A stretch of 64,000 nucleotides of DNA, from the NCBI GenBank assembly GCA_039698055.1, contig JBDKTL010000048.1:1-64000 (forward strand), given 5' to 3'. How positions within the stretch are numbered: position 1 is the first letter of the stretch; each line of letters begins with the position of its first letter. Source of the DNA: Methanoregula sp. Lineage in GTDB: Archaea > Halobacteriota > Methanomicrobia > Methanomicrobiales > Methanospirillaceae. The notes under the pieces are model-generated. The model was given only the letters and a program-made list of their open reading frames with translations. It made no database searches and had not been told where the DNA came from. Of this stretch, positions 1 to 64,000 are shown in pieces. Both the position numbers and the translations under genes were made by a program.

Positions 1-692
1 GCCGGTTCAATCCTTATCGATATTAACGAGGAATGGATCACGGGTAACCGGTATTTATCTGTGATGAGTGAGATGATCTCTCTGGATACAGGTGCTGCTG
101 ATTTTACAGCATTATAGAGACACTACCCACCGCCACACGAATACCCATTATGATGCTGACTGTATCAATCGAGGATGATACCTTGGTTAGCATCGCCAGC
201 TGCGGATGCAGCAGACGGTGTCAACAGTCCCTTGCTTGGAACACATCCGGTATCGTCTCTCCACCATGAACAGAGCCGGAGAAGTTGGTAAAGATACCAC
301 GTTGAACAAAAATGCCGTTATCATGGAGTACCTCTGCGATACCTTTAGCCATATTTCTGGACTGCATATTCCCGATCATGTATTTCACATTCCGGTATTT
401 TTCAGAATGATCAAAAATATCGTTGATGACTGCCTGTGGGGTGGACTGCCCGTAATTATAGAAATCGGATGCAAAGACAAAATTTACAGTGAGCCTAAGC
501 CATTTTCCAGCGGCCACCTGTTGCCAGAGTATCACGATTATACCCTACCCGAAGACTAGGGATTGTTCATTATCAGAATGAGTTGTAGTGTCATCAAGGG
601 AATCATATAACGCGAGATGCGGTGAAACAGCCGGCTGTTTAAAGAGTCGACGGGGATAAAAAAAAGGAGGACAAAAATCCCGACGATTTTCC

Positions 693-3600
693 CTACTCAT
701 CTTCTTTGAGGGCCAGGCTCACATCTTTGCGTACGTACGGCTCGATCATGACATCGACCGCTGTTGCCTGGCTTTTATTTTGAACCACTTTTACCGTATA
801 AGTTCCGGCCTGCATGTACTGGAAAGTGAACGGGGTTTTCTGGCCAGTATTTTTGTTGTTGATGTAAATTTTCCCCCCGGAGGGATCGCTGGTCACATTG
901 ATCATCCCGTAGAGATACGGTTGCATTACGAATCGGCGAACCAGATCCTTATTATTCATCCATATCGTGCTTGCCATGGGAATATATCCTGGCTTTGAAA
1001 TTGAAAGGATATGGTGACCATCGGAAACATTGGGTATTGTATAAGGCGTAGAATATCCCGTGGAATAACCATCAAGATAAATATCCGCACCGGGGGGATC
1101 GGATCCCACCCAGAGGTTCTGGAGGGTATAGGTACGTGGCACTATCTGTATCTCATCCAGATTCGTTGAAAATACAATCATTTGCGAAAGGTAGGTATCA
1201 TTCTGTTTTATTGTGATAAAATTGTCTGAATTGGACGACTGTAAATTCACCTTGACAGGGATGCGATATTTCTGGGTCTGGCCATTTACAGTAAAATCAG
1301 AACCCCAATAGGCAGTTGAATTAATAACAGGATCCAACAGGTACGGGTTTTCACCCACGGAAAATAATACCGGTGTGATGACCCCGTTATCAACCCACAC
1401 ATCTTTGGTATCGATCGGGTACGCGACGGTTACTTTTGCATTTCCTGTCAAAATGGATCCTTTCTTCATCACTTTTACCGTATGTTTGCCTTTCTGGAGC
1501 CCGTAGATTACGCTTGGGGTGAAACGGCTGGTTTTCTTTCCGTCGATATAAATCACGGCATCATCCGGAAAAGATTCGACGTATATCCCCCCATAGTTCT
1601 CCTGATCCAGGAGCGTAGCCTGGCCTTCGTTGACTTTTTCCCGTAAAATCAGATTGGACCCTGCGCTGGACATATCGAATTTCAGAGTCTCGTTAACCGT
1701 GACAAAAACCCGCTCGTCTGCGGACGCAAATCCCGATTGTTCAACGGATATGGTATGGTTCCCACCCTGCAACGGTTCAATTGTTGCCGGTGTTGTTTTT
1801 CCGGTATACTGGTAATCGACCGAGATCAACGCACCCGGGGGGTTGGAGAGCACGTGTACCGCATAGGTATGTTGCGAAGGATCAATGCTCTCGACAACTG
1901 GCCCGGATACCGGAAGGGACGAGACGAATTCCGCAGGATCCGGGGAGACCGTGACATTTGTGTCGGTCGTATTCACCGGTTCTTCTGAAAGAGTGGAACT
2001 CTCGTCATGTAAACTCTGCAGGTCTTTTGTTATGTAAAAAACGAAGTTCCGGTTTTCCATATAGTCTCCTTTTTTCTTGACAATGTAACTTCCTATGGTC
2101 GCATTGTTGTTTGTAGGGCGAACTGAACCGGTTACATCCAGAGTCGCGATGCTGATATCCGACGAACCTGAGGTCAATGCATCTCTCCACGGCTGGCCGT
2201 TGAACGTGATCTGGTTGTCATCATCCGCTGTTCCCGAAGCAGCCGTACTCACGACGATGAGTTTCCCGACCTTAAGTTCGGACGTGTTGATCTTCCCGGG
2301 GAACGTCATGCGCGTCGTTGCATTTACGGAATCCACCTGGAAATCCGGAGTTGCATAGATCATATCCGATCCCTCGCCAATCCAGTACTCTGTCGGTTGG
2401 CCCTGCGGATCTTCGTACGCTGCAACCATCATAATCCCGTACACGGCAAATTCATCCTTGTTCATCCCGGTATTTTTGATGGTGAATATCTGCGTTCCAT
2501 TCCAAATCATGTCCGGATTAACAGAATAGCAGAGGGTCTCGGCGGGATAATCGTATATTCCGGATCCCTTGCGATCGAGGTATCGCTTGTCTCCTTTGAG
2601 GGTATCGCCATTATAACTCACCTGGATTGAGGCAGGTTTCCCTTTCAGGTCCCCGGCATTATGGCTCCATGTGGTATACACGTACAGCCGCGCATCCTGT
2701 ACGGTTGCATTCTGCGGGAGGTTCACCGAAACGGAATACGACTTGCTGGTGTCTTTTTCCATGAGACCCGAGTAATCGCTGTCATTTGCGATGATGAGTC
2801 CGCCCACAATCGATTCATGGCGGTATAACGCCAGAGACCTGCCGCCGTACCCATTGGAATCGGATGTGCTGGTTTGAACGGCGGTTGCATCGCCGCTCGA
2901 AGAATTCGTGAGTGCAAGCGAAACCGATGCGGTATCGTCTTTTCCTAACGTAACACCAGTACTCATGTCAGCAAACCCGGATTTTTTCAGGGTAACGATG
3001 TGGTCGCCGATCATAATGTCGTCAAGGGTCGCATCGGTCTGGATTGTCTGGTTTATATCGTCAAGGAACACCCACGCGCCTTTCGGATCAGAACTCACGG
3101 CAATCGACCCGTTTATCTGTTTCAGGTCGAAGTGCACGGTGGCATTCCCGCTCTCGGGGATCGTAACGGTTTCTTCGTCCGGTTCGCGGAAACTCTGGTT
3201 GTTAGCGAGGTTGACCTGAACCGTGTGTTCACCGGCCGTGATCCCGAAGATCGTCACGTTGGTCTGCATTCGTGTTTCCTCATCATCGATACTGATGTCG
3301 GCACCCGGAGGATTGGATGTGACAAGAAGTGATCCTGTCGGATTTTGCGACACCGTAACAGAGAGCAGGGCCAGCGGGATTTTAAAATATACGCCACCCG
3401 TCTCACCAAACTCAGATGCTGCCCCGTTTCCCTCTTTGTACTCAAGGGTGCTGTCATCGCCCGGCGTGATCGAATCTATCACATCGGTCCAGGAGTCTGA
3501 ACCAAAATACGCGCCCCCGGGACTCCCCGATAATTGCTCTTCGCTGTTAAACGTATAGATGCCATTATTACTGGCCATGTACAGCACGGATAACTTCGCA

Positions 3601-4379
3601 TCTCGCTCCAGAGGCTCATCGCCCGTATCGTCAGGAATCTTTGATGTGCCAAATGATGTCTCGCCAACGTACCCGTTGTCTTTCTGCGTATTCATCGCAT
3701 CGTGACCCTGGTTCACCCAGTAATACACCTTGTTGGCACTTCCATCGTTATACGCCACGACCAATGCGATAAATTTGATACGACCGTCAAACGAGGAACT
3801 GACGTGTTCCGTATTCACGTTGACACCGACAGAATCCGAGGTGATCTTATCCTTGACATCGTACCACATAAGATAATCGCTCGTCACCCGGTTCATATGA
3901 TCGTTTATTATGACCGGGCCGCTTCCTCCGTCCCCGGGAAAAGTGTACGGGACGTTAAGACTCTCATCGCCGAGGTTTGTCTCGTACGTCCCGTCACCGT
4001 TTCTGTCAAACGTTACGTGGGCGATCCCGTTGTAGTTATTCTGCATATGGCCACAATAAACGCCAACATATACCCGGGCCCATTCTATCGTGGTATATTT
4101 CGGCAGGGCAAATGATTTCTGCGCGGACCTGGCAAATCCCTGGTAGGCGTCAAACCAGAGTCCCCCGGATACCACCCCGTTTTGCTCCGTTCTAAGCGGA
4201 ATCCCCCCATAGTAAGGATTGGCACTTGCGATTGAAACCAGGAATGCTATTCCAATAATCAGGACAAGGTGGATCGGCCGGAAACCCCGGACGCGTTTCG
4301 ATCCCGGTTGTGCGGTACTCTCACGCTTTCTCGACATGGAGAAATGATGGGGGGCTGGATAGATGGAGGATGAGTACAT
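693..4379 (-). CDS. Secreted DUF3344 (two domains) + six PEGA-repeat surface protein, 1228 aa
   Basis: N-terminal hydrophobic signal ending ASA. DUF3344-type motifs (YYGGIPL, WARVYVGVYCGHMQ, NRVTSDY, FDGRIK, YWVNQGHD) plus a second variant (ARLYVYTTW, YLDRKGSG). Six 'G-x-x-x-V-x-S-x-P-x-G-A-x-I-x-x-D' PEGA repeats. True start may be a downstream Met (MSRKRES). Confidence 0.85.
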   Translation of the reverse strand: MYSSSIYPAPHHFSMSRKRESTAQPGSKRVRGFRPIHLVLIIGIAFLVSIASANPYYGGIPLRTEQNGVVSGGLWFDAYQGFARSAQKSFALPKYTTIEWARVYVGVYCGHMQNNYNGIAHVTFDRNGDGTYETNLGDESLNVPYTFPGDGGSGPVIINDHMNRVTSDYLMWYDVKDKITSDSVGVNVNTEHVSSSFDGRIKFIALVVAYNDGSANKVYYWVNQGHDAMNTQKDNGYVGETSFGTSKIPDDTGDEPLERDAKLSVLYMASNNGIYTFNSEEQLSGSPGGAYFGSDSWTDVIDSITPGDDSTLEYKEGNGAASEFGETGGVYFKIPLALLSVTVSQNPTGSLLVTSNPPGADISIDDEETRMQTNVTIFGITAGEHTVQVNLANNQSFREPDEETVTIPESGNATVHFDLKQINGSIAVSSDPKGAWVFLDDINQTIQTDATLDDIMIGDHIVTLKKSGFADMSTGVTLGKDDTASVSLALTNSSSGDATAVQTSTSDSNGYGGRSLALYRHESIVGGLIIANDSDYSGLMEKDTSKSYSVSVNLPQNATVQDARLYVYTTWSHNAGDLKGKPASIQVSYNGDTLKGDKRYLDRKGSGIYDYPAETLCYSVNPDMIWNGTQIFTIKNTGMNKDEFAVYGIMMVAAYEDPQGQPTEYWIGEGSDMIYATPDFQVDSVNATTRMTFPGKINTSELKVGKLIVVSTAASGTADDDNQITFNGQPWRDALTSGSSDISIATLDVTGSVRPTNNNATIGSYIVKKKGDYMENRNFVFYITKDLQSLHDESSTLSEEPVNTTDTNVTVSPDPAEFVSSLPVSGPVVESIDPSQHTYAVHVLSNPPGALISVDYQYTGKTTPATIEPLQGGNHTISVEQSGFASADERVFVTVNETLKFDMSSAGSNLILREKVNEGQATLLDQENYGGIYVESFPDDAVIYIDGKKTSRFTPSVIYGLQKGKHTVKVMKKGSILTGNAKVTVAYPIDTKDVWVDNGVITPVLFSVGENPYLLDPVINSTAYWGSDFTVNGQTQKYRIPVKVNLQSSNSDNFITIKQNDTYLSQMIVFSTNLDEIQIVPRTYTLQNLWVGSDPPGADIYLDGYSTGYSTPYTIPNVSDGHHILSISKPGYIPMASTIWMNNKDLVRRFVMQPYLYGMINVTSDPSGGKIYINNKNTGQKTPFTFQYMQAGTYTVKVVQNKSQATAVDVMIEPYVRKDVSLALKEDE

Positions 4380-4556
4380 ACTCTTGTGTATTTTAAAATA
4401 TGATTATTAAACACTATTTAATTATTCATGATATTTTTTGTTACGATATAGTTAATTAATGTAAAAATTGCAGAAATCCGACGAAACGGAAAATATGCGC
4501 TCCAGACAACCGGAAAATGAGATTTAAACTCAATTTAACAGGATTTGCAGGATTCA

Positions 4557-5711
4557 TTATTCCTCAAAGCCGGCACTCACCATTAACGGGTACATATACG
4601 CGGTCGTATTGGTACCGGTAACGAAGCGCTGCGCGTATTCGTCAAGCACTGCATGTGGGTTTACCTCGCTGAATTGTTCCGGGTGGAGTGCCCGGGACAG
4701 GTACAGCAGCCCGATCACGGCGCGGGGCCCGTACACGATATCGTTCGACATCACGTACACGCGCCCGTTCTGTACCGCGCTCACGTTCCTGATGCCGTCC
4801 CGTGCCTGGATTTTTGCCAGGGCATCGGGGAATGTCAGGTTGCTCTGCGTGGCTGCAACCACTTTTACGATAACATCGGGGTTTTCCGCATAGACCCACT
4901 CGGCATTTACCTTGGGGGAGGACGCCGGCAGCAGGCCTGCAATATTGCGGCCGCCTGCCATGGAGAGAAGAGTATCCGCACCGGTTCCACCTGTTAGGGT
5001 GGTGTAATCAGAATAGGACTCGAAGTACACCCGGGGCCGGGAATTTCCAGATATATTCCCGGTGCGCGATTCTGCGAGGGTCTCGTACTTCCGGAGGAAC
5101 TCAATGTAATCTTCTGCGCCTTGTTCATGGCCGGTGATATTCCCGAGTTTTCGCGTATCGGAAGCAAGCGTGTCGATCTTATAACAATCGATGGGCAGGA
5201 TCGTGATGTTCGATGCAGTGATTTTATCGATATTTTTGGGCAGGTAACTCGCATAACTGACGACTGCATCCGGGTGCAGCGAGAGGATTTTCTCGACATC
5301 GGGCGCCTGCCAGGAACCGATACTGTCGACACCCGCAAACTCCGGACCAAGCACCGGGTGAGTCTTTACCGTTTCGGAAACGCCGACAATTTCGTCTTTT
5401 GCCCCGATTGCAATAAGAAGCTCCGCTGCGTTTGAATTGGTGACAATGATGCGCCGGACAGGGATCGTTAGGTTTGGTGTGGGTGCAGCGGAGGGAAGAA
5501 CCGGGGTGGATACCGTAGCGGACGGGGCCGGTATGACCTCAACGTGGGAAGTATCCCCCGATGCAGGGGAGGATACGCATCCGGCCGCTGCAACGGCACC
5601 AACAACCAGGCACACGAGGACGAGGAGGCGTTCTGCACGGGATGTAACCAACGTCAGGTTCCCTGAATTTTGCGTACTGTTTTGTTTTGTCATCGTATCA
5701 TTCCGTTTCAT
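4557..5711 (-). CDS. ABC transporter substrate-binding lipoprotein, BtuF/FepB/TroA-like (cobalamin/heme/siderophore class)
   Basis: Lipobox-like AAGC. Motifs RRIIVTNSNAAE, PDVEKILSLHPDAV, PRVYFE, AGGRNI, AVQNGRVY, GPR. Confidence 0.88.
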   Translation of the reverse strand: MKRNDTMTKQNSTQNSGNLTLVTSRAERLLVLVCLVVGAVAAAGCVSSPASGDTSHVEVIPAPSATVSTPVLPSAAPTPNLTIPVRRIIVTNSNAAELLIAIGAKDEIVGVSETVKTHPVLGPEFAGVDSIGSWQAPDVEKILSLHPDAVVSYASYLPKNIDKITASNITILPIDCYKIDTLASDTRKLGNITGHEQGAEDYIEFLRKYETLAESRTGNISGNSRPRVYFESYSDYTTLTGGTGADTLLSMAGGRNIAGLLPASSPKVNAEWVYAENPDVIVKVVAATQSNLTFPDALAKIQARDGIRNVSAVQNGRVYVMSNDIVYGPRAVIGLLYLSRALHPEQFSEVNPHAVLDEYAQRFVTGTNTTAYMYPLMVSAGFEE

Positions 5712-5804
5712 TTCTTTTGTTGTTTTCTGGCGCGGGTATCGCGCTTCGCAATCCCCGGTTTTGCCTTTGTTTTTGCTGGAGAAACGCAGTCACAGGTACC
5801 GGCC

Positions 5805-7019
5805 TCACGAATGCTGTATCGCTTCGACCGGGTTGAGCCGTGCGGCTTTAATCGCCGGGTAGATTCCGGAGACCAGCGAGAGAAACACCGCAACAAAAAA
5901 TCCCAGCAGCAGGATCTGCGGTGTGACAAGCGTAAGATCGTACCGTGCAAAGCCCGAGAACAGGTCTCCCATCTGGGCGATCAGGTACGCCTTTCCGATA
6001 GTATTGATCCCCCACGAAAAGATAATTCCCAGAAGATCCCCGAGCAATCCCCCGATCACCCCGATATACAGGCACTCGATCAGGATGAGGATGACCACGT
6101 CCCCCTGGGAAGCCCCGACGGCCATGCTCACCCCGATCTCGCGGGTTCGTTCGTATACCGACATGACCATCGTATTGACGATCATGAGCGCACCCACGAT
6201 AAGCGAGATCGCGGCGAAGATGGAAAGGAAGAGTATGACGAGATCCATGAGCCGGTTGACCTGTTCGATCTGGCGGAACGCCCCGTCTGCCGTGAGGCCC
6301 AGGGACTGGATATCCTTTACAACGGCAAACACGTTTTCGGGGTCGTCGACTCGGACATACACGGTGCTGTACGGCATCGACTCATTGGCAATCGTTTTTA
6401 CCGACCCGATGTCCATAATCGCGATACTGTCCAGCAGATCCCCGCGTTCCCGAAGCGTCCCGACCGACTGGAGAGCCACTTTACGATCACGGGGGGCGCC
6501 GTTCGGGTCGTAGTCGCGTATGACGACCGTGAAGAGATCTCCCGATCGTATGCCCTCGTATTTTCGCAGTTTTTCCGAGATGTCGTACCCGAGGACCACC
6601 TGGTTGGACGACGGGACAAAGGAGCCCCCGTACGTGTACGAGGGTTTAAAGATGGCCGAGAAGTCATCTCCGCTGATCCCGGTAACGCCGAGGTACGTCT
6701 GCTGGAGCGTGGAAAACGATAACTCGTAGACCGGGGCCGCTGCCCGGACGTGGGTCAGGTTTCGTATCAGCGCTACTTTTGAGTCCGTGACAGGAATGAC
6801 CGTTCCATCATGGACCGTCCCGGTCACTTCGATAAGCGTGAGATCCGACTGCTGCCTGATGCTTTCAATCGCCTGGTACCGTATCCCTTCGCCAAAGGAG
6901 ATGATACCGACTACTGCCGCGATGCCGATTGCGATCCCGAATGCGGTAAGGAGAACCCGCATCCGTTTCTTCTGGAGCTGCCGGGCGGAAAGTTTCGCGT
7001 AATCCACCAGTTTTACCAT
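5805..7019 (-). CDS. MacB/FtsX-family ABC permease
   Basis: R-x-x-LTAFGIAIGIAAVV, large extracellular loop, IVNTMVMSVYERTREIG, GIYPAIKAARLNPVEAI. Confidence 0.92.
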   Translation of the reverse strand: MVKLVDYAKLSARQLQKKRMRVLLTAFGIAIGIAAVVGIISFGEGIRYQAIESIRQQSDLTLIEVTGTVHDGTVIPVTDSKVALIRNLTHVRAAAPVYELSFSTLQQTYLGVTGISGDDFSAIFKPSYTYGGSFVPSSNQVVLGYDISEKLRKYEGIRSGDLFTVVIRDYDPNGAPRDRKVALQSVGTLRERGDLLDSIAIMDIGSVKTIANESMPYSTVYVRVDDPENVFAVVKDIQSLGLTADGAFRQIEQVNRLMDLVILFLSIFAAISLIVGALMIVNTMVMSVYERTREIGVSMAVGASQGDVVILILIECLYIGVIGGLLGDLLGIIFSWGINTIGKAYLIAQMGDLFSGFARYDLTLVTPQILLLGFFVAVFLSLVSGIYPAIKAARLNPVEAIQHS

Positions 7020-7684
7020 GCCTCGGTCACCTTCCCGTCGACAAGCTGGAACGAGCGATCCGCGTACGCGCCGAAATCCCGTTCATGGGTGACGACAAAA
7101 AACGTGGTTTTCTGCTCCCTGTTGATGGAACGCATCAGCCCGAAGATCTCGTCGCTCGTTTTTTGATCCAGGTTGCCGGTCGGTTCGTCTGCAAAGATGA
7201 TCGGCGGGTCGTTGACGAGCGCCCGGGCGATGGCCACACGCTGCTGCTCGCCCCCGCTCATCTGGGAGGGATGGTGGTTCCTGCGATTTTGGAGGCCTAC
7301 ACATTCGAGAAGTTCCCCGGCGCGGCGTGCCCGGGTTTCCGGGTCGTGGTAATTGAAAAGCATGGGGTACTCCACGTTCTCCTGTGCGGTCAGGTAGGGC
7401 AGGAGGTTGAACTGCTGGAACATGAACCCGATTTTTGTCCTCCGCAGGTCCACGAGTTGGGACCCGTCACGGTAATCCACGGGTATCCCGTCGAGCGTGA
7501 GGTTTCCCGAAGTCGGGCTGTCAAGGCACCCGAGGATATGGAGCAGGGTACTTTTTCCCGATCCGCTCCTCCCGATCAGGGTTATGAATTCTCCTTTTTC
7601 TATGCAAAAACTCGCATCTTTCAGGGCAGGTACGGTTTTTGAATACGTTTTTGCAAGTTTGTCTGCGATAATGATGGGTGGCAT
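7013..7684 (-). CDS. ABC ATP-binding protein, LolD/MacB-type
   Basis: [42 protein letters not shown]. Overlaps the permease start. Confidence 0.95.
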
Positions 7685-7693
7685 GACTGGCTC

Positions 7694-8668
7694 CTAGGAA
7701 TACTCCACCTGGAGGATCGCGTTTGTCAAAAGGAGATAATCCCCCCGGTCCTGGACTGCGACAAAATTTGCCTTTTCCGCCATATACGGCGTCACGTCCA
7801 GGGTTTCGATCCCGATCTGCTGCTGGCTGTCGGACATAAAGACATCCTCCCACACCTTACCTCTTGCCTCCGGGAAGACCAGGTTGAGAATCACGGAGAA
7901 AAACGTGGGCAGTTCCTCGTTTTGTTCGTGGTTCATGTACACGGCATTTTTCCCGATGAGGTCCGATCGCGTGTATCCTCCTGAGGGGGCAACGAGTTCA
8001 AGGGTCGCGCCCTTCATCCGGCCAAGGTCGATCTCCCGGTCAAAATCCACCCGGCTGGTCGCCATCTCCGGTGTGATGCCGTAACTGCTGTACAGCATGT
8101 CGCACCCTTCGCTGACCGCGATCATCCGTTCAGGTGCCGACGGGCTTTCGTATACCGTGAGGAGACCGGCCCCCTGGATCACAAAGGTGCTGTTGTCTTC
8201 CCCGGTATTTGCGACTTCGAACATCACCGTATTCTGTCCCGGAAAAAGATTGCCCCCGGAAAAAGTGTCCATGCCGGAAAAGAAATCACTGGGGCCTGAA
8301 ACACCCTTGCTGTCCACGAACCGGGCGGCAGCGTCAGTACCGCCCGGCTGCTGCGTGCAGCAGGTGACGGCGATCGAAGGATACACTGCCTCCAGATCCC
8401 GCCGGCTCCATGCCCAGTAGATAAAGTATCTCTGGTACCGGACGACGGCGTCCTGCGGCAGGTCAACGGTAAATGCAACGGCGTACCGGCCGCCGCTTGC
8501 AATGGTGCCGCTGTATGTACTGTTGCCCACGGAAAATACGTATCCGCCGTGCATCTTATCTGAAAACGCTGTCGTGAGAGGTTTGTCTCCCGCATAAGTC
8601 GCCCCTGCCGGGAGGATCAGGATGGCGGCGCACAGCATGGTCACCATCATCCTACTTCGGGAAGTCAT
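7694..8668 (-). CDS. Secreted single-domain DUF3344-like protein
   Basis: Signal peptide (..ILILPAGA), YAGDKPL, FIYWAW, FVDSKG, SEGCDMLY. Start placed at the ATG at 8668, which overlaps the upstream stop (ORF track start 8728). Confidence 0.75.
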   Translation of the reverse strand: MTSRSRMMVTMLCAAILILPAGATYAGDKPLTTAFSDKMHGGYVFSVGNSTYSGTIASGGRYAVAFTVDLPQDAVVRYQRYFIYWAWSRRDLEAVYPSIAVTCCTQQPGGTDAAARFVDSKGVSGPSDFFSGMDTFSGGNLFPGQNTVMFEVANTGEDNSTFVIQGAGLLTVYESPSAPERMIAVSEGCDMLYSSYGITPEMATSRVDFDREIDLGRMKGATLELVAPSGGYTRSDLIGKNAVYMNHEQNEELPTFFSVILNLVFPEARGKVWEDVFMSDSQQQIGIETLDVTPYMAEKANFVAVQDRGDYLLLTNAILQVEYS

Positions 8669-10454
8669 ACGTGCCCTGTGCCAGGTTGTTTGCCCGGTCC
8701 GGATCCTGTACAAGACCTGCCTCGTCAACCGTGACCTTGATCCCGTGGGTTCCCGGCATGGTAAAAACGGGGATGTCGACGATTACCGAAGCATGCGCTT
8801 TTATGCCATCCTCAATTTGTTTGTCCGCGATCTTCTCCCCATCAAGGTACACGGTGACCGTAAACGCCGGTGAATCGCTTCCCCCGGCATTGGTGATCTG
8901 CACGGGAAGCACGTATTCCTGGACATCCGTGACAGCGCCCACCGGTGCCACCACTGCGAAGACGCCGGCGAGGAGGACAAGCGAGAGGACAAACACGGGA
9001 AGCGCAGAGCCGGGACCGCGGCGGCGGAGAAGAATAAGGACACAGAGCCCGGCAAGCAGCGTGAGAACCGGCAGCGGTGCCTGTGTCGGCGCTGCAGCGG
9101 CAGCATCGGTTTTATGAACCGGAGATTTGATGGATACGGACAGATCGGGAGGAGTCCCGACAGTTATCCGCCGGGTCGCGGCATCGTTGTCCGGTTGTGT
9201 ATCGCCGGTTGCCGATACCTTTGCAGAGACGTCAACTGTTCCCGTCGTGGCCTTCCAGGGGACGCTTACCTGGGCGATCCCGCTTGCAGGAATGACTGCC
9301 TGCGTCGTGTTGATTTCCGCAGAGCCGACCAAAAACGTCACCGGAACCGGGCCACCAGGCAGCGTCCCGTAGTCCCGGATCTCGGCAGTTATGGTTGCAG
9401 TTTCGCCATCGTACGCATTGTCGATCTGGATCTGATCGACTGCGAGATCCGGCGCAGCCGGGACCCCGGGTTTTGTAATCGCGAGGATCGCGCAGACCGG
9501 GTGGATGTAATCCTCCCCTTCAGGAGAATCGCCGGTCGTCACGACAACGCCATCCCCGTTCAGGTCGATTCCCCTGATGAACCGGATGGTGTTTGCTTCT
9601 TTCATGAGTGCCGTAACCGGGAATGTCTCGGCATCGGTATACCGCGAGGGAATGCCTGTGCCCCCGGTTGCATCGAACGAGGTTTCGTCCCCGATGTCCG
9701 TGACATTGGTCCCGTTCACGACCCGGACCGGGACACCAAGGGTGTTTCCATTGAACTGCACGTAATCCGGCTGGCCCCGGGTCCCGGCAATTTCGAGTGT
9801 GGTGAGGTTGGCGGAGGTCATGCCGGATATCCCTGCCCCGGTAAAGGTGATGTTTGTCTCATCGTGGCGCGTGGGGTTTGTCCCGGCCCACCCTTCACCG
9901 TGGAGATCCTCGTTGCCTTCCGCGATCCAGTACTGGGTCGTTATCCCGCTACCGGGCTCTTTGACTGCTGCGGCCACGAGGATACCGTAGACCCTCCCGT
10001 CAAGCTTGTTTCCCGATTCGCCTTTGCTGGTGTTGACGGTGATGAGGTTGTTGCCTTTCTTGAGGACATCCGTGGCATCGTACGCGATCCAGTAGACCCC
10101 GTGCCCTGCTTCGTAGACATCCCGGTTCATGTCCCGGTTGCCGTTGAGCGTGTACGTGATCTTCCTGAGATTGTTGATGTTGATATCCGCCCAGCCGGTA
10201 TATTTTTCCGTGCCGCCCCAGATCCCGGCGTATACCCGGGCGTACTGTGGCTGCCCGGGAAGGTCGAACTGGAGCGAGTACGGCGGGTTTTCAAGACCAT
10301 ATCTGCCAAACGTGAGCAATTCCCCGTTGACAGCACCCTGTGCGTGGATGGAAAGGGGAATTCCTTCGAAATCGTACAGGGCCACAACAGGACCTACTAA
10401 GAATGCTGAGATCAACGCGGCAAGAATAAGATAAACCGGTTTATGGGAGAACAT
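8652..10454 (-). CDS. DUF3344 + CARDB membrane-anchored surface protein
   Basis: Signal peptide, YDFEGIPL, YARVYAGIWGG, LDGRVYG, YWIAEGNEDLH, CARDB PDLAV..DND, internal TM hairpin, C-terminal CARDB. Confidence 0.8.
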   Translation of the reverse strand: MFSHKPVYLILAALISAFLVGPVVALYDFEGIPLSIHAQGAVNGELLTFGRYGLENPPYSLQFDLPGQPQYARVYAGIWGGTEKYTGWADININNLRKITYTLNGNRDMNRDVYEAGHGVYWIAYDATDVLKKGNNLITVNTSKGESGNKLDGRVYGILVAAAVKEPGSGITTQYWIAEGNEDLHGEGWAGTNPTRHDETNITFTGAGISGMTSANLTTLEIAGTRGQPDYVQFNGNTLGVPVRVVNGTNVTDIGDETSFDATGGTGIPSRYTDAETFPVTALMKEANTIRFIRGIDLNGDGVVVTTGDSPEGEDYIHPVCAILAITKPGVPAAPDLAVDQIQIDNAYDGETATITAEIRDYGTLPGGPVPVTFLVGSAEINTTQAVIPASGIAQVSVPWKATTGTVDVSAKVSATGDTQPDNDAATRRITVGTPPDLSVSIKSPVHKTDAAAAAPTQAPLPVLTLLAGLCVLILLRRRGPGSALPVFVLSLVLLAGVFAVVAPVGAVTDVQEYVLPVQITNAGGSDSPAFTVTVYLDGEKIADKQIEDGIKAHASVIVDIPVFTMPGTHGIKVTVDEAGLVQDPDRANNLAQGTYDFPK

Positions 10455-10580
10455 GATCGCGACCTTTTGTGTATTACCTATTTGTACAATAATAATAACA
10501 ATTCTGATAAAGATTCTTATTTTAACTTGTTAAGTCTGACAATTTTACCAAAAGTCTGAATCGTTTGCAATTCTCCAAGG

Positions 10581-10973
10581 GTGCCATTATACCGGGACTT
10601 GCCGGCCTGTTCTTTCATTGCCACTTCACCGGGCTTCTCATACTTCGCCATAACCGTGAAAGCCACCACCACGGTCGTACCAACCGCTACCAGTACAACG
10701 TCCGTTGAATCATCCACAGGAACTGCTGCCCAAGCCGCCGTCCCGACTCAGTCTGCAACGGTCGCCAGCAGGACCGCTGTCACCAAGACCGCCCCTTCCC
10801 AGACTACTTCCGCTCCGGCTTCTACATCCAGCGATACCGGGTCTTCAGGAGTCTCAATCGTTACTCTCGGTATCGCAGCAGCAGGAATCATCCTCGTGGT
10901 TGTCGCGATTGTCATCGGCAAACGCTGGTGGATCAGAAGATAGAACCCCGCACTTTTCAGGGAATACAAATAA
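10581..10973 (+). pseudogene. Orphan C-terminal remnant of a PGF-pre-PGF surface protein with premature amber stop
   Basis: ATSPGFSYFAI (end of a PGF-pre-PGF domain), Thr/Ser linker, TM helix, then RWWIRR*NPALFREYK*. The TAG at 10941 interrupts a tail I recall as RRWWIRRQNPALF. No N-terminal part is present. Confidence 0.7.
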
Positions 10974-12230
10974 CCTTTTTAGGTGGGTAAAGTACTATTT
11001 TAGCCCCCAATTTTTTTTAATAAAATCTTCCGATAATACCATTCAAATCAATCATTTTAACGCTTCTAGGGGCTTCGGCAATGCCTCCGCTCCCGCTATC
11101 GTTGCCGGTTGCACCGGGCTGGTTCTTTGGGTGAAATCCAAAAAGAAGAAGGTGAGGTGGTAAAGAAAAACTGGGACAGCCGTTATGATCATCTCCTCTT
11201 TGGTTCAGGGAATTCCGGTGCTTATCGCTGACACCCGATGCTGGGCAACCCGGCTTCTCTCTGTTGACCAAAACGAAGGATATGTCTTTGAATTGGCGAA
11301 ATAAACGGTATAATCCGCCAGATTCGGGTTGTCGGAAATCCGGTCAATAATTGTTGTTTATTTGCGAAAATACGCCATTTTAGTGCCCCATATAACTCAC
11401 TTTCCCGGCCCGCCAGGGCTTTTTCCGCGCCCCTCATTTTCCGGACAACCAATTGCCCGTTTTGACAAAGGAATGCCGCTAAAACGCCAATATACGAACC
11501 GTTTATTTTGTCCGTTTTCCAAAATTAGCCCAATTTAAGGTTGTTTTGAAACGGAGCCCGATAGAGACTCCTTTTGGATCCGGATCGTGCCAATCGGAGC
11601 CCAAAACGAGCCCGGATTATCTCAACGGGATCAGGATCCAAATACCCTTGCAAATCCAGTAATCACACCGAAGGGAGCACGCAATCACCGGCCCTTCATT
11701 CATCCGATCATAACACATGCTTGCGTTTAGAAAGGAGACTCAGGGATATGTGCATCTTTAGTGGATGGTGAGGCTACCATAATCTGCTCTCTGGGGAAAA
11801 ACTCCCATGATCACCTGCGAAAAGAAAATTTCTCGCGGAAGATGATCTTTTACTGGACGATCACACCAGAGTGGGTGCTTCCGCGGAGAGGGCAACGGTA
11901 TTCATGCCGCAGCCCCTAAAAAGAATGTCAATCGATTAATGAGTTCTACACCGGGCCCACAAACAGGAGTCGACGCCCGGTTTTTCCGGAAGTGCCGGAT
12001 CATTACGGAATTTCATACGGGTAGTGTAGATATTGTGTACACTATAATTTCGTTACAATGTACCAGTACCCCGGCTCAGTATTACTAATTTCTATTTAGT
12101 AAAATTTTTTGCTATACTTTTTTAAAAAGGTAATAAATAGATGGAGCACCCATGCCCCACTGTTCGCAACTGGTTTAGCCGGTACGCTTATGCCTGCCCG
12201 TAACCGGTATTGCGGACAGGAACATGGAAT

Positions 12231-13802
12231 ATGAAAACAACAAGAACAGAAAGCAGACTCGGCAGGTTTTCGTACCTGCTCAAGGGCGGAGCGAAACCGC
12301 GCAGGAACCACGCGCTGATGATCGCGCTGGTGTTCGTGGCGCTCCTTGCGTTCACCGGCGTGGTGTCGGCGGATCCTTACTATAAAGGGGAACTGCTTGC
12401 AACGAACTCAAGTATATCCGGTAGCATTTATGGTGATGTCTGGTTCCAGGGAAGTGATACCTGGACGACCCCGGACAACATTATAACAGATTCCGCTACG
12501 GCAACATTCACAGGAATCCCGGCAACTGGCAGCAATGTTTCATGGGCACGGTTATACGTTGTGGTCTATCAGGGGAACATGACGGCGAATTACTACGGGA
12601 ACGAGACAATCACGTTTGGAGGCACGACACTTGCAAACGCTCAGCCTCTCCACCTCGCGTATGACAGAACCGTAGGAGCCACTCATGCAAATCCAGTTCC
12701 CGCCGGCGGCTATTTCGTCGACTTGAACCGTGTCACGAGTGACTATGTTAACGTGTTCGATGTGACGAGCCTCATCAACAGTCCGACCATCACCGCTAAC
12801 ATCCAGACCTGGAATGAGTCTAATTCAGATTTCCAGGCCGGCTTCGGGAGATTCGATGGCAGGACCAAAGCGGCCGTGCTCGCTATCGGTTATAAGGATG
12901 GGCGCAGCTGTCCAACCTATTACTGGGTAAACGAGGGACATGACACTGTTACCTATAACTGGACCAACCCGCAGTATATCAGCAACACGACGTTTGGCAC
13001 TTCAACAATTCCAACCTCGTGGACCGCTGCAAAGCTGACGGAAATATCCCTGGCGACTGCGAATGGAACATATACATTCGATCCTGTGAGCACATCTCAG
13101 GCCTTCACTACACTCACCAACCCTATTGCATCCTTCACTCCTCCGACAAACCATTACTATGGGTATAACACATGGGACGTAACCTCCCGTGGGTCAGCAG
13201 GTGTGGACAGTCTGTTCACGTACAACCGGACAGGGAATTATTACAAGATTCCTCTTGCAATCTTGACCGTCAGGGCCCCGACACTCTACGACTTCTCGGG
13301 AAACTACTCCGGTGTAGTGGGTAGTACCTTGTTTGCTTACCAAGGTAATGTTTCTGCAAACCCGCCGACGTCAGTAATCGTACCGTCAACAATATTTTCA
13401 AGCTCAGATTATTCCAGGATCGCTCTTTATGACAATCTACGTTCCTCTCAGACAGAACATGTAGATTATGCAGCTCACCGGTTCAACTTCACGATCAACG
13501 AGGCTGCTGGTGATGTAACGAACCTCACAGCAACTTGGATTGGTAGAGGTAATGGGGGTGTACCATATAACGGTGCAAAACTGTACATCTGGAACTGGGC
13601 AACCAGCAGTTATGAGTTCCTCCAATCATCCTCTAGTACAAGTGATGAAACCCTCTCTGGCTCCGAGACTACAAGTCTCAGTAATTACATCAACAGTGAC
13701 AAGAAAGTGATCCTTCTCGTGGTACAGAATAGGCAAGCAGGCGGGGGGACGTCATCAAGACTTGACTCGAATTACGTCAGGCTGGTGGTTGTTGATCCAT
13801 AA
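12231..13802 (+). CDS. Secreted DUF3344 protein with C-terminal beta-rich domain
   Basis: ATG at 12231 after an AGGA-like site. Signal peptide ..TGVVSA, WARLYVVVYQG, NRVTSDY, FDGRTK, YWVNEGHD, YYKIPLA. No C-terminal anchor. Confidence 0.82.
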   Translation: MKTTRTESRLGRFSYLLKGGAKPRRNHALMIALVFVALLAFTGVVSADPYYKGELLATNSSISGSIYGDVWFQGSDTWTTPDNIITDSATATFTGIPATGSNVSWARLYVVVYQGNMTANYYGNETITFGGTTLANAQPLHLAYDRTVGATHANPVPAGGYFVDLNRVTSDYVNVFDVTSLINSPTITANIQTWNESNSDFQAGFGRFDGRTKAAVLAIGYKDGRSCPTYYWVNEGHDTVTYNWTNPQYISNTTFGTSTIPTSWTAAKLTEISLATANGTYTFDPVSTSQAFTTLTNPIASFTPPTNHYYGYNTWDVTSRGSAGVDSLFTYNRTGNYYKIPLAILTVRAPTLYDFSGNYSGVVGSTLFAYQGNVSANPPTSVIVPSTIFSSSDYSRIALYDNLRSSQTEHVDYAAHRFNFTINEAAGDVTNLTATWIGRGNGGVPYNGAKLYIWNWATSSYEFLQSSSSTSDETLSGSETTSLSNYINSDKKVILLVVQNRQAGGGTSSRLDSNYVRLVVVDP

Positions 13803-14071
13803 CTCAATCCAAATTTCACTTTTTTCAGTGTTACTTCGTATCACCGGTCAATGAGTATTTCACCTATGTATCCTAGGGATAATAATACTCCATTTACGCA
13901 AGTGGCCCCGTTAGAATCTACTGATATTAGATAGTCAGCCTCGTAAAGTCTCCACTATTCACATCAAAAAAAAAGGATAAGTTTAAAAGCACCCCAATTA
14001 TGCAAATCGAAATTAGTTTAGAAAGATATTAATTATTCACACCAAAATAACATTAATGTGTTGTTTGTGCT

Positions 14072-17000
14072 ATGAAAATATTATTTTCTAATAAGATTAA
14101 ACGGAAAGCCGCTGATTTGAACTTTTATAAAAGTTACGGAAAATCCGACCTATATCGCGCAGTGCCGGTTTGTCTTATCGGATTGATTCTCTGTCTCATG
14201 CTACTAGCCGCTCCAGTAGCAGCTGCAACTCTGATCGTTGCAGCGGATGGATCCGGGAGTTATCCCGATATTCAATCAGCAATTGATGCCGCATCCCCGG
14301 GTGATACAATCTTTGTCAAGGCCGGGGCATATACCACTACATCAGGGATTTACATCTATAAACCGGATCTCGCTATTATCGGTGAGGGTGCCGATAAAGT
14401 CACAGTGACGATAGAGGATTATAATAATCTCTACATCGGTTGGGATCAAGATGAGAATGTTGTTGATGCTTCAGGGATGCGATTGGAAGGAATCACCTTT
14501 GCTGGGGATACGTCTATTGAATTAGAACAGGCATCCCATACGCTCATCGCTAACAATATTTTCCCTAAAATTGAGATATATCCAAATGAGATAGGTTCGT
14601 GTCCTTTCAACATTATCCGGAATAACACCATTTCCTCTGTTACTATACTGAGTGATTCTACGGTAATCGAGAACAATATTATCCAGTCAAATGGAGGTTA
14701 TACACTTTATATTGGAAGTGGTAATAATACCATCCGGAATAATATAATTGGTAACAATGCCGGTATTAATATCTACCTTGATTCAGACAGCGGATATTCG
14801 CCTTATGACGACAACGTTTTCTACATGAATACCATCTCCGGGAATGGTGCGCCTGTAACATTCTCTGGAAACCTTCCACCCCACACTACTTGGGTCTCCC
14901 CGGGGCCCATTACTTACACGTACAATGGTGCGAGTTATACCACGGTTATGGGGAATTACTGGGGTAGTAATTACACCGATCCTGATGCTGATGCAAATGG
15001 TGATGGCATTGGGGGGGCCCCATTCACAATTCCCGGCGGCCTCGGGAGCGATACTGCACCCCTGATGGATCCGGTTTTGAACTATATAATTGGCGGATCA
15101 TCAGCCCCGACCCTGACCACAATCACCCTCTCTCCCTCAACAGCAAGTCTCACATCAGGAGGAACGCAACAGTTCACCGCTATCGCAAAAGACCAGAGTG
15201 GCGACTCCATATCCAATGTTCTTTTCATATGGTCCTGCGATAATACAACAGTCGGGACGATAGATGCAACCACAGGGCTATTCACAGCAATCACGGAAGG
15301 TCCTGCAAACATCACCGCAACAAACGGAACAATCTCCGGAACAGCAAAGGTGACCGTGTCTGCTCTGGCCCCAGATCTTATTCCCGTCTCAATTACATCA
15401 GGTACTTTGGTAGCCGGACAGGCCGTGACGGTGAGTGTAACGATCCAAAATATCGGTACCGCTGCTGCAGGGGCATTCAACGTTACACTGCTATCAAGCG
15501 GAACTGAAGTCAACAGAACTGCTGTGGCATCTCTTGGCGTTGCAGAATCACGCGACGTTACCATGCTATGGACTCCCTCATCGACCAGCCCGGTAACGCT
15601 ATCCGCTGTTCTCAACCCAGATGGATCCCTCATCGAAACTAATACGACGAACAATACGATCTCAAAATCGGTGACAGTACTCACCCAGTCTACAGATCTC
15701 ACAGTGACCTCTGCCTCATATGCAACCGCCTTTGCCCACTACAATAATACGGTCACCGCAACGATCCGGAACTCCGGCACCCAGGACGTCGGAGCGTTCA
15801 ACGTCACATTCACTGTTGGCGGGAATACGACAACAATGAATATATCCTCGCTTGCCGCAGGAAGCAGCACAACCCTGAACCTTCTCGACACCGTGGACCG
15901 GCACGTGGGTGACACGGTATCGGCATCCGTTACCGTGGACCCCGAAAATGCCATTGCCGAATCCAATGAGGCCAACAACCAGTACACCACTTCGGCGACC
16001 ATGATCTATAACGGCTATGCCGGCGAGCGGTGGGGGGATGGCCCGGATATCACGACAAAAAAGGTCTATGACATTCATGGCGATACGATCTATTCTATGG
16101 GGGACAGCGTATACGGGGGGGATCAGACTGACCACTGGACTGCAAGCGACCTTCCCCTCCCACCCGGAGCGACCGTAAAGGAGGCGCGATTGTATACGCC
16201 GTATACCTGGGACTATGTGGAGTGGATGCCGGATCAGGAAATCATAACATTCAACAATAATATTGTACAGTATGACACCCAGTACCGGGATATGAAAAAC
16301 TGGGGTACGTGGGCGAACTATGCCTACGGTTCGATTGTGTACAACGTGACAGACCTTTTCAACCCCACCGGTAACACGGCGACGTTGTCATTCAAGATGG
16401 CCGGCTATGTACCCATCCGTGGCATGACACTGGTTGTCACGTATGAAGATCTGAATGCAACCGAGAAACAGATCTTCATCAATGACGGGTTTGATATTCT
16501 GTATGCCTCTCCAAGTTTTTACACCACTGATGAAACGGCTACTGCCTACGCCCCGTTTGCCGGTCCCGATATTAATATGAGCAAGGTGACGAAAGCGACC
16601 CTCACTACCATCATAACCCGGGGGGGCGATGGAACAAGAGGTGCCATGCTCTTCAATGGTGTGACTTATCCGGATTACTGGGTTAGGACTCAAGCGGAGA
16701 TGGCAGCAAAAACCTTGGATGTTACAGCCAATCTGACTGCCACCAACAATGTGGCAATGTTCAGGAGCCAGACAAAAGATAACATGGACATGGAACCCTA
16801 CCTCGCGATCCTCAAAGTCGAGTACCGGGGAGAGGCAACCGCCCCGGTCGCCGGTTTCACCGCGACTCCGACAAACGGCCCCGCCCCGCTCACCGTCACG
16901 TTCACCGACACCTCGACCGGGACACCAGCCAGCTGGGCCTGGGATTTCGGGGATGAGGACAGCACGAATGCGACCGCCCGGAACCCGATCCACACGTACG

Positions 17001-20000
17001 CGGCAGCCGGTACCTACACGGTCAATCTCACCGTTACGAATTCCCAGGGCAGCAATACCGTAACGAAAACCGGGTACATCACGGCGGGAGCCGCAGTACC
17101 TGCCCCGGTCGCCGGGTTCAGCGCGACTCCGACTAACGGCACCGCACCGTTCACCGTGACATTCACCGACACCTCGACCAATTCGCCGACCAGCTGGCTC
17201 TGGGATTTCGGCGATGGCAACACCACCAACGCCACCGTACAGAACCCGGTCCACACCTATGCGTCAGCCGGGTCGTATACCGTCAGCCTCACGGCAACAA
17301 ACGCCGGGGGCAGCAATTCTACCACAACGCCGGATTGCATCACGGTGACCACAACATCATCTGCCCCGGTTGCATCCTTCACCACCGATGCATCGGCAGG
17401 GCAGGTGCCCTTCACCGTGCACTTCACGGATACCTCAACCGGTACCCCAACCAGCTGGGCATGGAATTTCGGGGACGGATCGACCAGTACCGGACAGAAC
17501 CCGTCCCATACGTACGTGACCGCCGGGAGTTACACCGCAACACTCACCGCAACCGGGCCGGGTGGCAATTCTGTCGCACCGGCATCGATCACCGTCAGTG
17601 CACCGCTCACGTCCAACAGTTACAACGGAGGTATCCCACTGACAACCGCACAGAGCGGGACCGTATCCGGCGGCCTCTGGTATGACGCGTATCCCGGATT
17701 TGCCCCATCCGCCTCAAAGACATTCACGTTACCGGCCTACACGGACATTAAATGGGCCCGTCTCTACACGGTCGTCTACCTTGGCCACATGCAGAACAAC
17801 TACCGTGGCACGGTCACGATCAATATCGATGGGAATAACGACGGGACGAACGATCTGGTGGAACAGGAAACCTTCAACTCGACGTATTCATTCCCCGGGG
17901 ACGGCGGAACCGGCCCGGTCTGGCTCAACGATCACCTGAACCGGGTCACCAGCGATTACCTGATGTGGTATAATGTAACTGACACCATCACGGGTCAGCA
18001 GGTGAAGGTGCAGGCAACCACAGCAGACATCGATGCCAGTTTCGATGGCCGGATCAAGGCCATGGTTCTCGTGGTCGCCTACGATGACGGCGATGCCGAC
18101 CAGGTAGATTACTGGGTCAACCAGGGCCACGATACCGTGAACGCTGGCGATTCCGCATATCACCAGTATACCGGCTCGACTACGTTCGGCACATCTTCAC
18201 TCGCGAGTGGCTGGACTGCCGCAAACCTCTCCACCATGTACCTGGCAAGCGATAACGGTATCTACACGTTCCGGGGAAGTTCGCTGACATCCGGCACGCC
18301 ACAGGGGCCCTATTTCGGCACCAATACCTGGGATGTCAGTTCCCTGCTCTTACCCGGCCAGGACAGTACCCTGACGTATAACCGGACCACGGACTATTAC
18401 AAGATCCCACTTAGTTTCCTTTCCGTCCGGTATGCCGGCTCGGCTCCAACGGTTCCACCCGTTGCCGGGTTCACCGCGACTCCGACTAACGGCACCGCAC
18501 CGTTCACCGTGACATTCACCGACACCTCGACCAATTCGCCGACCAGCTGGCTCTGGGACTTCGGTGACAGCAACACCACCAACGCCACCGTGCAGAACCC
18601 GGTCCACACCTATGCTTCAGCAGGTACCTACACCGTCAACCTCACCGCAACGAATGCCGGTGGATCCGACAGCGAACTCAAAGACGGGTACATCACCGTC
18701 ACCGGTTCCGGTGGCGGTCTGGCACCAATAGCGATATTCATGGCAGATGTGAATTCCGGGACGGCTCCGCTGACCGTCAACTTCACGGACGTCTCGGATA
18801 ACTCACCAACCAGCTGGCTCTGGGACTTCGGCGACGGCAACATCTCGACCGTCCAGAACCCGACGCACACCTATGTCTCCGCAGGGTCCTACAACATCAA
18901 CCTCACGGTTACGAACTCGGCCGGCACCAACAGCAACCTGATTCCGGACTTCATCACGGTCACCGGAGGATCGACAGCCATCGCACCGGTCGCAGCATTC
19001 AGTGCGAATGTAACAGCCGGTGTTGCCCCGATGGCAGTCCGGTTCACCGACCAGTCCACCAACTCCCCAACTGCATGGGCATGGGACTTCAACAATGACG
19101 GAACCATCGACAACACTGAGCAGAATCCGGAGTATACATACACAACCGCTGGCATATACACGGTAAAACTGACCGTCACGAATACCGGTGGCACCAACGT
19201 GACAGTCAAGGCGAATTCCATCGGGGCATCCGGCGGGAAACAACCGCTTGCAACCACCAGGGACGGTACCGTTTCCGGTGACCTGTATATCGGAGCATAC
19301 CAGCCGGTCGCATGGAGCAACCAGCCCAACACTGTCGGTGTGAAAATATTCAACCAGAGTTACACGATCCCCGCAAACACCGGCATCCAGTGGGCCCGGC
19401 TCTATGCGGTAGTCTATGGATCAAGTTCAGATAACCGGCTTGGACGCGCAACCGTCTCGTTCGACGGGAACGGTGACAGCACATACGAGACTGCTCTTGG
19501 GACTGAAGATCTGGGAATCCCGTCAGCAAACAGCGGGTATGCGTACCGGGTAAACGACCACGTTAACAAGGTCTACACGGATTACCTGTTGTGGTACGAT
19601 GTCACCAACGATATCAGCAACCAGACCGTGAACGCCCGGATACAGACTGAAAACGTTAACAGTTCATCGTTTGACGGCCGACTCAAGACCCTCACGCTGG
19701 TCGTCGCCTACAATGACGGAGATTCCGATCAGGTCCGGTATTTCGTCAACGACGGCCATGCATACCAGGGCAGTACGGATCCTGCCGGCCAGACCGTCTT
19801 TGGGACCGCTGCAATCCCGGCCGGCTGGTCAAAGGCCACCCTCTCGGCAGTCCACGTCTCCAGCAAGGATGCCACGTATACTTTCAACAGCCAGCAGTAT
19901 GCCGGGACAGACCCGGTCTCGCCTTTCAATTCTTTTGGATATGACCAGTGGGACGTTACATCTTCTCTTCCCACCGGGACGGACAGTACACTTACCTTTA

Positions 20001-23000
20001 ACCGCACCGGTATTTCGTTCAAAACACCCCTTACCTCTCTCACTATCCGGTATACCGGCACGACCCCCATAGTCCCACCCGTTGCCGGATTCATAGCTAA
20101 CACAACTACCGGGACAGCACCGCTTGCAGTCCGGTTCACCGATCAGTCCACCAACTCCCCAACTGCATGGGCATGGGACTTCAACAACGATGGAATTGTT
20201 GACAGCACCGCACAGAACACCACATACACTTACACAACCACCGGCACGTATGCCGTCAACCTGACCGTAACCAACGCCGGAGGTTCGAACAGTACGGTTA
20301 AACTGGGGTACGTCAGGGTCACCGCTCCGGGAGGAGACTACGACCTTACAATTTCCGGTGGAATCATCCTGACCCAATCACCGACCGAGTTGCCCCTCTT
20401 TGCCCGGGAGAGCAACCTGGTCCGGATCGTCTCAATCACGAACCTCGGGACTACTCAGTCGCCTGTAACGGAAGTCGAGCTCCGGTCGAGTGACGGGCTG
20501 ATCAACCGGACTACTGTACCTGCCCTGAACAAAGGCGAGATCGCGACCGTCACGATCATCGATACGATAGCCCGGTCTACCGCAGGCACAACCGTAACGT
20601 ATACCGCGACCGTTGACCCGGATAACACCATTGCTGAGACAAACGAGACCAACAACGCGGTGACCAGCAGCTCCTATGTTGTTACGAACAACGGGTACAA
20701 GGGCAAGACGTACTGGGAGGGCCAGAGCAACCTGACCACCAAACGTTCCTGGGATCTCCATGGCGGCCTGGTGTATTCCGCTGGCGACAGCCAGTATATC
20801 TCCGGGGTATCCGGACGGAAATCCGGACTGCCGCCCCAGGGAAGTACCTGGACCAGTTACCCGGTGACCTGGACCGCAGGCAACCTGCCGGTCCCGGCCG
20901 GGGCTGCGATCCGAGAGGCCCGGCTCTACGTCCCCTACACATGGGATAATTCCAACCAGGCACCGGACAAGATCCACATCGATTTCAACAATGAACCTAT
21001 CCCGTACGAGGCCTGGTATCACGACAAGAGAAACTTCGGCGGCACCTATGCCGATTACGAATGGGGACTCCTGACCTACAACGTCACCAGCTGGTTCCTG
21101 AAAAACGATCGGAATACTGCGATCTTCACCCGGGATACCAGCAATACGAAGATCAGCCCGTACGGGTTTACTCTCGCAGTAATCTACGATGACCCGACGG
21201 CTACGAGGAAACAGATATTCTTAAACGAAGAGTTCGATCTGCTCGGTGTGGATGAGAACAAGTTTGGAACAACGTCCGAAGAAGCAACGGCTTACGTGCC
21301 ATTCACCGGCCAGATCGTCAACCCTGCGGACGTTAAGAACGCCACCCTGATAACCTTCGTCCCATCCGGCAACGGCCCTGAAGGCATCCTGCTCTTCAAC
21401 GGGAAGACCATTGGAACAAATGTCTGGGACTATGATTACGACGCTGACACCGAGGTTGCGATCGATTCCCGGGATGTAACCGTTCATCTCTTACCGGACG
21501 GGAACGAGGCCGCGATCCGCGAGACCGGTTCCAACCAGGCAACCATGGCCGCAGCACAGCAGTTCCTGGTTGTCGAATACAAATCTGCAATAACCGGTGA
21601 GCCTGTCGCCGCTTTCTCATCGAATGTGACTCGGGGGATCAAACCCCTAGCAGTCCAGTTCACGGATCTTTCGGCGGGTTCACCTACAAGCCGGTTCTGG
21701 GACTTTGGCGATAACACTAATGCAACCGAGATTAACCCGGTCCATGTTTACACGTCCTATGGCACCTACACGGTTTCACTTACGGTGACGAATGCGCAGG
21801 GGAATAATACCCTCACGAGAAGTTCTTTTATTACGGTAAGTAAACCCTCCACGGTCGCATCGTTCACGGTCAACAAAACGTCCGGTGACGCCCCGCTGAC
21901 CGCCGGGTTCAGCGACACGTCAGCCGGAGAGCCGGAATCATGGTCATGGACATTCGGGGACGGGTCCGGTTCTGCGGACCAGAACCCGGTCCATACGTAC
22001 TCATCAGCCGGCACCTATACGGTAACTCTCACGGCAACGAATGCTGCCGGTTCAACGACAGCTACAATCACCATTTCAGTCAACGCACGTACCATCGTGG
22101 ATCAATCCTTTGCCATCGAGAGCCTCACCACAACAAAGAATGACCTGGGCCAGAACGTCACAATCAACACAACAAATGCTACGGTTTCTGCAAACGGGAA
22201 ACAGGTAACGATGACGGGCATCGGCCATGGCTGGGACGCACTCGATATCACCATGACCGGGCTGCCGTTCAACGACAGTACCAGCCTCACCGGTACGGTC
22301 GCATCGGTCGTGGCTGTGGGAACACCGGTCACCATCCCCATCACGGATGTCGGAAACCCGTCCGTCAGTTATAACCTCACTCTCCTGGAAATACCGAACA
22401 GTACGGCACAAATCACCATGACGATAACAAAAGATCCCGACAGTGCTGCCCAGAGTGCGTTCACGCTCGCAGCAACCGGTGCGGGAAAACAGATTGACGC
22501 GATCGCATATACGGTACAGTTTGAAAAAACCCAGATTGCCAACAATGGCGAGGGGGGTATTATCCTCAACGCCACTATCGGCATGGCAGTAAGCCCTGCC
22601 TGGGTGGCAGATCATGGAGGGCGCGATCATATCGTGATCCTAAGGCGGGCCGATAATGGCAGTACCCAGTTCCTTGCCACGCAGTTTGAGGGAACTGATG
22701 CCAGTGGGAATGACTTATTTACGGCTCTCTCTCCTGAAGGGCTCTCGACGTTCATCATGTCGTCAGTTTCAACGGCCTCGTCCAATAGCGGGGGCAACGG
22801 GGGAAGCAGTGGCGGATCCAGCGGGAGCACGAGCAGCGGCGGAATAAGCAAAATTTCCGACAAGGATAGTGGAATTTTCGATTTCCGTGCTCTCCCGGCC
22901 ACTTCATTTGCATGGGTGGAAAAAACACCGGTAACAGAAAAAGGAAAACTTGAAATTACTCCCCTGACCGCCGATATCGAAACGATGCCGGAGATCCAAG

Positions 23001-23596
23001 TCAAATGGATTGCAGACATTCCCCAAAAGCCGGATGGCGGAGGCATGATCACCACCAGCATCGTGCAGAAACTTCCCGATCAGACCCTGTCTCTATACCG
23101 TTCAGCACTTGCATCCCAGGGACTTGAGATCGGTACGGTTGCATACTCCGTTGTCGTCAATGAGGAGGGTGTTCCCGAAACACAGGATGCAACTATCGAA
23201 ATGAGCGTGCCTCAGGAATGGGTGAGCCGGAACGGCGGGATTACCCAGATCAAGGTCGTGCGGCTGGACAATACAGCAAATGTCGAAGTCCTGGACACTG
23301 CGTTCAAACGGTACGACCAGGACACCCGGTATATTGTATTCAAGGCAAGCTCCCCCAGAGGTCTCTGCACATTCACCATGATCTCGGTTAAAGCCGGTTC
23401 TGGAATCATCCAGAAGACACCCGTAGACGAACCGGGATTGCAGCAAACGGCTACCGGAAATGATAACCTCACGGATGTCCCGGTCGCGGCTCGCACCAAC
23501 ATTGTGTGGATCGTTGCCGGTATCATTCTGGTTGTTATCGGATCAGTGACGGTCATTGCCTTAAAAATCCGAAAGAGGCGACGGGGGCCTTGGTAA
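14072..23596 (+). CDS. Giant cell-surface protein: NosD/pectin-lyase-like beta helix, Ig-like, 3 CARDB, 4 DUF3344-like, about 9 PKD, 2 PGF-pre-PGF-like domains, C-terminal TM anchor (3174 aa)
   Basis: YPDIQSAIDAASPGDTIFVKAG and GNYW..DANGDGIG (NosD-like), repeated WxWDFGD..NPxHTY (PKD), PDL/ExNExNN (CARDB), DUF3344 motifs, SPEGLSTF/SPRGLCTF, TM followed by KIRKRRR. Confidence 0.9.
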   Translation: MKILFSNKIKRKAADLNFYKSYGKSDLYRAVPVCLIGLILCLMLLAAPVAAATLIVAADGSGSYPDIQSAIDAASPGDTIFVKAGAYTTTSGIYIYKPDLAIIGEGADKVTVTIEDYNNLYIGWDQDENVVDASGMRLEGITFAGDTSIELEQASHTLIANNIFPKIEIYPNEIGSCPFNIIRNNTISSVTILSDSTVIENNIIQSNGGYTLYIGSGNNTIRNNIIGNNAGINIYLDSDSGYSPYDDNVFYMNTISGNGAPVTFSGNLPPHTTWVSPGPITYTYNGASYTTVMGNYWGSNYTDPDADANGDGIGGAPFTIPGGLGSDTAPLMDPVLNYIIGGSSAPTLTTITLSPSTASLTSGGTQQFTAIAKDQSGDSISNVLFIWSCDNTTVGTIDATTGLFTAITEGPANITATNGTISGTAKVTVSALAPDLIPVSITSGTLVAGQAVTVSVTIQNIGTAAAGAFNVTLLSSGTEVNRTAVASLGVAESRDVTMLWTPSSTSPVTLSAVLNPDGSLIETNTTNNTISKSVTVLTQSTDLTVTSASYATAFAHYNNTVTATIRNSGTQDVGAFNVTFTVGGNTTTMNISSLAAGSSTTLNLLDTVDRHVGDTVSASVTVDPENAIAESNEANNQYTTSATMIYNGYAGERWGDGPDITTKKVYDIHGDTIYSMGDSVYGGDQTDHWTASDLPLPPGATVKEARLYTPYTWDYVEWMPDQEIITFNNNIVQYDTQYRDMKNWGTWANYAYGSIVYNVTDLFNPTGNTATLSFKMAGYVPIRGMTLVVTYEDLNATEKQIFINDGFDILYASPSFYTTDETATAYAPFAGPDINMSKVTKATLTTIITRGGDGTRGAMLFNGVTYPDYWVRTQAEMAAKTLDVTANLTATNNVAMFRSQTKDNMDMEPYLAILKVEYRGEATAPVAGFTATPTNGPAPLTVTFTDTSTGTPASWAWDFGDEDSTNATARNPIHTYAAAGTYTVNLTVTNSQGSNTVTKTGYITAGAAVPAPVAGFSATPTNGTAPFTVTFTDTSTNSPTSWLWDFGDGNTTNATVQNPVHTYASAGSYTVSLTATNAGGSNSTTTPDCITVTTTSSAPVASFTTDASAGQVPFTVHFTDTSTGTPTSWAWNFGDGSTSTGQNPSHTYVTAGSYTATLTATGPGGNSVAPASITVSAPLTSNSYNGGIPLTTAQSGTVSGGLWYDAYPGFAPSASKTFTLPAYTDIKWARLYTVVYLGHMQNNYRGTVTINIDGNNDGTNDLVEQETFNSTYSFPGDGGTGPVWLNDHLNRVTSDYLMWYNVTDTITGQQVKVQATTADIDASFDGRIKAMVLVVAYDDGDADQVDYWVNQGHDTVNAGDSAYHQYTGSTTFGTSSLASGWTAANLSTMYLASDNGIYTFRGSSLTSGTPQGPYFGTNTWDVSSLLLPGQDSTLTYNRTTDYYKIPLSFLSVRYAGSAPTVPPVAGFTATPTNGTAPFTVTFTDTSTNSPTSWLWDFGDSNTTNATVQNPVHTYASAGTYTVNLTATNAGGSDSELKDGYITVTGSGGGLAPIAIFMADVNSGTAPLTVNFTDVSDNSPTSWLWDFGDGNISTVQNPTHTYVSAGSYNINLTVTNSAGTNSNLIPDFITVTGGSTAIAPVAAFSANVTAGVAPMAVRFTDQSTNSPTAWAWDFNNDGTIDNTEQNPEYTYTTAGIYTVKLTVTNTGGTNVTVKANSIGASGGKQPLATTRDGTVSGDLYIGAYQPVAWSNQPNTVGVKIFNQSYTIPANTGIQWARLYAVVYGSSSDNRLGRATVSFDGNGDSTYETALGTEDLGIPSANSGYAYRVNDHVNKVYTDYLLWYDVTNDISNQTVNARIQTENVNSSSFDGRLKTLTLVVAYNDGDSDQVRYFVNDGHAYQGSTDPAGQTVFGTAAIPAGWSKATLSAVHVSSKDATYTFNSQQYAGTDPVSPFNSFGYDQWDVTSSLPTGTDSTLTFNRTGISFKTPLTSLTIRYTGTTPIVPPVAGFIANTTTGTAPLAVRFTDQSTNSPTAWAWDFNNDGIVDSTAQNTTYTYTTTGTYAVNLTVTNAGGSNSTVKLGYVRVTAPGGDYDLTISGGIILTQSPTELPLFARESNLVRIVSITNLGTTQSPVTEVELRSSDGLINRTTVPALNKGEIATVTIIDTIARSTAGTTVTYTATVDPDNTIAETNETNNAVTSSSYVVTNNGYKGKTYWEGQSNLTTKRSWDLHGGLVYSAGDSQYISGVSGRKSGLPPQGSTWTSYPVTWTAGNLPVPAGAAIREARLYVPYTWDNSNQAPDKIHIDFNNEPIPYEAWYHDKRNFGGTYADYEWGLLTYNVTSWFLKNDRNTAIFTRDTSNTKISPYGFTLAVIYDDPTATRKQIFLNEEFDLLGVDENKFGTTSEEATAYVPFTGQIVNPADVKNATLITFVPSGNGPEGILLFNGKTIGTNVWDYDYDADTEVAIDSRDVTVHLLPDGNEAAIRETGSNQATMAAAQQFLVVEYKSAITGEPVAAFSSNVTRGIKPLAVQFTDLSAGSPTSRFWDFGDNTNATEINPVHVYTSYGTYTVSLTVTNAQGNNTLTRSSFITVSKPSTVASFTVNKTSGDAPLTAGFSDTSAGEPESWSWTFGDGSGSADQNPVHTYSSAGTYTVTLTATNAAGSTTATITISVNARTIVDQSFAIESLTTTKNDLGQNVTINTTNATVSANGKQVTMTGIGHGWDALDITMTGLPFNDSTSLTGTVASVVAVGTPVTIPITDVGNPSVSYNLTLLEIPNSTAQITMTITKDPDSAAQSAFTLAATGAGKQIDAIAYTVQFEKTQIANNGEGGIILNATIGMAVSPAWVADHGGRDHIVILRRADNGSTQFLATQFEGTDASGNDLFTALSPEGLSTFIMSSVSTASSNSGGNGGSSGGSSGSTSSGGISKISDKDSGIFDFRALPATSFAWVEKTPVTEKGKLEITPLTADIETMPEIQVKWIADIPQKPDGGGMITTSIVQKLPDQTLSLYRSALASQGLEIGTVAYSVVVNEEGVPETQDATIEMSVPQEWVSRNGGITQIKVVRLDNTANVEVLDTAFKRYDQDTRYIVFKASSPRGLCTFTMISVKAGSGIIQKTPVDEPGLQQTATGNDNLTDVPVAARTNIVWIVAGIILVVIGSVTVIALKIRKRRRGPW
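17111..17262 (+). repeat. PKD-encoding 152-bp direct repeat, copy 1
   Basis: Matches 18464-18615 with about 6 mismatches, counted by eye. Confidence 0.9.
18464..18615 (+). repeat. PKD-encoding 152-bp direct repeat, copy 2
   Basis: Near-identical to 17111-17262. Confidence 0.9.
19034..19095 (+). repeat. PKD-encoding 62-bp repeat, copy 1
   Basis: gcagtccggttcaccgaYcagtccaccaactccccaactgcatgggcatgggacttcaacaa also occurs at 20126-20187, with 1 mismatch. Confidence 0.9.
20126..20187 (+). repeat. PKD-encoding 62-bp repeat, copy 2
   Basis: Near-identical to 19034-19095. Confidence 0.9.
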
Positions 23597-23914
23597 CCCC
23601 AAAGGGGTATCCAATCATTCCTTTTTCCAGTTCCCGATGACAGGATCTGGTGAATGGAATTATCGCTCCCAGAAAAATATCCCTTTTTCACAGAGACCCC
23701 AAAAACTGCATTTCTCTATTATCGGAGCAGATGATCTCTCATGCTGGCAGGTAACAGCCCATCTCCAAGAACCCCGGCCCCAGCAGAATCTTGTCCACCT
23801 GGGGCTGGAGTGCCACGTATTCCACAATGCACCCTATAGATTTCCTGCGGCTTGTTGTAACGGTGTTATGGGCTCTTGAAAGGGTCCGCCCCAAGCCTTA
23901 CGATCCTTTGCCGG

Positions 23915-25411
23915 TCAGACTTCAGCAGTAATTGACACGGATCCCACCGGGTCAGAATTAGTGCCGCTTTTGACCATCTGCCCATCGCAGTAAATCCCGA
24001 CAACGAGCTCGCGGTCCGAATTATCAGTCTTCTGGATACGGGCAATAACCGGTTCCTGTGCATCGGCAACCCGGTACACTTTTTCCCCGGAACTTGTAAC
24101 CGGTGTCTGAGCGGAAGCCGTCCCATAACTTCCCTGCCACGCCCCGCTATACGTTACCCTGACGTAAATACCGTCAGAGGGAACCGGTACTGACCCGGAA
24201 GGTTGTGGTACAATCGATCCCGCAGAGCCGGATGTCTGCACACTTCCTTTCACCGGTTCCTGATGGGAGGGGGCGCCGGGAAGTATCGCTCCTGATGCGG
24301 GAATGTGGGTGGAATTATCAAGGAAAATAATGCCGGGGAAGAGGAAATATCCCGCTGTTATCGCAACGAACAGGGCGGCAACGAATATGAAAACTATGCC
24401 TTTCTTTCCGGACACGTTCAGACCATAACCCGTCACCGCCGTCCTGGAATTCACTCTTCCCTGACGTGCTGAACCGGGAGTTTCTTTGGTGTACCGTACA
24501 GTCACCGGCCCTCTGATGTTGTCTGTACCGGATATGGCCAGGCCCATTTTCGATGAAGGATTCCAGTGAACAGTATCCATTTGAACTGGTGAAGCCCCAT
24601 TCTGCCTGTTCATGACGGCAGGGGATGTGTATTTTCTGGACCGGACGCAGCCTTCCGAATCGGGTAGGTCCAACCTGTCTGGTACAATCACACCTGAACC
24701 GCACCGGTCACAGAAAAGAGAATCCTTGGTAACCCTGCTGCCGCACTTGGTACAGAAACAATAGTCTGCAGGCGATTCCTCTACAGCAGAAGGCACAGAC
24801 TTCTTTGGGGGATATGCCCCCTCCCGGATAACCAAAGGCATATCCCGTGTCTCCCGCGGCCGGGCTGCCACGTCACGGGAGACCCGTTCGGGCGTCGTGC
24901 ACTTACCACCCTCTTGGAGGGATGCCCCCGGGTACCCTGATGCAGCGGACGGTGCATTCATTTTTGTGGCATGGATGCCGGTGTTGAATTTCAGTTTCCC
25001 TTCCGTGTACGGGATCTGTGCTCCCGCACTGGCCGGGGTGGGCCGGGAACTGCGGGAGACCTGACCGGGCTTGGCCGGATATTCATTCATAAGGTGCCGG
25101 ATCCATCCATCCCGTTCGCTTCCCCGGGACAATCTTGCCAGGTTATGGAATGTCAGGTTCATCTTCCTCGTCTCGCCCAGCCGTGATCGCGCAAGAAGGG
25201 TGAGAACGGGATCCCCGGTCAAGGCCTGACCGGCAAAAACATCGTCTATGGTATCCCGTGCCAGGTCCTTATCCGACATGCGTGAATCATCCGTGCTCCG
25301 GAAAATAATCCGGGCGCTGGTCAGGAATGCCGTAAAGCGAATCGACTTGACGTAAACGTCAGGGGACATCATCAACAATTGCTCACCGGGCTGCAATGCA
25401 GGGCGATCCAT
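23915..25411 (-). CDS. Zinc-ribbon membrane protein (PH-like N-terminus, double CxxC, one TM, extracellular beta domain)
   Basis: FCTKCGS..FCDRCGS, hydrophobic IVFIFVAALFVAITAGYFLF, C-terminal VRVTYSGAWQGSYG domain. Confidence 0.75.
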   Translation of the reverse strand: MDRPALQPGEQLLMMSPDVYVKSIRFTAFLTSARIIFRSTDDSRMSDKDLARDTIDDVFAGQALTGDPVLTLLARSRLGETRKMNLTFHNLARLSRGSERDGWIRHLMNEYPAKPGQVSRSSRPTPASAGAQIPYTEGKLKFNTGIHATKMNAPSAASGYPGASLQEGGKCTTPERVSRDVAARPRETRDMPLVIREGAYPPKKSVPSAVEESPADYCFCTKCGSRVTKDSLFCDRCGSGVIVPDRLDLPDSEGCVRSRKYTSPAVMNRQNGASPVQMDTVHWNPSSKMGLAISGTDNIRGPVTVRYTKETPGSARQGRVNSRTAVTGYGLNVSGKKGIVFIFVAALFVAITAGYFLFPGIIFLDNSTHIPASGAILPGAPSHQEPVKGSVQTSGSAGSIVPQPSGSVPVPSDGIYVRVTYSGAWQGSYGTASAQTPVTSSGEKVYRVADAQEPVIARIQKTDNSDRELVVGIYCDGQMVKSGTNSDPVGSVSITAEV

Positions 25412-25522
25412 AGTATAACGACAGTATTACATATTCACACTTGGTATTATAAAACTTTATAATAGTATTTCAGTTGTCCAGGGCATCAGATCATGGGAGA
25501 GGCCAAGGCAGAAGGACGCCAG

Positions 25523-26290
25523 TCATGTTGCCCGCAATGGAAGGAGGAACTTCCCATACTCGTTCTCGATAACTACCGATTCGACGCCATACACAGACCG
25601 GATACACTCCGGTGTCAGGATCTCGTGGGGCTTCCCGTACCCGACCATCTTTCCCCGGTTGAGGAGGACAACGGCATCCGCGTACCGGTACGCGAGGTTG
25701 AGATCGTGCACTGCGATAATCATCGCTGAATTCTGCTCCCGGGTTATCCGGCGCATGGTCTCCATCACCTCGATCTGGTACCGGATGTCTAGTGCGCTTG
25801 TCGGCTCATCGAACAGGAAGAGGGCAGGGTTCTGCGCAAGGGCCCGGGCAATAAACACCTTCTGCCGTTCACCGCCACTCAGCTGGTCCATGTACTTGCC
25901 TGCCATATCGCCCATCTCCAGTGTATCGAGAGCCTCCTGCACCCGGGTGAGTTCCTCATCAGATACCGACCATTTGATATGCCGCAGTCGTCCAAGAAGT
26001 ACTGTTTCGAATACCGTGGAATACAGGGTATAAGTAAAGTGCTGGGGGACATACCCGATTTTCATGGCCAAATCGATAGGATCGATCTTCCTGATATCCA
26101 TTTCGTCAAGTAAAATCATTCCCGCTGATGGTTCCTGGATCAGGGTGATATTTTTTATCAGTGTTGACTTCCCGGACCCGTTCGGGCCGACGACCGCAAG
26201 GATCTCCCCGCCAGCAAGGGAGAACGAGATATCCTCAAGCACGCGTTTTAATCCAAACGCTTTGGTCATATGATCGACGGTAAGTTCCAT
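25523..26290 (-). CDS. Iron-chelate/cobalamin ABC transporter ATPase (FecE/BtuD-like)
   Basis: GPNGSGKST, LSGGERQKVFIARALAQ, DEPTSALD, HDLNLA. Confidence 0.93.
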   Translation of the reverse strand: MELTVDHMTKAFGLKRVLEDISFSLAGGEILAVVGPNGSGKSTLIKNITLIQEPSAGMILLDEMDIRKIDPIDLAMKIGYVPQHFTYTLYSTVFETVLLGRLRHIKWSVSDEELTRVQEALDTLEMGDMAGKYMDQLSGGERQKVFIARALAQNPALFLFDEPTSALDIRYQIEVMETMRRITREQNSAMIIAVHDLNLAYRYADAVVLLNRGKMVGYGKPHEILTPECIRSVYGVESVVIENEYGKFLLPLRAT

Positions 26291-26300
26291 AAACAGACCC

Positions 26301-27479
26301 CTAATATAATCCCCGGCCCCGTGACTTCATGATCAGGAAGAGGAAGAAGACTCCCCCGATAATATACATGATAATTCCTACCGGTATTTCCACCGGACTC
26401 ATCACCGTTCGCGCAGAAGTATCAGATATTAAGAGAATTAACGCCCCAAGAAGGGCAGAACAGGGTATGAGATACCGGTGGTCGTTGCCAATGAACATGC
26501 GGCAGATATGCGGTGCCATGAGCCCGATAAAACCGATGATACCGGTAAACGCAAGACAACAGGATGCAGCAAACGTTGAGATCATCAGGCCGGTGAGCCG
26601 GAAACGTTTGACGTCAATACCAAGGTTTTTTGCCACATCATCACCGGCGGCAAGGGCATTCAGGTTCCACGCCATTCTCTCGAGCAGGATAAAACTTAGC
26701 AGGCAGAGCGGTAACAGGAGCAGGACAGCATTCCAGCTGGCACCCCACATCCCACCCATCAGCCAGACAACGATGTCGCGAAGCTTGTCATTGTTCGTCA
26801 GGTACTTGAGCCCCATCACGCCAGCCTGGAAAAGATAGCCAATGACGACCCCGGCAAGAATGAGGCTTGACTGGTTAGTGCCCCGGGATCGGGAGATTCC
26901 ATAGACAAGAAGCATGGAGAGCCAGCCAAACAAAAAAGCCATGAGGACAATGAACATATCGTCACTGATGAGAAGATATGCCCCAAGGATTCCCGGCCCG
27001 ATTACAATGGCAATTGCAGCGCCAAAAGACGCTGCTGATGAGAGTCCCAGGGTAAACGGGCTGACCAGCGGGTTTCGCAGCAGTCCCTGCATGACCGTTC
27101 CTGCCACGGCAAGGCTGATGCCGGTGAGGATGGCAAGAAAGATCCGTGGAAGCCGGAAACCGACAACAATCAGTTCTGCCTGGGGATTTGACGGCGGCGG
27201 AATGGTAAATGAAATGGCATTATACAACAAAGCAACGGACGGCATGTACGTATTCAGGAACTGCTGGATTGAAACGGCACTGCTATGGGCGATCGCAAGA
27301 ATGGTGTCCTGTGGGGAGATTGACACGGTCCCGATTCCTGCCGACAGGATGGCTGCAACGATGACAAGAAGGAAGAGACCAATGAGTAACGCGATACGTC
27401 TGGTGCTTCCCTCTTTGTACAGGGAATACACCGTTACGTTGGGGACGCGGTCCTGCCGTGAATCCTGTGACATGAACAA
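26301..27479 (-). CDS. FecCD/BtuC-family ABC permease
   Basis: RLPRI, MQGLLRNPLVSPFTLGLSSAA, GIIGFIGLMAPH, EIPVGI. Confidence 0.93.
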   Translation of the reverse strand: MFMSQDSRQDRVPNVTVYSLYKEGSTRRIALLIGLFLLVIVAAILSAGIGTVSISPQDTILAIAHSSAVSIQQFLNTYMPSVALLYNAISFTIPPPSNPQAELIVVGFRLPRIFLAILTGISLAVAGTVMQGLLRNPLVSPFTLGLSSAASFGAAIAIVIGPGILGAYLLISDDMFIVLMAFLFGWLSMLLVYGISRSRGTNQSSLILAGVVIGYLFQAGVMGLKYLTNNDKLRDIVVWLMGGMWGASWNAVLLLLPLCLLSFILLERMAWNLNALAAGDDVAKNLGIDVKRFRLTGLMISTFAASCCLAFTGIIGFIGLMAPHICRMFIGNDHRYLIPCSALLGALILLISDTSARTVMSPVEIPVGIIMYIIGGVFFLFLIMKSRGRGLY

Positions 27480-27533
27480 GGAGAACTATTTTTTTATCAG
27501 GTTCGTAAGAAATGCAGGGACTTTTTTTAGTTA

Positions 27534-29483
27534 TTACATCCCGATTCCTTTTACAATACCGGTGATTTGATCAGCCTTGAGATCTTCGAGTTTCAGGTAC
27601 TGTGCCCCCAGCTCATCCGAGAGGTCGTGGGCCAGACCAAAGGAGATGAAGCTCTGTTCGGAATCGATGACAAGCGATGAGATCCCGGCATCGCGAATAT
27701 GGGTTGCCACCTCTTTTGCATCATCCATAGGCGACCCGGATCCCATACTTACGTTTCCTTTTCCATCAGAGATCAGGATCAAACGGGGTATCGTGTGGCG
27801 GTTGATCACCAGTTCACGCTTCAGCACCTCATATCCTTTGGACAGGCCATGGGCAAGAGGTGTTTTCCCGCCAACCGGAAGCGACTTCATGTATTTCCGG
27901 GCACGTTCGACACTCGATGTCGGGGGAAGGAGGATTTCTGCACCCTTCCCCCGGAATACCACAAGACCGACCCGGTCCCGTTTCTGGTAGGCATCGAGAA
28001 GGAGGGAGAGGATCGCACCTTTGACAGCAGTCATCCGCTGCTGTACCCCCATACTCCCGCTTGCATCGACAACAAAGAGCACCGTATTGCCCAATTTGCG
28101 TTCACGGACTTTTTCACGGATATCGGACCGTTCGATATTTATCGCAAGTTCTCCCGCATGATCGATCTGGTGGGGCGCCGCTGCCCGGATCGTTGCATCG
28201 AGCGCAATGTCGGGTCCGATGGTTTTTGGGATCCGGCTGCGGACGTATTTGCCGTTAGGGGATTCGGTAACGCTCCTCCGCCCGCTCCCTTCACGTTTCA
28301 ACGGATCAACGCGGCGCGGAGGTGACAGGTGCTGCTGGTTCAGCCTGAAAGGAGATCCCTCGGCAAACTGCGTTGTCAGGGAACCATCCGGCAGGGAATT
28401 TTCCTGCGGCTTTGGGTTCTCGGGATGGTCGTGTTTGTCTATGGGGAGGTTGTGATCCGTTCGGGACTTCTCTATTGCCTGTTCCATCTTCTGCTTGTCC
28501 ATCGGCTGCTCCGAAAACGGCCTGCGCCGCATCCGGTGGGGGAGTACAAGAGCTGCTGCTTCCCGCACATCATTATCGCTCACATCCGTGCAGCCATGGT
28601 ATGCAGCAATCGTTGCTGCAGTCTTCATCATGGTAATATCTGCCCGGTGGCCATCCACGGCCATGTCGATACAGATCTGTGCGATCATCCGGAGCATGTC
28701 ATCTGAAACCGTGACCGTGGGGAGAAGACCCTGTGCTTTCACGATACGTTCACGCAGCTCCTGTTCGTGCGACTCCCAGATGCAAAGGAACTCTTCAGGT
28801 GCACGCTCGTACTTTTGCCGCCGGCGGATAACCTCTACCCGGGTATCGGCGTCATGGATCCCCTCAATATCGACGCATAAACCAAACCGGTCGAGCAGCT
28901 GGGGGCGTAGTTCGCCTTCCTCCGGGTTCATGGTCCCGATCAGGATAAACGATGATGGGTGAACATAGGAAACGCCTTCGCGTTCAATATAGTTCGTCCC
29001 CATGGCCGCAGCATCAAGGAGGACATCAACGATATGGTCGTTGAGCAGGTTGACTTCATCGACATAGAGAATGTTGCGGTTTGCCTGCGCGAGAATACCG
29101 GGCTCAAACTTTTTTTCACCTTTTTTCAGTGCATGCTCGATATCCAGGCTGCCAACGACCTTATCTTCCGTTGCGCTGATCGGCAGTTCGACGACCCGCA
29201 TCTTTGCCGGTTTTGCAATAAGGTCCGGATATTTCTTCTGGCAGTCCAGGCACAGACTGTTTTTATCCGCAGGATCGCACCCGAAGATGCATCCGTCGAC
29301 TACCTGCCGGCCGGGTAAAAGATGAGCGAGAGCACGGGCTGCTGTTGATTTTGCCGTGCCCTTCTCACCCCTGATCAGGATGCCGCCGATACCGGGATTA
29401 ATCGCATTCAGGATGAGGGCAACTTTCATCGGTTCCTGACCGACAATCGCTGAGAATGGATAAATATTATCGAAGTGATGCAT
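27534..29483 (-). CDS. ChlI/ChlD-like chelatase subunit (AAA+ plus VWA; putative cobaltochelatase subunit)
   Basis: [60 protein letters not shown]. Likely start is the ATG at 29483. Confidence 0.92.
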
Positions 29484-29585
29484 CGTGTGGCTCCGGTAAG
29501 TGATGAATGGTTCGGGAAATTGTACAGACAAACGGTAAAATTTCATTGTTGCTGATATTTCAATTTATTATTTTGTTAGCAGTTA

Positions 29586-29622
29586 GTATTACCTTTTTTC
29601 ATTTGATATAATCCAGTAATAC
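29586..29622. promoter_or_regulatory. Perfect inverted repeat GTATTAC-N23-GTAATAC in the divergent chlD/cobN promoter (candidate NikR-type operator)
   Basis: Seen directly. The half-site resembles NikR half-sites (GTATGA/GTATTA), but the spacer is longer than canonical. Confidence 0.5.
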
Positions 29623-29721
29623 AATTACAAATATTTTTAACAATTGACACAGCACATTTCAAGGAGTACCACAGGAACGGTCCTGTTCCGGATACAGTAT
29701 TTTCAGTATAGGAATAACCAG

Positions 29722-32700
29722 ATGATGATTACCTCGGTCATGTGGGGGTCGTATGCCCCGGTACTGAAACGCGCAGCGATAGCAGCCGGTGTTAAATGTA
29801 CCATTTACCCTACGCGAGTACTGGAGGACCAACCGGAAAAAATCGAAGAAGCGGTTGCATCTATGCGGGCATCGGACATGATTCTCGTCTACCATACGTC
29901 CGACATGTTCTGGGAACAGATGGACCGGGAACTTGCTGTCATACGGCAGACCGTACCGGTGATCTCTCTTGGCCCGGACCCCTCGTTCTGGCTGCAGTCA
30001 ACGGTCAGTCCGGTCATTGTGACAACCTGCCACCGGTATATCACCAATAACGGCGATGAAAATTTCAAAAACCTTCTTCTCTTCCTTAAAAAAGAGATCT
30101 TCGGAGAAGACATTCCCGTTGCTCCCCCCATCGATGTGCCATGGGAAGGACTCTACCATCCCGATGCTCCCTCATCATTTTGCCGGGTAGACGACTTTCT
30201 TGCGTGGTATACAAAGAAGATTCCCGGCGCCCCGTGGATCGGTATCGTCTTCTCAAGGACATCGTGGGCTGCCAGCAACGTGGCGCTTGAGGATATGCTC
30301 ATCCACAGCCTTGAAGCAGAAGGGCTGAACGTAATTACGGTCTTCACCTACGCAATCCAGGACGATGCACTGGGGGCCCGGGGTATGGGGCAGGTGGTGA
30401 CCGATTACCTGATCCGGGATGGCGTCCCGATCGTTGACGCATTAATCAAACTCATACCATTTCTCTTTGGATCTACGCGTGACGGGAAGAACAGTAAGAT
30501 TGCCGCAGTTCAGGGGGTTGACCTGCTCAGGAGACTGGACATTCCGGTCTTTTCCCCGGTTATCAGCATGTACATGAATCTCGAACAGTGGCAGGCATCA
30601 GAGGGACTCTCCATGGATGTCGGGTGGGCTGTGGCCATGCCGGAGTTTGAAGGGGTTATCGAACCGGTCTTCATTGGTACCAGCAGCAGCGAACCCAATG
30701 GTGAAAAGACACGGGAGGCCGTTCCCGACCGGTGCAAAAAAGTCGCAGCCCGGGTGAGAAAATGGATTTCACTTGCCAAAAAACCGGTTGGCGAACGAAA
30801 AGTCGCATTCGTGCTCAACAATAATCCCTGTGCCGGCACTGAGGCCAACGTTGGCGGCGGTTCAAATCTCGACACGCTTGAAAGCGTCGCACGGATCCTT
30901 CAACGCATGGCAGACGCAGGCTACCTCGTCACACCTCCAGCGTCAGGCAAGGATCTCGTTGAAATTATCATGAGAAAAAAAGCGATTTCTGAATTCCGGT
31001 GGACAACCGTACAGGATATCATCGCAAATGGCGGCACGCTTGCACTCATGGACGAGGAAACGTATATGCCATATTTTTCTTCTCTTCCAGCATCCGTGCA
31101 AAAAAGCGTAACGGATACGTGGGGGGATCCCCCGGGCAAGGGGATGGTTCTTGACGGGAAAATGCTTATCACGGGTGTCTCGTTTGGTAATGCGACAGTA
31201 CATGTCCAGCCAAAACGCGGGTGCTATGGTTCGCGGTGCGATGGCGAGGTCTGCAAAATTCTCCATGACCCGAAATGCCCCCCGCCCCACCAGTACCTGG
31301 CGACGTACTACTGGCTCGAACACATCCTCAAAGCCGATGTCATTATTCATGTCGGCACGCATGGCAACCTCGAATTTTTGCCGGGCAAGGGAACCGGGCT
31401 ATCGGGAGAGTGTTTCCCGGATGTAGCTGTCGGCACCATTCCCTTCCTGTATATTTATAATTCTGACAACCCGGCCGAAGGGACTATTGCAAAACGGCGC
31501 AGTTATGCAACACTTGTCGATCATATGCAGACCGTGCTCACCGGCAGCGGATTGTATGAAGAACTTGAAGAGATTGATAACCTTCTTACCCAGTACGAGA
31601 CAACAAAAAACGATCCTGCCCGCGCCCATGCTCTCCAGCACCTGCTGAACGATGCCATCATTCGCGCGAATCTGGATAAGGACATGCATCTCTCTCACGA
31701 TACTCCACTTACCGAGATGGCAGCAAAAGCCCACGAAACGCTCTCGAAGATCCGCAATACCCGGATCCAGTCGGGGATGCACATTTTTGGTGAGATCCCC
31801 CATGGTGATCGACGGGTTGACTTTATCAGTTCCATTATAAGGTTCGACAACGGCGAATTGTCCCCGCGCCGCATCGTGGCACAGATTATGGGATTTGACC
31901 TGCCGGACCTTCTCGCAAGCCAGGACCGGTATTCAGAAGAGTACGGCATGTCGCATGGTGCTATCCTTGAGCAGGTTGATTGGGAATTGAACCATTTCAT
32001 CAGAACGGTACTGGAGGGATCGGCAATGCCCGTTGCCCTGATCTTCGGGAAACGGATAACAGAAGAGCAGGCGCAGATGCTCAATACGATCCGGGCACGG
32101 ATTCTTGATATCAACCAGAGAATTGAAGATTCACGCGAGATCGAATCTCTCCTGCACGGGATGGAGGGGAAATATATCCCGGCCGGGCCATCGGGCCAGA
32201 TCTCCCGGGGGCACGAGGAAGTACTGCCGACCGGGCGGAATTTCTATTCTCTTGATCCGTACCGTGTCCCCACCGGTGCCGCATGGCGCGTGGGGCAGCG
32301 TCTTGCCGACGCACTCATCGAAAAGCATTCCCGAGAAGAAGGGACCGTTCCGGAGAACGTCGCATTTTACTGGATGGCTGGGGACATCATGACATCGGAC
32401 GGCGAGATGTTTGCCGAGATGCTCTGGCTGCTTGGAGTGCGGCCGGTCTGGCAAAAAAACGGCCAGGTGCGATCGTTTGAAATAATCCCCCTCCATAAAC
32501 TTGGCCACCCCCGTATCGACATTACTGTGCGCACGACCGGGATACTGCGGGACAATTTCTCCAACTGCTATGAGCTGCTCGATGATGCAGTCCAGGCAGT
32601 TGCCGGTCTGAACGAACCTCCCGACAGGAATTTTGTCCGCCGGCATACACAGAAAAGCATGGCAGAGGAAGGGGCAGTATTCCGTGATGCAACACTGCGC

Positions 32701-33531
32701 ATCTTCTCGTCGCGCCCCGGCTCCTATGCAAGCGGGGTGAACCTTGCCGTACTTGCGAGTGCATGGAAAACAGAAGGGGATCTTGCTGATATTTTTGTGG
32801 CATACAACGGCTACGCATACGGCAGGGATATCCATGGTAAAGTCGCCCACGAACAGTTCGCCGCCAACCTTTCGACCGTATCGGTCACGTTCAACAAGGT
32901 CCAGTCTGATGAACACGACCTGCTGGGCTGCTGCTGCTATTTCGGCACCCACGGGGGTTTCACAGCTGCGGCCCGGCACTATTCCGGTAACGAGGTTAAG
33001 CCCTATTACGGGGATACCCGGGAACCTGAACATGTGGAAGTGCGCGACCTGTCCGATGAGATCCGGCGCGTGGTCCGGACAAAACTCCTCAACCCGAAAT
33101 GGATCGAGGGGATGAAGGTGCACGGGTATAAGGGTGCATCCGACATCATGAAACGCGTGACCCGGGTATATGGCTGGTCAGCATCAACCCAGGAAGTGGA
33201 CAACTGGATATTTGATGATATTGCGACAACGTTTGTCAATAATAAAGAGATGCGGGGATTTTTTGAAAAGAACAACCCTCATGCACTCGAAGAGATCACC
33301 CGACGTCTCCTCGAAGCAAACCAGCGCAGTCTCTGGGACGCAGATCCCGTTGTTCTCGAAGACCTCAAAAAGAATTACCTGGAGATCGAATCCTGGATGG
33401 AAGACCAGGTAGGCGGTGGCGATTTTCAGGGCGGGAATGTAGATGTATTCACGCAGGAGGATATTACCGGCTGGAGAGCCACCATGAAGGAGAGTATGGC
33501 AAAAGTTCATGCAAAGTACCGGAAAGAGTGA
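29722..33531 (+). CDS. cobN: CobN/ChlH-family chelatase large subunit
   Basis: MPEFEGVIEP, QPKRG, PPHQYLATY, HVGTHGNLEFLPGK, LPTGRNFYS, PRIDITV, LLNPKWIEGM..HGY. Start placed at the ATG at 29722. Confidence 0.93.
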   Translation: MMITSVMWGSYAPVLKRAAIAAGVKCTIYPTRVLEDQPEKIEEAVASMRASDMILVYHTSDMFWEQMDRELAVIRQTVPVISLGPDPSFWLQSTVSPVIVTTCHRYITNNGDENFKNLLLFLKKEIFGEDIPVAPPIDVPWEGLYHPDAPSSFCRVDDFLAWYTKKIPGAPWIGIVFSRTSWAASNVALEDMLIHSLEAEGLNVITVFTYAIQDDALGARGMGQVVTDYLIRDGVPIVDALIKLIPFLFGSTRDGKNSKIAAVQGVDLLRRLDIPVFSPVISMYMNLEQWQASEGLSMDVGWAVAMPEFEGVIEPVFIGTSSSEPNGEKTREAVPDRCKKVAARVRKWISLAKKPVGERKVAFVLNNNPCAGTEANVGGGSNLDTLESVARILQRMADAGYLVTPPASGKDLVEIIMRKKAISEFRWTTVQDIIANGGTLALMDEETYMPYFSSLPASVQKSVTDTWGDPPGKGMVLDGKMLITGVSFGNATVHVQPKRGCYGSRCDGEVCKILHDPKCPPPHQYLATYYWLEHILKADVIIHVGTHGNLEFLPGKGTGLSGECFPDVAVGTIPFLYIYNSDNPAEGTIAKRRSYATLVDHMQTVLTGSGLYEELEEIDNLLTQYETTKNDPARAHALQHLLNDAIIRANLDKDMHLSHDTPLTEMAAKAHETLSKIRNTRIQSGMHIFGEIPHGDRRVDFISSIIRFDNGELSPRRIVAQIMGFDLPDLLASQDRYSEEYGMSHGAILEQVDWELNHFIRTVLEGSAMPVALIFGKRITEEQAQMLNTIRARILDINQRIEDSREIESLLHGMEGKYIPAGPSGQISRGHEEVLPTGRNFYSLDPYRVPTGAAWRVGQRLADALIEKHSREEGTVPENVAFYWMAGDIMTSDGEMFAEMLWLLGVRPVWQKNGQVRSFEIIPLHKLGHPRIDITVRTTGILRDNFSNCYELLDDAVQAVAGLNEPPDRNFVRRHTQKSMAEEGAVFRDATLRIFSSRPGSYASGVNLAVLASAWKTEGDLADIFVAYNGYAYGRDIHGKVAHEQFAANLSTVSVTFNKVQSDEHDLLGCCCYFGTHGGFTAAARHYSGNEVKPYYGDTREPEHVEVRDLSDEIRRVVRTKLLNPKWIEGMKVHGYKGASDIMKRVTRVYGWSASTQEVDNWIFDDIATTFVNNKEMRGFFEKNNPHALEEITRRLLEANQRSLWDADPVVLEDLKKNYLEIESWMEDQVGGGDFQGGNVDVFTQEDITGWRATMKESMAKVHAKYRKE

Positions 33532-33564
33532 TATGAAAGCAGATTTTTTTCACGGGAGCCTGCG

Positions 33565-34521
33565 ATGAACGCGATAGAAACCCATAATCTCACAAAATAT
33601 TACGGTTCGCTCTGTGCGGTTGACAATCTCTCGCTGTGTGTGAACAACGAGATCTTCGCGTTGCTCGGCCCCAATGGTTCTGGCAAGACAACAACCGTAC
33701 TGATGCTCACCACGCTGCTGCACCCGACCAAAGGGAGCGCAACAGTCTGCGGTCACGATATCCTTTTGGAAGGAAAAAACGTACGGCGACAACTCAGTTA
33801 TGTCCCGCAGGAAATGGCTGTCGATATCAAGCTGACGGGCAGGGAGAATGTCCTGCTTTTTGCCCACCTTTACGGCATACCAAACCCGAAAGATAAAACA
33901 GACGAGGTCCTTGCAGTCATGGAACTCTCGGATCGGGCCGACGACCTGATTAAAACATATTCCGGGGGCATGCGCCGGCGGCTCGAACTCGCCCAGGCAC
34001 TGGTGCACGAACCGGCCGTCCTCTTCCTTGATGAACCAACGATAGGTCTTGATGTCGCAGCCCGCAGGAAGATATGGGAACATATCAGGGCACTAAAAAA
34101 AACGGGCATGACCATTTTTGTCACAACGCACTACATGGATGAGGCCGACCAGTACTGTGACCGGGTAGGTATTATCAGTAAAGGCCGAATCGTCGCACTA
34201 GGTCAGCCCACCTCCTTAAAATCCCAGCTCATGAAAGATGTGATCACCGCAAAAATCTCCGGTATCTTTGTCCCGCCGGATATCGAAGGGCTTCAACTTC
34301 TCGGTGTAAAAGACGACGAGGTCTCATTTTCTGCAGAAAATGGCAGAGAGGCTCTTCCGGTTATTGCACAGGTTCTGACCGGTTCAGGCATGAACGTCCA
34401 TTCGCTTTCACTCAGGGAACCAACCCTCGATGACGTGTTCCTCCAGGCAGTAGGACGACAGGAAGAGCCCCGGCATTTCAACGACCAGCAGTTCAGGACC
34501 ATGCTGAGGAGGAGGAAATGA
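33565..34521 (+). CDS. ABC-2 exporter ATPase (DrrA-like, with C-terminal DUF4162-like extension)
   Basis: GPNGSGKTT, YSGGMRRRLE, DEPTIGLD, TTHYMDEA, PTLDDVF. Confidence 0.92.
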   Translation: MNAIETHNLTKYYGSLCAVDNLSLCVNNEIFALLGPNGSGKTTTVLMLTTLLHPTKGSATVCGHDILLEGKNVRRQLSYVPQEMAVDIKLTGRENVLLFAHLYGIPNPKDKTDEVLAVMELSDRADDLIKTYSGGMRRRLELAQALVHEPAVLFLDEPTIGLDVAARRKIWEHIRALKKTGMTIFVTTHYMDEADQYCDRVGIISKGRIVALGQPTSLKSQLMKDVITAKISGIFVPPDIEGLQLLGVKDDEVSFSAENGREALPVIAQVLTGSGMNVHSLSLREPTLDDVFLQAVGRQEEPRHFNDQQFRTMLRRRK

Positions 34522-35243
34522 AAGGTATCTGGTATTACATGGACCGGGACATGACCAAATGGCTCCGTGGTAAAATTGCAGTTATCACGCTCCTTGTCAT
34601 GCCGGCAGCGTGGTTGATCTTCGTTGGCCTTGCATTGCCGGTCACCTTCACGGGTAATTATCTCGATTTCATCACACCGGGGATCCTTGTCATGACGATG
34701 CTTGCGTCCTCGATGCAGGGAGGGGCGCTCCTGATGTTCGATAAGATCCTGGGGTTCTTAAACAAATTCCTTGCACTCCCGACTCCGCGCGAGAGTATAC
34801 TGTTTGGTAAAATCCTGTTCATCACCATACGCGGGGTCATCCAGTCGACCGTTATCCTTCTCGTGGCAATCCTGATCGGTGCAACCATCCTCTCACTGGC
34901 TCAGTACGCGACCATCTACCTGATCCTGATACTTTTTGGCATCCTCGTTTCCGGGCTGGCGACCACGCTCGCGCTCTATGTCGGCGACCATGACTCGTAT
35001 GCCGCTGTCAACACCATGATCTCCATGCCCCTGTTCTTTACTTCAAGCGCCCTGATGCCATACAGTGTGATGCCCCCGTGGCTGCGGGCAATTGCATCGG
35101 TCAATCCCCTGAGTTTTGCCATTGATGCGATCCGTTCGGTGAGTGTCGGCGGGATACCGTTTTTGCAGATCGCGATTCTCGTAGTGCTGGGCATCGCCGT
35201 AATCACGATTTGCATGCAGGTTTTCCGGAAAATGACAGTCTGA
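34518..35243 (+). CDS. ABC-2 exporter permease (DrrB-like)
   Basis: Six TM segments, YLDFITPG, P-x-W-L..NPLSFAIDAIR. ATGA overlap with the ATPase. Confidence 0.9.
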   Translation: MKGIWYYMDRDMTKWLRGKIAVITLLVMPAAWLIFVGLALPVTFTGNYLDFITPGILVMTMLASSMQGGALLMFDKILGFLNKFLALPTPRESILFGKILFITIRGVIQSTVILLVAILIGATILSLAQYATIYLILILFGILVSGLATTLALYVGDHDSYAAVNTMISMPLFFTSSALMPYSVMPPWLRAIASVNPLSFAIDAIRSVSVGGIPFLQIAILVVLGIAVITICMQVFRKMTV

Positions 35244-35268
35244 CCCGAAACTCTACAGAGGTATATTC

Positions 35269-36372
35269 ATGAAAATTTTCAAACAACCCTTAACCAGTAT
35301 CCTGGTTATGCTGGTGCTCATCATGGCAGCATGTGCTGGATGTGCCAGCACTCCCGGGAATGACAGCACAGGAACAACAGAGCCGGTGACACCGGCTTAT
35401 ATCGCAGACACAGGCCAACCTGTCCCATCGGCACCAGGTTCGGCCTGCACTCCGGTGACGATCACGCAGACCAATGGCATTCCGGTAACCCTGCCCTGCA
35501 TGCCTCATCGTATCATTGTCACCAACTCGGATGCGGCGGAGATGCTGATCGCGCTTGGGGCAGCGGACACAGTTGTTGGTATCACTGAAACAACAAAGAA
35601 CATCTCGTATGTCATGGACAAAATCCCAACGGCGCAAAGCATCGGGGACTGGCAGACACCCAATATCGAGTGGATGCTTTCCTTAAAACCCGATGCCGTG
35701 ATCTCGTACGCGAGCTCGAAGCCAAAAAACCTCGACCAGATCCTTGCAGCAAACATAACGGTCATCTACCTTGACTGCTACCGCCTCCCAAAACTTGCTC
35801 AGGACGCCCGTGCGGTCGGTGCGCTGACCGGCCATGAACAAAAAGCAGAAACATATGCGCAGATGATCGAGAATACAATGGCGCTTGTCAAAGGCGATGT
35901 CGCGGCCATCCCGCAGGACAATCTTCCCCGGGTCTATTTTGAAGGATACTCTGACTTCACTGCTGCGGGAACAGGATCGGGATCCGATGAACTGCTGACC
36001 ATGGCAGGGGGAAAGAATATTGTCGCGTCGCTCTCCACATCTTCATCGCCAAAGGTAAGCGCCGAGTGGGTTGTTTCCCAGAACCCTGCATATATCATGA
36101 AGGTGATTTCAGCAAAAGAGACAAGGCCATATCCCGAAATTGTGGAAACGCTGAAGAAGCGGACCGGCTGGAATACGATCTCTGCAATCAAACAGGACCG
36201 GATCTATCTCTTTGGCAGCGGCATCGAGTACGGCCCGAAAGCGTACATCGGACTTGCAGCAACAGCGAAAGTTCTACACCCGGATCTTTTTGTGGATCTG
36301 GACCCGGAGAAGATGCTGGACGCGTATGCAGGAGAATACGTTGCGGGAACAAACATGACGGCAATGATGTAA
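35269..36372 (+). CDS. ABC substrate-binding lipoprotein, paralog of 4557-5711
   Basis: CAGC lipobox, RIIVTNSDAAE, SIGDWQTP, PDAVISYAS, PRVYFE, AGGKNI. Confidence 0.88.
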   Translation: MKIFKQPLTSILVMLVLIMAACAGCASTPGNDSTGTTEPVTPAYIADTGQPVPSAPGSACTPVTITQTNGIPVTLPCMPHRIIVTNSDAAEMLIALGAADTVVGITETTKNISYVMDKIPTAQSIGDWQTPNIEWMLSLKPDAVISYASSKPKNLDQILAANITVIYLDCYRLPKLAQDARAVGALTGHEQKAETYAQMIENTMALVKGDVAAIPQDNLPRVYFEGYSDFTAAGTGSGSDELLTMAGGKNIVASLSTSSSPKVSAEWVVSQNPAYIMKVISAKETRPYPEIVETLKKRTGWNTISAIKQDRIYLFGSGIEYGPKAYIGLAATAKVLHPDLFVDLDPEKMLDAYAGEYVAGTNMTAMM

Positions 36373-36625
36373 TCGGAACCGGCGTCGTCGAGAAATGAAA
36401 ATATCCCAGCCATGGCAGGAAAGGGTGATGTACCCTGTTCTCCTCCAGGATTGGGACAACCCCGGTTGCTTAAAATGCAGCGACCCGGTATAAGCGGGAT
36501 CGTCATCTGCATTTTTTTATCGCTGGAAAAAACCTTGCCTGCGCATACAAGGTATGAATTTTAACCCCGTTTTTTAGGAAATGTTAAAAACAATCAGCAA
36601 TGATATTGTCATTACTGGTACTACT

Positions 36626-37048
36626 ATGGTCATGGATGACGATTTATCACGCATTGGAATCTCACTTCCAAAAAACCTGCTCGACCGTTTTGATGAAATA
36701 TTGAATTTCAGGGGTTACTCCTCGCGGTCTGAGGGCATCCGCGATGCAATCCGCACCTACATCACGTATTACAAGTGGATGGCAGATGTCAAGGGTGAGC
36801 GTGAGGGAGTCATCACCATGGTATACGATCACGACCAGCGCGGGCTCCTTACAACCATCACGGATATCCAGCACGAATTCCACGAGGTGATCAAGGCATC
36901 CCTCCATTCCCACGTGACCCATAACCGGTGCCTTGAAGTGATCCTCGTTCACGGGGACGGGGCCCAGCTCAAGACACTTGCCGAACGGCTCATGTCCCAG
37001 AAAGGGGTTGAGTCGGTCAAGCTCACCACAATCTCAATCGAAGAGTGA
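36626..37048 (+). CDS. nikR: Nickel-responsive regulator NikR
   Basis: RHH N-terminus RIGISLP..SRSEGIRDAIR, YDH, Ni ligands QHEF and HSH..C (SLHSHVTHNRCLEV). Start probably 36626 rather than 36581. Confidence 0.93.
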   Translation: MVMDDDLSRIGISLPKNLLDRFDEILNFRGYSSRSEGIRDAIRTYITYYKWMADVKGEREGVITMVYDHDQRGLLTTITDIQHEFHEVIKASLHSHVTHNRCLEVILVHGDGAQLKTLAERLMSQKGVESVKLTTISIEE

Positions 37049-37259
37049 AGAACCATTCACCAGTATTGTGGTGAACGGGCCAGTATCTTTTTTTCTTTCC
37101 CCGGTTTTTAGCGGGTCACGCTGTACCTGAATAGGGCACCGTTTTGTTTTACGTTAACAATGCAAAGCATACCAGCAAATTTTTAGTATTACATTTCTTT
37201 AATATTTACATATTTTTTATTACAAAAATAAAAAGATATAATAAAGATGGGTGCCAATA

Positions 37260-37397
37260 ATGGATGCAGGGTATAACCGGCATGCCGGTGTAACCCGCAT
37301 ATTCGACAATTACATCGCACACCATGCTGAGCTGTACAGCAAAACCCGGGATCGGCGGGGAAACCGATCCTGTTTGCAGCAGGAGTATGTCCGATGA
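37260..37397 (+). other. Structured leader / 45-aa upstream ORF coupled (ATGA) to the 37394 gene
   Basis: ORF MDAGYNRHAGVTRIFDNYIAHHAELYSKTRDRRGNRSCLQQEYVR*. It also contains two GC-rich hairpins. Confidence 0.35.
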
Positions 37398-37729
37398 AAA
37401 CTACTGTGTATGATGGGAGCAGGAAAATTACGGTCGATACACGGCATGACGAATGCCTGTATGCCGCCGCACGTCCATTAAAAGATTCTCCAGAAGTCCA
37501 GAGGGTGGGAAAAGATCTCTACCTGCATACCGACAGCGAAAAGAAAAACACGTACTATCTTCATCTCTGGTCGACAAGTAAGACCGTCAAAGAGAAGATC
37601 CTGCCCGTATCCCCGGCATCCATGGAGCGTTTGTTGAGGAACAAGGGGCTTTTGTGCAACCTGTTCCCGAAAAGCGATTCGATTGCAACGCTCTATGCCA
37701 TGGGATATGGTATAGCAGAAGAATTCTAA
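37394..37729 (+). CDS. Hypothetical protein, 111 aa
   Basis: AGGAG RBS upstream, protein-like composition, followed by T-runs (terminator-like). Confidence 0.75.
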   Translation: MKTTVYDGSRKITVDTRHDECLYAAARPLKDSPEVQRVGKDLYLHTDSEKKNTYYLHLWSTSKTVKEKILPVSPASMERLLRNKGLLCNLFPKSDSIATLYAMGYGIAEEF

Positions 37730-37903
37730 TCTTTTTGCACACACCTCTTTTTTTTAGTTGTTGCACACGACTTTTTTTGAGGACCCAAATCCCCAGGGAT
37801 TGTTGTGCCTATTTTAAAAAAATTCCCTGGTAGGAATACTCATTGATGGATCTGATGGCGACAGGGATCGGACTTCACCGGGACAACAGAACTTCGGAAT
37901 ATT

Positions 37904-37946
37904 TTTAGGTCAACCTAAACATTTATTATTTAGGGTGCCCTAAATA
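37904..37946. promoter_or_regulatory. Tandem palindromic DtxR/MntR-type operators TTTAGGTcaACCTAAA and TATTTAGGGtgCCCTAAATA
   Basis: Two perfect inverted repeats immediately before the ATG of a DtxR-family gene. They resemble TTAGG..CCTAA DtxR/MntR boxes. Confidence 0.85.
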
Positions 37947-37954
37947 TTAGGTAT

Positions 37955-38680
37955 ATGGCACAGGAGCAGGTCGAAGAATACCTTGAAACAATCTATGATC
38001 TCGAATGGCGGGACGGGTCAGCAAAAACAACCGCAATAGCAAAATGCTTGAAAATCGCCCCGGCAAGCGTCACCGAGGCGCTGAAAAGTCTCTCGGACAA
38101 AGGGTTCATCCAGTACGAGCCATACCGGGGTGCAACCCTGACCGGGGAAGGCAAAAAAATCGCGGATACGATCAAGCGCAAGCACCGGCTCCTTGAAGTT
38201 TTTTTAACCGATGTTCTCCACCTGGACCGGGAGAAAGTCCACAATGAAGCGTGCCGGATGGAGCACACCATCTCGGAAGATACCGAAAACGCCCTCTGCC
38301 GGATGATGAAAGCCCCCGCCCGCTGCCCGCATGGCAGCCCGATCGGCCCGTGCAAACGCGGTGTGGGGAGCTGTGCGGAATGCGATGCGGTGACCGGCGC
38401 AGGAATCCCCATACCGGCATCCCTCCGCGATAAAAAAATCGTCCCGGTTACTGAACTTAAGCCTGGCGAGAAGGCAAAGATCGCATTTATCCGGGGGGAC
38501 TGCAAGGTTGTCCAGCGCCTCTCCGATCTCGGGCTTACCCTTGGGACAACCGTTTCCATCCTCAAAAAAACTCCCATGGACGGACCGGTGGAGATTGCAG
38601 TCAGAAGGACAAAACTTGCCGTGGATCACACGATTGCCGAAAACATCTTTATCGAATCACCGGTTGCGGATGAACCATGA
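37955..38680 (+). CDS. DtxR/MntR-family metal-dependent repressor with Cys-rich linker and C-terminal FeoA domain
   Basis: EEYLETIY, ASVTE, RKHRLLE, EACRMEH, CPHGSPI, FeoA-like QRLSDLGL..P..GP. Confidence 0.92.
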   Translation: MAQEQVEEYLETIYDLEWRDGSAKTTAIAKCLKIAPASVTEALKSLSDKGFIQYEPYRGATLTGEGKKIADTIKRKHRLLEVFLTDVLHLDREKVHNEACRMEHTISEDTENALCRMMKAPARCPHGSPIGPCKRGVGSCAECDAVTGAGIPIPASLRDKKIVPVTELKPGEKAKIAFIRGDCKVVQRLSDLGLTLGTTVSILKKTPMDGPVEIAVRRTKLAVDHTIAENIFIESPVADEP

Positions 38681-40665
38681 GCGGCTGCGGGGATTGCAAA
38701 GGCTGCCCTAAAGGAGGAGATTCCGGCATAAAGAATGCGGATTACACCATTGCCCTTGCCGGCAATGCCAATGTTGGCAAGAGCGTGATCTTCAACCAGC
38801 TGACCGGTGTTGACCAGATCATCGGCAACTGGCCAGGGAAGACCGTTGAGCGGGCAGAAGGGCTCCTGCTGTACAAGGGAAAACGCATCCGGGTCATCGA
38901 CCTGCCCGGCATCTACTCATTCTCCACGTACTCGATGGAGGAACTGGTCTCCCGGGATTTTATCGCGCTCGAACATCCTGATGCCGTTATCAACGTGATC
39001 GATGCCTCAGCGCTGGAACGCAATCTCTTCTTTACGATCCAGCTCATGGAACTGGCACCCCCGCTCCTTATCGCGGTCAACCAGATCGATCTGGCCGAAA
39101 AAAAAGGGTTGACCATCGATACCGGGAAACTCGCGGCACTGCTCGGTGTCCCGGTCATTCCGACCATTGCCATACGGGGCAAGGGAATCCCGGCCCTCAC
39201 AGAAGCAATTACGGGTCTCATGCCGGGCCACCCGGTCCCACCGGTCATTTACTATGGAAAGGAAGTAGAAGAGCGGATTGGAAAAATTATTGCCCTGCTC
39301 GCGAGCGTAACAACACCGTACCCTGTCCGCTGGACTGCGATCAAACTGCTCGAGCGCGATCCGTCAATCATGAAGATGGTTGGCGAACATGACCCGGGCA
39401 TCGTAAAAAACGCAGGAGTTCTTGCCGGTGAAATTGAATCCATCCACGGCGAAGCGGTCTGCGTTGTCATGAGCGCGGAGCGGTACCAGGTTGCCGACCG
39501 GATCGCAGCTGAAGTGATCACCGTGCGTCCGCCGGGCGAAGGCCCGCAGAAAAAGAGCCTGACCGACAGGCTCGACGCGGTTGCCCTCCACCCGGTAATC
39601 GGGTACCTCGCGGTCATTGCCGTAATCGGCGGGTTGCTGGTATGGACATTTTTGATCGGCGCACAGATTTCAGAGATCCTTGCTGGTTTCCTCTCACAGT
39701 TCGAACAGTACGAACCGGTGATCACGGGCCCGCTCATGGACATTCTCTGGAACGGGGCCTTCACCGGTTTTGTAGCAGGAGTGACCCTGGTTATCCCGTA
39801 TGTCCTGCCGTTTTACCTGCTCCTTGCGGTCATGGAAGATTCAGGGTATCTCACCCGGATCGCGGTGATGCTCGATCGCGGCATGCACAAACTGGGCCTG
39901 CACGGCAAGGCGATCATCCCTTTGATCCTTGGATACGGGTGCAATGTTCCTGCAATCTATTCATGCCGGATCATGGAAACGCCAAAACAAAAGACCCTTG
40001 CCGCATTCTTAGTGACGCTTGTTCCCTGCACGGCACGGACGGTAGTCATCCTTGGCCTCGTCGCTGCGTTTGTCAACATCTGGTGGGCGCTCGCGCTCTA
40101 CGTATTCAATATTCTCCTGATTCTCATTGTCGGGAGATTTGCGTTCAAGGCAGTGCCGGGCGAGTCTGTCGGGCTCATCATGGAGATGCCGGACTATCAC
40201 GTACCGTCGCTTTCGGTCGTGCTGAAACAGACATGGGCCCGGACAAAGTCGCTGGTCTGGATCGTCTTCCCGGCGTACATCATCGGGAGTGCATTGATCC
40301 AGGCGTTCTATGCGGCCGGCCTGCTGAACCCGGTGAACGATCTTCTTTCTCCCGTTACCGTGCTCTGGCTCGGGCTGCCCGCGGTTGTTGGGATCACGCT
40401 GATCTTCGGGGTCGTGCGAAAGGAGCTGACAATCCTTACGCTTGCCGTGATCTTCCACACGACTAACTTTGCGGCGATCATGTCCCCGGTCCAGCTCGTG
40501 GTCCTTGCACTGGTATCGATGCTTTATATTCCCTGCATCTCGGTGATACTGGTGCTCGCATCGGAGTTCGGCTGGAAAAAAGCACTCGCGATATCGGCTT
40601 TTGAAGTCATCATGGCAATTGTCATCGGCGGGATCGCATTCCGGGTGCTGGGCCTGGTGATGTGA
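38677..40665 (+). CDS. feoB: Ferrous iron transporter FeoB (copy 1)
   Basis: [43 protein letters not shown]. Confidence 0.95.
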
Positions 40666-41133
40666 TACCGGCCCGGTCTGTTCTTTAGTTAAGGCAATCC
40701 ATTAAAAAAAGGAGAGCCTGCCCGGGATTAACTGCCACCTGGGTCGCATGCAAAAAAACTTTTTTGTACACAAACTCCCGCCCGATGTCCGGCGTACCTC
40801 GTTCAACTATCCTAAACCCAATTTTAACCTCTGTCGGAAAAAGCGATCCTCATATTCGCATTCTGGCAGCCTTTCCGGGGCCCGGATGGGGTAAATCAGG
40901 TGGCAAAAACAGCCTCGGTTAAAGGGCCTTTGGTGGCCCATGAGTGAGGGGCAAACCTGCCGTATTTTGGCAAACAGGGCAACCATAAGGCGTATTTTCC
41001 ATAGGGACACAAAAAGAGGGATATTTCGGGGGTTTTTAGGTATGGGTCGGGATATCAAGAAGGGAAATTAGGCTTGAAATGGGCTTATTTTTATCAGATC
41101 ACAAACTTTCCTACTTTCCGGCTTTTCACTCAT

Positions 41134-42276
41134 TTAAGAGATATCAGAAATAATCTCACGGATAATTAATTCTGATAATGCGTTGTTAAGGCACGGGAGG
41201 ATTGATTCCTGCGCAGGATTTGATTCTCTTTCTCCACCAATAATTTTTTCAAGACTAAAGCCCTCACGGATCAAACGGCAGGCAATCATTCTTGCTTCGT
41301 GTTCCGGCAGCAAATTCCATTCCACTTCATCAACGATGTGGAGGATTGCTGATACCAGTATAACAAGCTCCGGCTCCCGTGCTTTTTTTTGTAAAACCCC
41401 CATGAAATTTTCTTTTGACAGGATTTCTGGCATCATTTCCTTACATCGCACCACTGCCACATTCCAGATATCCTCCTCCGTCACGCCAAACCGGGACAAC
41501 CTCACCAGTACATCCCGCTGTGATTCGGGCGAGAGACCCGTCTCCATCTTCAGTGCGGCAGTGGTTGCATTTATCAGAGTCCTCCCGATTAACTCTCCAA
41601 GTTTTGAATGCTTCCCCGAATCGGATAGATGGATGGCCGAACCAGGATCGGCAACGATAGTGATCATATCTGTGCCGGACCCGGTGGCGAGACCGGTCGA
41701 ATAGATGCTCCGGGCCATCAATTGCTGGAGAGCCGCAGCCTTTGCTTCGGTAGCAGTCATCAGTGCCCGTGTCATGGCATATTCAGGAAGACTGGCATTG
41801 ATGAGAAGAATGGTGTTGATTGTACCGCCGACCGGCTCAAATGACTCGCCATTCTCATAATATGAGGCCGGGTCCCCGGCCCTCCCACCGTTCTTGTCGA
41901 TTCCTGCAGTCACAATCGCACAGACCCGGAGACCCCGAAACGACTCATTGACTATTATCGTATTCTTCATCTCTGCCCGGGTGACAAGGCCAGTCGCGGT
42001 TTCCGGGTCAAGTCCCAGATCCTGTGCAACACTTTTAAGGTACCGCAGCACGCTCCCGCCAGTATGGCAGGCATCACAGGCCTCAAGGGAGATCTGGTGG
42101 TTGAAGACTGCCGTCAGGTCTTCCCGGTATCCCCCGTTCATCCACGAAGTGGAGAGCACATTCCGCTGGCCGGGAAACCGGATAGTAACTGAATCGTCAG
42201 TACGCGTTATTGTCTCTCCACCGGCAAGGCGGACAGGTTGTTGTAAGGGCAGGATAATTTCATTGCTGTGCATCAT
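41134..42276 (-). CDS. cbiZ: Adenosylcobinamide amidohydrolase
   Basis: LSTSWMNGG..VFNH, TAGI..N..RAGDPA, GTINTI, TATEAK, ATGSGTD, GKHSKLGE. Confidence 0.88.
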   Translation of the reverse strand: MMHSNEIILPLQQPVRLAGGETITRTDDSVTIRFPGQRNVLSTSWMNGGYREDLTAVFNHQISLEACDACHTGGSVLRYLKSVAQDLGLDPETATGLVTRAEMKNTIIVNESFRGLRVCAIVTAGIDKNGGRAGDPASYYENGESFEPVGGTINTILLINASLPEYAMTRALMTATEAKAAALQQLMARSIYSTGLATGSGTDMITIVADPGSAIHLSDSGKHSKLGELIGRTLINATTAALKMETGLSPESQRDVLVRLSRFGVTEEDIWNVAVVRCKEMMPEILSKENFMGVLQKKAREPELVILVSAILHIVDEVEWNLLPEHEARMIACRLIREGFSLEKIIGGERESNPAQESILPCLNNALSELIIREIISDIS

Positions 42277-42288
42277 ATCACCACCATC

Positions 42289-43320
42289 CTAAAATCTCCT
42301 TACCAAGGCAAGGGTAATAAGTCCGGCTATTGCCGCGAACACGGTGAACCCCGGGGTTTTCGCGGTAGACTGCAGCACACTTCCGGCCTGCGATGCGGTA
42401 CGCTCGTCATTTACCGTATGGATAATTTTTGCCACCTGCTCAATTGCATCGACGATCCGGGGTCCGGCCCGGCTGATTGCATCCGCATTTACGGAATATA
42501 TATGTTTATTTTTCACGGCCGAGAGCGATGCATACTGCGGATTGGTTAAAAACGCATCAAGGATTACGTCTTTGGCCCAGGGATCCATCCCGTCTCCCCC
42601 GCTCACGATGATAATATCAGGGTTTCTCACCAGGAACTCCTCAAGCGGGACCGTATTCCAGCCATCCTTGTCGGAAAAAATATTGGTGCCGCCGGAGGCA
42701 ACGATCACATCGTTCTGGAGCGTGTCATTGCCGCTGACGTAGAGGGGGTCATGCCAGACCACGTGGGCAACGGTCGGCCGGTATGACAAAGAAGATGACG
42801 GGACTGCTGCTGCAATACGGTTTAAAAGATTTGCCGACAATTGGTCTGCCTGTATGCCAGTACCGGTAACGTTTCCGACTACACGGATATCACGAATAAC
42901 ATCGTCGATGTTTCTGGGTGCGATGACCATGACCGTGAGATCAATCTCACGGAGCCGGGATACCGTTTCCTGTGGCGTGATATCCGATGCGATAACAAGG
43001 TCAGGACGGGCAGCGACAACCTTCTCAATGCTGATGGCAGAGTAGCCCCCAATATGAGTAATATTTTTTACCTCCGGGGGATAATTGCAGACATCGGTCA
43101 CCCCCACTACCCGGTCAAGAAGCCCAAGAGCGGCAAGGATTTCGGTATTGGACGGTGCAAGCGAGACGATGCGTGTTGGCGTAGCATTGAGGGTTATCAC
43201 CGTCCCGGCATCATCGGTTATCGTGATTGCCGATGTGGGCATGATACCACATACCAATGCAATTGCAATAACCATCAGGACAATGACAGGTTTTTTTGGA
43301 ATACTATGTGCAGGATTCAT
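42289..43320 (-). CDS. btuF: Cobalamin-binding protein BtuF with PGF-CTERM sorting signal
   Basis: RIVSLAPSNTEIL, VVGVTDVCNYP, SRAGPRI. C-terminal TPGF + TM + RRF. Confidence 0.85.
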   Translation of the reverse strand: MNPAHSIPKKPVIVLMVIAIALVCGIMPTSAITITDDAGTVITLNATPTRIVSLAPSNTEILAALGLLDRVVGVTDVCNYPPEVKNITHIGGYSAISIEKVVAARPDLVIASDITPQETVSRLREIDLTVMVIAPRNIDDVIRDIRVVGNVTGTGIQADQLSANLLNRIAAAVPSSSLSYRPTVAHVVWHDPLYVSGNDTLQNDVIVASGGTNIFSDKDGWNTVPLEEFLVRNPDIIIVSGGDGMDPWAKDVILDAFLTNPQYASLSAVKNKHIYSVNADAISRAGPRIVDAIEQVAKIIHTVNDERTASQAGSVLQSTAKTPGFTVFAAIAGLITLALVRRF

Positions 43321-44069
43321 GAGTGTTCTCCATTCATAATTGATGAAAGAAACCCAATGCTCCGGTCAGCAGCAGCAAGTTCCCGGGTCTCCACGACAAG
43401 GGATACTTGCTTTGGAAGTTGCGATACCAGGCCGGAAAAATCGATCGTCCCATCACCGCACGCGAGATGATCGTCGCTTGTCCCGCCATTGTCGTGGAGG
43501 TGGACATGGCAATACATTCCTGCGGCAAGGAACGCATCAAGATTCCCGTTAAGCTGTGCATGGCCGCAGTCAAGCGTAAAAGCCAGGCCACGTTCTGAGA
43601 GTTCGGGAAGAAAATCCGGTGTCCGGAAATGGCAGCAGTCCCAACCCCCCATGTTCTCGACACAGACTTTAACACCGTGCTCATCCTGAAGAAGAGTCAG
43701 ATCATCCAGCGACCGCATCAGTGACTCGTGTGAACGGCCATGTACCTGATCATAGACAGAATAGCCCGGGTGAACGACGAGATGCTCTGCGCCAATGCGG
43801 GCACAGACCGCCATCACATCGCTAAGTACGGCGATCGAAGATCGCCGCATACGCTCGTTGACCGCTGCAATATTGACGTCGCTTGCCGGAGCATGGACGG
43901 AATACGTGAACGGGTATTCGCTGCACGGGGTGCTGTCTGACAGGAGATCGTGCAGCCCGTCGGAGAGGATTTCAATATGCGATGTGTGAGGGGCAAGGAT
44001 GGCGAGTGCCTCCTTAAGCGGACGGTCCATACAGCAGAATGTGGATATGAAAAAGGGCCTTTTATTCAT
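43317..44069 (-). CDS. AP endonuclease 2 / xylose isomerase-like TIM-barrel metalloenzyme (candidate CbiR-like cobamide remodeller)
   Basis: SVHAP, VHPG, VENM, DCGHA, HLHDN, DDH, E motifs. Embedded in the btu-cbiZ operon. Confidence 0.8.
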   Translation of the reverse strand: MNKRPFFISTFCCMDRPLKEALAILAPHTSHIEILSDGLHDLLSDSTPCSEYPFTYSVHAPASDVNIAAVNERMRRSSIAVLSDVMAVCARIGAEHLVVHPGYSVYDQVHGRSHESLMRSLDDLTLLQDEHGVKVCVENMGGWDCCHFRTPDFLPELSERGLAFTLDCGHAQLNGNLDAFLAAGMYCHVHLHDNGGTSDDHLACGDGTIDFSGLVSQLPKQVSLVVETRELAAADRSIGFLSSIMNGEHS

Positions 44070-44078
44070 GGTTCACTC

Positions 44079-45359
44079 TCATTTAGGTTCGTTCTTGCAG
44101 GACACTTTGTCCAGGTATTCGATGATCCCTTCAAAACTGCCGGTACACTGTGCACCGGCAGTGCAAAGGCCTGAAAGTGCGGCGACAGCGGCTCCTTTTA
44201 CAAAATCGTACGATGAAAAATCACGGCCTTCTGGCAGGTGGATAATGATCCGTGCCGGATCCGTCTCGCGGAGCATTGCAAGAACCGGAAGGTTGCCGGT
44301 CCCTACCGGATGAGAGGAAAGAATGAGGGGGTCTTTACGGGAGAGCAGGGCACGGAATTTTTCAAGGGAATGGTGAGGGATTTGCGAGAAGGGAAGGACC
44401 GGGATGCACGGGATGTTTAATGCTTTTGCCGTGAGGTAATCGGTATCTGTGGTTGCAATGATGCCCGCCGTGATATTGTATCCTTTACGGAAAAGGAAGT
44501 GCATGAGGTCAGTACCACTTCCCCCGCCGGAGATCACAACTATGTCCCGAATTTTATCCGGAGTGATATCCCTGTTTACGGTGGCAAGGGGCATCAGGAA
44601 GGTCCGGCCGGTAGCCGGGTGGACTGAAGTGATAACGTCCGCCCCATAGACCTCACGGATTTTTTCGGGCGTCAGGACTTTTGTGGGCATCCCGTCAACG
44701 ACAACACGGCCATCCTTGATCATGATAAGCCGGTCGCAGTAGAGTGCAGCCATGTTGAGGTCGTGGAATACCCCGATAATAGTGGAGCCTGACCCGGCCA
44801 GACCACGCATGAGCGACAGGACATCGGACTGGTGGGAGAGGTCAAGGTGCGATGTCGGCTCGTCAAGGAGGAGCACTTTTGTCTCCTGCGCAAGGGCACG
44901 TGCGATGAGCACACGCTGCCACTCCCCGCCGCTTAAGGTCCGGATTGAACGGTCGGCCAGGTGAGCGACGCCGGTCTCTTCAAGGGCCCGGTGGCACCGG
45001 GCATAATCGTCCGGTGCGAGCGCGGTAAATCTGCTGGTCCGGGCATACCGGGCCATCATGACGACCTGCAACACCGTATAAGAGAACGGGCGCCCTTCAT
45101 CCTGCGGGACAAAACCAAGCGCCATACCCAGTTCGGCCGGGGTATAATCGCTGACCGACTTTCCATCCAGTTCAAGGATACCGCTTGAGGGGATTACACG
45201 GCTGAACGCTTTAAGAAGAGTGGTTTTCCCCGAACCGTTTGGCCCGATGATGCCCGTAAAGGTACCTTCAGAAAACGAGCAGCTGACGGATTTTATGATA
45301 TCCACCATGTCGTAACCGGCATTGAGGTTCTCTGCGGTGATGTTGTGCCGGTCGTTCAT
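44079..45359 (-). CDS. btuD: BtuD-like ABC ATPase with C-terminal extension
   Basis: GPNGSGKTT, LSGGEWQR, DEPTSHLD, HDLN, plus about 160 extra residues (VISGGGSG..TTDTD..PFS). Confidence 0.85.
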   Translation of the reverse strand: MNDRHNITAENLNAGYDMVDIIKSVSCSFSEGTFTGIIGPNGSGKTTLLKAFSRVIPSSGILELDGKSVSDYTPAELGMALGFVPQDEGRPFSYTVLQVVMMARYARTSRFTALAPDDYARCHRALEETGVAHLADRSIRTLSGGEWQRVLIARALAQETKVLLLDEPTSHLDLSHQSDVLSLMRGLAGSGSTIIGVFHDLNMAALYCDRLIMIKDGRVVVDGMPTKVLTPEKIREVYGADVITSVHPATGRTFLMPLATVNRDITPDKIRDIVVISGGGSGTDLMHFLFRKGYNITAGIIATTDTDYLTAKALNIPCIPVLPFSQIPHHSLEKFRALLSRKDPLILSSHPVGTGNLPVLAMLRETDPARIIIHLPEGRDFSSYDFVKGAAVAALSGLCTAGAQCTGSFEGIIEYLDKVSCKNEPK

Positions 45360-46303
45360 GTGGCCGTCCCCCGCTGGTAGATCAGCCAGATGAAGAACGG
45401 CGCACCGACAAACGCCGTAATGATCCCGACCGGCAGGTCAGAGAAAAACGTGCGGGCAATCGTGTCGGACAGGACAAGGAAAATTCCCCCTACAAGAATT
45501 GAAGCAGGGATGACGACCCGGTTGTCCGGGCCGATCAGCATCCGGACGATGTGCGGGGTGACCAACCCGATGAACCCAATCGATCCGGCAATTGAGACTG
45601 CCCCGGCGACAAGTATGGTGCTGCCGCCAAGCACTACCCAGCGTGCCCGTCCCGCATCAATGCCAAGGTGGGCGGCCGTTTCCTCGCCAAGCGAGAGGGC
45701 ATTGAGGTCCCGGCCCATGAAGAAGAGGAGTGCTCCTGCGGGGATGAGGATGCAGGCCGAGAGGATTGCATCGGATGGTGACGCGTTCCAGAAACCGCCC
45801 ATGAGCCAGAAGAGGATCTGGTGGACATTCTGGCCGGCTACTGCGATGAGGAACGAGACGAGTGCAGAAAAGAAGAACGAGACAGCGATGCCGGTAAGAA
45901 GCAGCGTCTCGACCGAGATTACACCTTTACGCCCGGCAATTGCCCAGACGATCAGGATAGCTACGACAGCGCCAATCCACGCAAAGATTGGGACGAAGAA
46001 CCCGCCAAGGAATACGATTGCCAAGGAAGCTCCAAGCGCCCCACCGGACGAGGTACCGAGGATGTACGGATCGGCCATTGGGTTCCTGAAGAGCGCCTGC
46101 ATCGCGGCACCGGCAACGGCAAGGCTTGCACCGACAAAAAATGCAGCGAGAACCCGGGGGAGCCGGATACTACCCACGATGTCAGCAGCCCCGGGTGCAG
46201 TAGAAACAAAACCGAATCCTGCCGGACCGGTAAACGTGCAGAGTATGATGGTCAGGATGGCTGCGATTATCAGGCCGATGATAAGAGGGATGGTTTTGGT
46301 CAA
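45356..46303 (-). CDS. btuC: BtuC-like ABC permease
   Basis: RLPRV, QALFRNPMADPYILGTSSG, GSIGFIGLVTPH, LPVG. TTG start preceded by GGAGTGA. Confidence 0.88.
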   Translation of the reverse strand: MTKTIPLIIGLIIAAILTIILCTFTGPAGFGFVSTAPGAADIVGSIRLPRVLAAFFVGASLAVAGAAMQALFRNPMADPYILGTSSGGALGASLAIVFLGGFFVPIFAWIGAVVAILIVWAIAGRKGVISVETLLLTGIAVSFFFSALVSFLIAVAGQNVHQILFWLMGGFWNASPSDAILSACILIPAGALLFFMGRDLNALSLGEETAAHLGIDAGRARWVVLGGSTILVAGAVSIAGSIGFIGLVTPHIVRMLIGPDNRVVIPASILVGGIFLVLSDTIARTFFSDLPVGIITAFVGAPFFIWLIYQRGTAT

Positions 46304-46493
46304 AGCGGCTCATCACTCCATTTAGGTTTTGGTTTGCCGGATCATTCTTTGGGGGAAAGCCGGCGATGCACGTCCCTGGGATATGCGAAAACTGCCAATT
46401 GGGCGTGCCGGAGTTCAGTCGGTCGTCCGGCACGGCCGGTCACACCATAATAGTTTGTTCGTGAACAGACCAGGGCCGTAATTATCCCACCCG

Positions 46494-46859
46494 TTATGCT
46501 GCCTTTCCCGCAAGTGAGCGCTCCTGCATGAGAGCAAAACGGACAAATGCATCTCCGTCTTTAAGGGGTTCGGTTGCAAGCGATCTGTCGGCATCAGCGT
46601 CCGAACGGTACATCCGCACGTTGTTGCTTTCCTGCGCCGGGCATGAGTACCGGACTTCGAGCGGGTTCTCGTGCCCGTGAAGGCCGGGTTTGCGGGAATA
46701 GTTGTAGGCAAATGCAACTGCCCACTGGTTTTCCTGCATGTCGACATAGACTGTTCCAAAGAGATTCTGGTTGTCGTGCCGGATCATCACTTCATTTTCA
46801 AACTTCTCGATTTCCTGCTTTGTTGCCGGTTGTGGTTTGAATCCAAAAAATTTTGACAT
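46494..46859 (-). CDS. Hypothetical protein, 121 aa
   Basis: GAGGT RBS upstream, protein-like composition, no recognised motif. Confidence 0.7.
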   Translation of the reverse strand: MSKFFGFKPQPATKQEIEKFENEVMIRHDNQNLFGTVYVDMQENQWAVAFAYNYSRKPGLHGHENPLEVRYSCPAQESNNVRMYRSDADADRSLATEPLKDGDAFVRFALMQERSLAGKAA

Positions 46860-47002
46860 TTGTTTACCTCACGCGTTTCGTTTGTGGTGTTTATCGTTCC
46901 GGATCATTCATGTCCTCTAAAAATCCCCGGGGCCGGGTGCAGGTGGCACCCGAGGATTGTAACGGGGAACAAGGGGAAAAAATAATAATTTCATCTCCCT
47001 CA

Positions 47003-47506
47003 TTATGGCAGGATGGTAGTCTGCGCTGTTGCGATCACTTTTCCGCTTCCTGAATCGTAGATCTCGATATTGACGGGTTCGCCGACAGATGGAGCCATAT
47101 ATCCTCCAAATGATGAGGCTGCAAAAGCATCTGCCCAATCGATTTTTATCTTGTCACCGGGCTGGATGGTCGTGTAAGTGATACCAACAGTATTTGTTGG
47201 CAGGTATGTCACATTATTCAGGTTAACCTGATGGCTGACATCCTTAAATAAGCCTGATGGAATGAATGTCTTGATAGTGATTGTACCACCACTGATGGGA
47301 TCACCACCGTTGTGATCAATATAGATTGATTCATCATTGTGCGCTTCCAGACCGATGTTTATCTGAGGTGTTTTTGATGTTGTCTGCGCCATTCCTCCGG
47401 AAAACGCACTTACAACCGCAGCGATGATGATGGTCACAACGAGCATCAGCATCACGCCAACAACAGGTGACACAGCCATTTCATGGGTATCGTTTTTTTG
47501 CATCAT
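47003..47506 (-). CDS. Archaeal type IV pilin (DUF1628, class III signal peptide)
   Basis: AVSPVVGVMLMLVVTIIIAAVVSAF, HNGGDPI. Confidence 0.9.
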   Translation of the reverse strand: MMQKNDTHEMAVSPVVGVMLMLVVTIIIAAVVSAFSGGMAQTTSKTPQINIGLEAHNDESIYIDHNGGDPISGGTITIKTFIPSGLFKDVSHQVNLNNVTYLPTNTVGITYTTIQPGDKIKIDWADAFAASSFGGYMAPSVGEPVNIEIYDSGSGKVIATAQTTILP

Positions 47507-48273
47507 TACATCTCCACAAGAATATCTTTACTGTAAATGGTTGAGCCGGATTTCAAATCGATCAGCTTGACATTAACAATGTCATTGGCCGTGAGCAGGT
47601 TTCCGTCTTTTATAATCGGCGTAGCTCTGTTCTGGGCATCTCCCGTGCCTGCTACCGTGTTATCATTGTCTGCCTTGATGGAGTCACCCGGACGCAGGAC
47701 ATAATTTCCAAACCAGAGACTGGTCTCTTCACCAGCATTATCCGCAGGCATGTCTCCTGCAACCATGAGATACGGTGCATTGTAGTAAATTTCTCCGCCA
47801 GGTGAATCATACCCGTCAACAGCTAAAGTTTTAGGTGTCGCAATATAGTGGGTATTGAGTGAAGAGAGCACATAGTGTGCTGTAGCAGTTGTGCCATCAG
47901 ACTTGTCATAATATAATTCGGTTCCGGTGCCATTGTACTTCGGAGCGGTTGTCGATTGAATATGATATTCCCCGGTAGCATTTGCCCAGCTTGTTACCAG
48001 TTTTACATCTTTTGTATTGATGGGGTCACCACCCAGATGTTTCATCGTAAACTGCGGGCCTGAGGTTCCCGTATACATCGCATCACCCCAGGTAATATGA
48101 CAATCCAACGAAGCCTGCGGCGCTTTTTCCTTACCAGCGGCTAGTCCACCGGAGAATGCACTGACTACCGCCGCAATAATAATCGTCACAACAAGCATCA
48201 GCATCACACCGACCACCGGTGAAACTGCATATTCCTGTACGTTTCTCTTAGTGTGTTTCATTTTCATCTCCAA
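47506..48273 (-). CDS. Archaeal type IV pilin (DUF1628)
   Basis: Same N-terminal helix as its neighbour, HLGGDPI. Confidence 0.9.
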   Translation of the reverse strand: MEMKMKHTKRNVQEYAVSPVVGVMLMLVVTIIIAAVVSAFSGGLAAGKEKAPQASLDCHITWGDAMYTGTSGPQFTMKHLGGDPINTKDVKLVTSWANATGEYHIQSTTAPKYNGTGTELYYDKSDGTTATAHYVLSSLNTHYIATPKTLAVDGYDSPGGEIYYNAPYLMVAGDMPADNAGEETSLWFGNYVLRPGDSIKADNDNTVAGTGDAQNRATPIIKDGNLLTANDIVNVKLIDLKSGSTIYSKDILVEM

Positions 48274-48477
48274 ATCCTTGCCATCATGCGATGGGTAAAG
48301 ACACCCGTGAAAGTATCAGTAACCACATGGTCCACCCGTAGATGACACGATCAACTCAGGTTGAATTAAAACTATTTAAATTGATCATTTTTAATTGAAT
48401 TAAAACAAATAGACTTTTGTCGATGCAGGTAGCATACACTGGTTATCGTCGAATCATCAGAATCATGGGGTACCACT

Positions 48478-49305
48478 ATGCCAATTAATTATGAACGCAA
48501 ACAAAAACCGGAAAACGGCCAAGAAAAAGCCATATACATTTTTTTCCTCATATCTCTGGTATTCATCTCAGTTGGTGCCTCCGGTTGCATCAAACTCATG
48601 CAGCAATCTTCCGGAAGCGGCAACACCCAGACTCTTGAGGTTCTGAACCCGGATCCCACAAAAACCATTCCCACTACAGCCCCCGTCATCGCTGCACGGG
48701 AAAATCTCCCCACTCACCCAATCCTTTCCGCCACCACCACAACACCCAACCTGGTTACGGACGCCCCACCCATCCTCCCCCCGGATCTCTATCCCATTCA
48801 ACATGGAACACGGATCAATACAACACCGGAAAGTAATCTGCTTGACAGGCCCCCTGAATTCACCAGAACATATACCCTCAACGATAATGCCACAGGTATG
48901 ATCGTGAACGTGGCAAAAGGCCCCCTTATCATTTCATTCGATGTCAATCCTTTGTATGACTGTATCGAAAACCCGGACTCCTGCCGGGGAACTCTGGCAA
49001 GATCAGTCAACCTCCCATGGATGACAATTACCGTACGGGATAACCAGACACGCGGGATCGTCGCGGAGGAGGGATATGCACGGGAATACAGCTCGCAAAA
49101 AAACAATCGCACGATCAAAATATTTGGTGAAGGCCAGTACCACATCACCCTGGCTGGTGCTTATCTCGATGTCACCATCTCCCTTATCACCGGCGCCGCA
49201 CCATCCGTTCCAGATGCGCAATCACCCTCTGCAAGTCCGGCCCATGGTAAGACATTGTCACCAGAATACCTTCGCTATCTCAGGCAGTCCCGGGGTGGTG
49301 TATGA
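48478..49305 (+). CDS. Putative lipoprotein, first gene of the pilus assembly operon
   Basis: Hydrophobic stretch + ASGC, Pro/Thr linker, beta domain. ATGA overlap with the ATPase. Confidence 0.7.
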   Translation: MPINYERKQKPENGQEKAIYIFFLISLVFISVGASGCIKLMQQSSGSGNTQTLEVLNPDPTKTIPTTAPVIAARENLPTHPILSATTTTPNLVTDAPPILPPDLYPIQHGTRINTTPESNLLDRPPEFTRTYTLNDNATGMIVNVAKGPLIISFDVNPLYDCIENPDSCRGTLARSVNLPWMTITVRDNQTRGIVAEEGYAREYSSQKNNRTIKIFGEGQYHITLAGAYLDVTISLITGAAPSVPDAQSPSASPAHGKTLSPEYLRYLRQSRGGV

Positions 49306-51218
49306 AAATCCGTAAAAGATGGTCCATGCTTGCCTCAACCATTTCAGCAGGTGTGACCGGGTTATTACCTTCAATGAGTATGGAACGAAACTTTCCTGCT
49401 GATACTGTTACAGAACAGTCAGGAGATAACCAAGCCTATACCCGATATCTCTTTTTTGGGAATCTATCTGCATCAATTCGCCGCCTGCCCCACACATTGG
49501 GTAACCGCACGGATCATGGAGATCTCCTTATCCTCGCGGTATGCCTTATCGCAGTTGTTACCGGTTATGCCGCACTCTTAATCGATTTCCCACCGGTTGT
49601 ATTAGGCATCCTCGGTGCGGTCTCGCTCTCTGCACTCGCACTCGTCTCCAGTGCAGTATGGTACCGGTTGCATCATTCCGTTGCAAAATCCATGGAACCT
49701 GCACTGATGGGAACGATTTCTCCACAGACTCTCAGGCACACCCCCACCCCCGGGAACGTCCCTCATACACATGATATGGATGTACCGCTCCCGGAAGAGC
49801 GGGCGGTTGGAACCCTTGACACCTACTGGATTGAAGCCCCCGATGTCTATATAAAAATTATCCGTAAGGGAAACCAGGGATTTACCTACACGGTTGTCGA
49901 ACCCACGATCACCCGAAGGGAACAGGTCGTGTTGCGGGAAACTTCCATTCACTTGCGTAAAGTGATCGTCTACGACGATCCCGATAAACCTCCGGTGCAC
50001 CAGCTCAGCAAGGAGTCGGTCTATCGCATCATACGTGAATTCCATCCGGATATAACTGACGACCGGCTCGCCATCCTCTCCTATTACCTGCGGCGCGATC
50101 TCTCGGGGTTTGGCCCGCTCGAAGCCCTCATGCATGATCCGGCTCTTGAAGACATCAGCTGCAACGGAGACAACATGCCGGTCTTTGTCTTTCACCGGAC
50201 CTGGGGCAGCCTGCCCACCAGTGTCCTCTTCCGGGAGGGCGAACTCGACCAGTTTGTCCTGAAACTTGCACAGAAAGCCAACAAGCAGATCTCCCTGACA
50301 ACCCCGATGGTGGATGCAACCCTCCCGGGAGGCTCACGAGTCCAGGTCACGTACAGCAATGTCGTATCCCTGCGGGGCAGCTCGTTTACAATCCGTAAGT
50401 TTCGCACCGAGCCGATGACACCGCTTGACCTGATCCGGTTCGGGACGTACAACGCCGAGATTCTCGCGTTCCTCTGGCTGGTTATCGAGCACCGCAGGAG
50501 CCTGATCATTGCCGGGGGTACTGCAAGCGGCAAGACCTCGACAATGAATGCAATCTCGCTTTTCATTCCGCAGAACGCGAAGATCGTATCCCTTGAAGAT
50601 ACTCACGAGATCCAACTCCCTCACAGTAACTGGCTTGCCACCCAGACACGGGAACTCAACACGCACGGGGTCCAGGGCGACATCGATCTCTTCTCGCTTT
50701 TAAAATCCTCCATGCGACAGCGCCCCGAGTACATTATCGTCGGGGAAGTGAGAGGAAAAGAGGCCCAGACGCTCTTCCAGGCAATGAACACCGGGCATGC
50801 CACCCTGTCCACAATCCACGCGGGCAGCGTGCAGGAAACAATCAACCGGCTCACCCATGAGCCCATCAGTGTGCCCCCGGTCATGTTTACCGCGCTCGAT
50901 CTGGTAATCAACCAGTCGATCTCCACGTACGGCAACCGTCGGATACGCCGCTGTCTCGCCATCCATGAAATAACCGTGGATGGGCAAGGCACCATCATCC
51001 CCCATAAATTGTATGAATGGGATGTTCACGGAGATTCTTTCCGGAAAGTGTCTTTGTCCTCCCGGGTGCTCGAAGAAATTGCAACCATGCGGGGATGGAC
51101 ACAGGAGCAGGCCAATGAAGCCCTTAAAAAACGTGAGGAGTTCCTGAACATCGCCCTCGATGTTCCCATACCGGACATTCGCGATCTCGCCAATGCGATC
51201 CACGATCTCGGTGAATGA
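49302..51218 (+). CDS. Type II/IV secretion/pilus assembly ATPase (PilB/FlaI-like) with N-terminal TM segments
   Basis: LEDISCNG, SFTIRKF, GGTASGKTS, EDTHE, MRQRPEYIIVGEVRG, NTGH..STIHA. Confidence 0.93.
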   Translation: MKIRKRWSMLASTISAGVTGLLPSMSMERNFPADTVTEQSGDNQAYTRYLFFGNLSASIRRLPHTLGNRTDHGDLLILAVCLIAVVTGYAALLIDFPPVVLGILGAVSLSALALVSSAVWYRLHHSVAKSMEPALMGTISPQTLRHTPTPGNVPHTHDMDVPLPEERAVGTLDTYWIEAPDVYIKIIRKGNQGFTYTVVEPTITRREQVVLRETSIHLRKVIVYDDPDKPPVHQLSKESVYRIIREFHPDITDDRLAILSYYLRRDLSGFGPLEALMHDPALEDISCNGDNMPVFVFHRTWGSLPTSVLFREGELDQFVLKLAQKANKQISLTTPMVDATLPGGSRVQVTYSNVVSLRGSSFTIRKFRTEPMTPLDLIRFGTYNAEILAFLWLVIEHRRSLIIAGGTASGKTSTMNAISLFIPQNAKIVSLEDTHEIQLPHSNWLATQTRELNTHGVQGDIDLFSLLKSSMRQRPEYIIVGEVRGKEAQTLFQAMNTGHATLSTIHAGSVQETINRLTHEPISVPPVMFTALDLVINQSISTYGNRRIRRCLAIHEITVDGQGTIIPHKLYEWDVHGDSFRKVSLSSRVLEEIATMRGWTQEQANEALKKREEFLNIALDVPIPDIRDLANAIHDLGE

Positions 51219-51219
51219 T

Positions 51220-53052
51220 ATGACCCTTCATTCCATCCTTAAAAGGACCGGCACGAGGCTTGAAAATTTTGAGATGATCCTCTTGGGCACGCATCTCAGC
51301 CGGGATCTCCAGTCTGCCCACCTGCCGGTTACCGCAGAGCAGTACCTGCGCACAACACGGATCAATCTTGCCGCATCCGCTGCACTATTTCTGGGTTTTT
51401 TTGCACTGGTATCGTTGACCGGCTTCGACTTTGGACTTTTTATGTTCATCCCACCGCCCCTCTTCTGGATCCTCGTATTTCTCGGCATGGTGCCCGGGTT
51501 GTACCTGTTCCAGGTGTATTATCCGGTCATTATTGCCCGGGGAAGGAAAACCCGGATCGATCTCGAACTTTCCTATGCAGTCTCGTACATGCAGGCACTC
51601 TCCACCACGATGTCCCCGTTCGAAGTTATCCGGCGCATCTATGAAGAAAAGGCGATGTTTGGGGAAGTGTCCTGCGAGTTTGGCCAGATTGTAAGGGATG
51701 TGGAAATATTTGGCGACGATCTGCTCACGGCCTTGCGAAACCTCCAGCAGACCACGCCCTCGCCACTCATGCGGGATTTTCTCAATGATTTGGGCATCGT
51801 CTTTGAGAGCGGGGGTGACATTACCGCTTACCTTTCGTCAAAAACGGATTACTTCCATGAACAGGCACGGCGTGAACTTGACGTGGTGCTTAAAACGATC
51901 GAGATCATGGCCGAGGTGTATGTCTCGGCGTTTGTTGCCGGGCCGATCGCGTTGATCATCATGATTGTTGCACAGGGCATGACCAGCAAGGGAACGATGG
52001 CATGGCTCCTGCCATTCATGTATCTCTGCATACCGGCAGGTGCAATTCTCATGATCTGGATCCTCTCCCTTATGTTACCTTCGGAAAACCTTGAGATCAG
52101 CAGGCACGGGATCAGGGAGTTTGATTCCAGTTCAGGTGTTCCCATACTGGCGGGTAATACCCCGGGCGATCGTGAGTTCTACCAGCATATCGAAGCAAAG
52201 AAAAAACGGTTCCGGATATACGACCAGCTGCGTCACCCTTTCCGTACTTATATTTCCCATTACACGTACGGGATAATCGCCGGCAGTACCTGTGCCGGGT
52301 TGTTCGCGGTTCTTCTCCTCACCGGTTCACTTGAAAAACTGTTCCCGAAAACTGCGTTCGAGGCGAGTGTCTGCATGCTCGTCATCGGCTTTGTGGCACC
52401 AATTTCGCTCGCGTATGAAGGGCGCCGGTGGTATGTCAATAATATCGAGGAGCATATTCCGGAATTCCTGCGGGAACTCTCCGATATGAAAGAGATCGGG
52501 CTTACACTCCCGGATGCCATCCAGCGGATTTCATCTGCCAAACTGGGTCTTTTGAGCTTGGAACTCTCGCACGTATCCCGGGATGTCGGTACCGGTGCCT
52601 ATGTGAATTTCGCCCTTATCCGGATGGAAGAACGCATCGGGCTTATATCGGTCAAACGGGCGATCTCGCTGCTGGTCAAGGCAAGCGAGATCACCTCCAA
52701 CCTGAGCCAGATACTCCTGATTGCCATTGCAGACTTTGAACACTACCTCCGGATGAAGCGCGAACGGTCCAATACGGCAATCGTCTATGTCATGATCATT
52801 TACCTGTCTTTTGGCATTTACCTCTATACGGCGTACCAGCTCAACGGACCCTTCATGTCGAGCTTCCTGACGTACAATATCAATTTCAATCCTGCCCAGA
52901 ACGTTACCGATATGTTCAGGATCGGCATCATCCTTGGCCTGTTCTCCGGTATCATGGCCGGACAGTTCAGTTCGAACAGCATTCTTGCCGGGTTCAAGCA
53001 CAGTATTGTCCTGCTCGCAGCGGCGGTAGCGATGTTTGTATTTATCATCTGA
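51220..53052 (+). CDS. Type II secretion F-domain membrane platform (PilC/FlaJ/TadC-like, two T2SSF domains)
   Basis: FGEVSCEF..G.D..ALR...TPS, PEFLRELS..G.TL, G.FSG.MAG. Confidence 0.9.
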   Translation: MTLHSILKRTGTRLENFEMILLGTHLSRDLQSAHLPVTAEQYLRTTRINLAASAALFLGFFALVSLTGFDFGLFMFIPPPLFWILVFLGMVPGLYLFQVYYPVIIARGRKTRIDLELSYAVSYMQALSTTMSPFEVIRRIYEEKAMFGEVSCEFGQIVRDVEIFGDDLLTALRNLQQTTPSPLMRDFLNDLGIVFESGGDITAYLSSKTDYFHEQARRELDVVLKTIEIMAEVYVSAFVAGPIALIIMIVAQGMTSKGTMAWLLPFMYLCIPAGAILMIWILSLMLPSENLEISRHGIREFDSSSGVPILAGNTPGDREFYQHIEAKKKRFRIYDQLRHPFRTYISHYTYGIIAGSTCAGLFAVLLLTGSLEKLFPKTAFEASVCMLVIGFVAPISLAYEGRRWYVNNIEEHIPEFLRELSDMKEIGLTLPDAIQRISSAKLGLLSLELSHVSRDVGTGAYVNFALIRMEERIGLISVKRAISLLVKASEITSNLSQILLIAIADFEHYLRMKRERSNTAIVYVMIIYLSFGIYLYTAYQLNGPFMSSFLTYNINFNPAQNVTDMFRIGIILGLFSGIMAGQFSSNSILAGFKHSIVLLAAAVAMFVFII

Positions 53053-53065
53053 TTGAGAGGGACCC

Positions 53066-53500
53066 ATGCACACAAACGGCAATAACGGCACCGCAGTTTC
53101 TGAAGTGGTCGGGGAAATGCTCATGATCGGGATTGTGCTCATCCTCGTTTCCGTCTTTTCCGCATCGCTCCCCAATTACCTCCCCTCAGAGCGCAGCCCG
53201 ACGGTTACCATCATGATGAGCAACGATACCGGGGGAAATATAACTCTCTGGCATAAAGGTGGGGACTGGGTAAAGACCGATATACTGAAGATCATTGTCT
53301 CGGACAAAAACGATCATATGACAACCTATACGCTGAAGAGTACCCCCCCATTCATTCCTGTACCCGGCACCCGGGCGTTTGACCTCGATGGAAACCTTAC
53401 TATAATCCCGGGGTATCCATTGGATGGTAACGAGAGCGTTGTCCTTGCCACCGATCGTGCAGTCATCTTCTCCGGTACCGTGGGGCGCGGGTCACCATGA
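53066..53500 (+). CDS. Minor archaeal pilin (class III signal peptide)
   Basis: AVSEVVGEMLMIGIV, HKGGD. Confidence 0.85.
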   Translation: MHTNGNNGTAVSEVVGEMLMIGIVLILVSVFSASLPNYLPSERSPTVTIMMSNDTGGNITLWHKGGDWVKTDILKIIVSDKNDHMTTYTLKSTPPFIPVPGTRAFDLDGNLTIIPGYPLDGNESVVLATDRAVIFSGTVGRGSP

Positions 53501-54462
53501 AGGACGACGCGGTAGCACCGGTGATTGCCGTGATGCTGATCCTTGCGGCCATTGTCACATTCCTGTCGGTCTGGAACGCGGTTTATATCCCGTCCATGAA
53601 ACAATCGGCCGAAGTCGGACACCTCCAGAATGTGGAATCTGCGTTTCTGCACTTCTCATCGGATATCAGGAGGGCCACATCGACACGGGAGGATTTCCTG
53701 ACCTTAAGCGAACCAGTACAGCTGGGGGGAGGGGATTTCTTCTTCAATACACTCAGATCCGGCGGATCGATATCAATCCAGGACGAGCAGAAACCGATCT
53801 ATTACATGTGGCTTGACGATGACTATGAACCCGACGCGGTTGGCACCCTGGTAAATATTTCGTACGAACCACAGGGAAATTTCTGGCAGGACCAGGGATA
53901 CCGCTGGCAGTACGGTTACCTCAATGTGACCAAACGCAGCACCCTCCAGTCTCCGCTAAACTATTACAACATGACCAATGTGAACAGCGAGTTCATGGGT
54001 ACGGGTTCGCTTGCGACATTTGCCGGCTCTTTTGGGGATGTAGAGTATACCCTTAACCAGACACTCTTTTTGGACACCGATTCCAACGGGACTGTTGTTT
54101 CCTATTCCCCGCGGGAAGGCAACTGTTCCGGTATCAATCTCTGGGTGACAAATCTATCGGCTTCACCCGATCACCAGTTTGTCAGCAGCAATGGTTTTGG
54201 GACGCTTGAACTGAAGTCAACGGTAACTTCTGTTCCGTATTATGGGGTTTTGAATATCACGATTGGTTCTGACCAGGAACCCTTCGGGAATGCGACGTTC
54301 AGGAACTGGAATTCAGGTTTCACTGCGCTTGCCGGAGCATGTCCAAGCAATATACATCTGGCAGATTCTCAGGACGGTTATATATCCTACACCGTATTAC
54401 AGCAGGTCAGCCCGGTCAATGTCACGCTTAATGTGGCAAATATTATAATCGGGGCGTACTGA
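53497..54462 (+). CDS. Pilin-like protein with class III signal peptide
   Basis: DDAVAPVIAVMLIL..YIPSMKQSAEVGH. ATGA overlap with the upstream pilin. Confidence 0.75.
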   Translation: MKDDAVAPVIAVMLILAAIVTFLSVWNAVYIPSMKQSAEVGHLQNVESAFLHFSSDIRRATSTREDFLTLSEPVQLGGGDFFFNTLRSGGSISIQDEQKPIYYMWLDDDYEPDAVGTLVNISYEPQGNFWQDQGYRWQYGYLNVTKRSTLQSPLNYYNMTNVNSEFMGTGSLATFAGSFGDVEYTLNQTLFLDTDSNGTVVSYSPREGNCSGINLWVTNLSASPDHQFVSSNGFGTLELKSTVTSVPYYGVLNITIGSDQEPFGNATFRNWNSGFTALAGACPSNIHLADSQDGYISYTVLQQVSPVNVTLNVANIIIGAY

Positions 54463-54583
54463 CGTACGACCCGGCACCTAAAAAAGAGAGTTTCACTTCA
54501 GCGATACAGTTGTGGTGGCCGTGATGCCGGTATCCTATAAGTACAGGACGGTTCAATAAAAAATCAGACAGGAGTGAGAAGAG

Positions 54584-55156
54584 ATGCGCAAAGTTTTATT
54601 GATGAATGGAAGCCCGAGGCCTGATGGGAACACGGCATTCGCATTAAAAGAATGTGCCAAAGCCATCGAGGCTGCCGGTGTTGAGACAGAGACCATATCG
54701 CTTGCCGGAAAAAATATCCAGTCCTGTACTGCCTGCATGAGCTGCTTTGAGAATAAAAAATGCGCCATTGACGACGGGCTCAACGAAATCATCGACCAGA
54801 TCAAAGAATCGGACGGTTTTATTGTGGGTGCACCGGTCTATTTTGGGACCCCCCGGGGAGATGTATTGTCGGCGCTCCAGCGGATCGGCTATGTCTCTCT
54901 TGCATCGGGAGGATTTTTATCCCGCAAGGTGGGCGGCCCGGTTTCCCTTGCGGCTAATGAGGGTATTCTGGCATCCAACCAGGACATGCTGGTCTTTTTC
55001 CTGGCAAACGACATGATTGTCCCGGGAACCGACCTGATGTGCGGGGCAAAAGGGCAGAAGCCGGGCGACGTCGCCCATGACGAACGGGGGCTTGCGAATA
55101 TCCGGAAGTTTGGCGATAACGTCGCGTTCCTCATCAACCTGTTGGGGAAGAACTAA
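54584..55156 (+). CDS. Iron-sulfur flavoprotein (Isf) / NADPH-dependent FMN reductase family
   Basis: GSPRPDGNT, CxxCxxCx5C (CTACMSCFENKKC), PVYFG. Confidence 0.9.
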   Translation: MRKVLLMNGSPRPDGNTAFALKECAKAIEAAGVETETISLAGKNIQSCTACMSCFENKKCAIDDGLNEIIDQIKESDGFIVGAPVYFGTPRGDVLSALQRIGYVSLASGGFLSRKVGGPVSLAANEGILASNQDMLVFFLANDMIVPGTDLMCGAKGQKPGDVAHDERGLANIRKFGDNVAFLINLLGKN

Positions 55157-55216
55157 AAAACCAATAATCTCTTTTGAGGATTTATTGTTTTTAAAAAATG
55201 ATGGGAATGAAATCTC

Positions 55217-55384
55217 TCACACCCCCATCCCCGTAATAATACCCACCACCTGCTGCACCGTCACCAGATCCACCACCCGGGCCAGCACGACGACCAAGCT
55301 CCGGAACACCTTCTTCACCTGCTCGTTCTTCCAGAGCGCGGTAAGGATCGCATCTGTGTCCGCCTTCATTGCCCGCTGGATCAA
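55217..55384 (-). pseudogene. Probable orphan C-terminal gene fragment
   Basis: Frame reads IQRAMKADTDAILTALWKNEQVKKVFRSLVVVLARVVDLVTVQQVVGIITGMGV* with strong GC3 codon bias and no convincing upstream continuation. Confidence 0.35.
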
Positions 55385-56322
55385 TTTGGGCAGGAATAAA
55401 AATGATCAACCGGCTGGGATATTCCCCCATTTCCGCATCAATTGAATCCGGACTGTAGTTCAGGAATATTCGGATCGCCACCCGAATCCTCATTCTCTTC
55501 GGCCATCCTTGATCATGACCTAACAAGAGAGAAGTGTATGGCAGACCATGAAAGAAACGCACCACACACATGGATCTGCAGGAAACAATGTCATGAACAT
55601 ACTATCAAGCGAGATATTCGGGACCAGAAGTTCCATCAGGGGCTTTTGGTCCCCCGCCAGCAACCCTCCTGACGAGCCGTGTCGCAGCTACAGGCACGGT
55701 TCATGGAAGAATAACAGAAATATCAGGGGAGGTGAACCGGGAAACCCGCTGCCATGCAAAAAAAGTGAATTATCCTCACTAACCTCATAGGAACAGGCGT
55801 CATGCCACACACCGTCTGCTCATATGCAATCTCATTTCAATTTCGCAGCGGGAACGCTAACCACGCTGCGATCAGAACTTTCGACACCAAAAACACATTT
55901 TTATTGTCTTTTAACCTGGGGTACTCTGTTTCATCATGCTACCATAATGCCATGTCCCCGAGAGATAACCAGGCTTACCCGGTCACACCAGACCCCGTTA
56001 CATCCCCTTGGCAGGGATTTTTTAACGGGATCGCAGATCGGAGAGCGAATTACACGGATCAAGGAACATAAAAACACTTAAACCCCAATCCTGGACCAGC
56101 ACTGCAGTACCGATCTCACCGGCATATGCAGGGTCAGTTCGGTATTACGGGGTGTCTCTCCATGTTACGCAATCTTCATTCTTGAAATAATAGGATTTGC
56201 GCACCCATCCACGGTATTATCTGGTAGTTATCAGGGTAGTCCTCACCAGATTCGGTTTTCCAGCGAATTAAAAACGGTTATGGCAGCCAGACACACTAAC
56301 AGACGGCTACCATGATTCTTAT

Positions 56323-56766
56323 TTAATTCGCCCTGGCTTTTCTGATACGGGAATACGCATCAAACGAATTAATCTCTGTGGAGATCTGGGGATGTTCTTT
56401 GATGAACAAGAGAAACATCCGGAACTGTTCGATGGTCTCCGGGTGGAGCTCGTGCTCCATCATACAGGCATCCTTCTCCGCGATATCATGAGATACATTC
56501 ATGATCTCAAGAAATGATCGGAGCGTGACATGGCGATCCCGGATAACTTCGGCGATCTTGCGCCCCTCCGGAGTCAGCGTAACCCCTTCGTACTTCCGGT
56601 ACGTGATCATCCCCATCTTAGCGAGTTTCTGGACCATTTCGACAACTGTGGGGGGCTGGATGCAGAGTTCCCGTGCAATATCCTTGGTGCGTGCATACCC
56701 CTTCTCAAGCGAGGCGTTCAAGATCGCTTCCAGGTAATCCTCCGCTTTCCGGCTGAGTGCATGCAT
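56323..56766 (-). CDS. DtxR/MntR-family metal-dependent repressor (short form)
   Basis: EDYLEAI, PPTVVEM, RH..L..FL, DACMMEH. Confidence 0.92.
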   Translation of the reverse strand: MHALSRKAEDYLEAILNASLEKGYARTKDIARELCIQPPTVVEMVQKLAKMGMITYRKYEGVTLTPEGRKIAEVIRDRHVTLRSFLEIMNVSHDIAEKDACMMEHELHPETIEQFRMFLLFIKEHPQISTEINSFDAYSRIRKARAN

Positions 56767-56794
56767 GATCGATCTTGGTTCCTGGGGATATATA

Positions 56795-56814
56795 AATTTA
56801 GTACAACCTAAATT
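56795..56814. promoter_or_regulatory. DtxR/MntR-type operator AATTTAGtacaacCTAAATT
   Basis: Core TTTAGTACAACCTAAA matches the 37904 box at 14/16 positions. Lies in the divergent regulator/feoA promoter next to a TATATA element. Confidence 0.75.
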
Positions 56815-56934
56815 CAGTTGTCCGCGCTGGAATTTTGGATCAGAGCGAATATCCTAATATTTTTTGATGACTTGCCAGATACCCGAACATTGTTCGGGCA
56901 CCCGTTATCTCACCCGAATATCTGATATTCCTGC

Positions 56935-57216
56935 ATGGAAATAACAGAATCAAAACCGGAAGGTGTTTCCTTAAGCGGGGATATTACCACGCTCGACCGG
57001 ATAGCACCCCCGGACACCTGCCGCGTGGTCATGGTGCCGGCCCGCGGCCCGGTCCGCCAGCGGCTGCTGGCTCTCGGCTTTGTCCCGGGTGCAATCATTG
57101 AAGCAGTACGGGCAGCCCCGCTTGGCGACCCGATCGAATACAAGGTGAAAGGTGCCTGCATCTCGCTCAGGAAAGAGGATGCACGACTCATCTCCGTGAT
57201 CCCCGGGGGTGCATGA
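56935..57216 (+). CDS. feoA: FeoA
   Basis: RQRLLALGFVPG..APLGDPIEY..SLRKEDA. Confidence 0.92.
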   Translation: MEITESKPEGVSLSGDITTLDRIAPPDTCRVVMVPARGPVRQRLLALGFVPGAIIEAVRAAPLGDPIEYKVKGACISLRKEDARLISVIPGGA

Positions 57217-57464
57217 TGACACAGACCATCCCCCTCTCATTCCTCACACCCGGGACAGAAGCCACGGTTGCCGATGTCCGGGCAGGCTGCGGCATGCTTC
57301 GCCGGCTCGCGGCCATGGGCATTCACCCCGAGAGCCGGGTGACCGTGATCTGTTCCGACCGGGGTTCGCTGATCGTATCGGTTGCCGGAACACGGTATGC
57401 CCTCTCAAGAGGTATGGCCATGAAGATCCTCGTCGGCACAGCGGCCGGAATGGGGGCAGTATGA
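57213..57464 (+). CDS. feoA: FeoA (second copy)
   Basis: RRLAAMGI..ALSRGMAMKILV. ATGA coupled on both sides. Confidence 0.88.
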   Translation: MMTQTIPLSFLTPGTEATVADVRAGCGMLRRLAAMGIHPESRVTVICSDRGSLIVSVAGTRYALSRGMAMKILVGTAAGMGAV

Positions 57465-59464
57465 AAAAGACGATCCGGATCGCGCTTGCCGGCAACCCGA
57501 ACGTGGGCAAGAGCACCATCTTCAATGCCCTGACCGGCTCCCGCCAGCATGTGGGCAACTGGCCCGGTGTGACTGTCGAGAAGAAGAGCGGATTTGCCAA
57601 ATGCCAGGACTACGAGATCGAGATCGTGGATCTCCCCGGCACCTACAGCCTGACCGCGTACTCAATCGACGAAGTGGTGGCCCGCGATTATATCATCGAT
57701 GAGAAACCCGATGTCGTCGTTCATGTCGTAGATGCCACCAACTTCGAACGGAACCTGTACCTTACCACCCAGCTCATGGAACTGGGGGTGCCGCTCGTCA
57801 TGGCCCTCAACATGTCGGACATGGCAGAAAAGGCCGGTACCGCCATCGACCGGGCGTCCATGAAGAAGTTCTTCGAGATCCCGGTGGTCAGGACCGTTGG
57901 CAGCAAAGCAGAAGGTCTCGACGAACTCCTCCGGACCGCGGTCCACGAAGCCGAAACCTCGCCCCACCACGAACACGCCATCGGGTATGGCGACGCGATC
58001 GAACGCACCATCTCCGATCTCGTTGCTGCCTTGGGGAATGATCCCGCCCTTGCTGCCCGGTACCCGCCCCGCTGGCTGGCCATCCGCCTGCTGGAAGGCG
58101 ACGAGAATGCAAAGGACAAACTCGCCGGCAGCCCGGCGCGGGCACCAGTACTGACCCTGCTTGAAAAAACAGACCTCGCCGAGACCGAAGCCGCCATGGC
58201 GGACCGGCGGTATGATGTTATCGCCGCACTCCTGCCGCAGGTCTGTACCACCTGTGTCAAAGAGATGAACTCCTCGGACCTGATCGACCGGGTGATCACC
58301 AACCGGTATCTCGGTATCCCGATCTTCCTTGCCCTGATGTGGGGGGCATTCCAGCTTACATTCGCTGTTGCCACTCCATTCATGGCAGCGATCGATGCGC
58401 TGTTCGGGTACTGTGCCGGGCTCCTCTCATCGGGAAGCGTGGAACCGGCGTGGCTCGGGTCCCTTCTTGGCGACGGCATCATCGGAGGCGTAGGATCGGT
58501 AATCATCTTCCTGCCCAACATCTTCATCCTCCTCTTCATCCTCTCGCTCCTGGAAGACAGCGGGTACCTTGCCCGGGCCGCGTTCGTCATGGACCGGCTG
58601 ATGTACGCCATCGGCCTGCCGGGCAAGTCTTTCATCCCCATGCTGATCGGGTTCGGGTGCAATGTGCCGGCGATCATGGCAACCCGGACGATCGAGGATC
58701 CAAAAGATCGGCTGCTCACGATCCTGATCAACCCGTTCATGTCCTGCAGTGCACGACTGCCGGTGTACGTCCTCTTTGCCGGCGCATTCTTCCCGGCGAA
58801 TGCGGGAACCGTGGTCTTTGTGTTGTACGTGCTCGGGATCGCCGTCGCGATCGGCTCCGCATGGCTGTTCCGAAAAACCATTCTTCCCGGAAAGCCGGCA
58901 CCGTTCCTCATGGAGATGCCGCCCTACCGCCTGCCCACCCTCTTTACATCGGTACGGCACATGTGGGACCGTGGTTCGATGTACATCCGGAAAGCCGGGG
59001 GTATCATCCTGTTTGCCAGCATCATCGTCTGGGGGCTGGCCACGCTTCCTTACGGGGTCGAGTACGGAAGTGCAAACAGTTATGCCGGCATGCTCGGGCA
59101 TATTATTCAGCCGGTCTTTGCCCCGCTTGGGTTTGACTGGAAGATCGCCGTTGCGCTCCTCTTCGGCTTTGTTGCAAAGGAGATCGTGGTCGGTTCGCTC
59201 GGTGTCCTTTACGGGACCGGGGAAGACGGTGGGTCGCTCCAGAGCGCCCTGCTGGCGGATCCGTCGCTTGGACCGGTCACCGCCTTTGCCCTCATGGTGT
59301 TCGTGCTGCTCTACCTTCCCTGCCTTACTGCCTTTGCGGTCATCCGCAAGGAGACCGGTTCCTGGAAATGGACACTGTTCTCGGTAGGCTATGGCATTGG
59401 CGTGGCGTATCTCCTCGCTCTCATTATTGTGCATCTTGCCCCGGTTGTCCTCGGGAGGATCTGA
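57461..59464 (+). CDS. feoB: Ferrous iron transporter FeoB (copy 2)
   Basis: True start is the ATG at 57461. GNPNVGKS, GNWPGVTVE, DLPGTYS, EDSGYLAR, GFGCNVPA, SCSARL, AKEIVV. Confidence 0.95.
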   Translation: MKKTIRIALAGNPNVGKSTIFNALTGSRQHVGNWPGVTVEKKSGFAKCQDYEIEIVDLPGTYSLTAYSIDEVVARDYIIDEKPDVVVHVVDATNFERNLYLTTQLMELGVPLVMALNMSDMAEKAGTAIDRASMKKFFEIPVVRTVGSKAEGLDELLRTAVHEAETSPHHEHAIGYGDAIERTISDLVAALGNDPALAARYPPRWLAIRLLEGDENAKDKLAGSPARAPVLTLLEKTDLAETEAAMADRRYDVIAALLPQVCTTCVKEMNSSDLIDRVITNRYLGIPIFLALMWGAFQLTFAVATPFMAAIDALFGYCAGLLSSGSVEPAWLGSLLGDGIIGGVGSVIIFLPNIFILLFILSLLEDSGYLARAAFVMDRLMYAIGLPGKSFIPMLIGFGCNVPAIMATRTIEDPKDRLLTILINPFMSCSARLPVYVLFAGAFFPANAGTVVFVLYVLGIAVAIGSAWLFRKTILPGKPAPFLMEMPPYRLPTLFTSVRHMWDRGSMYIRKAGGIILFASIIVWGLATLPYGVEYGSANSYAGMLGHIIQPVFAPLGFDWKIAVALLFGFVAKEIVVGSLGVLYGTGEDGGSLQSALLADPSLGPVTAFALMVFVLLYLPCLTAFAVIRKETGSWKWTLFSVGYGIGVAYLLALIIVHLAPVVLGRI

Positions 59465-59466
59465 TT

Positions 59467-59904
59467 ATGGCATCCCAAGGAAAAACCCTCTTCGCCGCAG
59501 TGTTCGGCACCCTGTACCTGCTCTTTGGGATCGTCATGATCCTGTCAGCGGCAATCCCGTACCTTGCGGAGCTGGCCGGGTCATACCTCATCCCCTCCGA
59601 TCCCGCTGCCGGCTTTGTGCTCTGCGTAGTGGGAATGGTCTTCCTGTTTGCCTGCCAGAGGCTGGCAACGGGTTCAGCCAACGGGCACGCATTCCTCTAT
59701 GTCGGCATGGCGCTGGCCCTGATATTCGGGATCGTTGCACTGCTCTCCCTGCTGGCGCAGGGCGCCGAGATCGTCATCTTTGGGGACGGCGAGCCGTGGG
59801 ACCCGGTCCAGCTCCTGGTCCCGATGGTATACCTTGCTCTGGTGCCGGCCATCGGGCTGTATGCCTGGGGCCGGGAATTCATCAGCAACCTTGCCGGGGT
59901 GTGA
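59467..59904 (+). CDS. Four-TM membrane protein in the feo operon
   Basis: GGAGG RBS, starts MASQGK, four hydrophobic segments. Confidence 0.8.
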   Translation: MASQGKTLFAAVFGTLYLLFGIVMILSAAIPYLAELAGSYLIPSDPAAGFVLCVVGMVFLFACQRLATGSANGHAFLYVGMALALIFGIVALLSLLAQGAEIVIFGDGEPWDPVQLLVPMVYLALVPAIGLYAWGREFISNLAGV

Positions 59905-59906
59905 GC

Positions 59907-60194
59907 ATGGGAGGAACGCTCCAGTCCATTGCACGGATTATCCGTGACGGCAATCTTACCATGACGGAATGCGCCCAGCGTCTCGGGATCTCGCGGGACC
60001 AGCTGGAGAACCGGCTTTTCCTTATGGAGCGACAGGGTTACCTTGCCCGGCAAAAAGATCCGGCTCCCGGCCCGGACTGCGGCTGCGGGCACTGCTGCTC
60101 ATCGTGCAGTAACGGAGAAGGTGCACCCGTTCCGGTCCTTTATACTCTGACTCAGAAAGGGGAGCGGCTTGCACAGGATTCCGGGAGTGCCTGA
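59907..60194 (+). CDS. FeoC-like winged-helix protein with Cys cluster
   Basis: HTH (ECAQRLGISRDQL..MERQGYL), CGCGHCCSSC, YTLTQKG. Last gene of the feo operon. Confidence 0.8.
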   Translation: MGGTLQSIARIIRDGNLTMTECAQRLGISRDQLENRLFLMERQGYLARQKDPAPGPDCGCGHCCSSCSNGEGAPVPVLYTLTQKGERLAQDSGSA

Positions 60195-60298
60195 TTTTCC
60201 GGGTGTGATTCTGCTCTGGCTCCCTTTTTGCCTCTGCGGTAACGACATATCAGTTGACAATAGTTTTTGTGTCTGAATGAATTCGTAATGAGCGATTT

Positions 60299-60679
60299 TT
60301 ACCTCTTACCTGAATTGCAGATATGAATCGGGCAGCCAGGCATCTCATGTCCTCCATGTTCGGAAACCCAGAAAAGCAGCGGGATAAGTTTTTCCCGGAG
60401 ATCTTCCCCGTCCGGCGTCAGGGAATATCTGACGGTGGGTGGCGAGGTTTTGAGGATTTTCTTGTGAACGAGTCCAATCCTCTCAAGATTCTTCAGAGTG
60501 TCCGAGAGGGGCTTGGGACTGATGCATCCCAGTTCTTTCTTGAGCTCATTGAATCCTTTCTCACCTTCATTGCCAAGGATTGCAATGATAAGGAGAGCCC
60601 ATTTCTTTGCAATGATATCGAGAATTCCCAGCAGCGGGCAAAAACAGATCTCTTTTTTTTCCGTTTGCGGTATCTTCAT
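60299..60679 (-). CDS. HxlR-family transcriptional regulator
   Basis: CP..LDIIAKKW, FNELK..ISPKPLS..LK.LE, PPTVRYSLT..G. Confidence 0.92.
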   Translation of the reverse strand: MKIPQTEKKEICFCPLLGILDIIAKKWALLIIAILGNEGEKGFNELKKELGCISPKPLSDTLKNLERIGLVHKKILKTSPPTVRYSLTPDGEDLREKLIPLLFWVSEHGGHEMPGCPIHICNSGKR

Positions 60680-60773
60680 GAATACTACCTATCCCTTGCC
60701 GTACTTTTTGGATTATTAACTATTAAACCGATACTATCTATCGGAATTTAATCACCAATTTTATGAGGTTCCT

Positions 60774-60902
60774 ATGACGAAAAAAGTCCTGTATATCCAA
60801 TACGATGGTACCAATGAAACATGCAACAACTGCAGGGCCATTGTACTTTTCCGGTTGAACGCAAAATCAGATGCCGCAGAACCCGGTGAGGTGCCTGTAT
60901 GA
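60774..60902 (+). CDS. Small 42-aa CxxC peptide upstream of the P1B ATPase (HMA-like)
   Basis: GAGGT RBS. MTKKVLYIQYDGTNETCNNCRAIVLFRLNAKSDAAEPGEVPV*. The stop overlaps the ATPase start (ATGA). Confidence 0.55.
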   Translation: MTKKVLYIQYDGTNETCNNCRAIVLFRLNAKSDAAEPGEVPV

Positions 60903-62812
60903 GTTCCTGCTCCTGCTGTTCGAAGAAACCGGCCCGTACGGGCTACCGGGAATTGTTGCGGGAGCCGGGTACCATCTTTACTCTTGTAAGCGGTTTTCTG
61001 CTCGCCATTGCGGTCATCGCCGATCCCGGGATGATGCTTGATGAAACCGTCACTTCCGGGTCCGGCAGTATCCTCTATCTGATTGCGGCTCTAACGGGTT
61101 CATCTTATATCTGGTACTCTGCACTGCAGGGAATCCGGAACCGGGATTTCACTACCGATATCCCGGTCTCGCTTGCCACGCTCACCGCAATTGCCATCGG
61201 CCAGTACCCGGCAGCAGCGGTTGTCGCGGTGCTTCTCCTCGTCGGCGGCATGCTGGAAGCGTACGTGGCTGCCCGGGCAGGCAATGCCATGGAGGCGCTC
61301 GCCGCACTCCTGCCGGACCGGGTCACGGTGCGGCGCAGCGGCAGCGATACCCGTGTCCCGCTGGAAGAATTGAGTGCCGGGGACATTGTGCTTGTGAGGT
61401 CCGGTGAACGGATACCGGTCGACGGGGAGGTTATTTCCGGAACGGCATCCGTCAACCAGGCGACCATTACCGGAGAGAGCACTCCCATAACCCGGATGTG
61501 CGGGGATACTGTCTATGCCGGGACATTCAATGATTGTGGGGTGCTTGAGATCCGTACCGTTAAGACCGGGGAGATGACCCTTCTCGGGAGGATACGGGAT
61601 CTTATTGAAGATGCAAAAAACCAGAAGCCTCCAGTTGAACGGGTACTTGACCGGTACTCCCGGTTATACACACCGCTGGCACTTCTGTTCGGCGGCCTCG
61701 TTTGGTTCCTGAGCGGGGATGTCCTGCGTGCCATTACCATGCTCATCGTCTTCTGTCCCTGCGTGATCATTCTTGCCACGCCAACCGCACTCGTTGCAGC
61801 GATCGGGAACGCCGCCCGTCACGGAAACCTTGTCAAGACCGGGGAAACCATCGAGAAAATGGCAGCGGTGGATACCGTGATCTTCGATAAAACAGGAACC
61901 CTGACGACAGGAAAACCGGTCCTTGCCGATGTAAGACCGCTCCGGAACCTGACAGAAGACGATGTCATTTTTGCAGCAGCAACCATAGAAAAATTCAGCG
62001 AGCATCCTTTAGGAAAAGCAATTGCTGCGGAAGCATTGCGGCGCCATATTGTTGTTCCGGATCCGGAATCATTCGAGGTTTTACCGGGCCGCGGGATCTC
62101 TGCTGTCATTCATGGAAAAACCGCGCTCCTTGGAAACGAATCTCTCATGGCGGAGTACAGGGTTGAGATCGATTCCTGCGCCACGGCCTCTGCCCGGTCC
62201 TGCGCAGCCGATGCCCGGACCATTTCCTATCTTGCAATCGATGGCCGGGTCGCAGCGGTCCTGACGTTTGCGGATGCACTGAGGAATAATGCCGGAGAGG
62301 TCGTCTCCAGGCTTCAGGCTGCCGGAGTGCATTGTGTCATGGTAACCGGGGACCAGCCGGGTTCGGCATCCTCTGTGGGACGCGCCCTCGGGATTACGGA
62401 AATCCATGCAAATGTACTGCCGCAGGATAAAGTTGCGATTGTCCGGAAGATGCAGTCGGAAGGCTGGCATGTTGCCTTTGTCGGCGACGGGGTCAATGAC
62501 GGGCCGGCACTTGCAGCATCCGATGTCGGGATTGCGATGGGGCTCTCCGGCACCGATGTTGCCATTGAAACCGCCGATATTGCTCTCCTCTCCGATGACC
62601 TTGCCTCGCTGCCTCACCTGCATTCGCTCTCCCGGGTCGCCCTCAGCACTATCCGGAACAACCTTGTCTTCTCGGTAGGGGTTCTGGTCGTTGCCGTGAT
62701 GCTCACGATCCCCGGTATCCTGCACCCGGTTACCGGTGCCCTTGTCCATGAGATCTCATCGCTGCCGGTGATTGCCAATTCGGTGCGCCTGATCGCATAC
62801 CGGAACGGATAA
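60899..62812 (+). CDS. Heavy-metal-translocating P1B-type ATPase
   Basis: TGES, CPC, DKTGT, SEHP, GDGVND, C-terminal HEISS. Confidence 0.95.
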   Translation: MSSCSCCSKKPARTGYRELLREPGTIFTLVSGFLLAIAVIADPGMMLDETVTSGSGSILYLIAALTGSSYIWYSALQGIRNRDFTTDIPVSLATLTAIAIGQYPAAAVVAVLLLVGGMLEAYVAARAGNAMEALAALLPDRVTVRRSGSDTRVPLEELSAGDIVLVRSGERIPVDGEVISGTASVNQATITGESTPITRMCGDTVYAGTFNDCGVLEIRTVKTGEMTLLGRIRDLIEDAKNQKPPVERVLDRYSRLYTPLALLFGGLVWFLSGDVLRAITMLIVFCPCVIILATPTALVAAIGNAARHGNLVKTGETIEKMAAVDTVIFDKTGTLTTGKPVLADVRPLRNLTEDDVIFAAATIEKFSEHPLGKAIAAEALRRHIVVPDPESFEVLPGRGISAVIHGKTALLGNESLMAEYRVEIDSCATASARSCAADARTISYLAIDGRVAAVLTFADALRNNAGEVVSRLQAAGVHCVMVTGDQPGSASSVGRALGITEIHANVLPQDKVAIVRKMQSEGWHVAFVGDGVNDGPALAASDVGIAMGLSGTDVAIETADIALLSDDLASLPHLHSLSRVALSTIRNNLVFSVGVLVVAVMLTIPGILHPVTGALVHEISSLPVIANSVRLIAYRNG

Positions 62813-62924
62813 ACTGTGAAGATGACCCGGATCCGGTTTTAACCAGTGCCGGTTTACCGGGTCAATCCTCCCAACGTCCTTTTTAACTCTGGAAAATGGA
62901 ACCGGAGCACGCATGGGGCTTGTT

Positions 62925-64000
62925 TTATCTCGTATCCCTACAACCGTCTGTCCCCATAAAACAGAAAGGATCTTCCGCCAGGAAATCCCCTTCCACAGCA
63001 TGTGCCCGGACCCGGCACCCGCCGCCGCAGAGATCCCGATACCTGCAGATTCCGCACCGGCCCCCGAAACGGGCATCCTTTTTTCGGAACCGGGCGAGAA
63101 CGGGGCTGGCATCATCCGCCCAGAGCCTGCTGAACGACCGGTCCCTGACATTCCCCACGAGAAATTCCCGGGAACGGGCGAACTGGCAGGGGTACACGTT
63201 CCCCCGGGTATCAATATTGGCCACCCGGGTGCCGGCGCTGCACCCACCCTTCAGTGATTCGAGCAGCCCCCGGGCATCGGCCAGGTCCTCCGATCCGTCT
63301 TTCTCCATGGAAGCAAGCAGGTGGATGCAGTCCTGCGGGGCATCGACCGTCAGGAACTCCATGGTTGCAGGATCCGTCTCCTTTGCTTTCCGGTAGAGAA
63401 GATCAAGAGCCCCCTTTACCTCGTCCTTGTCCAGTTGCAGCCGGGCGTAGGAATCACTTCCCCGGCCTGTTGGCACAAGCCAGTACAGGCAGAAGCGGGA
63501 GGCGCCGAGGGAAATGGAAAGATCGACGAGCGCTTCAAGTTCGTGGCAGTTCTCTTTCGTGAGAGTAACCCGGACCCCGCACCGGAGCCCGGCTTCCGTG
63601 CATGCCGCAAATGCCTTTATCGTCTGCTCAAACGCACCAGGGGAATTCCGGAACCGGTCGTGAGTCTCAGCTTTCGCACCATCAAGCGATATGCCGGCAT
63701 ATTCGATCCCGCTCTCTTTGATCCGCCGGGCAATGTCGGGGGTGATAAGTGTTCCGTTGGTGCTGAGCGCCAGCTTGAGACCACGGTTGCCGGCATGACG
63801 TGCCAGTTCCCAGATATCCTCACGGAGAAGCGGTTCCCCGCCGGTGAACAGGATGAGCGGCACACCCATAGCTGCGAGATCATCGATCACTCCTAGCGCT
63901 TCAGCAGTGGACAGTTCTCCTTCCGTTGTACGTCCCGGTCCTGACCTGCTGTAGCAATGGGCGCAGCTCAGGTTGCAGCGGTCCGTGAGGTTCCAGAAGA
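62925..64000 (-). CDS. Radical SAM/SPASM protein, AhbC/NirJ-like (5' end outside the window)
   Basis: Window end reads FWNLTDRCNLSCAHCYS (CxxxCxxC). Also GGEPL, GISLDG, LV.TGRG, LTVD, and SPASM C..C....CGGGCRVRA..DP.C. Confidence 0.85.
   Translation of the reverse strand, partial: FWNLTDRCNLSCAHCYSRSGPGRTTEGELSTAEALGVIDDLAAMGVPLILFTGGEPLLREDIWELARHAGNRGLKLALSTNGTLITPDIARRIKESGIEYAGISLDGAKAETHDRFRNSPGAFEQTIKAFAACTEAGLRCGVRVTLTKENCHELEALVDLSISLGASRFCLYWLVPTGRGSDSYARLQLDKDEVKGALDLLYRKAKETDPATMEFLTVDAPQDCIHLLASMEKDGSEDLADARGLLESLKGGCSAGTRVANIDTRGNVYPCQFARSREFLVGNVRDRSFSRLWADDASPVLARFRKKDARFGGRCGICRYRDLCGGGCRVRAHAVEGDFLAEDPFCFMGTDGCRDTR

Follow-up and report, generated by a model that had tools for sequence, protein, structure and literature searches.

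The window, a 64,000-nucleotide stretch of contig JBDKTL010000048.1 from Methanoregula sp., was searched with Pfam. All of the gene parts named in a first-pass annotation were present, each where it had been placed. Comparison of the sequence with relatives indicates that this region of a Methanoregula-like methanogen holds not one system but two accessory modules, each conserved on its own. Module A (0.7-23.6 kb) contains the DUF3344-MacB genes. Module B (23.9-37.0 kb) contains ChlI/D-FecCD-FecE, divergent from CobN-DrrA-ABC2-binding protein-NikR.

The core operon of module A has the order DUF3344 (600 aa), DUF3344 (344 aa), MacB ATPase, MacB permease. Its first gene, dC (8652-10454, minus strand), encodes a secreted DUF3344 and CARDB protein of 600 aa, and the orthologue heads dC-dB-MacA-MacP in related genomes. 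The second, dB (7694-8728, minus strand), is a 344-aa ORF with a single DUF3344 domain. Its predicted true start is likely near Met27/28, ahead of the signal peptide. The MacB-type ABC ATPase gene (7013-7684, minus strand; best NCBIfam matches LolD/MacB-like, all below cut-off) comes directly after dB, an arrangement conserved in related loci. Among 67 related loci that were grouped by name, 61 have a MacB subunit next to the 344-aa gene. The MacB-type permease (MacB_PCD and FtsX; 5805-7019, minus strand) had a mean column identity of 63% in alignment A3 of 20 orthologues. It is followed in most related genomes by dA (693-4379, minus strand), a surface protein of 1,228 aa with two DUF3344 and six PEGA domains. 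On the plus strand are dD, a DUF3344 protein of 530 aa (12210-13802), and a giant surface protein of 3,174 aa (14072-23596). Pfam domains of the latter are NosD/beta-helix, Big_2, three CARDB, four DUF3344 and nine PKD, and its translation ends in a C-terminal membrane anchor. Contigs from RNA libraries, identical in sequence, mapped onto this gene. The five proteins carry nine DUF3344 domains, which are all nine matches in the 2.26-Mb assembly. All five have visible hydrophobic N-terminal signal/anchor segments, in agreement with their earlier description as secreted. The DUF3344-MacB set is a cell-surface machine that occurs in methanogens and in methane-oxidising archaea.

The gene for SBP1 (4557-5711, minus strand) lies inside module A in both the window and a same-genus genome. 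SBP1 is a class III (Peripla_BP_2) binding protein with a lipoprotein-like N-terminus including a Cys, and it scored below every NCBIfam cut-off. Its paralogue SBP2 (Peripla_BP_2; 35269-36372, plus strand) is in module B and is 44% identical. SBP2 was only 25% identical to the CbiZ-linked BtuF farther down the window and lay about as far from solved siderophore-binding proteins as from those for heme and B12. Neither NCBIfam scores nor comparison with solved binding proteins allowed a substrate to be assigned to SBP1 or SBP2. The two share the only importer permease of this type in modules A and B, a FecCD/BtuC-type protein (26301-27479, minus strand; Pfam, E 4.8e-88), which shares 40% identity with the permease linked to CbiZ (45356-46303). 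The FecE/BtuD-like ATPase (25523-26290, minus strand) had heme, corrinoid and siderophore ATPases as its best NCBIfam matches, all below cut-off. The FecCD/FecE operon has no binding-protein gene of its own. The relatedness of the two binding proteins and the incomplete importer operon were both as first described. Downstream of the ATPase, and part of the same operon, is a zinc-ribbon ORF of 498 aa (23915-25411, minus strand; Pfam), which the first-pass annotation did not list. It had no tblastn match among 40 related loci mapped and is not conserved. On the other side of module B are a DrrA-type ABC ATPase (33565-34521, plus strand; TIGR01188, 329 bits, cut-off 312) and a DrrB-like ABC-2 membrane subunit (34518-35243, plus strand; TIGR01247, 113.9 bits, below the cut-off of 223), whose start overlaps the DrrA stop.

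The CobN-family class I chelatase large subunit (29644-33531, plus strand) scored 1,816 bits against the NF004646 cut-off of 1,468 and was not divergent at family level, contrary to the first-pass annotation. Its true start is likely at 29722, the Met27 codon, and the database protein identical to it has 1,269 aa. The motor subunit is a fused ChlI/ChlD-type AAA+/VWA protein of 670 aa (27534-29546, minus strand; TIGR02442, 804 bits, cut-off 779). The catalytic His/Glu/Glu are kept in CobN, where the equivalents of ChlH H621, E625 and E660 occur as GTHGNLEF and NPAEGT. Residues 1095-1098 (32926-32937) form a Cys triad, GCCC. It was found in 21 of 21 CobN matches in loci L001-L108 and in all six further matches. 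A phylum sample of 43 loci included 30 GCCC, two NCCC, one DCCC and seven acidic (DSDD or DSSD) versions. An NCCC-type distant CobN was present in a closed genome with no McrA match, so the Cys triad is not tied to F430. CobN is single-copy in the assembly, and searches of this genome turned up a single class II chelatase. Pfam identified no other late (aerobic-type) cob genes in the cluster.

NikR (36581-37048, plus strand) has ribbon-helix-helix and NikR_C domains, passed the NF002169, NF003381 and NF002815 cut-offs and contains a visible HSH-x5-C stretch. It is single-copy in the assembly and is of the CobN-associated paralogue type. A same-genus genome has, next to CobN, a NikR that is 83% identical to it, and the corresponding protein in another genus is 82% identical. 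Of 101 genomes of the order, 98 had a NikR match. More than one match was present in only four, and in all four a NikR lay within about 10 kb of CobN. The same proximity (about 10 kb) was seen in 5 of 49 CobN-positive genomes, window included, and NikR adjoins CobN in one of the 67 related DUF3344 loci grouped by name. The divergent promoter region (29547-29643) contains a palindrome, GTATTAC-N23-GTAATAC, at 29586-29622. Its right arm was not conserved in the same-genus genome, and there was no genome-wide enrichment: relaxed forms of the motif did not exceed chance (five perfect sites, about six expected). The two other intergenic sites adjoin thermosome and Lsm/PUA genes. Operator searches of the promoter and genome found no NikR operator. 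The position of NikR beside CobN and published induction make the proposed nickel link plausible. That induction comes from a 2025 proteome study in Nature on Methanothermobacter marburgensis, linked here by name, in which CobN1, NikR1 and two transporters were abundant only under Ni limitation (PMC12350162).

Module B was also found at L115, in another genus with no DUF3344 match, as ChlID-FecCD-FecE divergent from CobN-DrrA-ABC2(-SBP2-NikR), and in another family (L112) at 64-84% identity. Other genomes have the alternative arrangement SBP-FecCD-FecE-CobN(-ChlID). DrrA follows CobN in six of six type-2 modules (the window, the G081 copy and four more). The importer/exporter-linked CobN has no biosynthetic gene beside it in related loci. 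Of the order's 45 genomes with DUF3344, at least 14, in five families, have CobN less than 15 kb from a DUF3344 array. Among 31 Methanomicrobiales loci that were sampled independently, the distance was less than 10 kb in 8. Outside the Methanomicrobiales, CobN was at none of 36 DUF3344 loci and FecCD at one. The co-occurrence claimed at first thus recurs elsewhere, but a single conserved system does not, as either unit, DUF3344-MacB or CobN/importer/exporter, can also be found by itself. Matches to CobN came from 49 of the order's 101 genomes. A small CbiX was present in 97 regardless of CobN (one copy in 91, two in six), and four closed genomes lack CobN and have a single CbiX. This is the distribution of an accessory gene rather than of a step that biosynthesis requires, in line with the first-pass view that a class I chelatase has no obvious biosynthetic role.

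The AlphaFold2 model of dB was all-beta with a pLDDT of 93.6. The fold is a double beta-sandwich, to which jelly-roll, CBM and PNGase F-type domains are weakly similar. A nickel site would usually have His or Cys. In an alignment of 20 dB-type orthologues no His or Cys was invariant; the invariant residues were Asp, Asn, Glu, Trp and Tyr, a set also known from beta-sandwiches that bind calcium or sugars. The stalk domains PKD, CARDB, PEGA and Big_2 are of a kind typical for adhesins, and DUF3344 was classed as ambiguous in a survey of fibrillar adhesins. A surface-capture role is suggested by gene neighbourhood only, and the lack of an invariant His or Cys counts against the metal capture first proposed, which is somewhat doubtful.

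The reading preferred here, held tentatively and as something short of probable, is that both modules form one nickel (possibly nickel/cobalt) starvation island for accessory Ni/Co acquisition and ATP-driven insertion. The lipoprotein-type SBP1 and SBP2 would pass a metal in chelated form to FecCD/FecE, the one type II ABC importer here. Once the metal is inside the cell, the class I chelatase (CobN and fused ChlI/D) would spend ATP to insert it into a tetrapyrrole. The substrate would most likely be sirohydrochlorin, from which both F430 and corrinoids are made, and the chelatase could serve, when the metal is scarce, as a high-affinity reserve for the small CbiX/CfbA, which needs no ATP. Insertion has about an even chance of being the reaction; removal is unlikely. 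The co-transcribed DrrA/ABC-2 pump may expel the carrier ligand once it is empty, or a product with the wrong metal. This is an ad hoc account of the conserved CobN-DrrA-ABC2 linkage, since a chelatase that serves biosynthesis has no need of an exporter. The dedicated NikR would keep module B off in nickel plenty. MacB transporters are mechanotransmission-type ABC systems, and secreted DUF3344 proteins might hold an extracellular substrate while MacB drives its release or hand-over to SBP1. In favour of this reading, the surroundings are metal-related: the window also contains a DtxR-FeoA fusion, two FeoB genes, CbiZ-BtuFCD and a P-type ATPase, and two CbiM genes lie 13-22 kb past its end. If read rightly, the island may be a route to scarce nickel or cobalt for methane-making cofactors, in a methanogen where a conserved cell-surface DUF3344 array and a nickel-linked importer/chelatase set sit side by side.

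A serious alternative, also rather less than probable, is that the modules are unrelated neighbours in a variable island. DUF3344-MacB would then be a cell-envelope or adhesion system, with MacB assembling, releasing or remodelling glycan- or cell-binding DUF3344 and no part for metals, a view that leaves the reading of module B free. The occurrence of each module without the other, the adhesin-type stalks, the weak carbohydrate-binding/PNGase F resemblance, the conserved Trp, Tyr, Asp and Asn and the lack of an invariant His or Cys agree with this. So do the patchiness of DUF3344 in the genus (one of six other genomes) and an ANME-1 DUF3344-MacB locus among housekeeping genes. Against it, CobN and/or FecCD adjacency recurs in five families in differing arrangements, and SBP1 is embedded in module A. 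Genome counts in the order also favour association (29 with both, 16 DUF3344 only, 20 CobN only, 36 neither), with the proviso that relatives are not independent. Three other lineages place the operon by ECF-type Co/Ni parts, NikR or a cbi operon. A Methanosarcina locus with DUF3344-MacB holds CbiQ, a double ECF-type ATPase and NikR; in another ANME-1 locus DUF3344-MacB follows CbiM and the cbi corrinoid operon on the same strand; and Methanoperedens plasmids carry NikR, DUF3344 and CbiMNQO together (PMC9674854).

For module B, an ordinary late-type cobaltochelatase with a cobalt/corrinoid importer, and NikR and exporters present by chance or for general Ni/Co homeostasis, is improbable. CobN and ChlI/D do pass NCBIfam models named cobaltochelatase, one ANME-1 operon follows a cbi operon and CbiM, and no second class II chelatase was found in this genome. 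However, 52 of 101 genomes had no CobN match although 97 had the small CbiX, late cob genes are otherwise absent from the cluster, NikR paralogues track CobN, and the published induction was by Ni and not Co limitation. The window CobN shares the EHDLL...YF...HGG frame with solved cobaltochelatases, but at the position of ChlH H1174, an essential His in Mg-chelatase, it has Cys-Cys-Cys, and GCCC replaces the acidic DSDD of the solved CobNs throughout the subfamily. Import of a ready metallo-tetrapyrrole (F430, corrinoid, heme or Ni-porphyrin), metal removal or exchange by CobN and ChlI/D as by HmuS for heme, and expulsion of the ring by the ABC-2 pump is fairly unlikely. DUF3344 would capture the complex at the surface and MacB would perhaps also expel the ring; the MacB genes, however, are part of the DUF3344 operon, which is at odds with the HrtAB-like ligand disposal first suggested. 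In support of this model, large chelates, among them B12, heme and siderophores, enter cells through type II importers that work with class III binding proteins, and such carriers are the best matches of the importer and binding protein. Every CobN is linked to an importer and, in the type-2 modules, to an exporter, its distribution is accessory, and the thiolate triad could compete for a soft metal. Two CobN homologues linked to uptake, HmuS and BtuS, free iron from heme (PMC12583661; PMC10846266). On the other hand, the window already has a separate, canonical corrinoid salvage set, CbiZ and BtuFCD, at 41-46 kb, and we know of no precedent for enzymatic Ni removal from a tetrapyrrole. The HmuS hallmarks tested were a Met-rich insertion, terminal membrane anchors and the LSLDHxxEFMGG motif, and none was in the window CobN, which has at most five Met per 60 residues and hence no such insertion. 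HmuS acts without ATP and without a ChlI/D partner (PMC12583661). The window enzyme, in contrast, has intact catalytic residues and keeps a conserved ChlI/D motor above the family cut-off, and the HmuS-like dechelation first proposed is thus an analogy.

Pfam searches located every element listed in the first-pass annotation of the window where that annotation had placed it. Module A (0.7-23.6 kb) consists of DUF3344 and MacB genes around a core of dC (600 aa), dB (344 aa), MacB ATPase and MacB permease. In module B (23.9-37.0 kb) the genes ChlI/D-FecCD-FecE are divergent from CobN-DrrA-ABC2-SBP2-NikR. Five proteins with nine DUF3344 (PF11824) domains were predicted, accounting for all DUF3344 matches in the assembly (2.26 Mb, 49 contigs). 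They scored from 121.6 to 761.4 bits against a Pfam gathering cut-off of 27.2. The N-terminus of all five translations is a hydrophobic signal or anchor segment, and the protein of 3174 aa (14072-23596, + strand) also has a C-terminal membrane anchor and a basic tail. A candidate ORF of 120 aa (10581-10943, + strand), rich in Thr, Ser and Pro with a C-terminal hydrophobic segment and no Pfam match, sits in the 1.7-kb gap between divergent DUF3344 operons. CobN and NikR are present in one copy each in the assembly. The genome encodes McrA, and one class II chelatase, of the small CbiX type, was found in it. Among named database proteins, the closest come from Methanoregula.

Other metal genes surround the cluster. 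These are a DtxR-type repressor fused to FeoA with an adjoining FeoB (37955-40665), a second FeoB (57209-59464) and a P-type ATPase (60899-62812). Two CbiM genes are located on the same contig at 77244-77966 and 85919-86575, 13-22 kb past the end of the window. A canonical set for corrinoid salvage, distinct from the cluster analyzed here, lies on the minus strand at 41134-46303. Besides CbiZ it encodes an ABC ATPase, a FecCD permease with 40% identity to that of the cluster, a BtuF-type binding protein and a xylose-isomerase-like TIM-barrel protein. Two archaeal type IV pilin genes, a 275-aa ORF with no Pfam match, a T2SSE-type ATPase and a T2SSF-type membrane protein were predicted at 47003-53052. 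The arrangement resembles an assembly set for a pilus or an archaellum-like structure, next to the metal genes.

The region had been annotated as a single system. Related genomes instead show two modules, each conserved separately and each also found alone. Window proteins were aligned by tblastn to stretches from 21 hand-picked related genomes, 13 chosen for CobN near a DUF3344 array and eight because none was seen near the array. The order dC-dB-MacB ATPase-MacB permease recurs in these genomes, usually followed by one protein with two DUF3344 domains, and the MacB permease was present in 19 of the 21. At L046, from Methanoculleus palmolei DSM 4273, both modules are present, with dC-dB-MacAB divergent from CobN-FecE-FecCD-SBP. 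An independent sample, obtained by a pattern scan with the dB alignment and one genome per species, gave 68 loci. They were labelled as Methanomicrobiales, Methanocella, Methanosarcina and other Methanosarcinales, ANME-1, ANME-2 and Methanoperedens, and included three 'Halobacteria' MAGs and one Bathyarchaeia MAG. Many of the contigs were short. The loci were split into 31 from Methanomicrobiales and 36 others, with one of unclear label set apart. A MacB subunit was encoded beside dB at 30/31 and 31/36 loci, respectively, so the MacB pump belongs with DUF3344 both in and outside the order. With counts that vary with tblastn thresholds and flanks of 10-20 kb, and with related genomes and many loci on short contigs, FecCD was near dB at 13/31 Methanomicrobiales loci compared to 1/36 others and CobN at 8/31 compared to 0/36. 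Importer and chelatase are therefore frequent DUF3344 neighbors only within Methanomicrobiales. NikR was near dB at 0/31 and 1/36 loci. A DUF3344/CobN adjacency thus recurs within this order and was not seen at the 36 loci elsewhere.

Module B was also found by itself. A genome of another genus with no DUF3344 match (L115) carries NikR-SBP2-ABC2-DrrA-CobN divergent from ChlID-FecCD-FecE. In another family (L112) CobN-DrrA-ABC2 adjoins FecE-FecCD-ChlID, and a third genome (L116) has CobN-DrrA-ABC2 with ChlID. Two types of module B were distinguished: the type of the window, CobN-DrrA-ABC2, with a CobN identity of 64-84%, and the type SBP-FecCD-FecE-CobN(-ChlID), with about 45%. The order was sampled with 101 genomes, which are mutually related and hence non-independent. 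DUF3344 matches occurred in 45 of them and CobN matches in 49, with three of the CobN cases resting on a 30-residue fragment alone. Tallied from the match lists, 29 genomes had both, 16 had DUF3344 only, 20 had CobN only and 36 had neither. Among the 150 of 260 DUF3344 matches listed, at least 14 genomes from five families had CobN and a DUF3344 domain no more than 15 kb apart on one contig, and the arrangement varied from family to family. Small CbiX was present in 97 of the 101 genomes, as one copy in 91 and two in six, and four closed genomes of the order had one CbiX and no CobN. As CbiX is near-universal with or without CobN, CobN is an accessory gene in this order.

The AlphaFold2 model of dB, built from 42 sequences, is almost all beta (pLDDT 93.6, pTM 0.91). 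No solved structure was matched by DUF3344 at the sequence level (best E 0.13). Foldseek with the dB model gave weak matches to double jelly-roll, carbohydrate-binding, PNGase F and PHM-type proteins, with TM-scores of at most 0.28. The ESM Atlas returned DUF3344 clusters, one unnamed bacterial cluster and nothing else, and phmmer against 1.84 billion cluster representatives returned 293 DUF3344 relatives at E ≤ 0.001. The invariant residues in 20 dB orthologues include Asp, Asn, Glu, Lys, Arg, Trp and Tyr, with no His or Cys. A predicted complex of the MacB periplasmic domain (residues 44-262) and the 344-aa dB scored 0.14 against a mark of 0.32, which speaks neither for nor against binding. 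In the literature found on DUF3344/PF11824, from outside subscription journals and supplements, no function was assigned and no MacB operon noted.

Metal genes also neighbor DUF3344 in other lineages. In Methanosarcina (L093:22-17098) an ECF-type module is interspersed among the DUF3344-MacB genes, and a DUF3344-CARDB protein and NikR come after them. The module comprises CbiQ, a double ABC ATPase of 626 aa and a membrane protein of 363 aa that has an extracellular domain and matches ABC_cobalt faintly (E 0.008, below cut-off). In ANME-1/Methanophagales (L092:1385-12903) a dC-dB-MacB ATPase-MacB permease operon is directly preceded, on the same strand, by genes for CbiM, a methyltransferase, two tetrapyrrole methylases, CbiG, a methylase-CbiC fusion and CbiD. 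Another ANME-1 DUF3344 locus has housekeeping-gene surroundings. According to the available text of PMC9674854, NikR, DUF3344 proteins and CbiMNQO are found together on Methanoperedens plasmids. From these neighborhoods it is possible, if somewhat doubtful, that DUF3344-MacB takes part in metal capture. The residue pattern and stalk domains of DUF3344 suit an adhesin or glycan binder equally well.

Four metatranscriptome runs (two samples, one study, as contigs) contain 8-17% of the sampled module B words. Identical pieces of RNA-library contigs on 17100-37099 cover the giant DUF3344 gene, FecE, DrrA/ABC-2, SBP2 and NikR. RNA libraries can contain DNA, contigs cannot rank genes, and uncovered parts such as 26438-27771 carry no meaning, so these contigs show that the sequences were in those libraries and say nothing on regulation. 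Contigs of two runs connect position 18873 with 20253, leaving out 1379 bases and having 20 other letters in between. The join falls within the DUF3344/PKD repeats of the giant gene and may be a strain variant one repeat unit shorter or an assembly collapse.

The CobN of module B had been described as divergent. It is a regular member at family level, scoring 1816 bits with NCBIfam NF004646 (cut-off 1468), and its PF02514 match spans positions 1-1087 of the 1090 in the profile with 1251.6 bits. The fused ChlI/D motor encoded divergently adjacent to it scored 804 bits with TIGR02442 (cut-off 779). The stretches GTHGNLEF and NPAEGT align with H621, E625 and E660 of ChlH in an alignment with solved chains including 4zhj. 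The residue numbering of 4zhj has a chain offset of 20, fixed from the E660/E625 mutant entries (6yt0, 6ytj, 6ytn). The idea that CobN has His at the ChlH E660 position was dropped, as the alignment has Glu in all. H1174, E660 and H621 of ChlH are named as essential catalytic residues in the available text of a 2026 review (PMC13297055). At the H1174 region ChlH reads TDVSHYF, two solved CobNs (7c6o, 9uk9) read DSDDYF/YY and the window CobN reads LLGCCCYF. Its residues 1095-1098 (32926-32937) are GCCC, with the third Cys aligned to H1174.

GCCC was found in all 21 CobN matches of loci L001-L108 and all six of L109-L119. GCCC is found in 90 of the 120 closest database proteins, SCCC in three, and DCCC and SCCG in one each; the search pattern missed the other 25. 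A 65-residue segment was scanned against 301 genomes of the phylum, 95 of which matched, and 43 loci were fetched. The four residues were GCCC in 30 of these, NCCC in two, DSDD in two, DSSD in five, and DCCC, GCCG, ECCH and DDDC in one each. Judged from these alignments, the Gly-Cys-Cys-Cys motif defines a large archaeal CobN subfamily. Longer CobNs (about 1580-1700 aa, about 30% identity) elsewhere in the genomes examined for module B had no match to the Cys-triad segment. McrA was present in all three genomes tested from the high-identity CCC group. It had no match in two of two closed genomes of one family, one with an NCCC-type and the other with a DDDC-type CobN, and the Cys triad is therefore not confined to F430 makers. 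No mention of the triad was seen in the literature found, which was retrieved by other queries from outside subscription journals and supplements.

The window NikR has PF01402 (RHH) and PF08753 (NikR_C) domains and scored above cut-off with NF002169 (205.5 vs 111 bits), NF003381 (132 vs 105) and NF002815 (116 vs 83). A stretch HSHVTHNRC was read from the sequence alone; His-x-His-x5-Cys presumably represents the high-affinity Ni ligands of NikR (E. coli numbering). The window NikR shares 83% identity with the NikR next to CobN in a genome of the same genus and 82% with the corresponding NikR in another genus. NikR was found in 98 of the 101 genomes of the order, with more than one match only in G081, G011, G049 and G061 (5, 4, 2 and 2, respectively). 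In all four of these NikR lies within about 10 kb of CobN, as it does, with the window, in five of the 49 CobN-positive genomes. The pattern points to NikR paralogues that serve CobN modules specifically. The earlier claim of nickel control gains from these paralogues, but no NikR operator was recognized in the window.

One perfect palindrome, GTATTAC-N23-GTAATAC (29586-29622), was found in the chlID/cobN promoter (29547-29643) among nine intergenic regions examined, and GTATTAC occurred 12 times against 4.05 expected. The palindrome is not kept in the sister genome of the same genus. The chlID/cobN promoters of five related modules were compared for an operator. A genome scan for GTATKA-N13-27-TMATAC gave five perfect sites against about six expected by our own estimate, and the two intergenic sites besides the palindrome are next to thermosome and Lsm/PUA genes. 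Being unconserved and unenriched, the palindrome was rejected as evidence of a NikR operator. The CobN promoters at L115:12009-12285 and L109:13010-13300 (reverse strands) have in common AGTATGAA.TTTCGTAA..T.TTTAA. One of the two reads GTATGA-N16-TAATAC, with no equivalent seen in the window's own promoter; we take this to be close to the E. coli NikR operator. In Methanothermobacter marburgensis CobN1, NikR1 and two transporters were high only under Ni limitation, which is left unexplained in the available text (PMC12350162, Nature 2025). The CobN-like chelatases of that species were earlier proposed as nickel chelatases in a genome paper (PMC3087415).

We infer for module B the import of a chelated metal under nickel control, with a tetrapyrrole as the substrate of its chelatase. 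The direction of the chelatase reaction can be read in two ways. Insertion of scarce Ni (or Co) has, in our assessment, an even chance. It is favored because every characterized class I large subunit working with an AAA+ motor that we know of is a metal inserter, because the catalytic residues are intact, and because chelatase genes commonly sit beside importers of their own metal. CobN and ChlH large subunits with an AAA+ motor are described as inserting metal in the available text of PMC12583661. Removal of the metal by the chelatase is unlikely. The first-pass annotation had put forward a complete scheme on that side, with a chelate imported, its metal taken out or swapped and the ligand exported. 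The conserved exporter suits this scheme better than it suits insertion, and we consider the scheme rather improbable.

A wider proposal was drawn up in which methane-metabolizing archaea have a dedicated, so far undescribed pathway for scavenging trace metals; that all of its steps hold jointly is quite improbable. A membrane MacB-type motor would mechanically work the secreted DUF3344 double-beta-sandwich proteins. These would strip nickel, or a nickel/cobalt macrocycle, from the environment and hand it to the class III binding proteins and the type II importer. The Cys-triad chelatase would then use ATP to load the metal into, or pull it from, a tetrapyrrole and would be the first class I enzyme specialized for nickel. 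A private NikR paralogue would control the pathway. Nickel supply limits F430, methyl-coenzyme M reductase and hydrogenases, and thereby methane production. If true, the pathway would set the extent of methanogenesis at scarce nickel. The use of archaeal CobN/HmuS homologues is explicitly called unclear in the available text of PMC12583661 (EMBO J 2025). The locus offers testable handles on this role, which two 2025 papers leave open. One is the conserved importer-chelatase-exporter-NikR unit. Another is the sharply defined Cys-triad active-site variant, which sets these CobNs apart from Mg- and Co-chelatases. The third is the conserved DUF3344-MacB operon, which would be the first functional context for the DUF3344 family.

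The importer of module B resembles the type II importers BtuFCD, HmuTUV and FecBCDE in having a FecCD permease, a dedicated ATPase and class III binding proteins. Unlike these, it has two paralogous binding proteins for one permease. SBP1 (4557-5711, - strand) and SBP2 (35269-36372, + strand) share 44% identity and have Cys-containing lipoprotein-like N-termini. The importer parts belong to the wider FecCD and Peripla_BP_2 families in Pfam. All substrate-specific NCBIfam importer models scored far below cut-off, including the BtuFCD equivalogs (BtuC 237 vs 461, BtuF 57.6 and 68.8 vs 234, BtuD 135 vs 281). The matches of SBP2 to siderophore, heme, B12 and HI_1472-type proteins all have E values between 1e-17 and 1e-13, which does not narrow the substrate. 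The true CbiZ-linked BtuFCD sits elsewhere in the window (41-46 kb), apart from the module B importer, and its BtuF has only 25% identity to SBP2. The CeuE-FecDE nickel route of Helicobacter is another type II importer case. Of the exporter genes of module B, DrrA scored 329 (cut-off 312), DrrB scored 113.9 (cut-off 223) and PF01061 (ABC2_membrane) was matched.

MacAB-TolC, LolCDE, FtsEX, HrtAB and PvdRT belong to the MacB family of mechanotransmission ABC transporters. The window's permease has MacB_PCD (PF12704) and a C-terminal FtsX domain (PF02687), with a separate PF00005 ATPase in the overlapping upstream gene, as in those systems. It differs from them in being archaeal, in its fixed place in an operon behind two secreted DUF3344 proteins and in having no adaptor or outer-membrane partner. 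The LolC/E, MacB and FtsX NCBIfam models scored below cut-off for these genes. No HrtAB model was among the NCBIfam matches listed, and the genomic context is the DUF3344 operon. NikR-regulated Nik and Cbi(MN)QO uptake systems are similar to module B in having an adjacent NikR gene, and CbiM genes are on the same contig. They differ in that the window uses another importer class, has DUF3344 proteins as extracytoplasmic partners and lacks a recognizable NikR operator.

Among class I chelatases, Mg-chelatase ChlH-ChlI-ChlD gives the best solved sequence match (4zhj, E 1e-167). The equivalents of H621, E625 and E660 are kept and the I/D motor is fused, whereas the position of the essential H1174 is Cys. 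A chlorophyll pathway is presumably absent from this McrA-bearing methanogen host. Cobaltochelatase CobN is matched by the full-length PF02514 domain, by the CobN and TIGR02442 scores above cut-off and by the combination of a soluble large subunit with an AAA+/VWA motor. The EHDLL...YF..HGG frame of the solved CobNs is also present. Unlike the CobN of the aerobic B12 route, the window CobN has GCCC in place of the acidic DSDD motif, which we assume to determine cobalt specificity. Aerobic-route CobNs work with a CobS/T or ChlI/D motor; here the neighbors are an importer, an ABC-2 exporter and NikR, with no cob biosynthesis genes. Unlike those of the aerobic route, the host follows the CbiX-type (early) route, and CobN had no match in half of its relatives.

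The heme dechelatases HmuS/BtuS of the Bacteroidota hmu operon are the remaining comparison. HmuS 9d26 is a weaker sequence match (E 4e-109). Unlike HmuS as described in the available text of PMC12583661, the window CobN has no Met-rich insertion, with at most five Met per 60-residue window, and has an ATP motor partner where HmuS is ATP-independent. It has no membrane anchors, both termini being hydrophilic. The LSLDHxxEFMGG motif of HmuS is absent and the matching stretch is DEHDLLGCCCYFGTHGG. No HmuY/R/T/U/V-like neighbors, as in the six-gene hmu operon, were seen around CobN by Pfam in the window. The likeness to HmuS/BtuS is that a CobN-family protein is encoded beside uptake genes and that its proposed role is in metal acquisition and not in cofactor synthesis.
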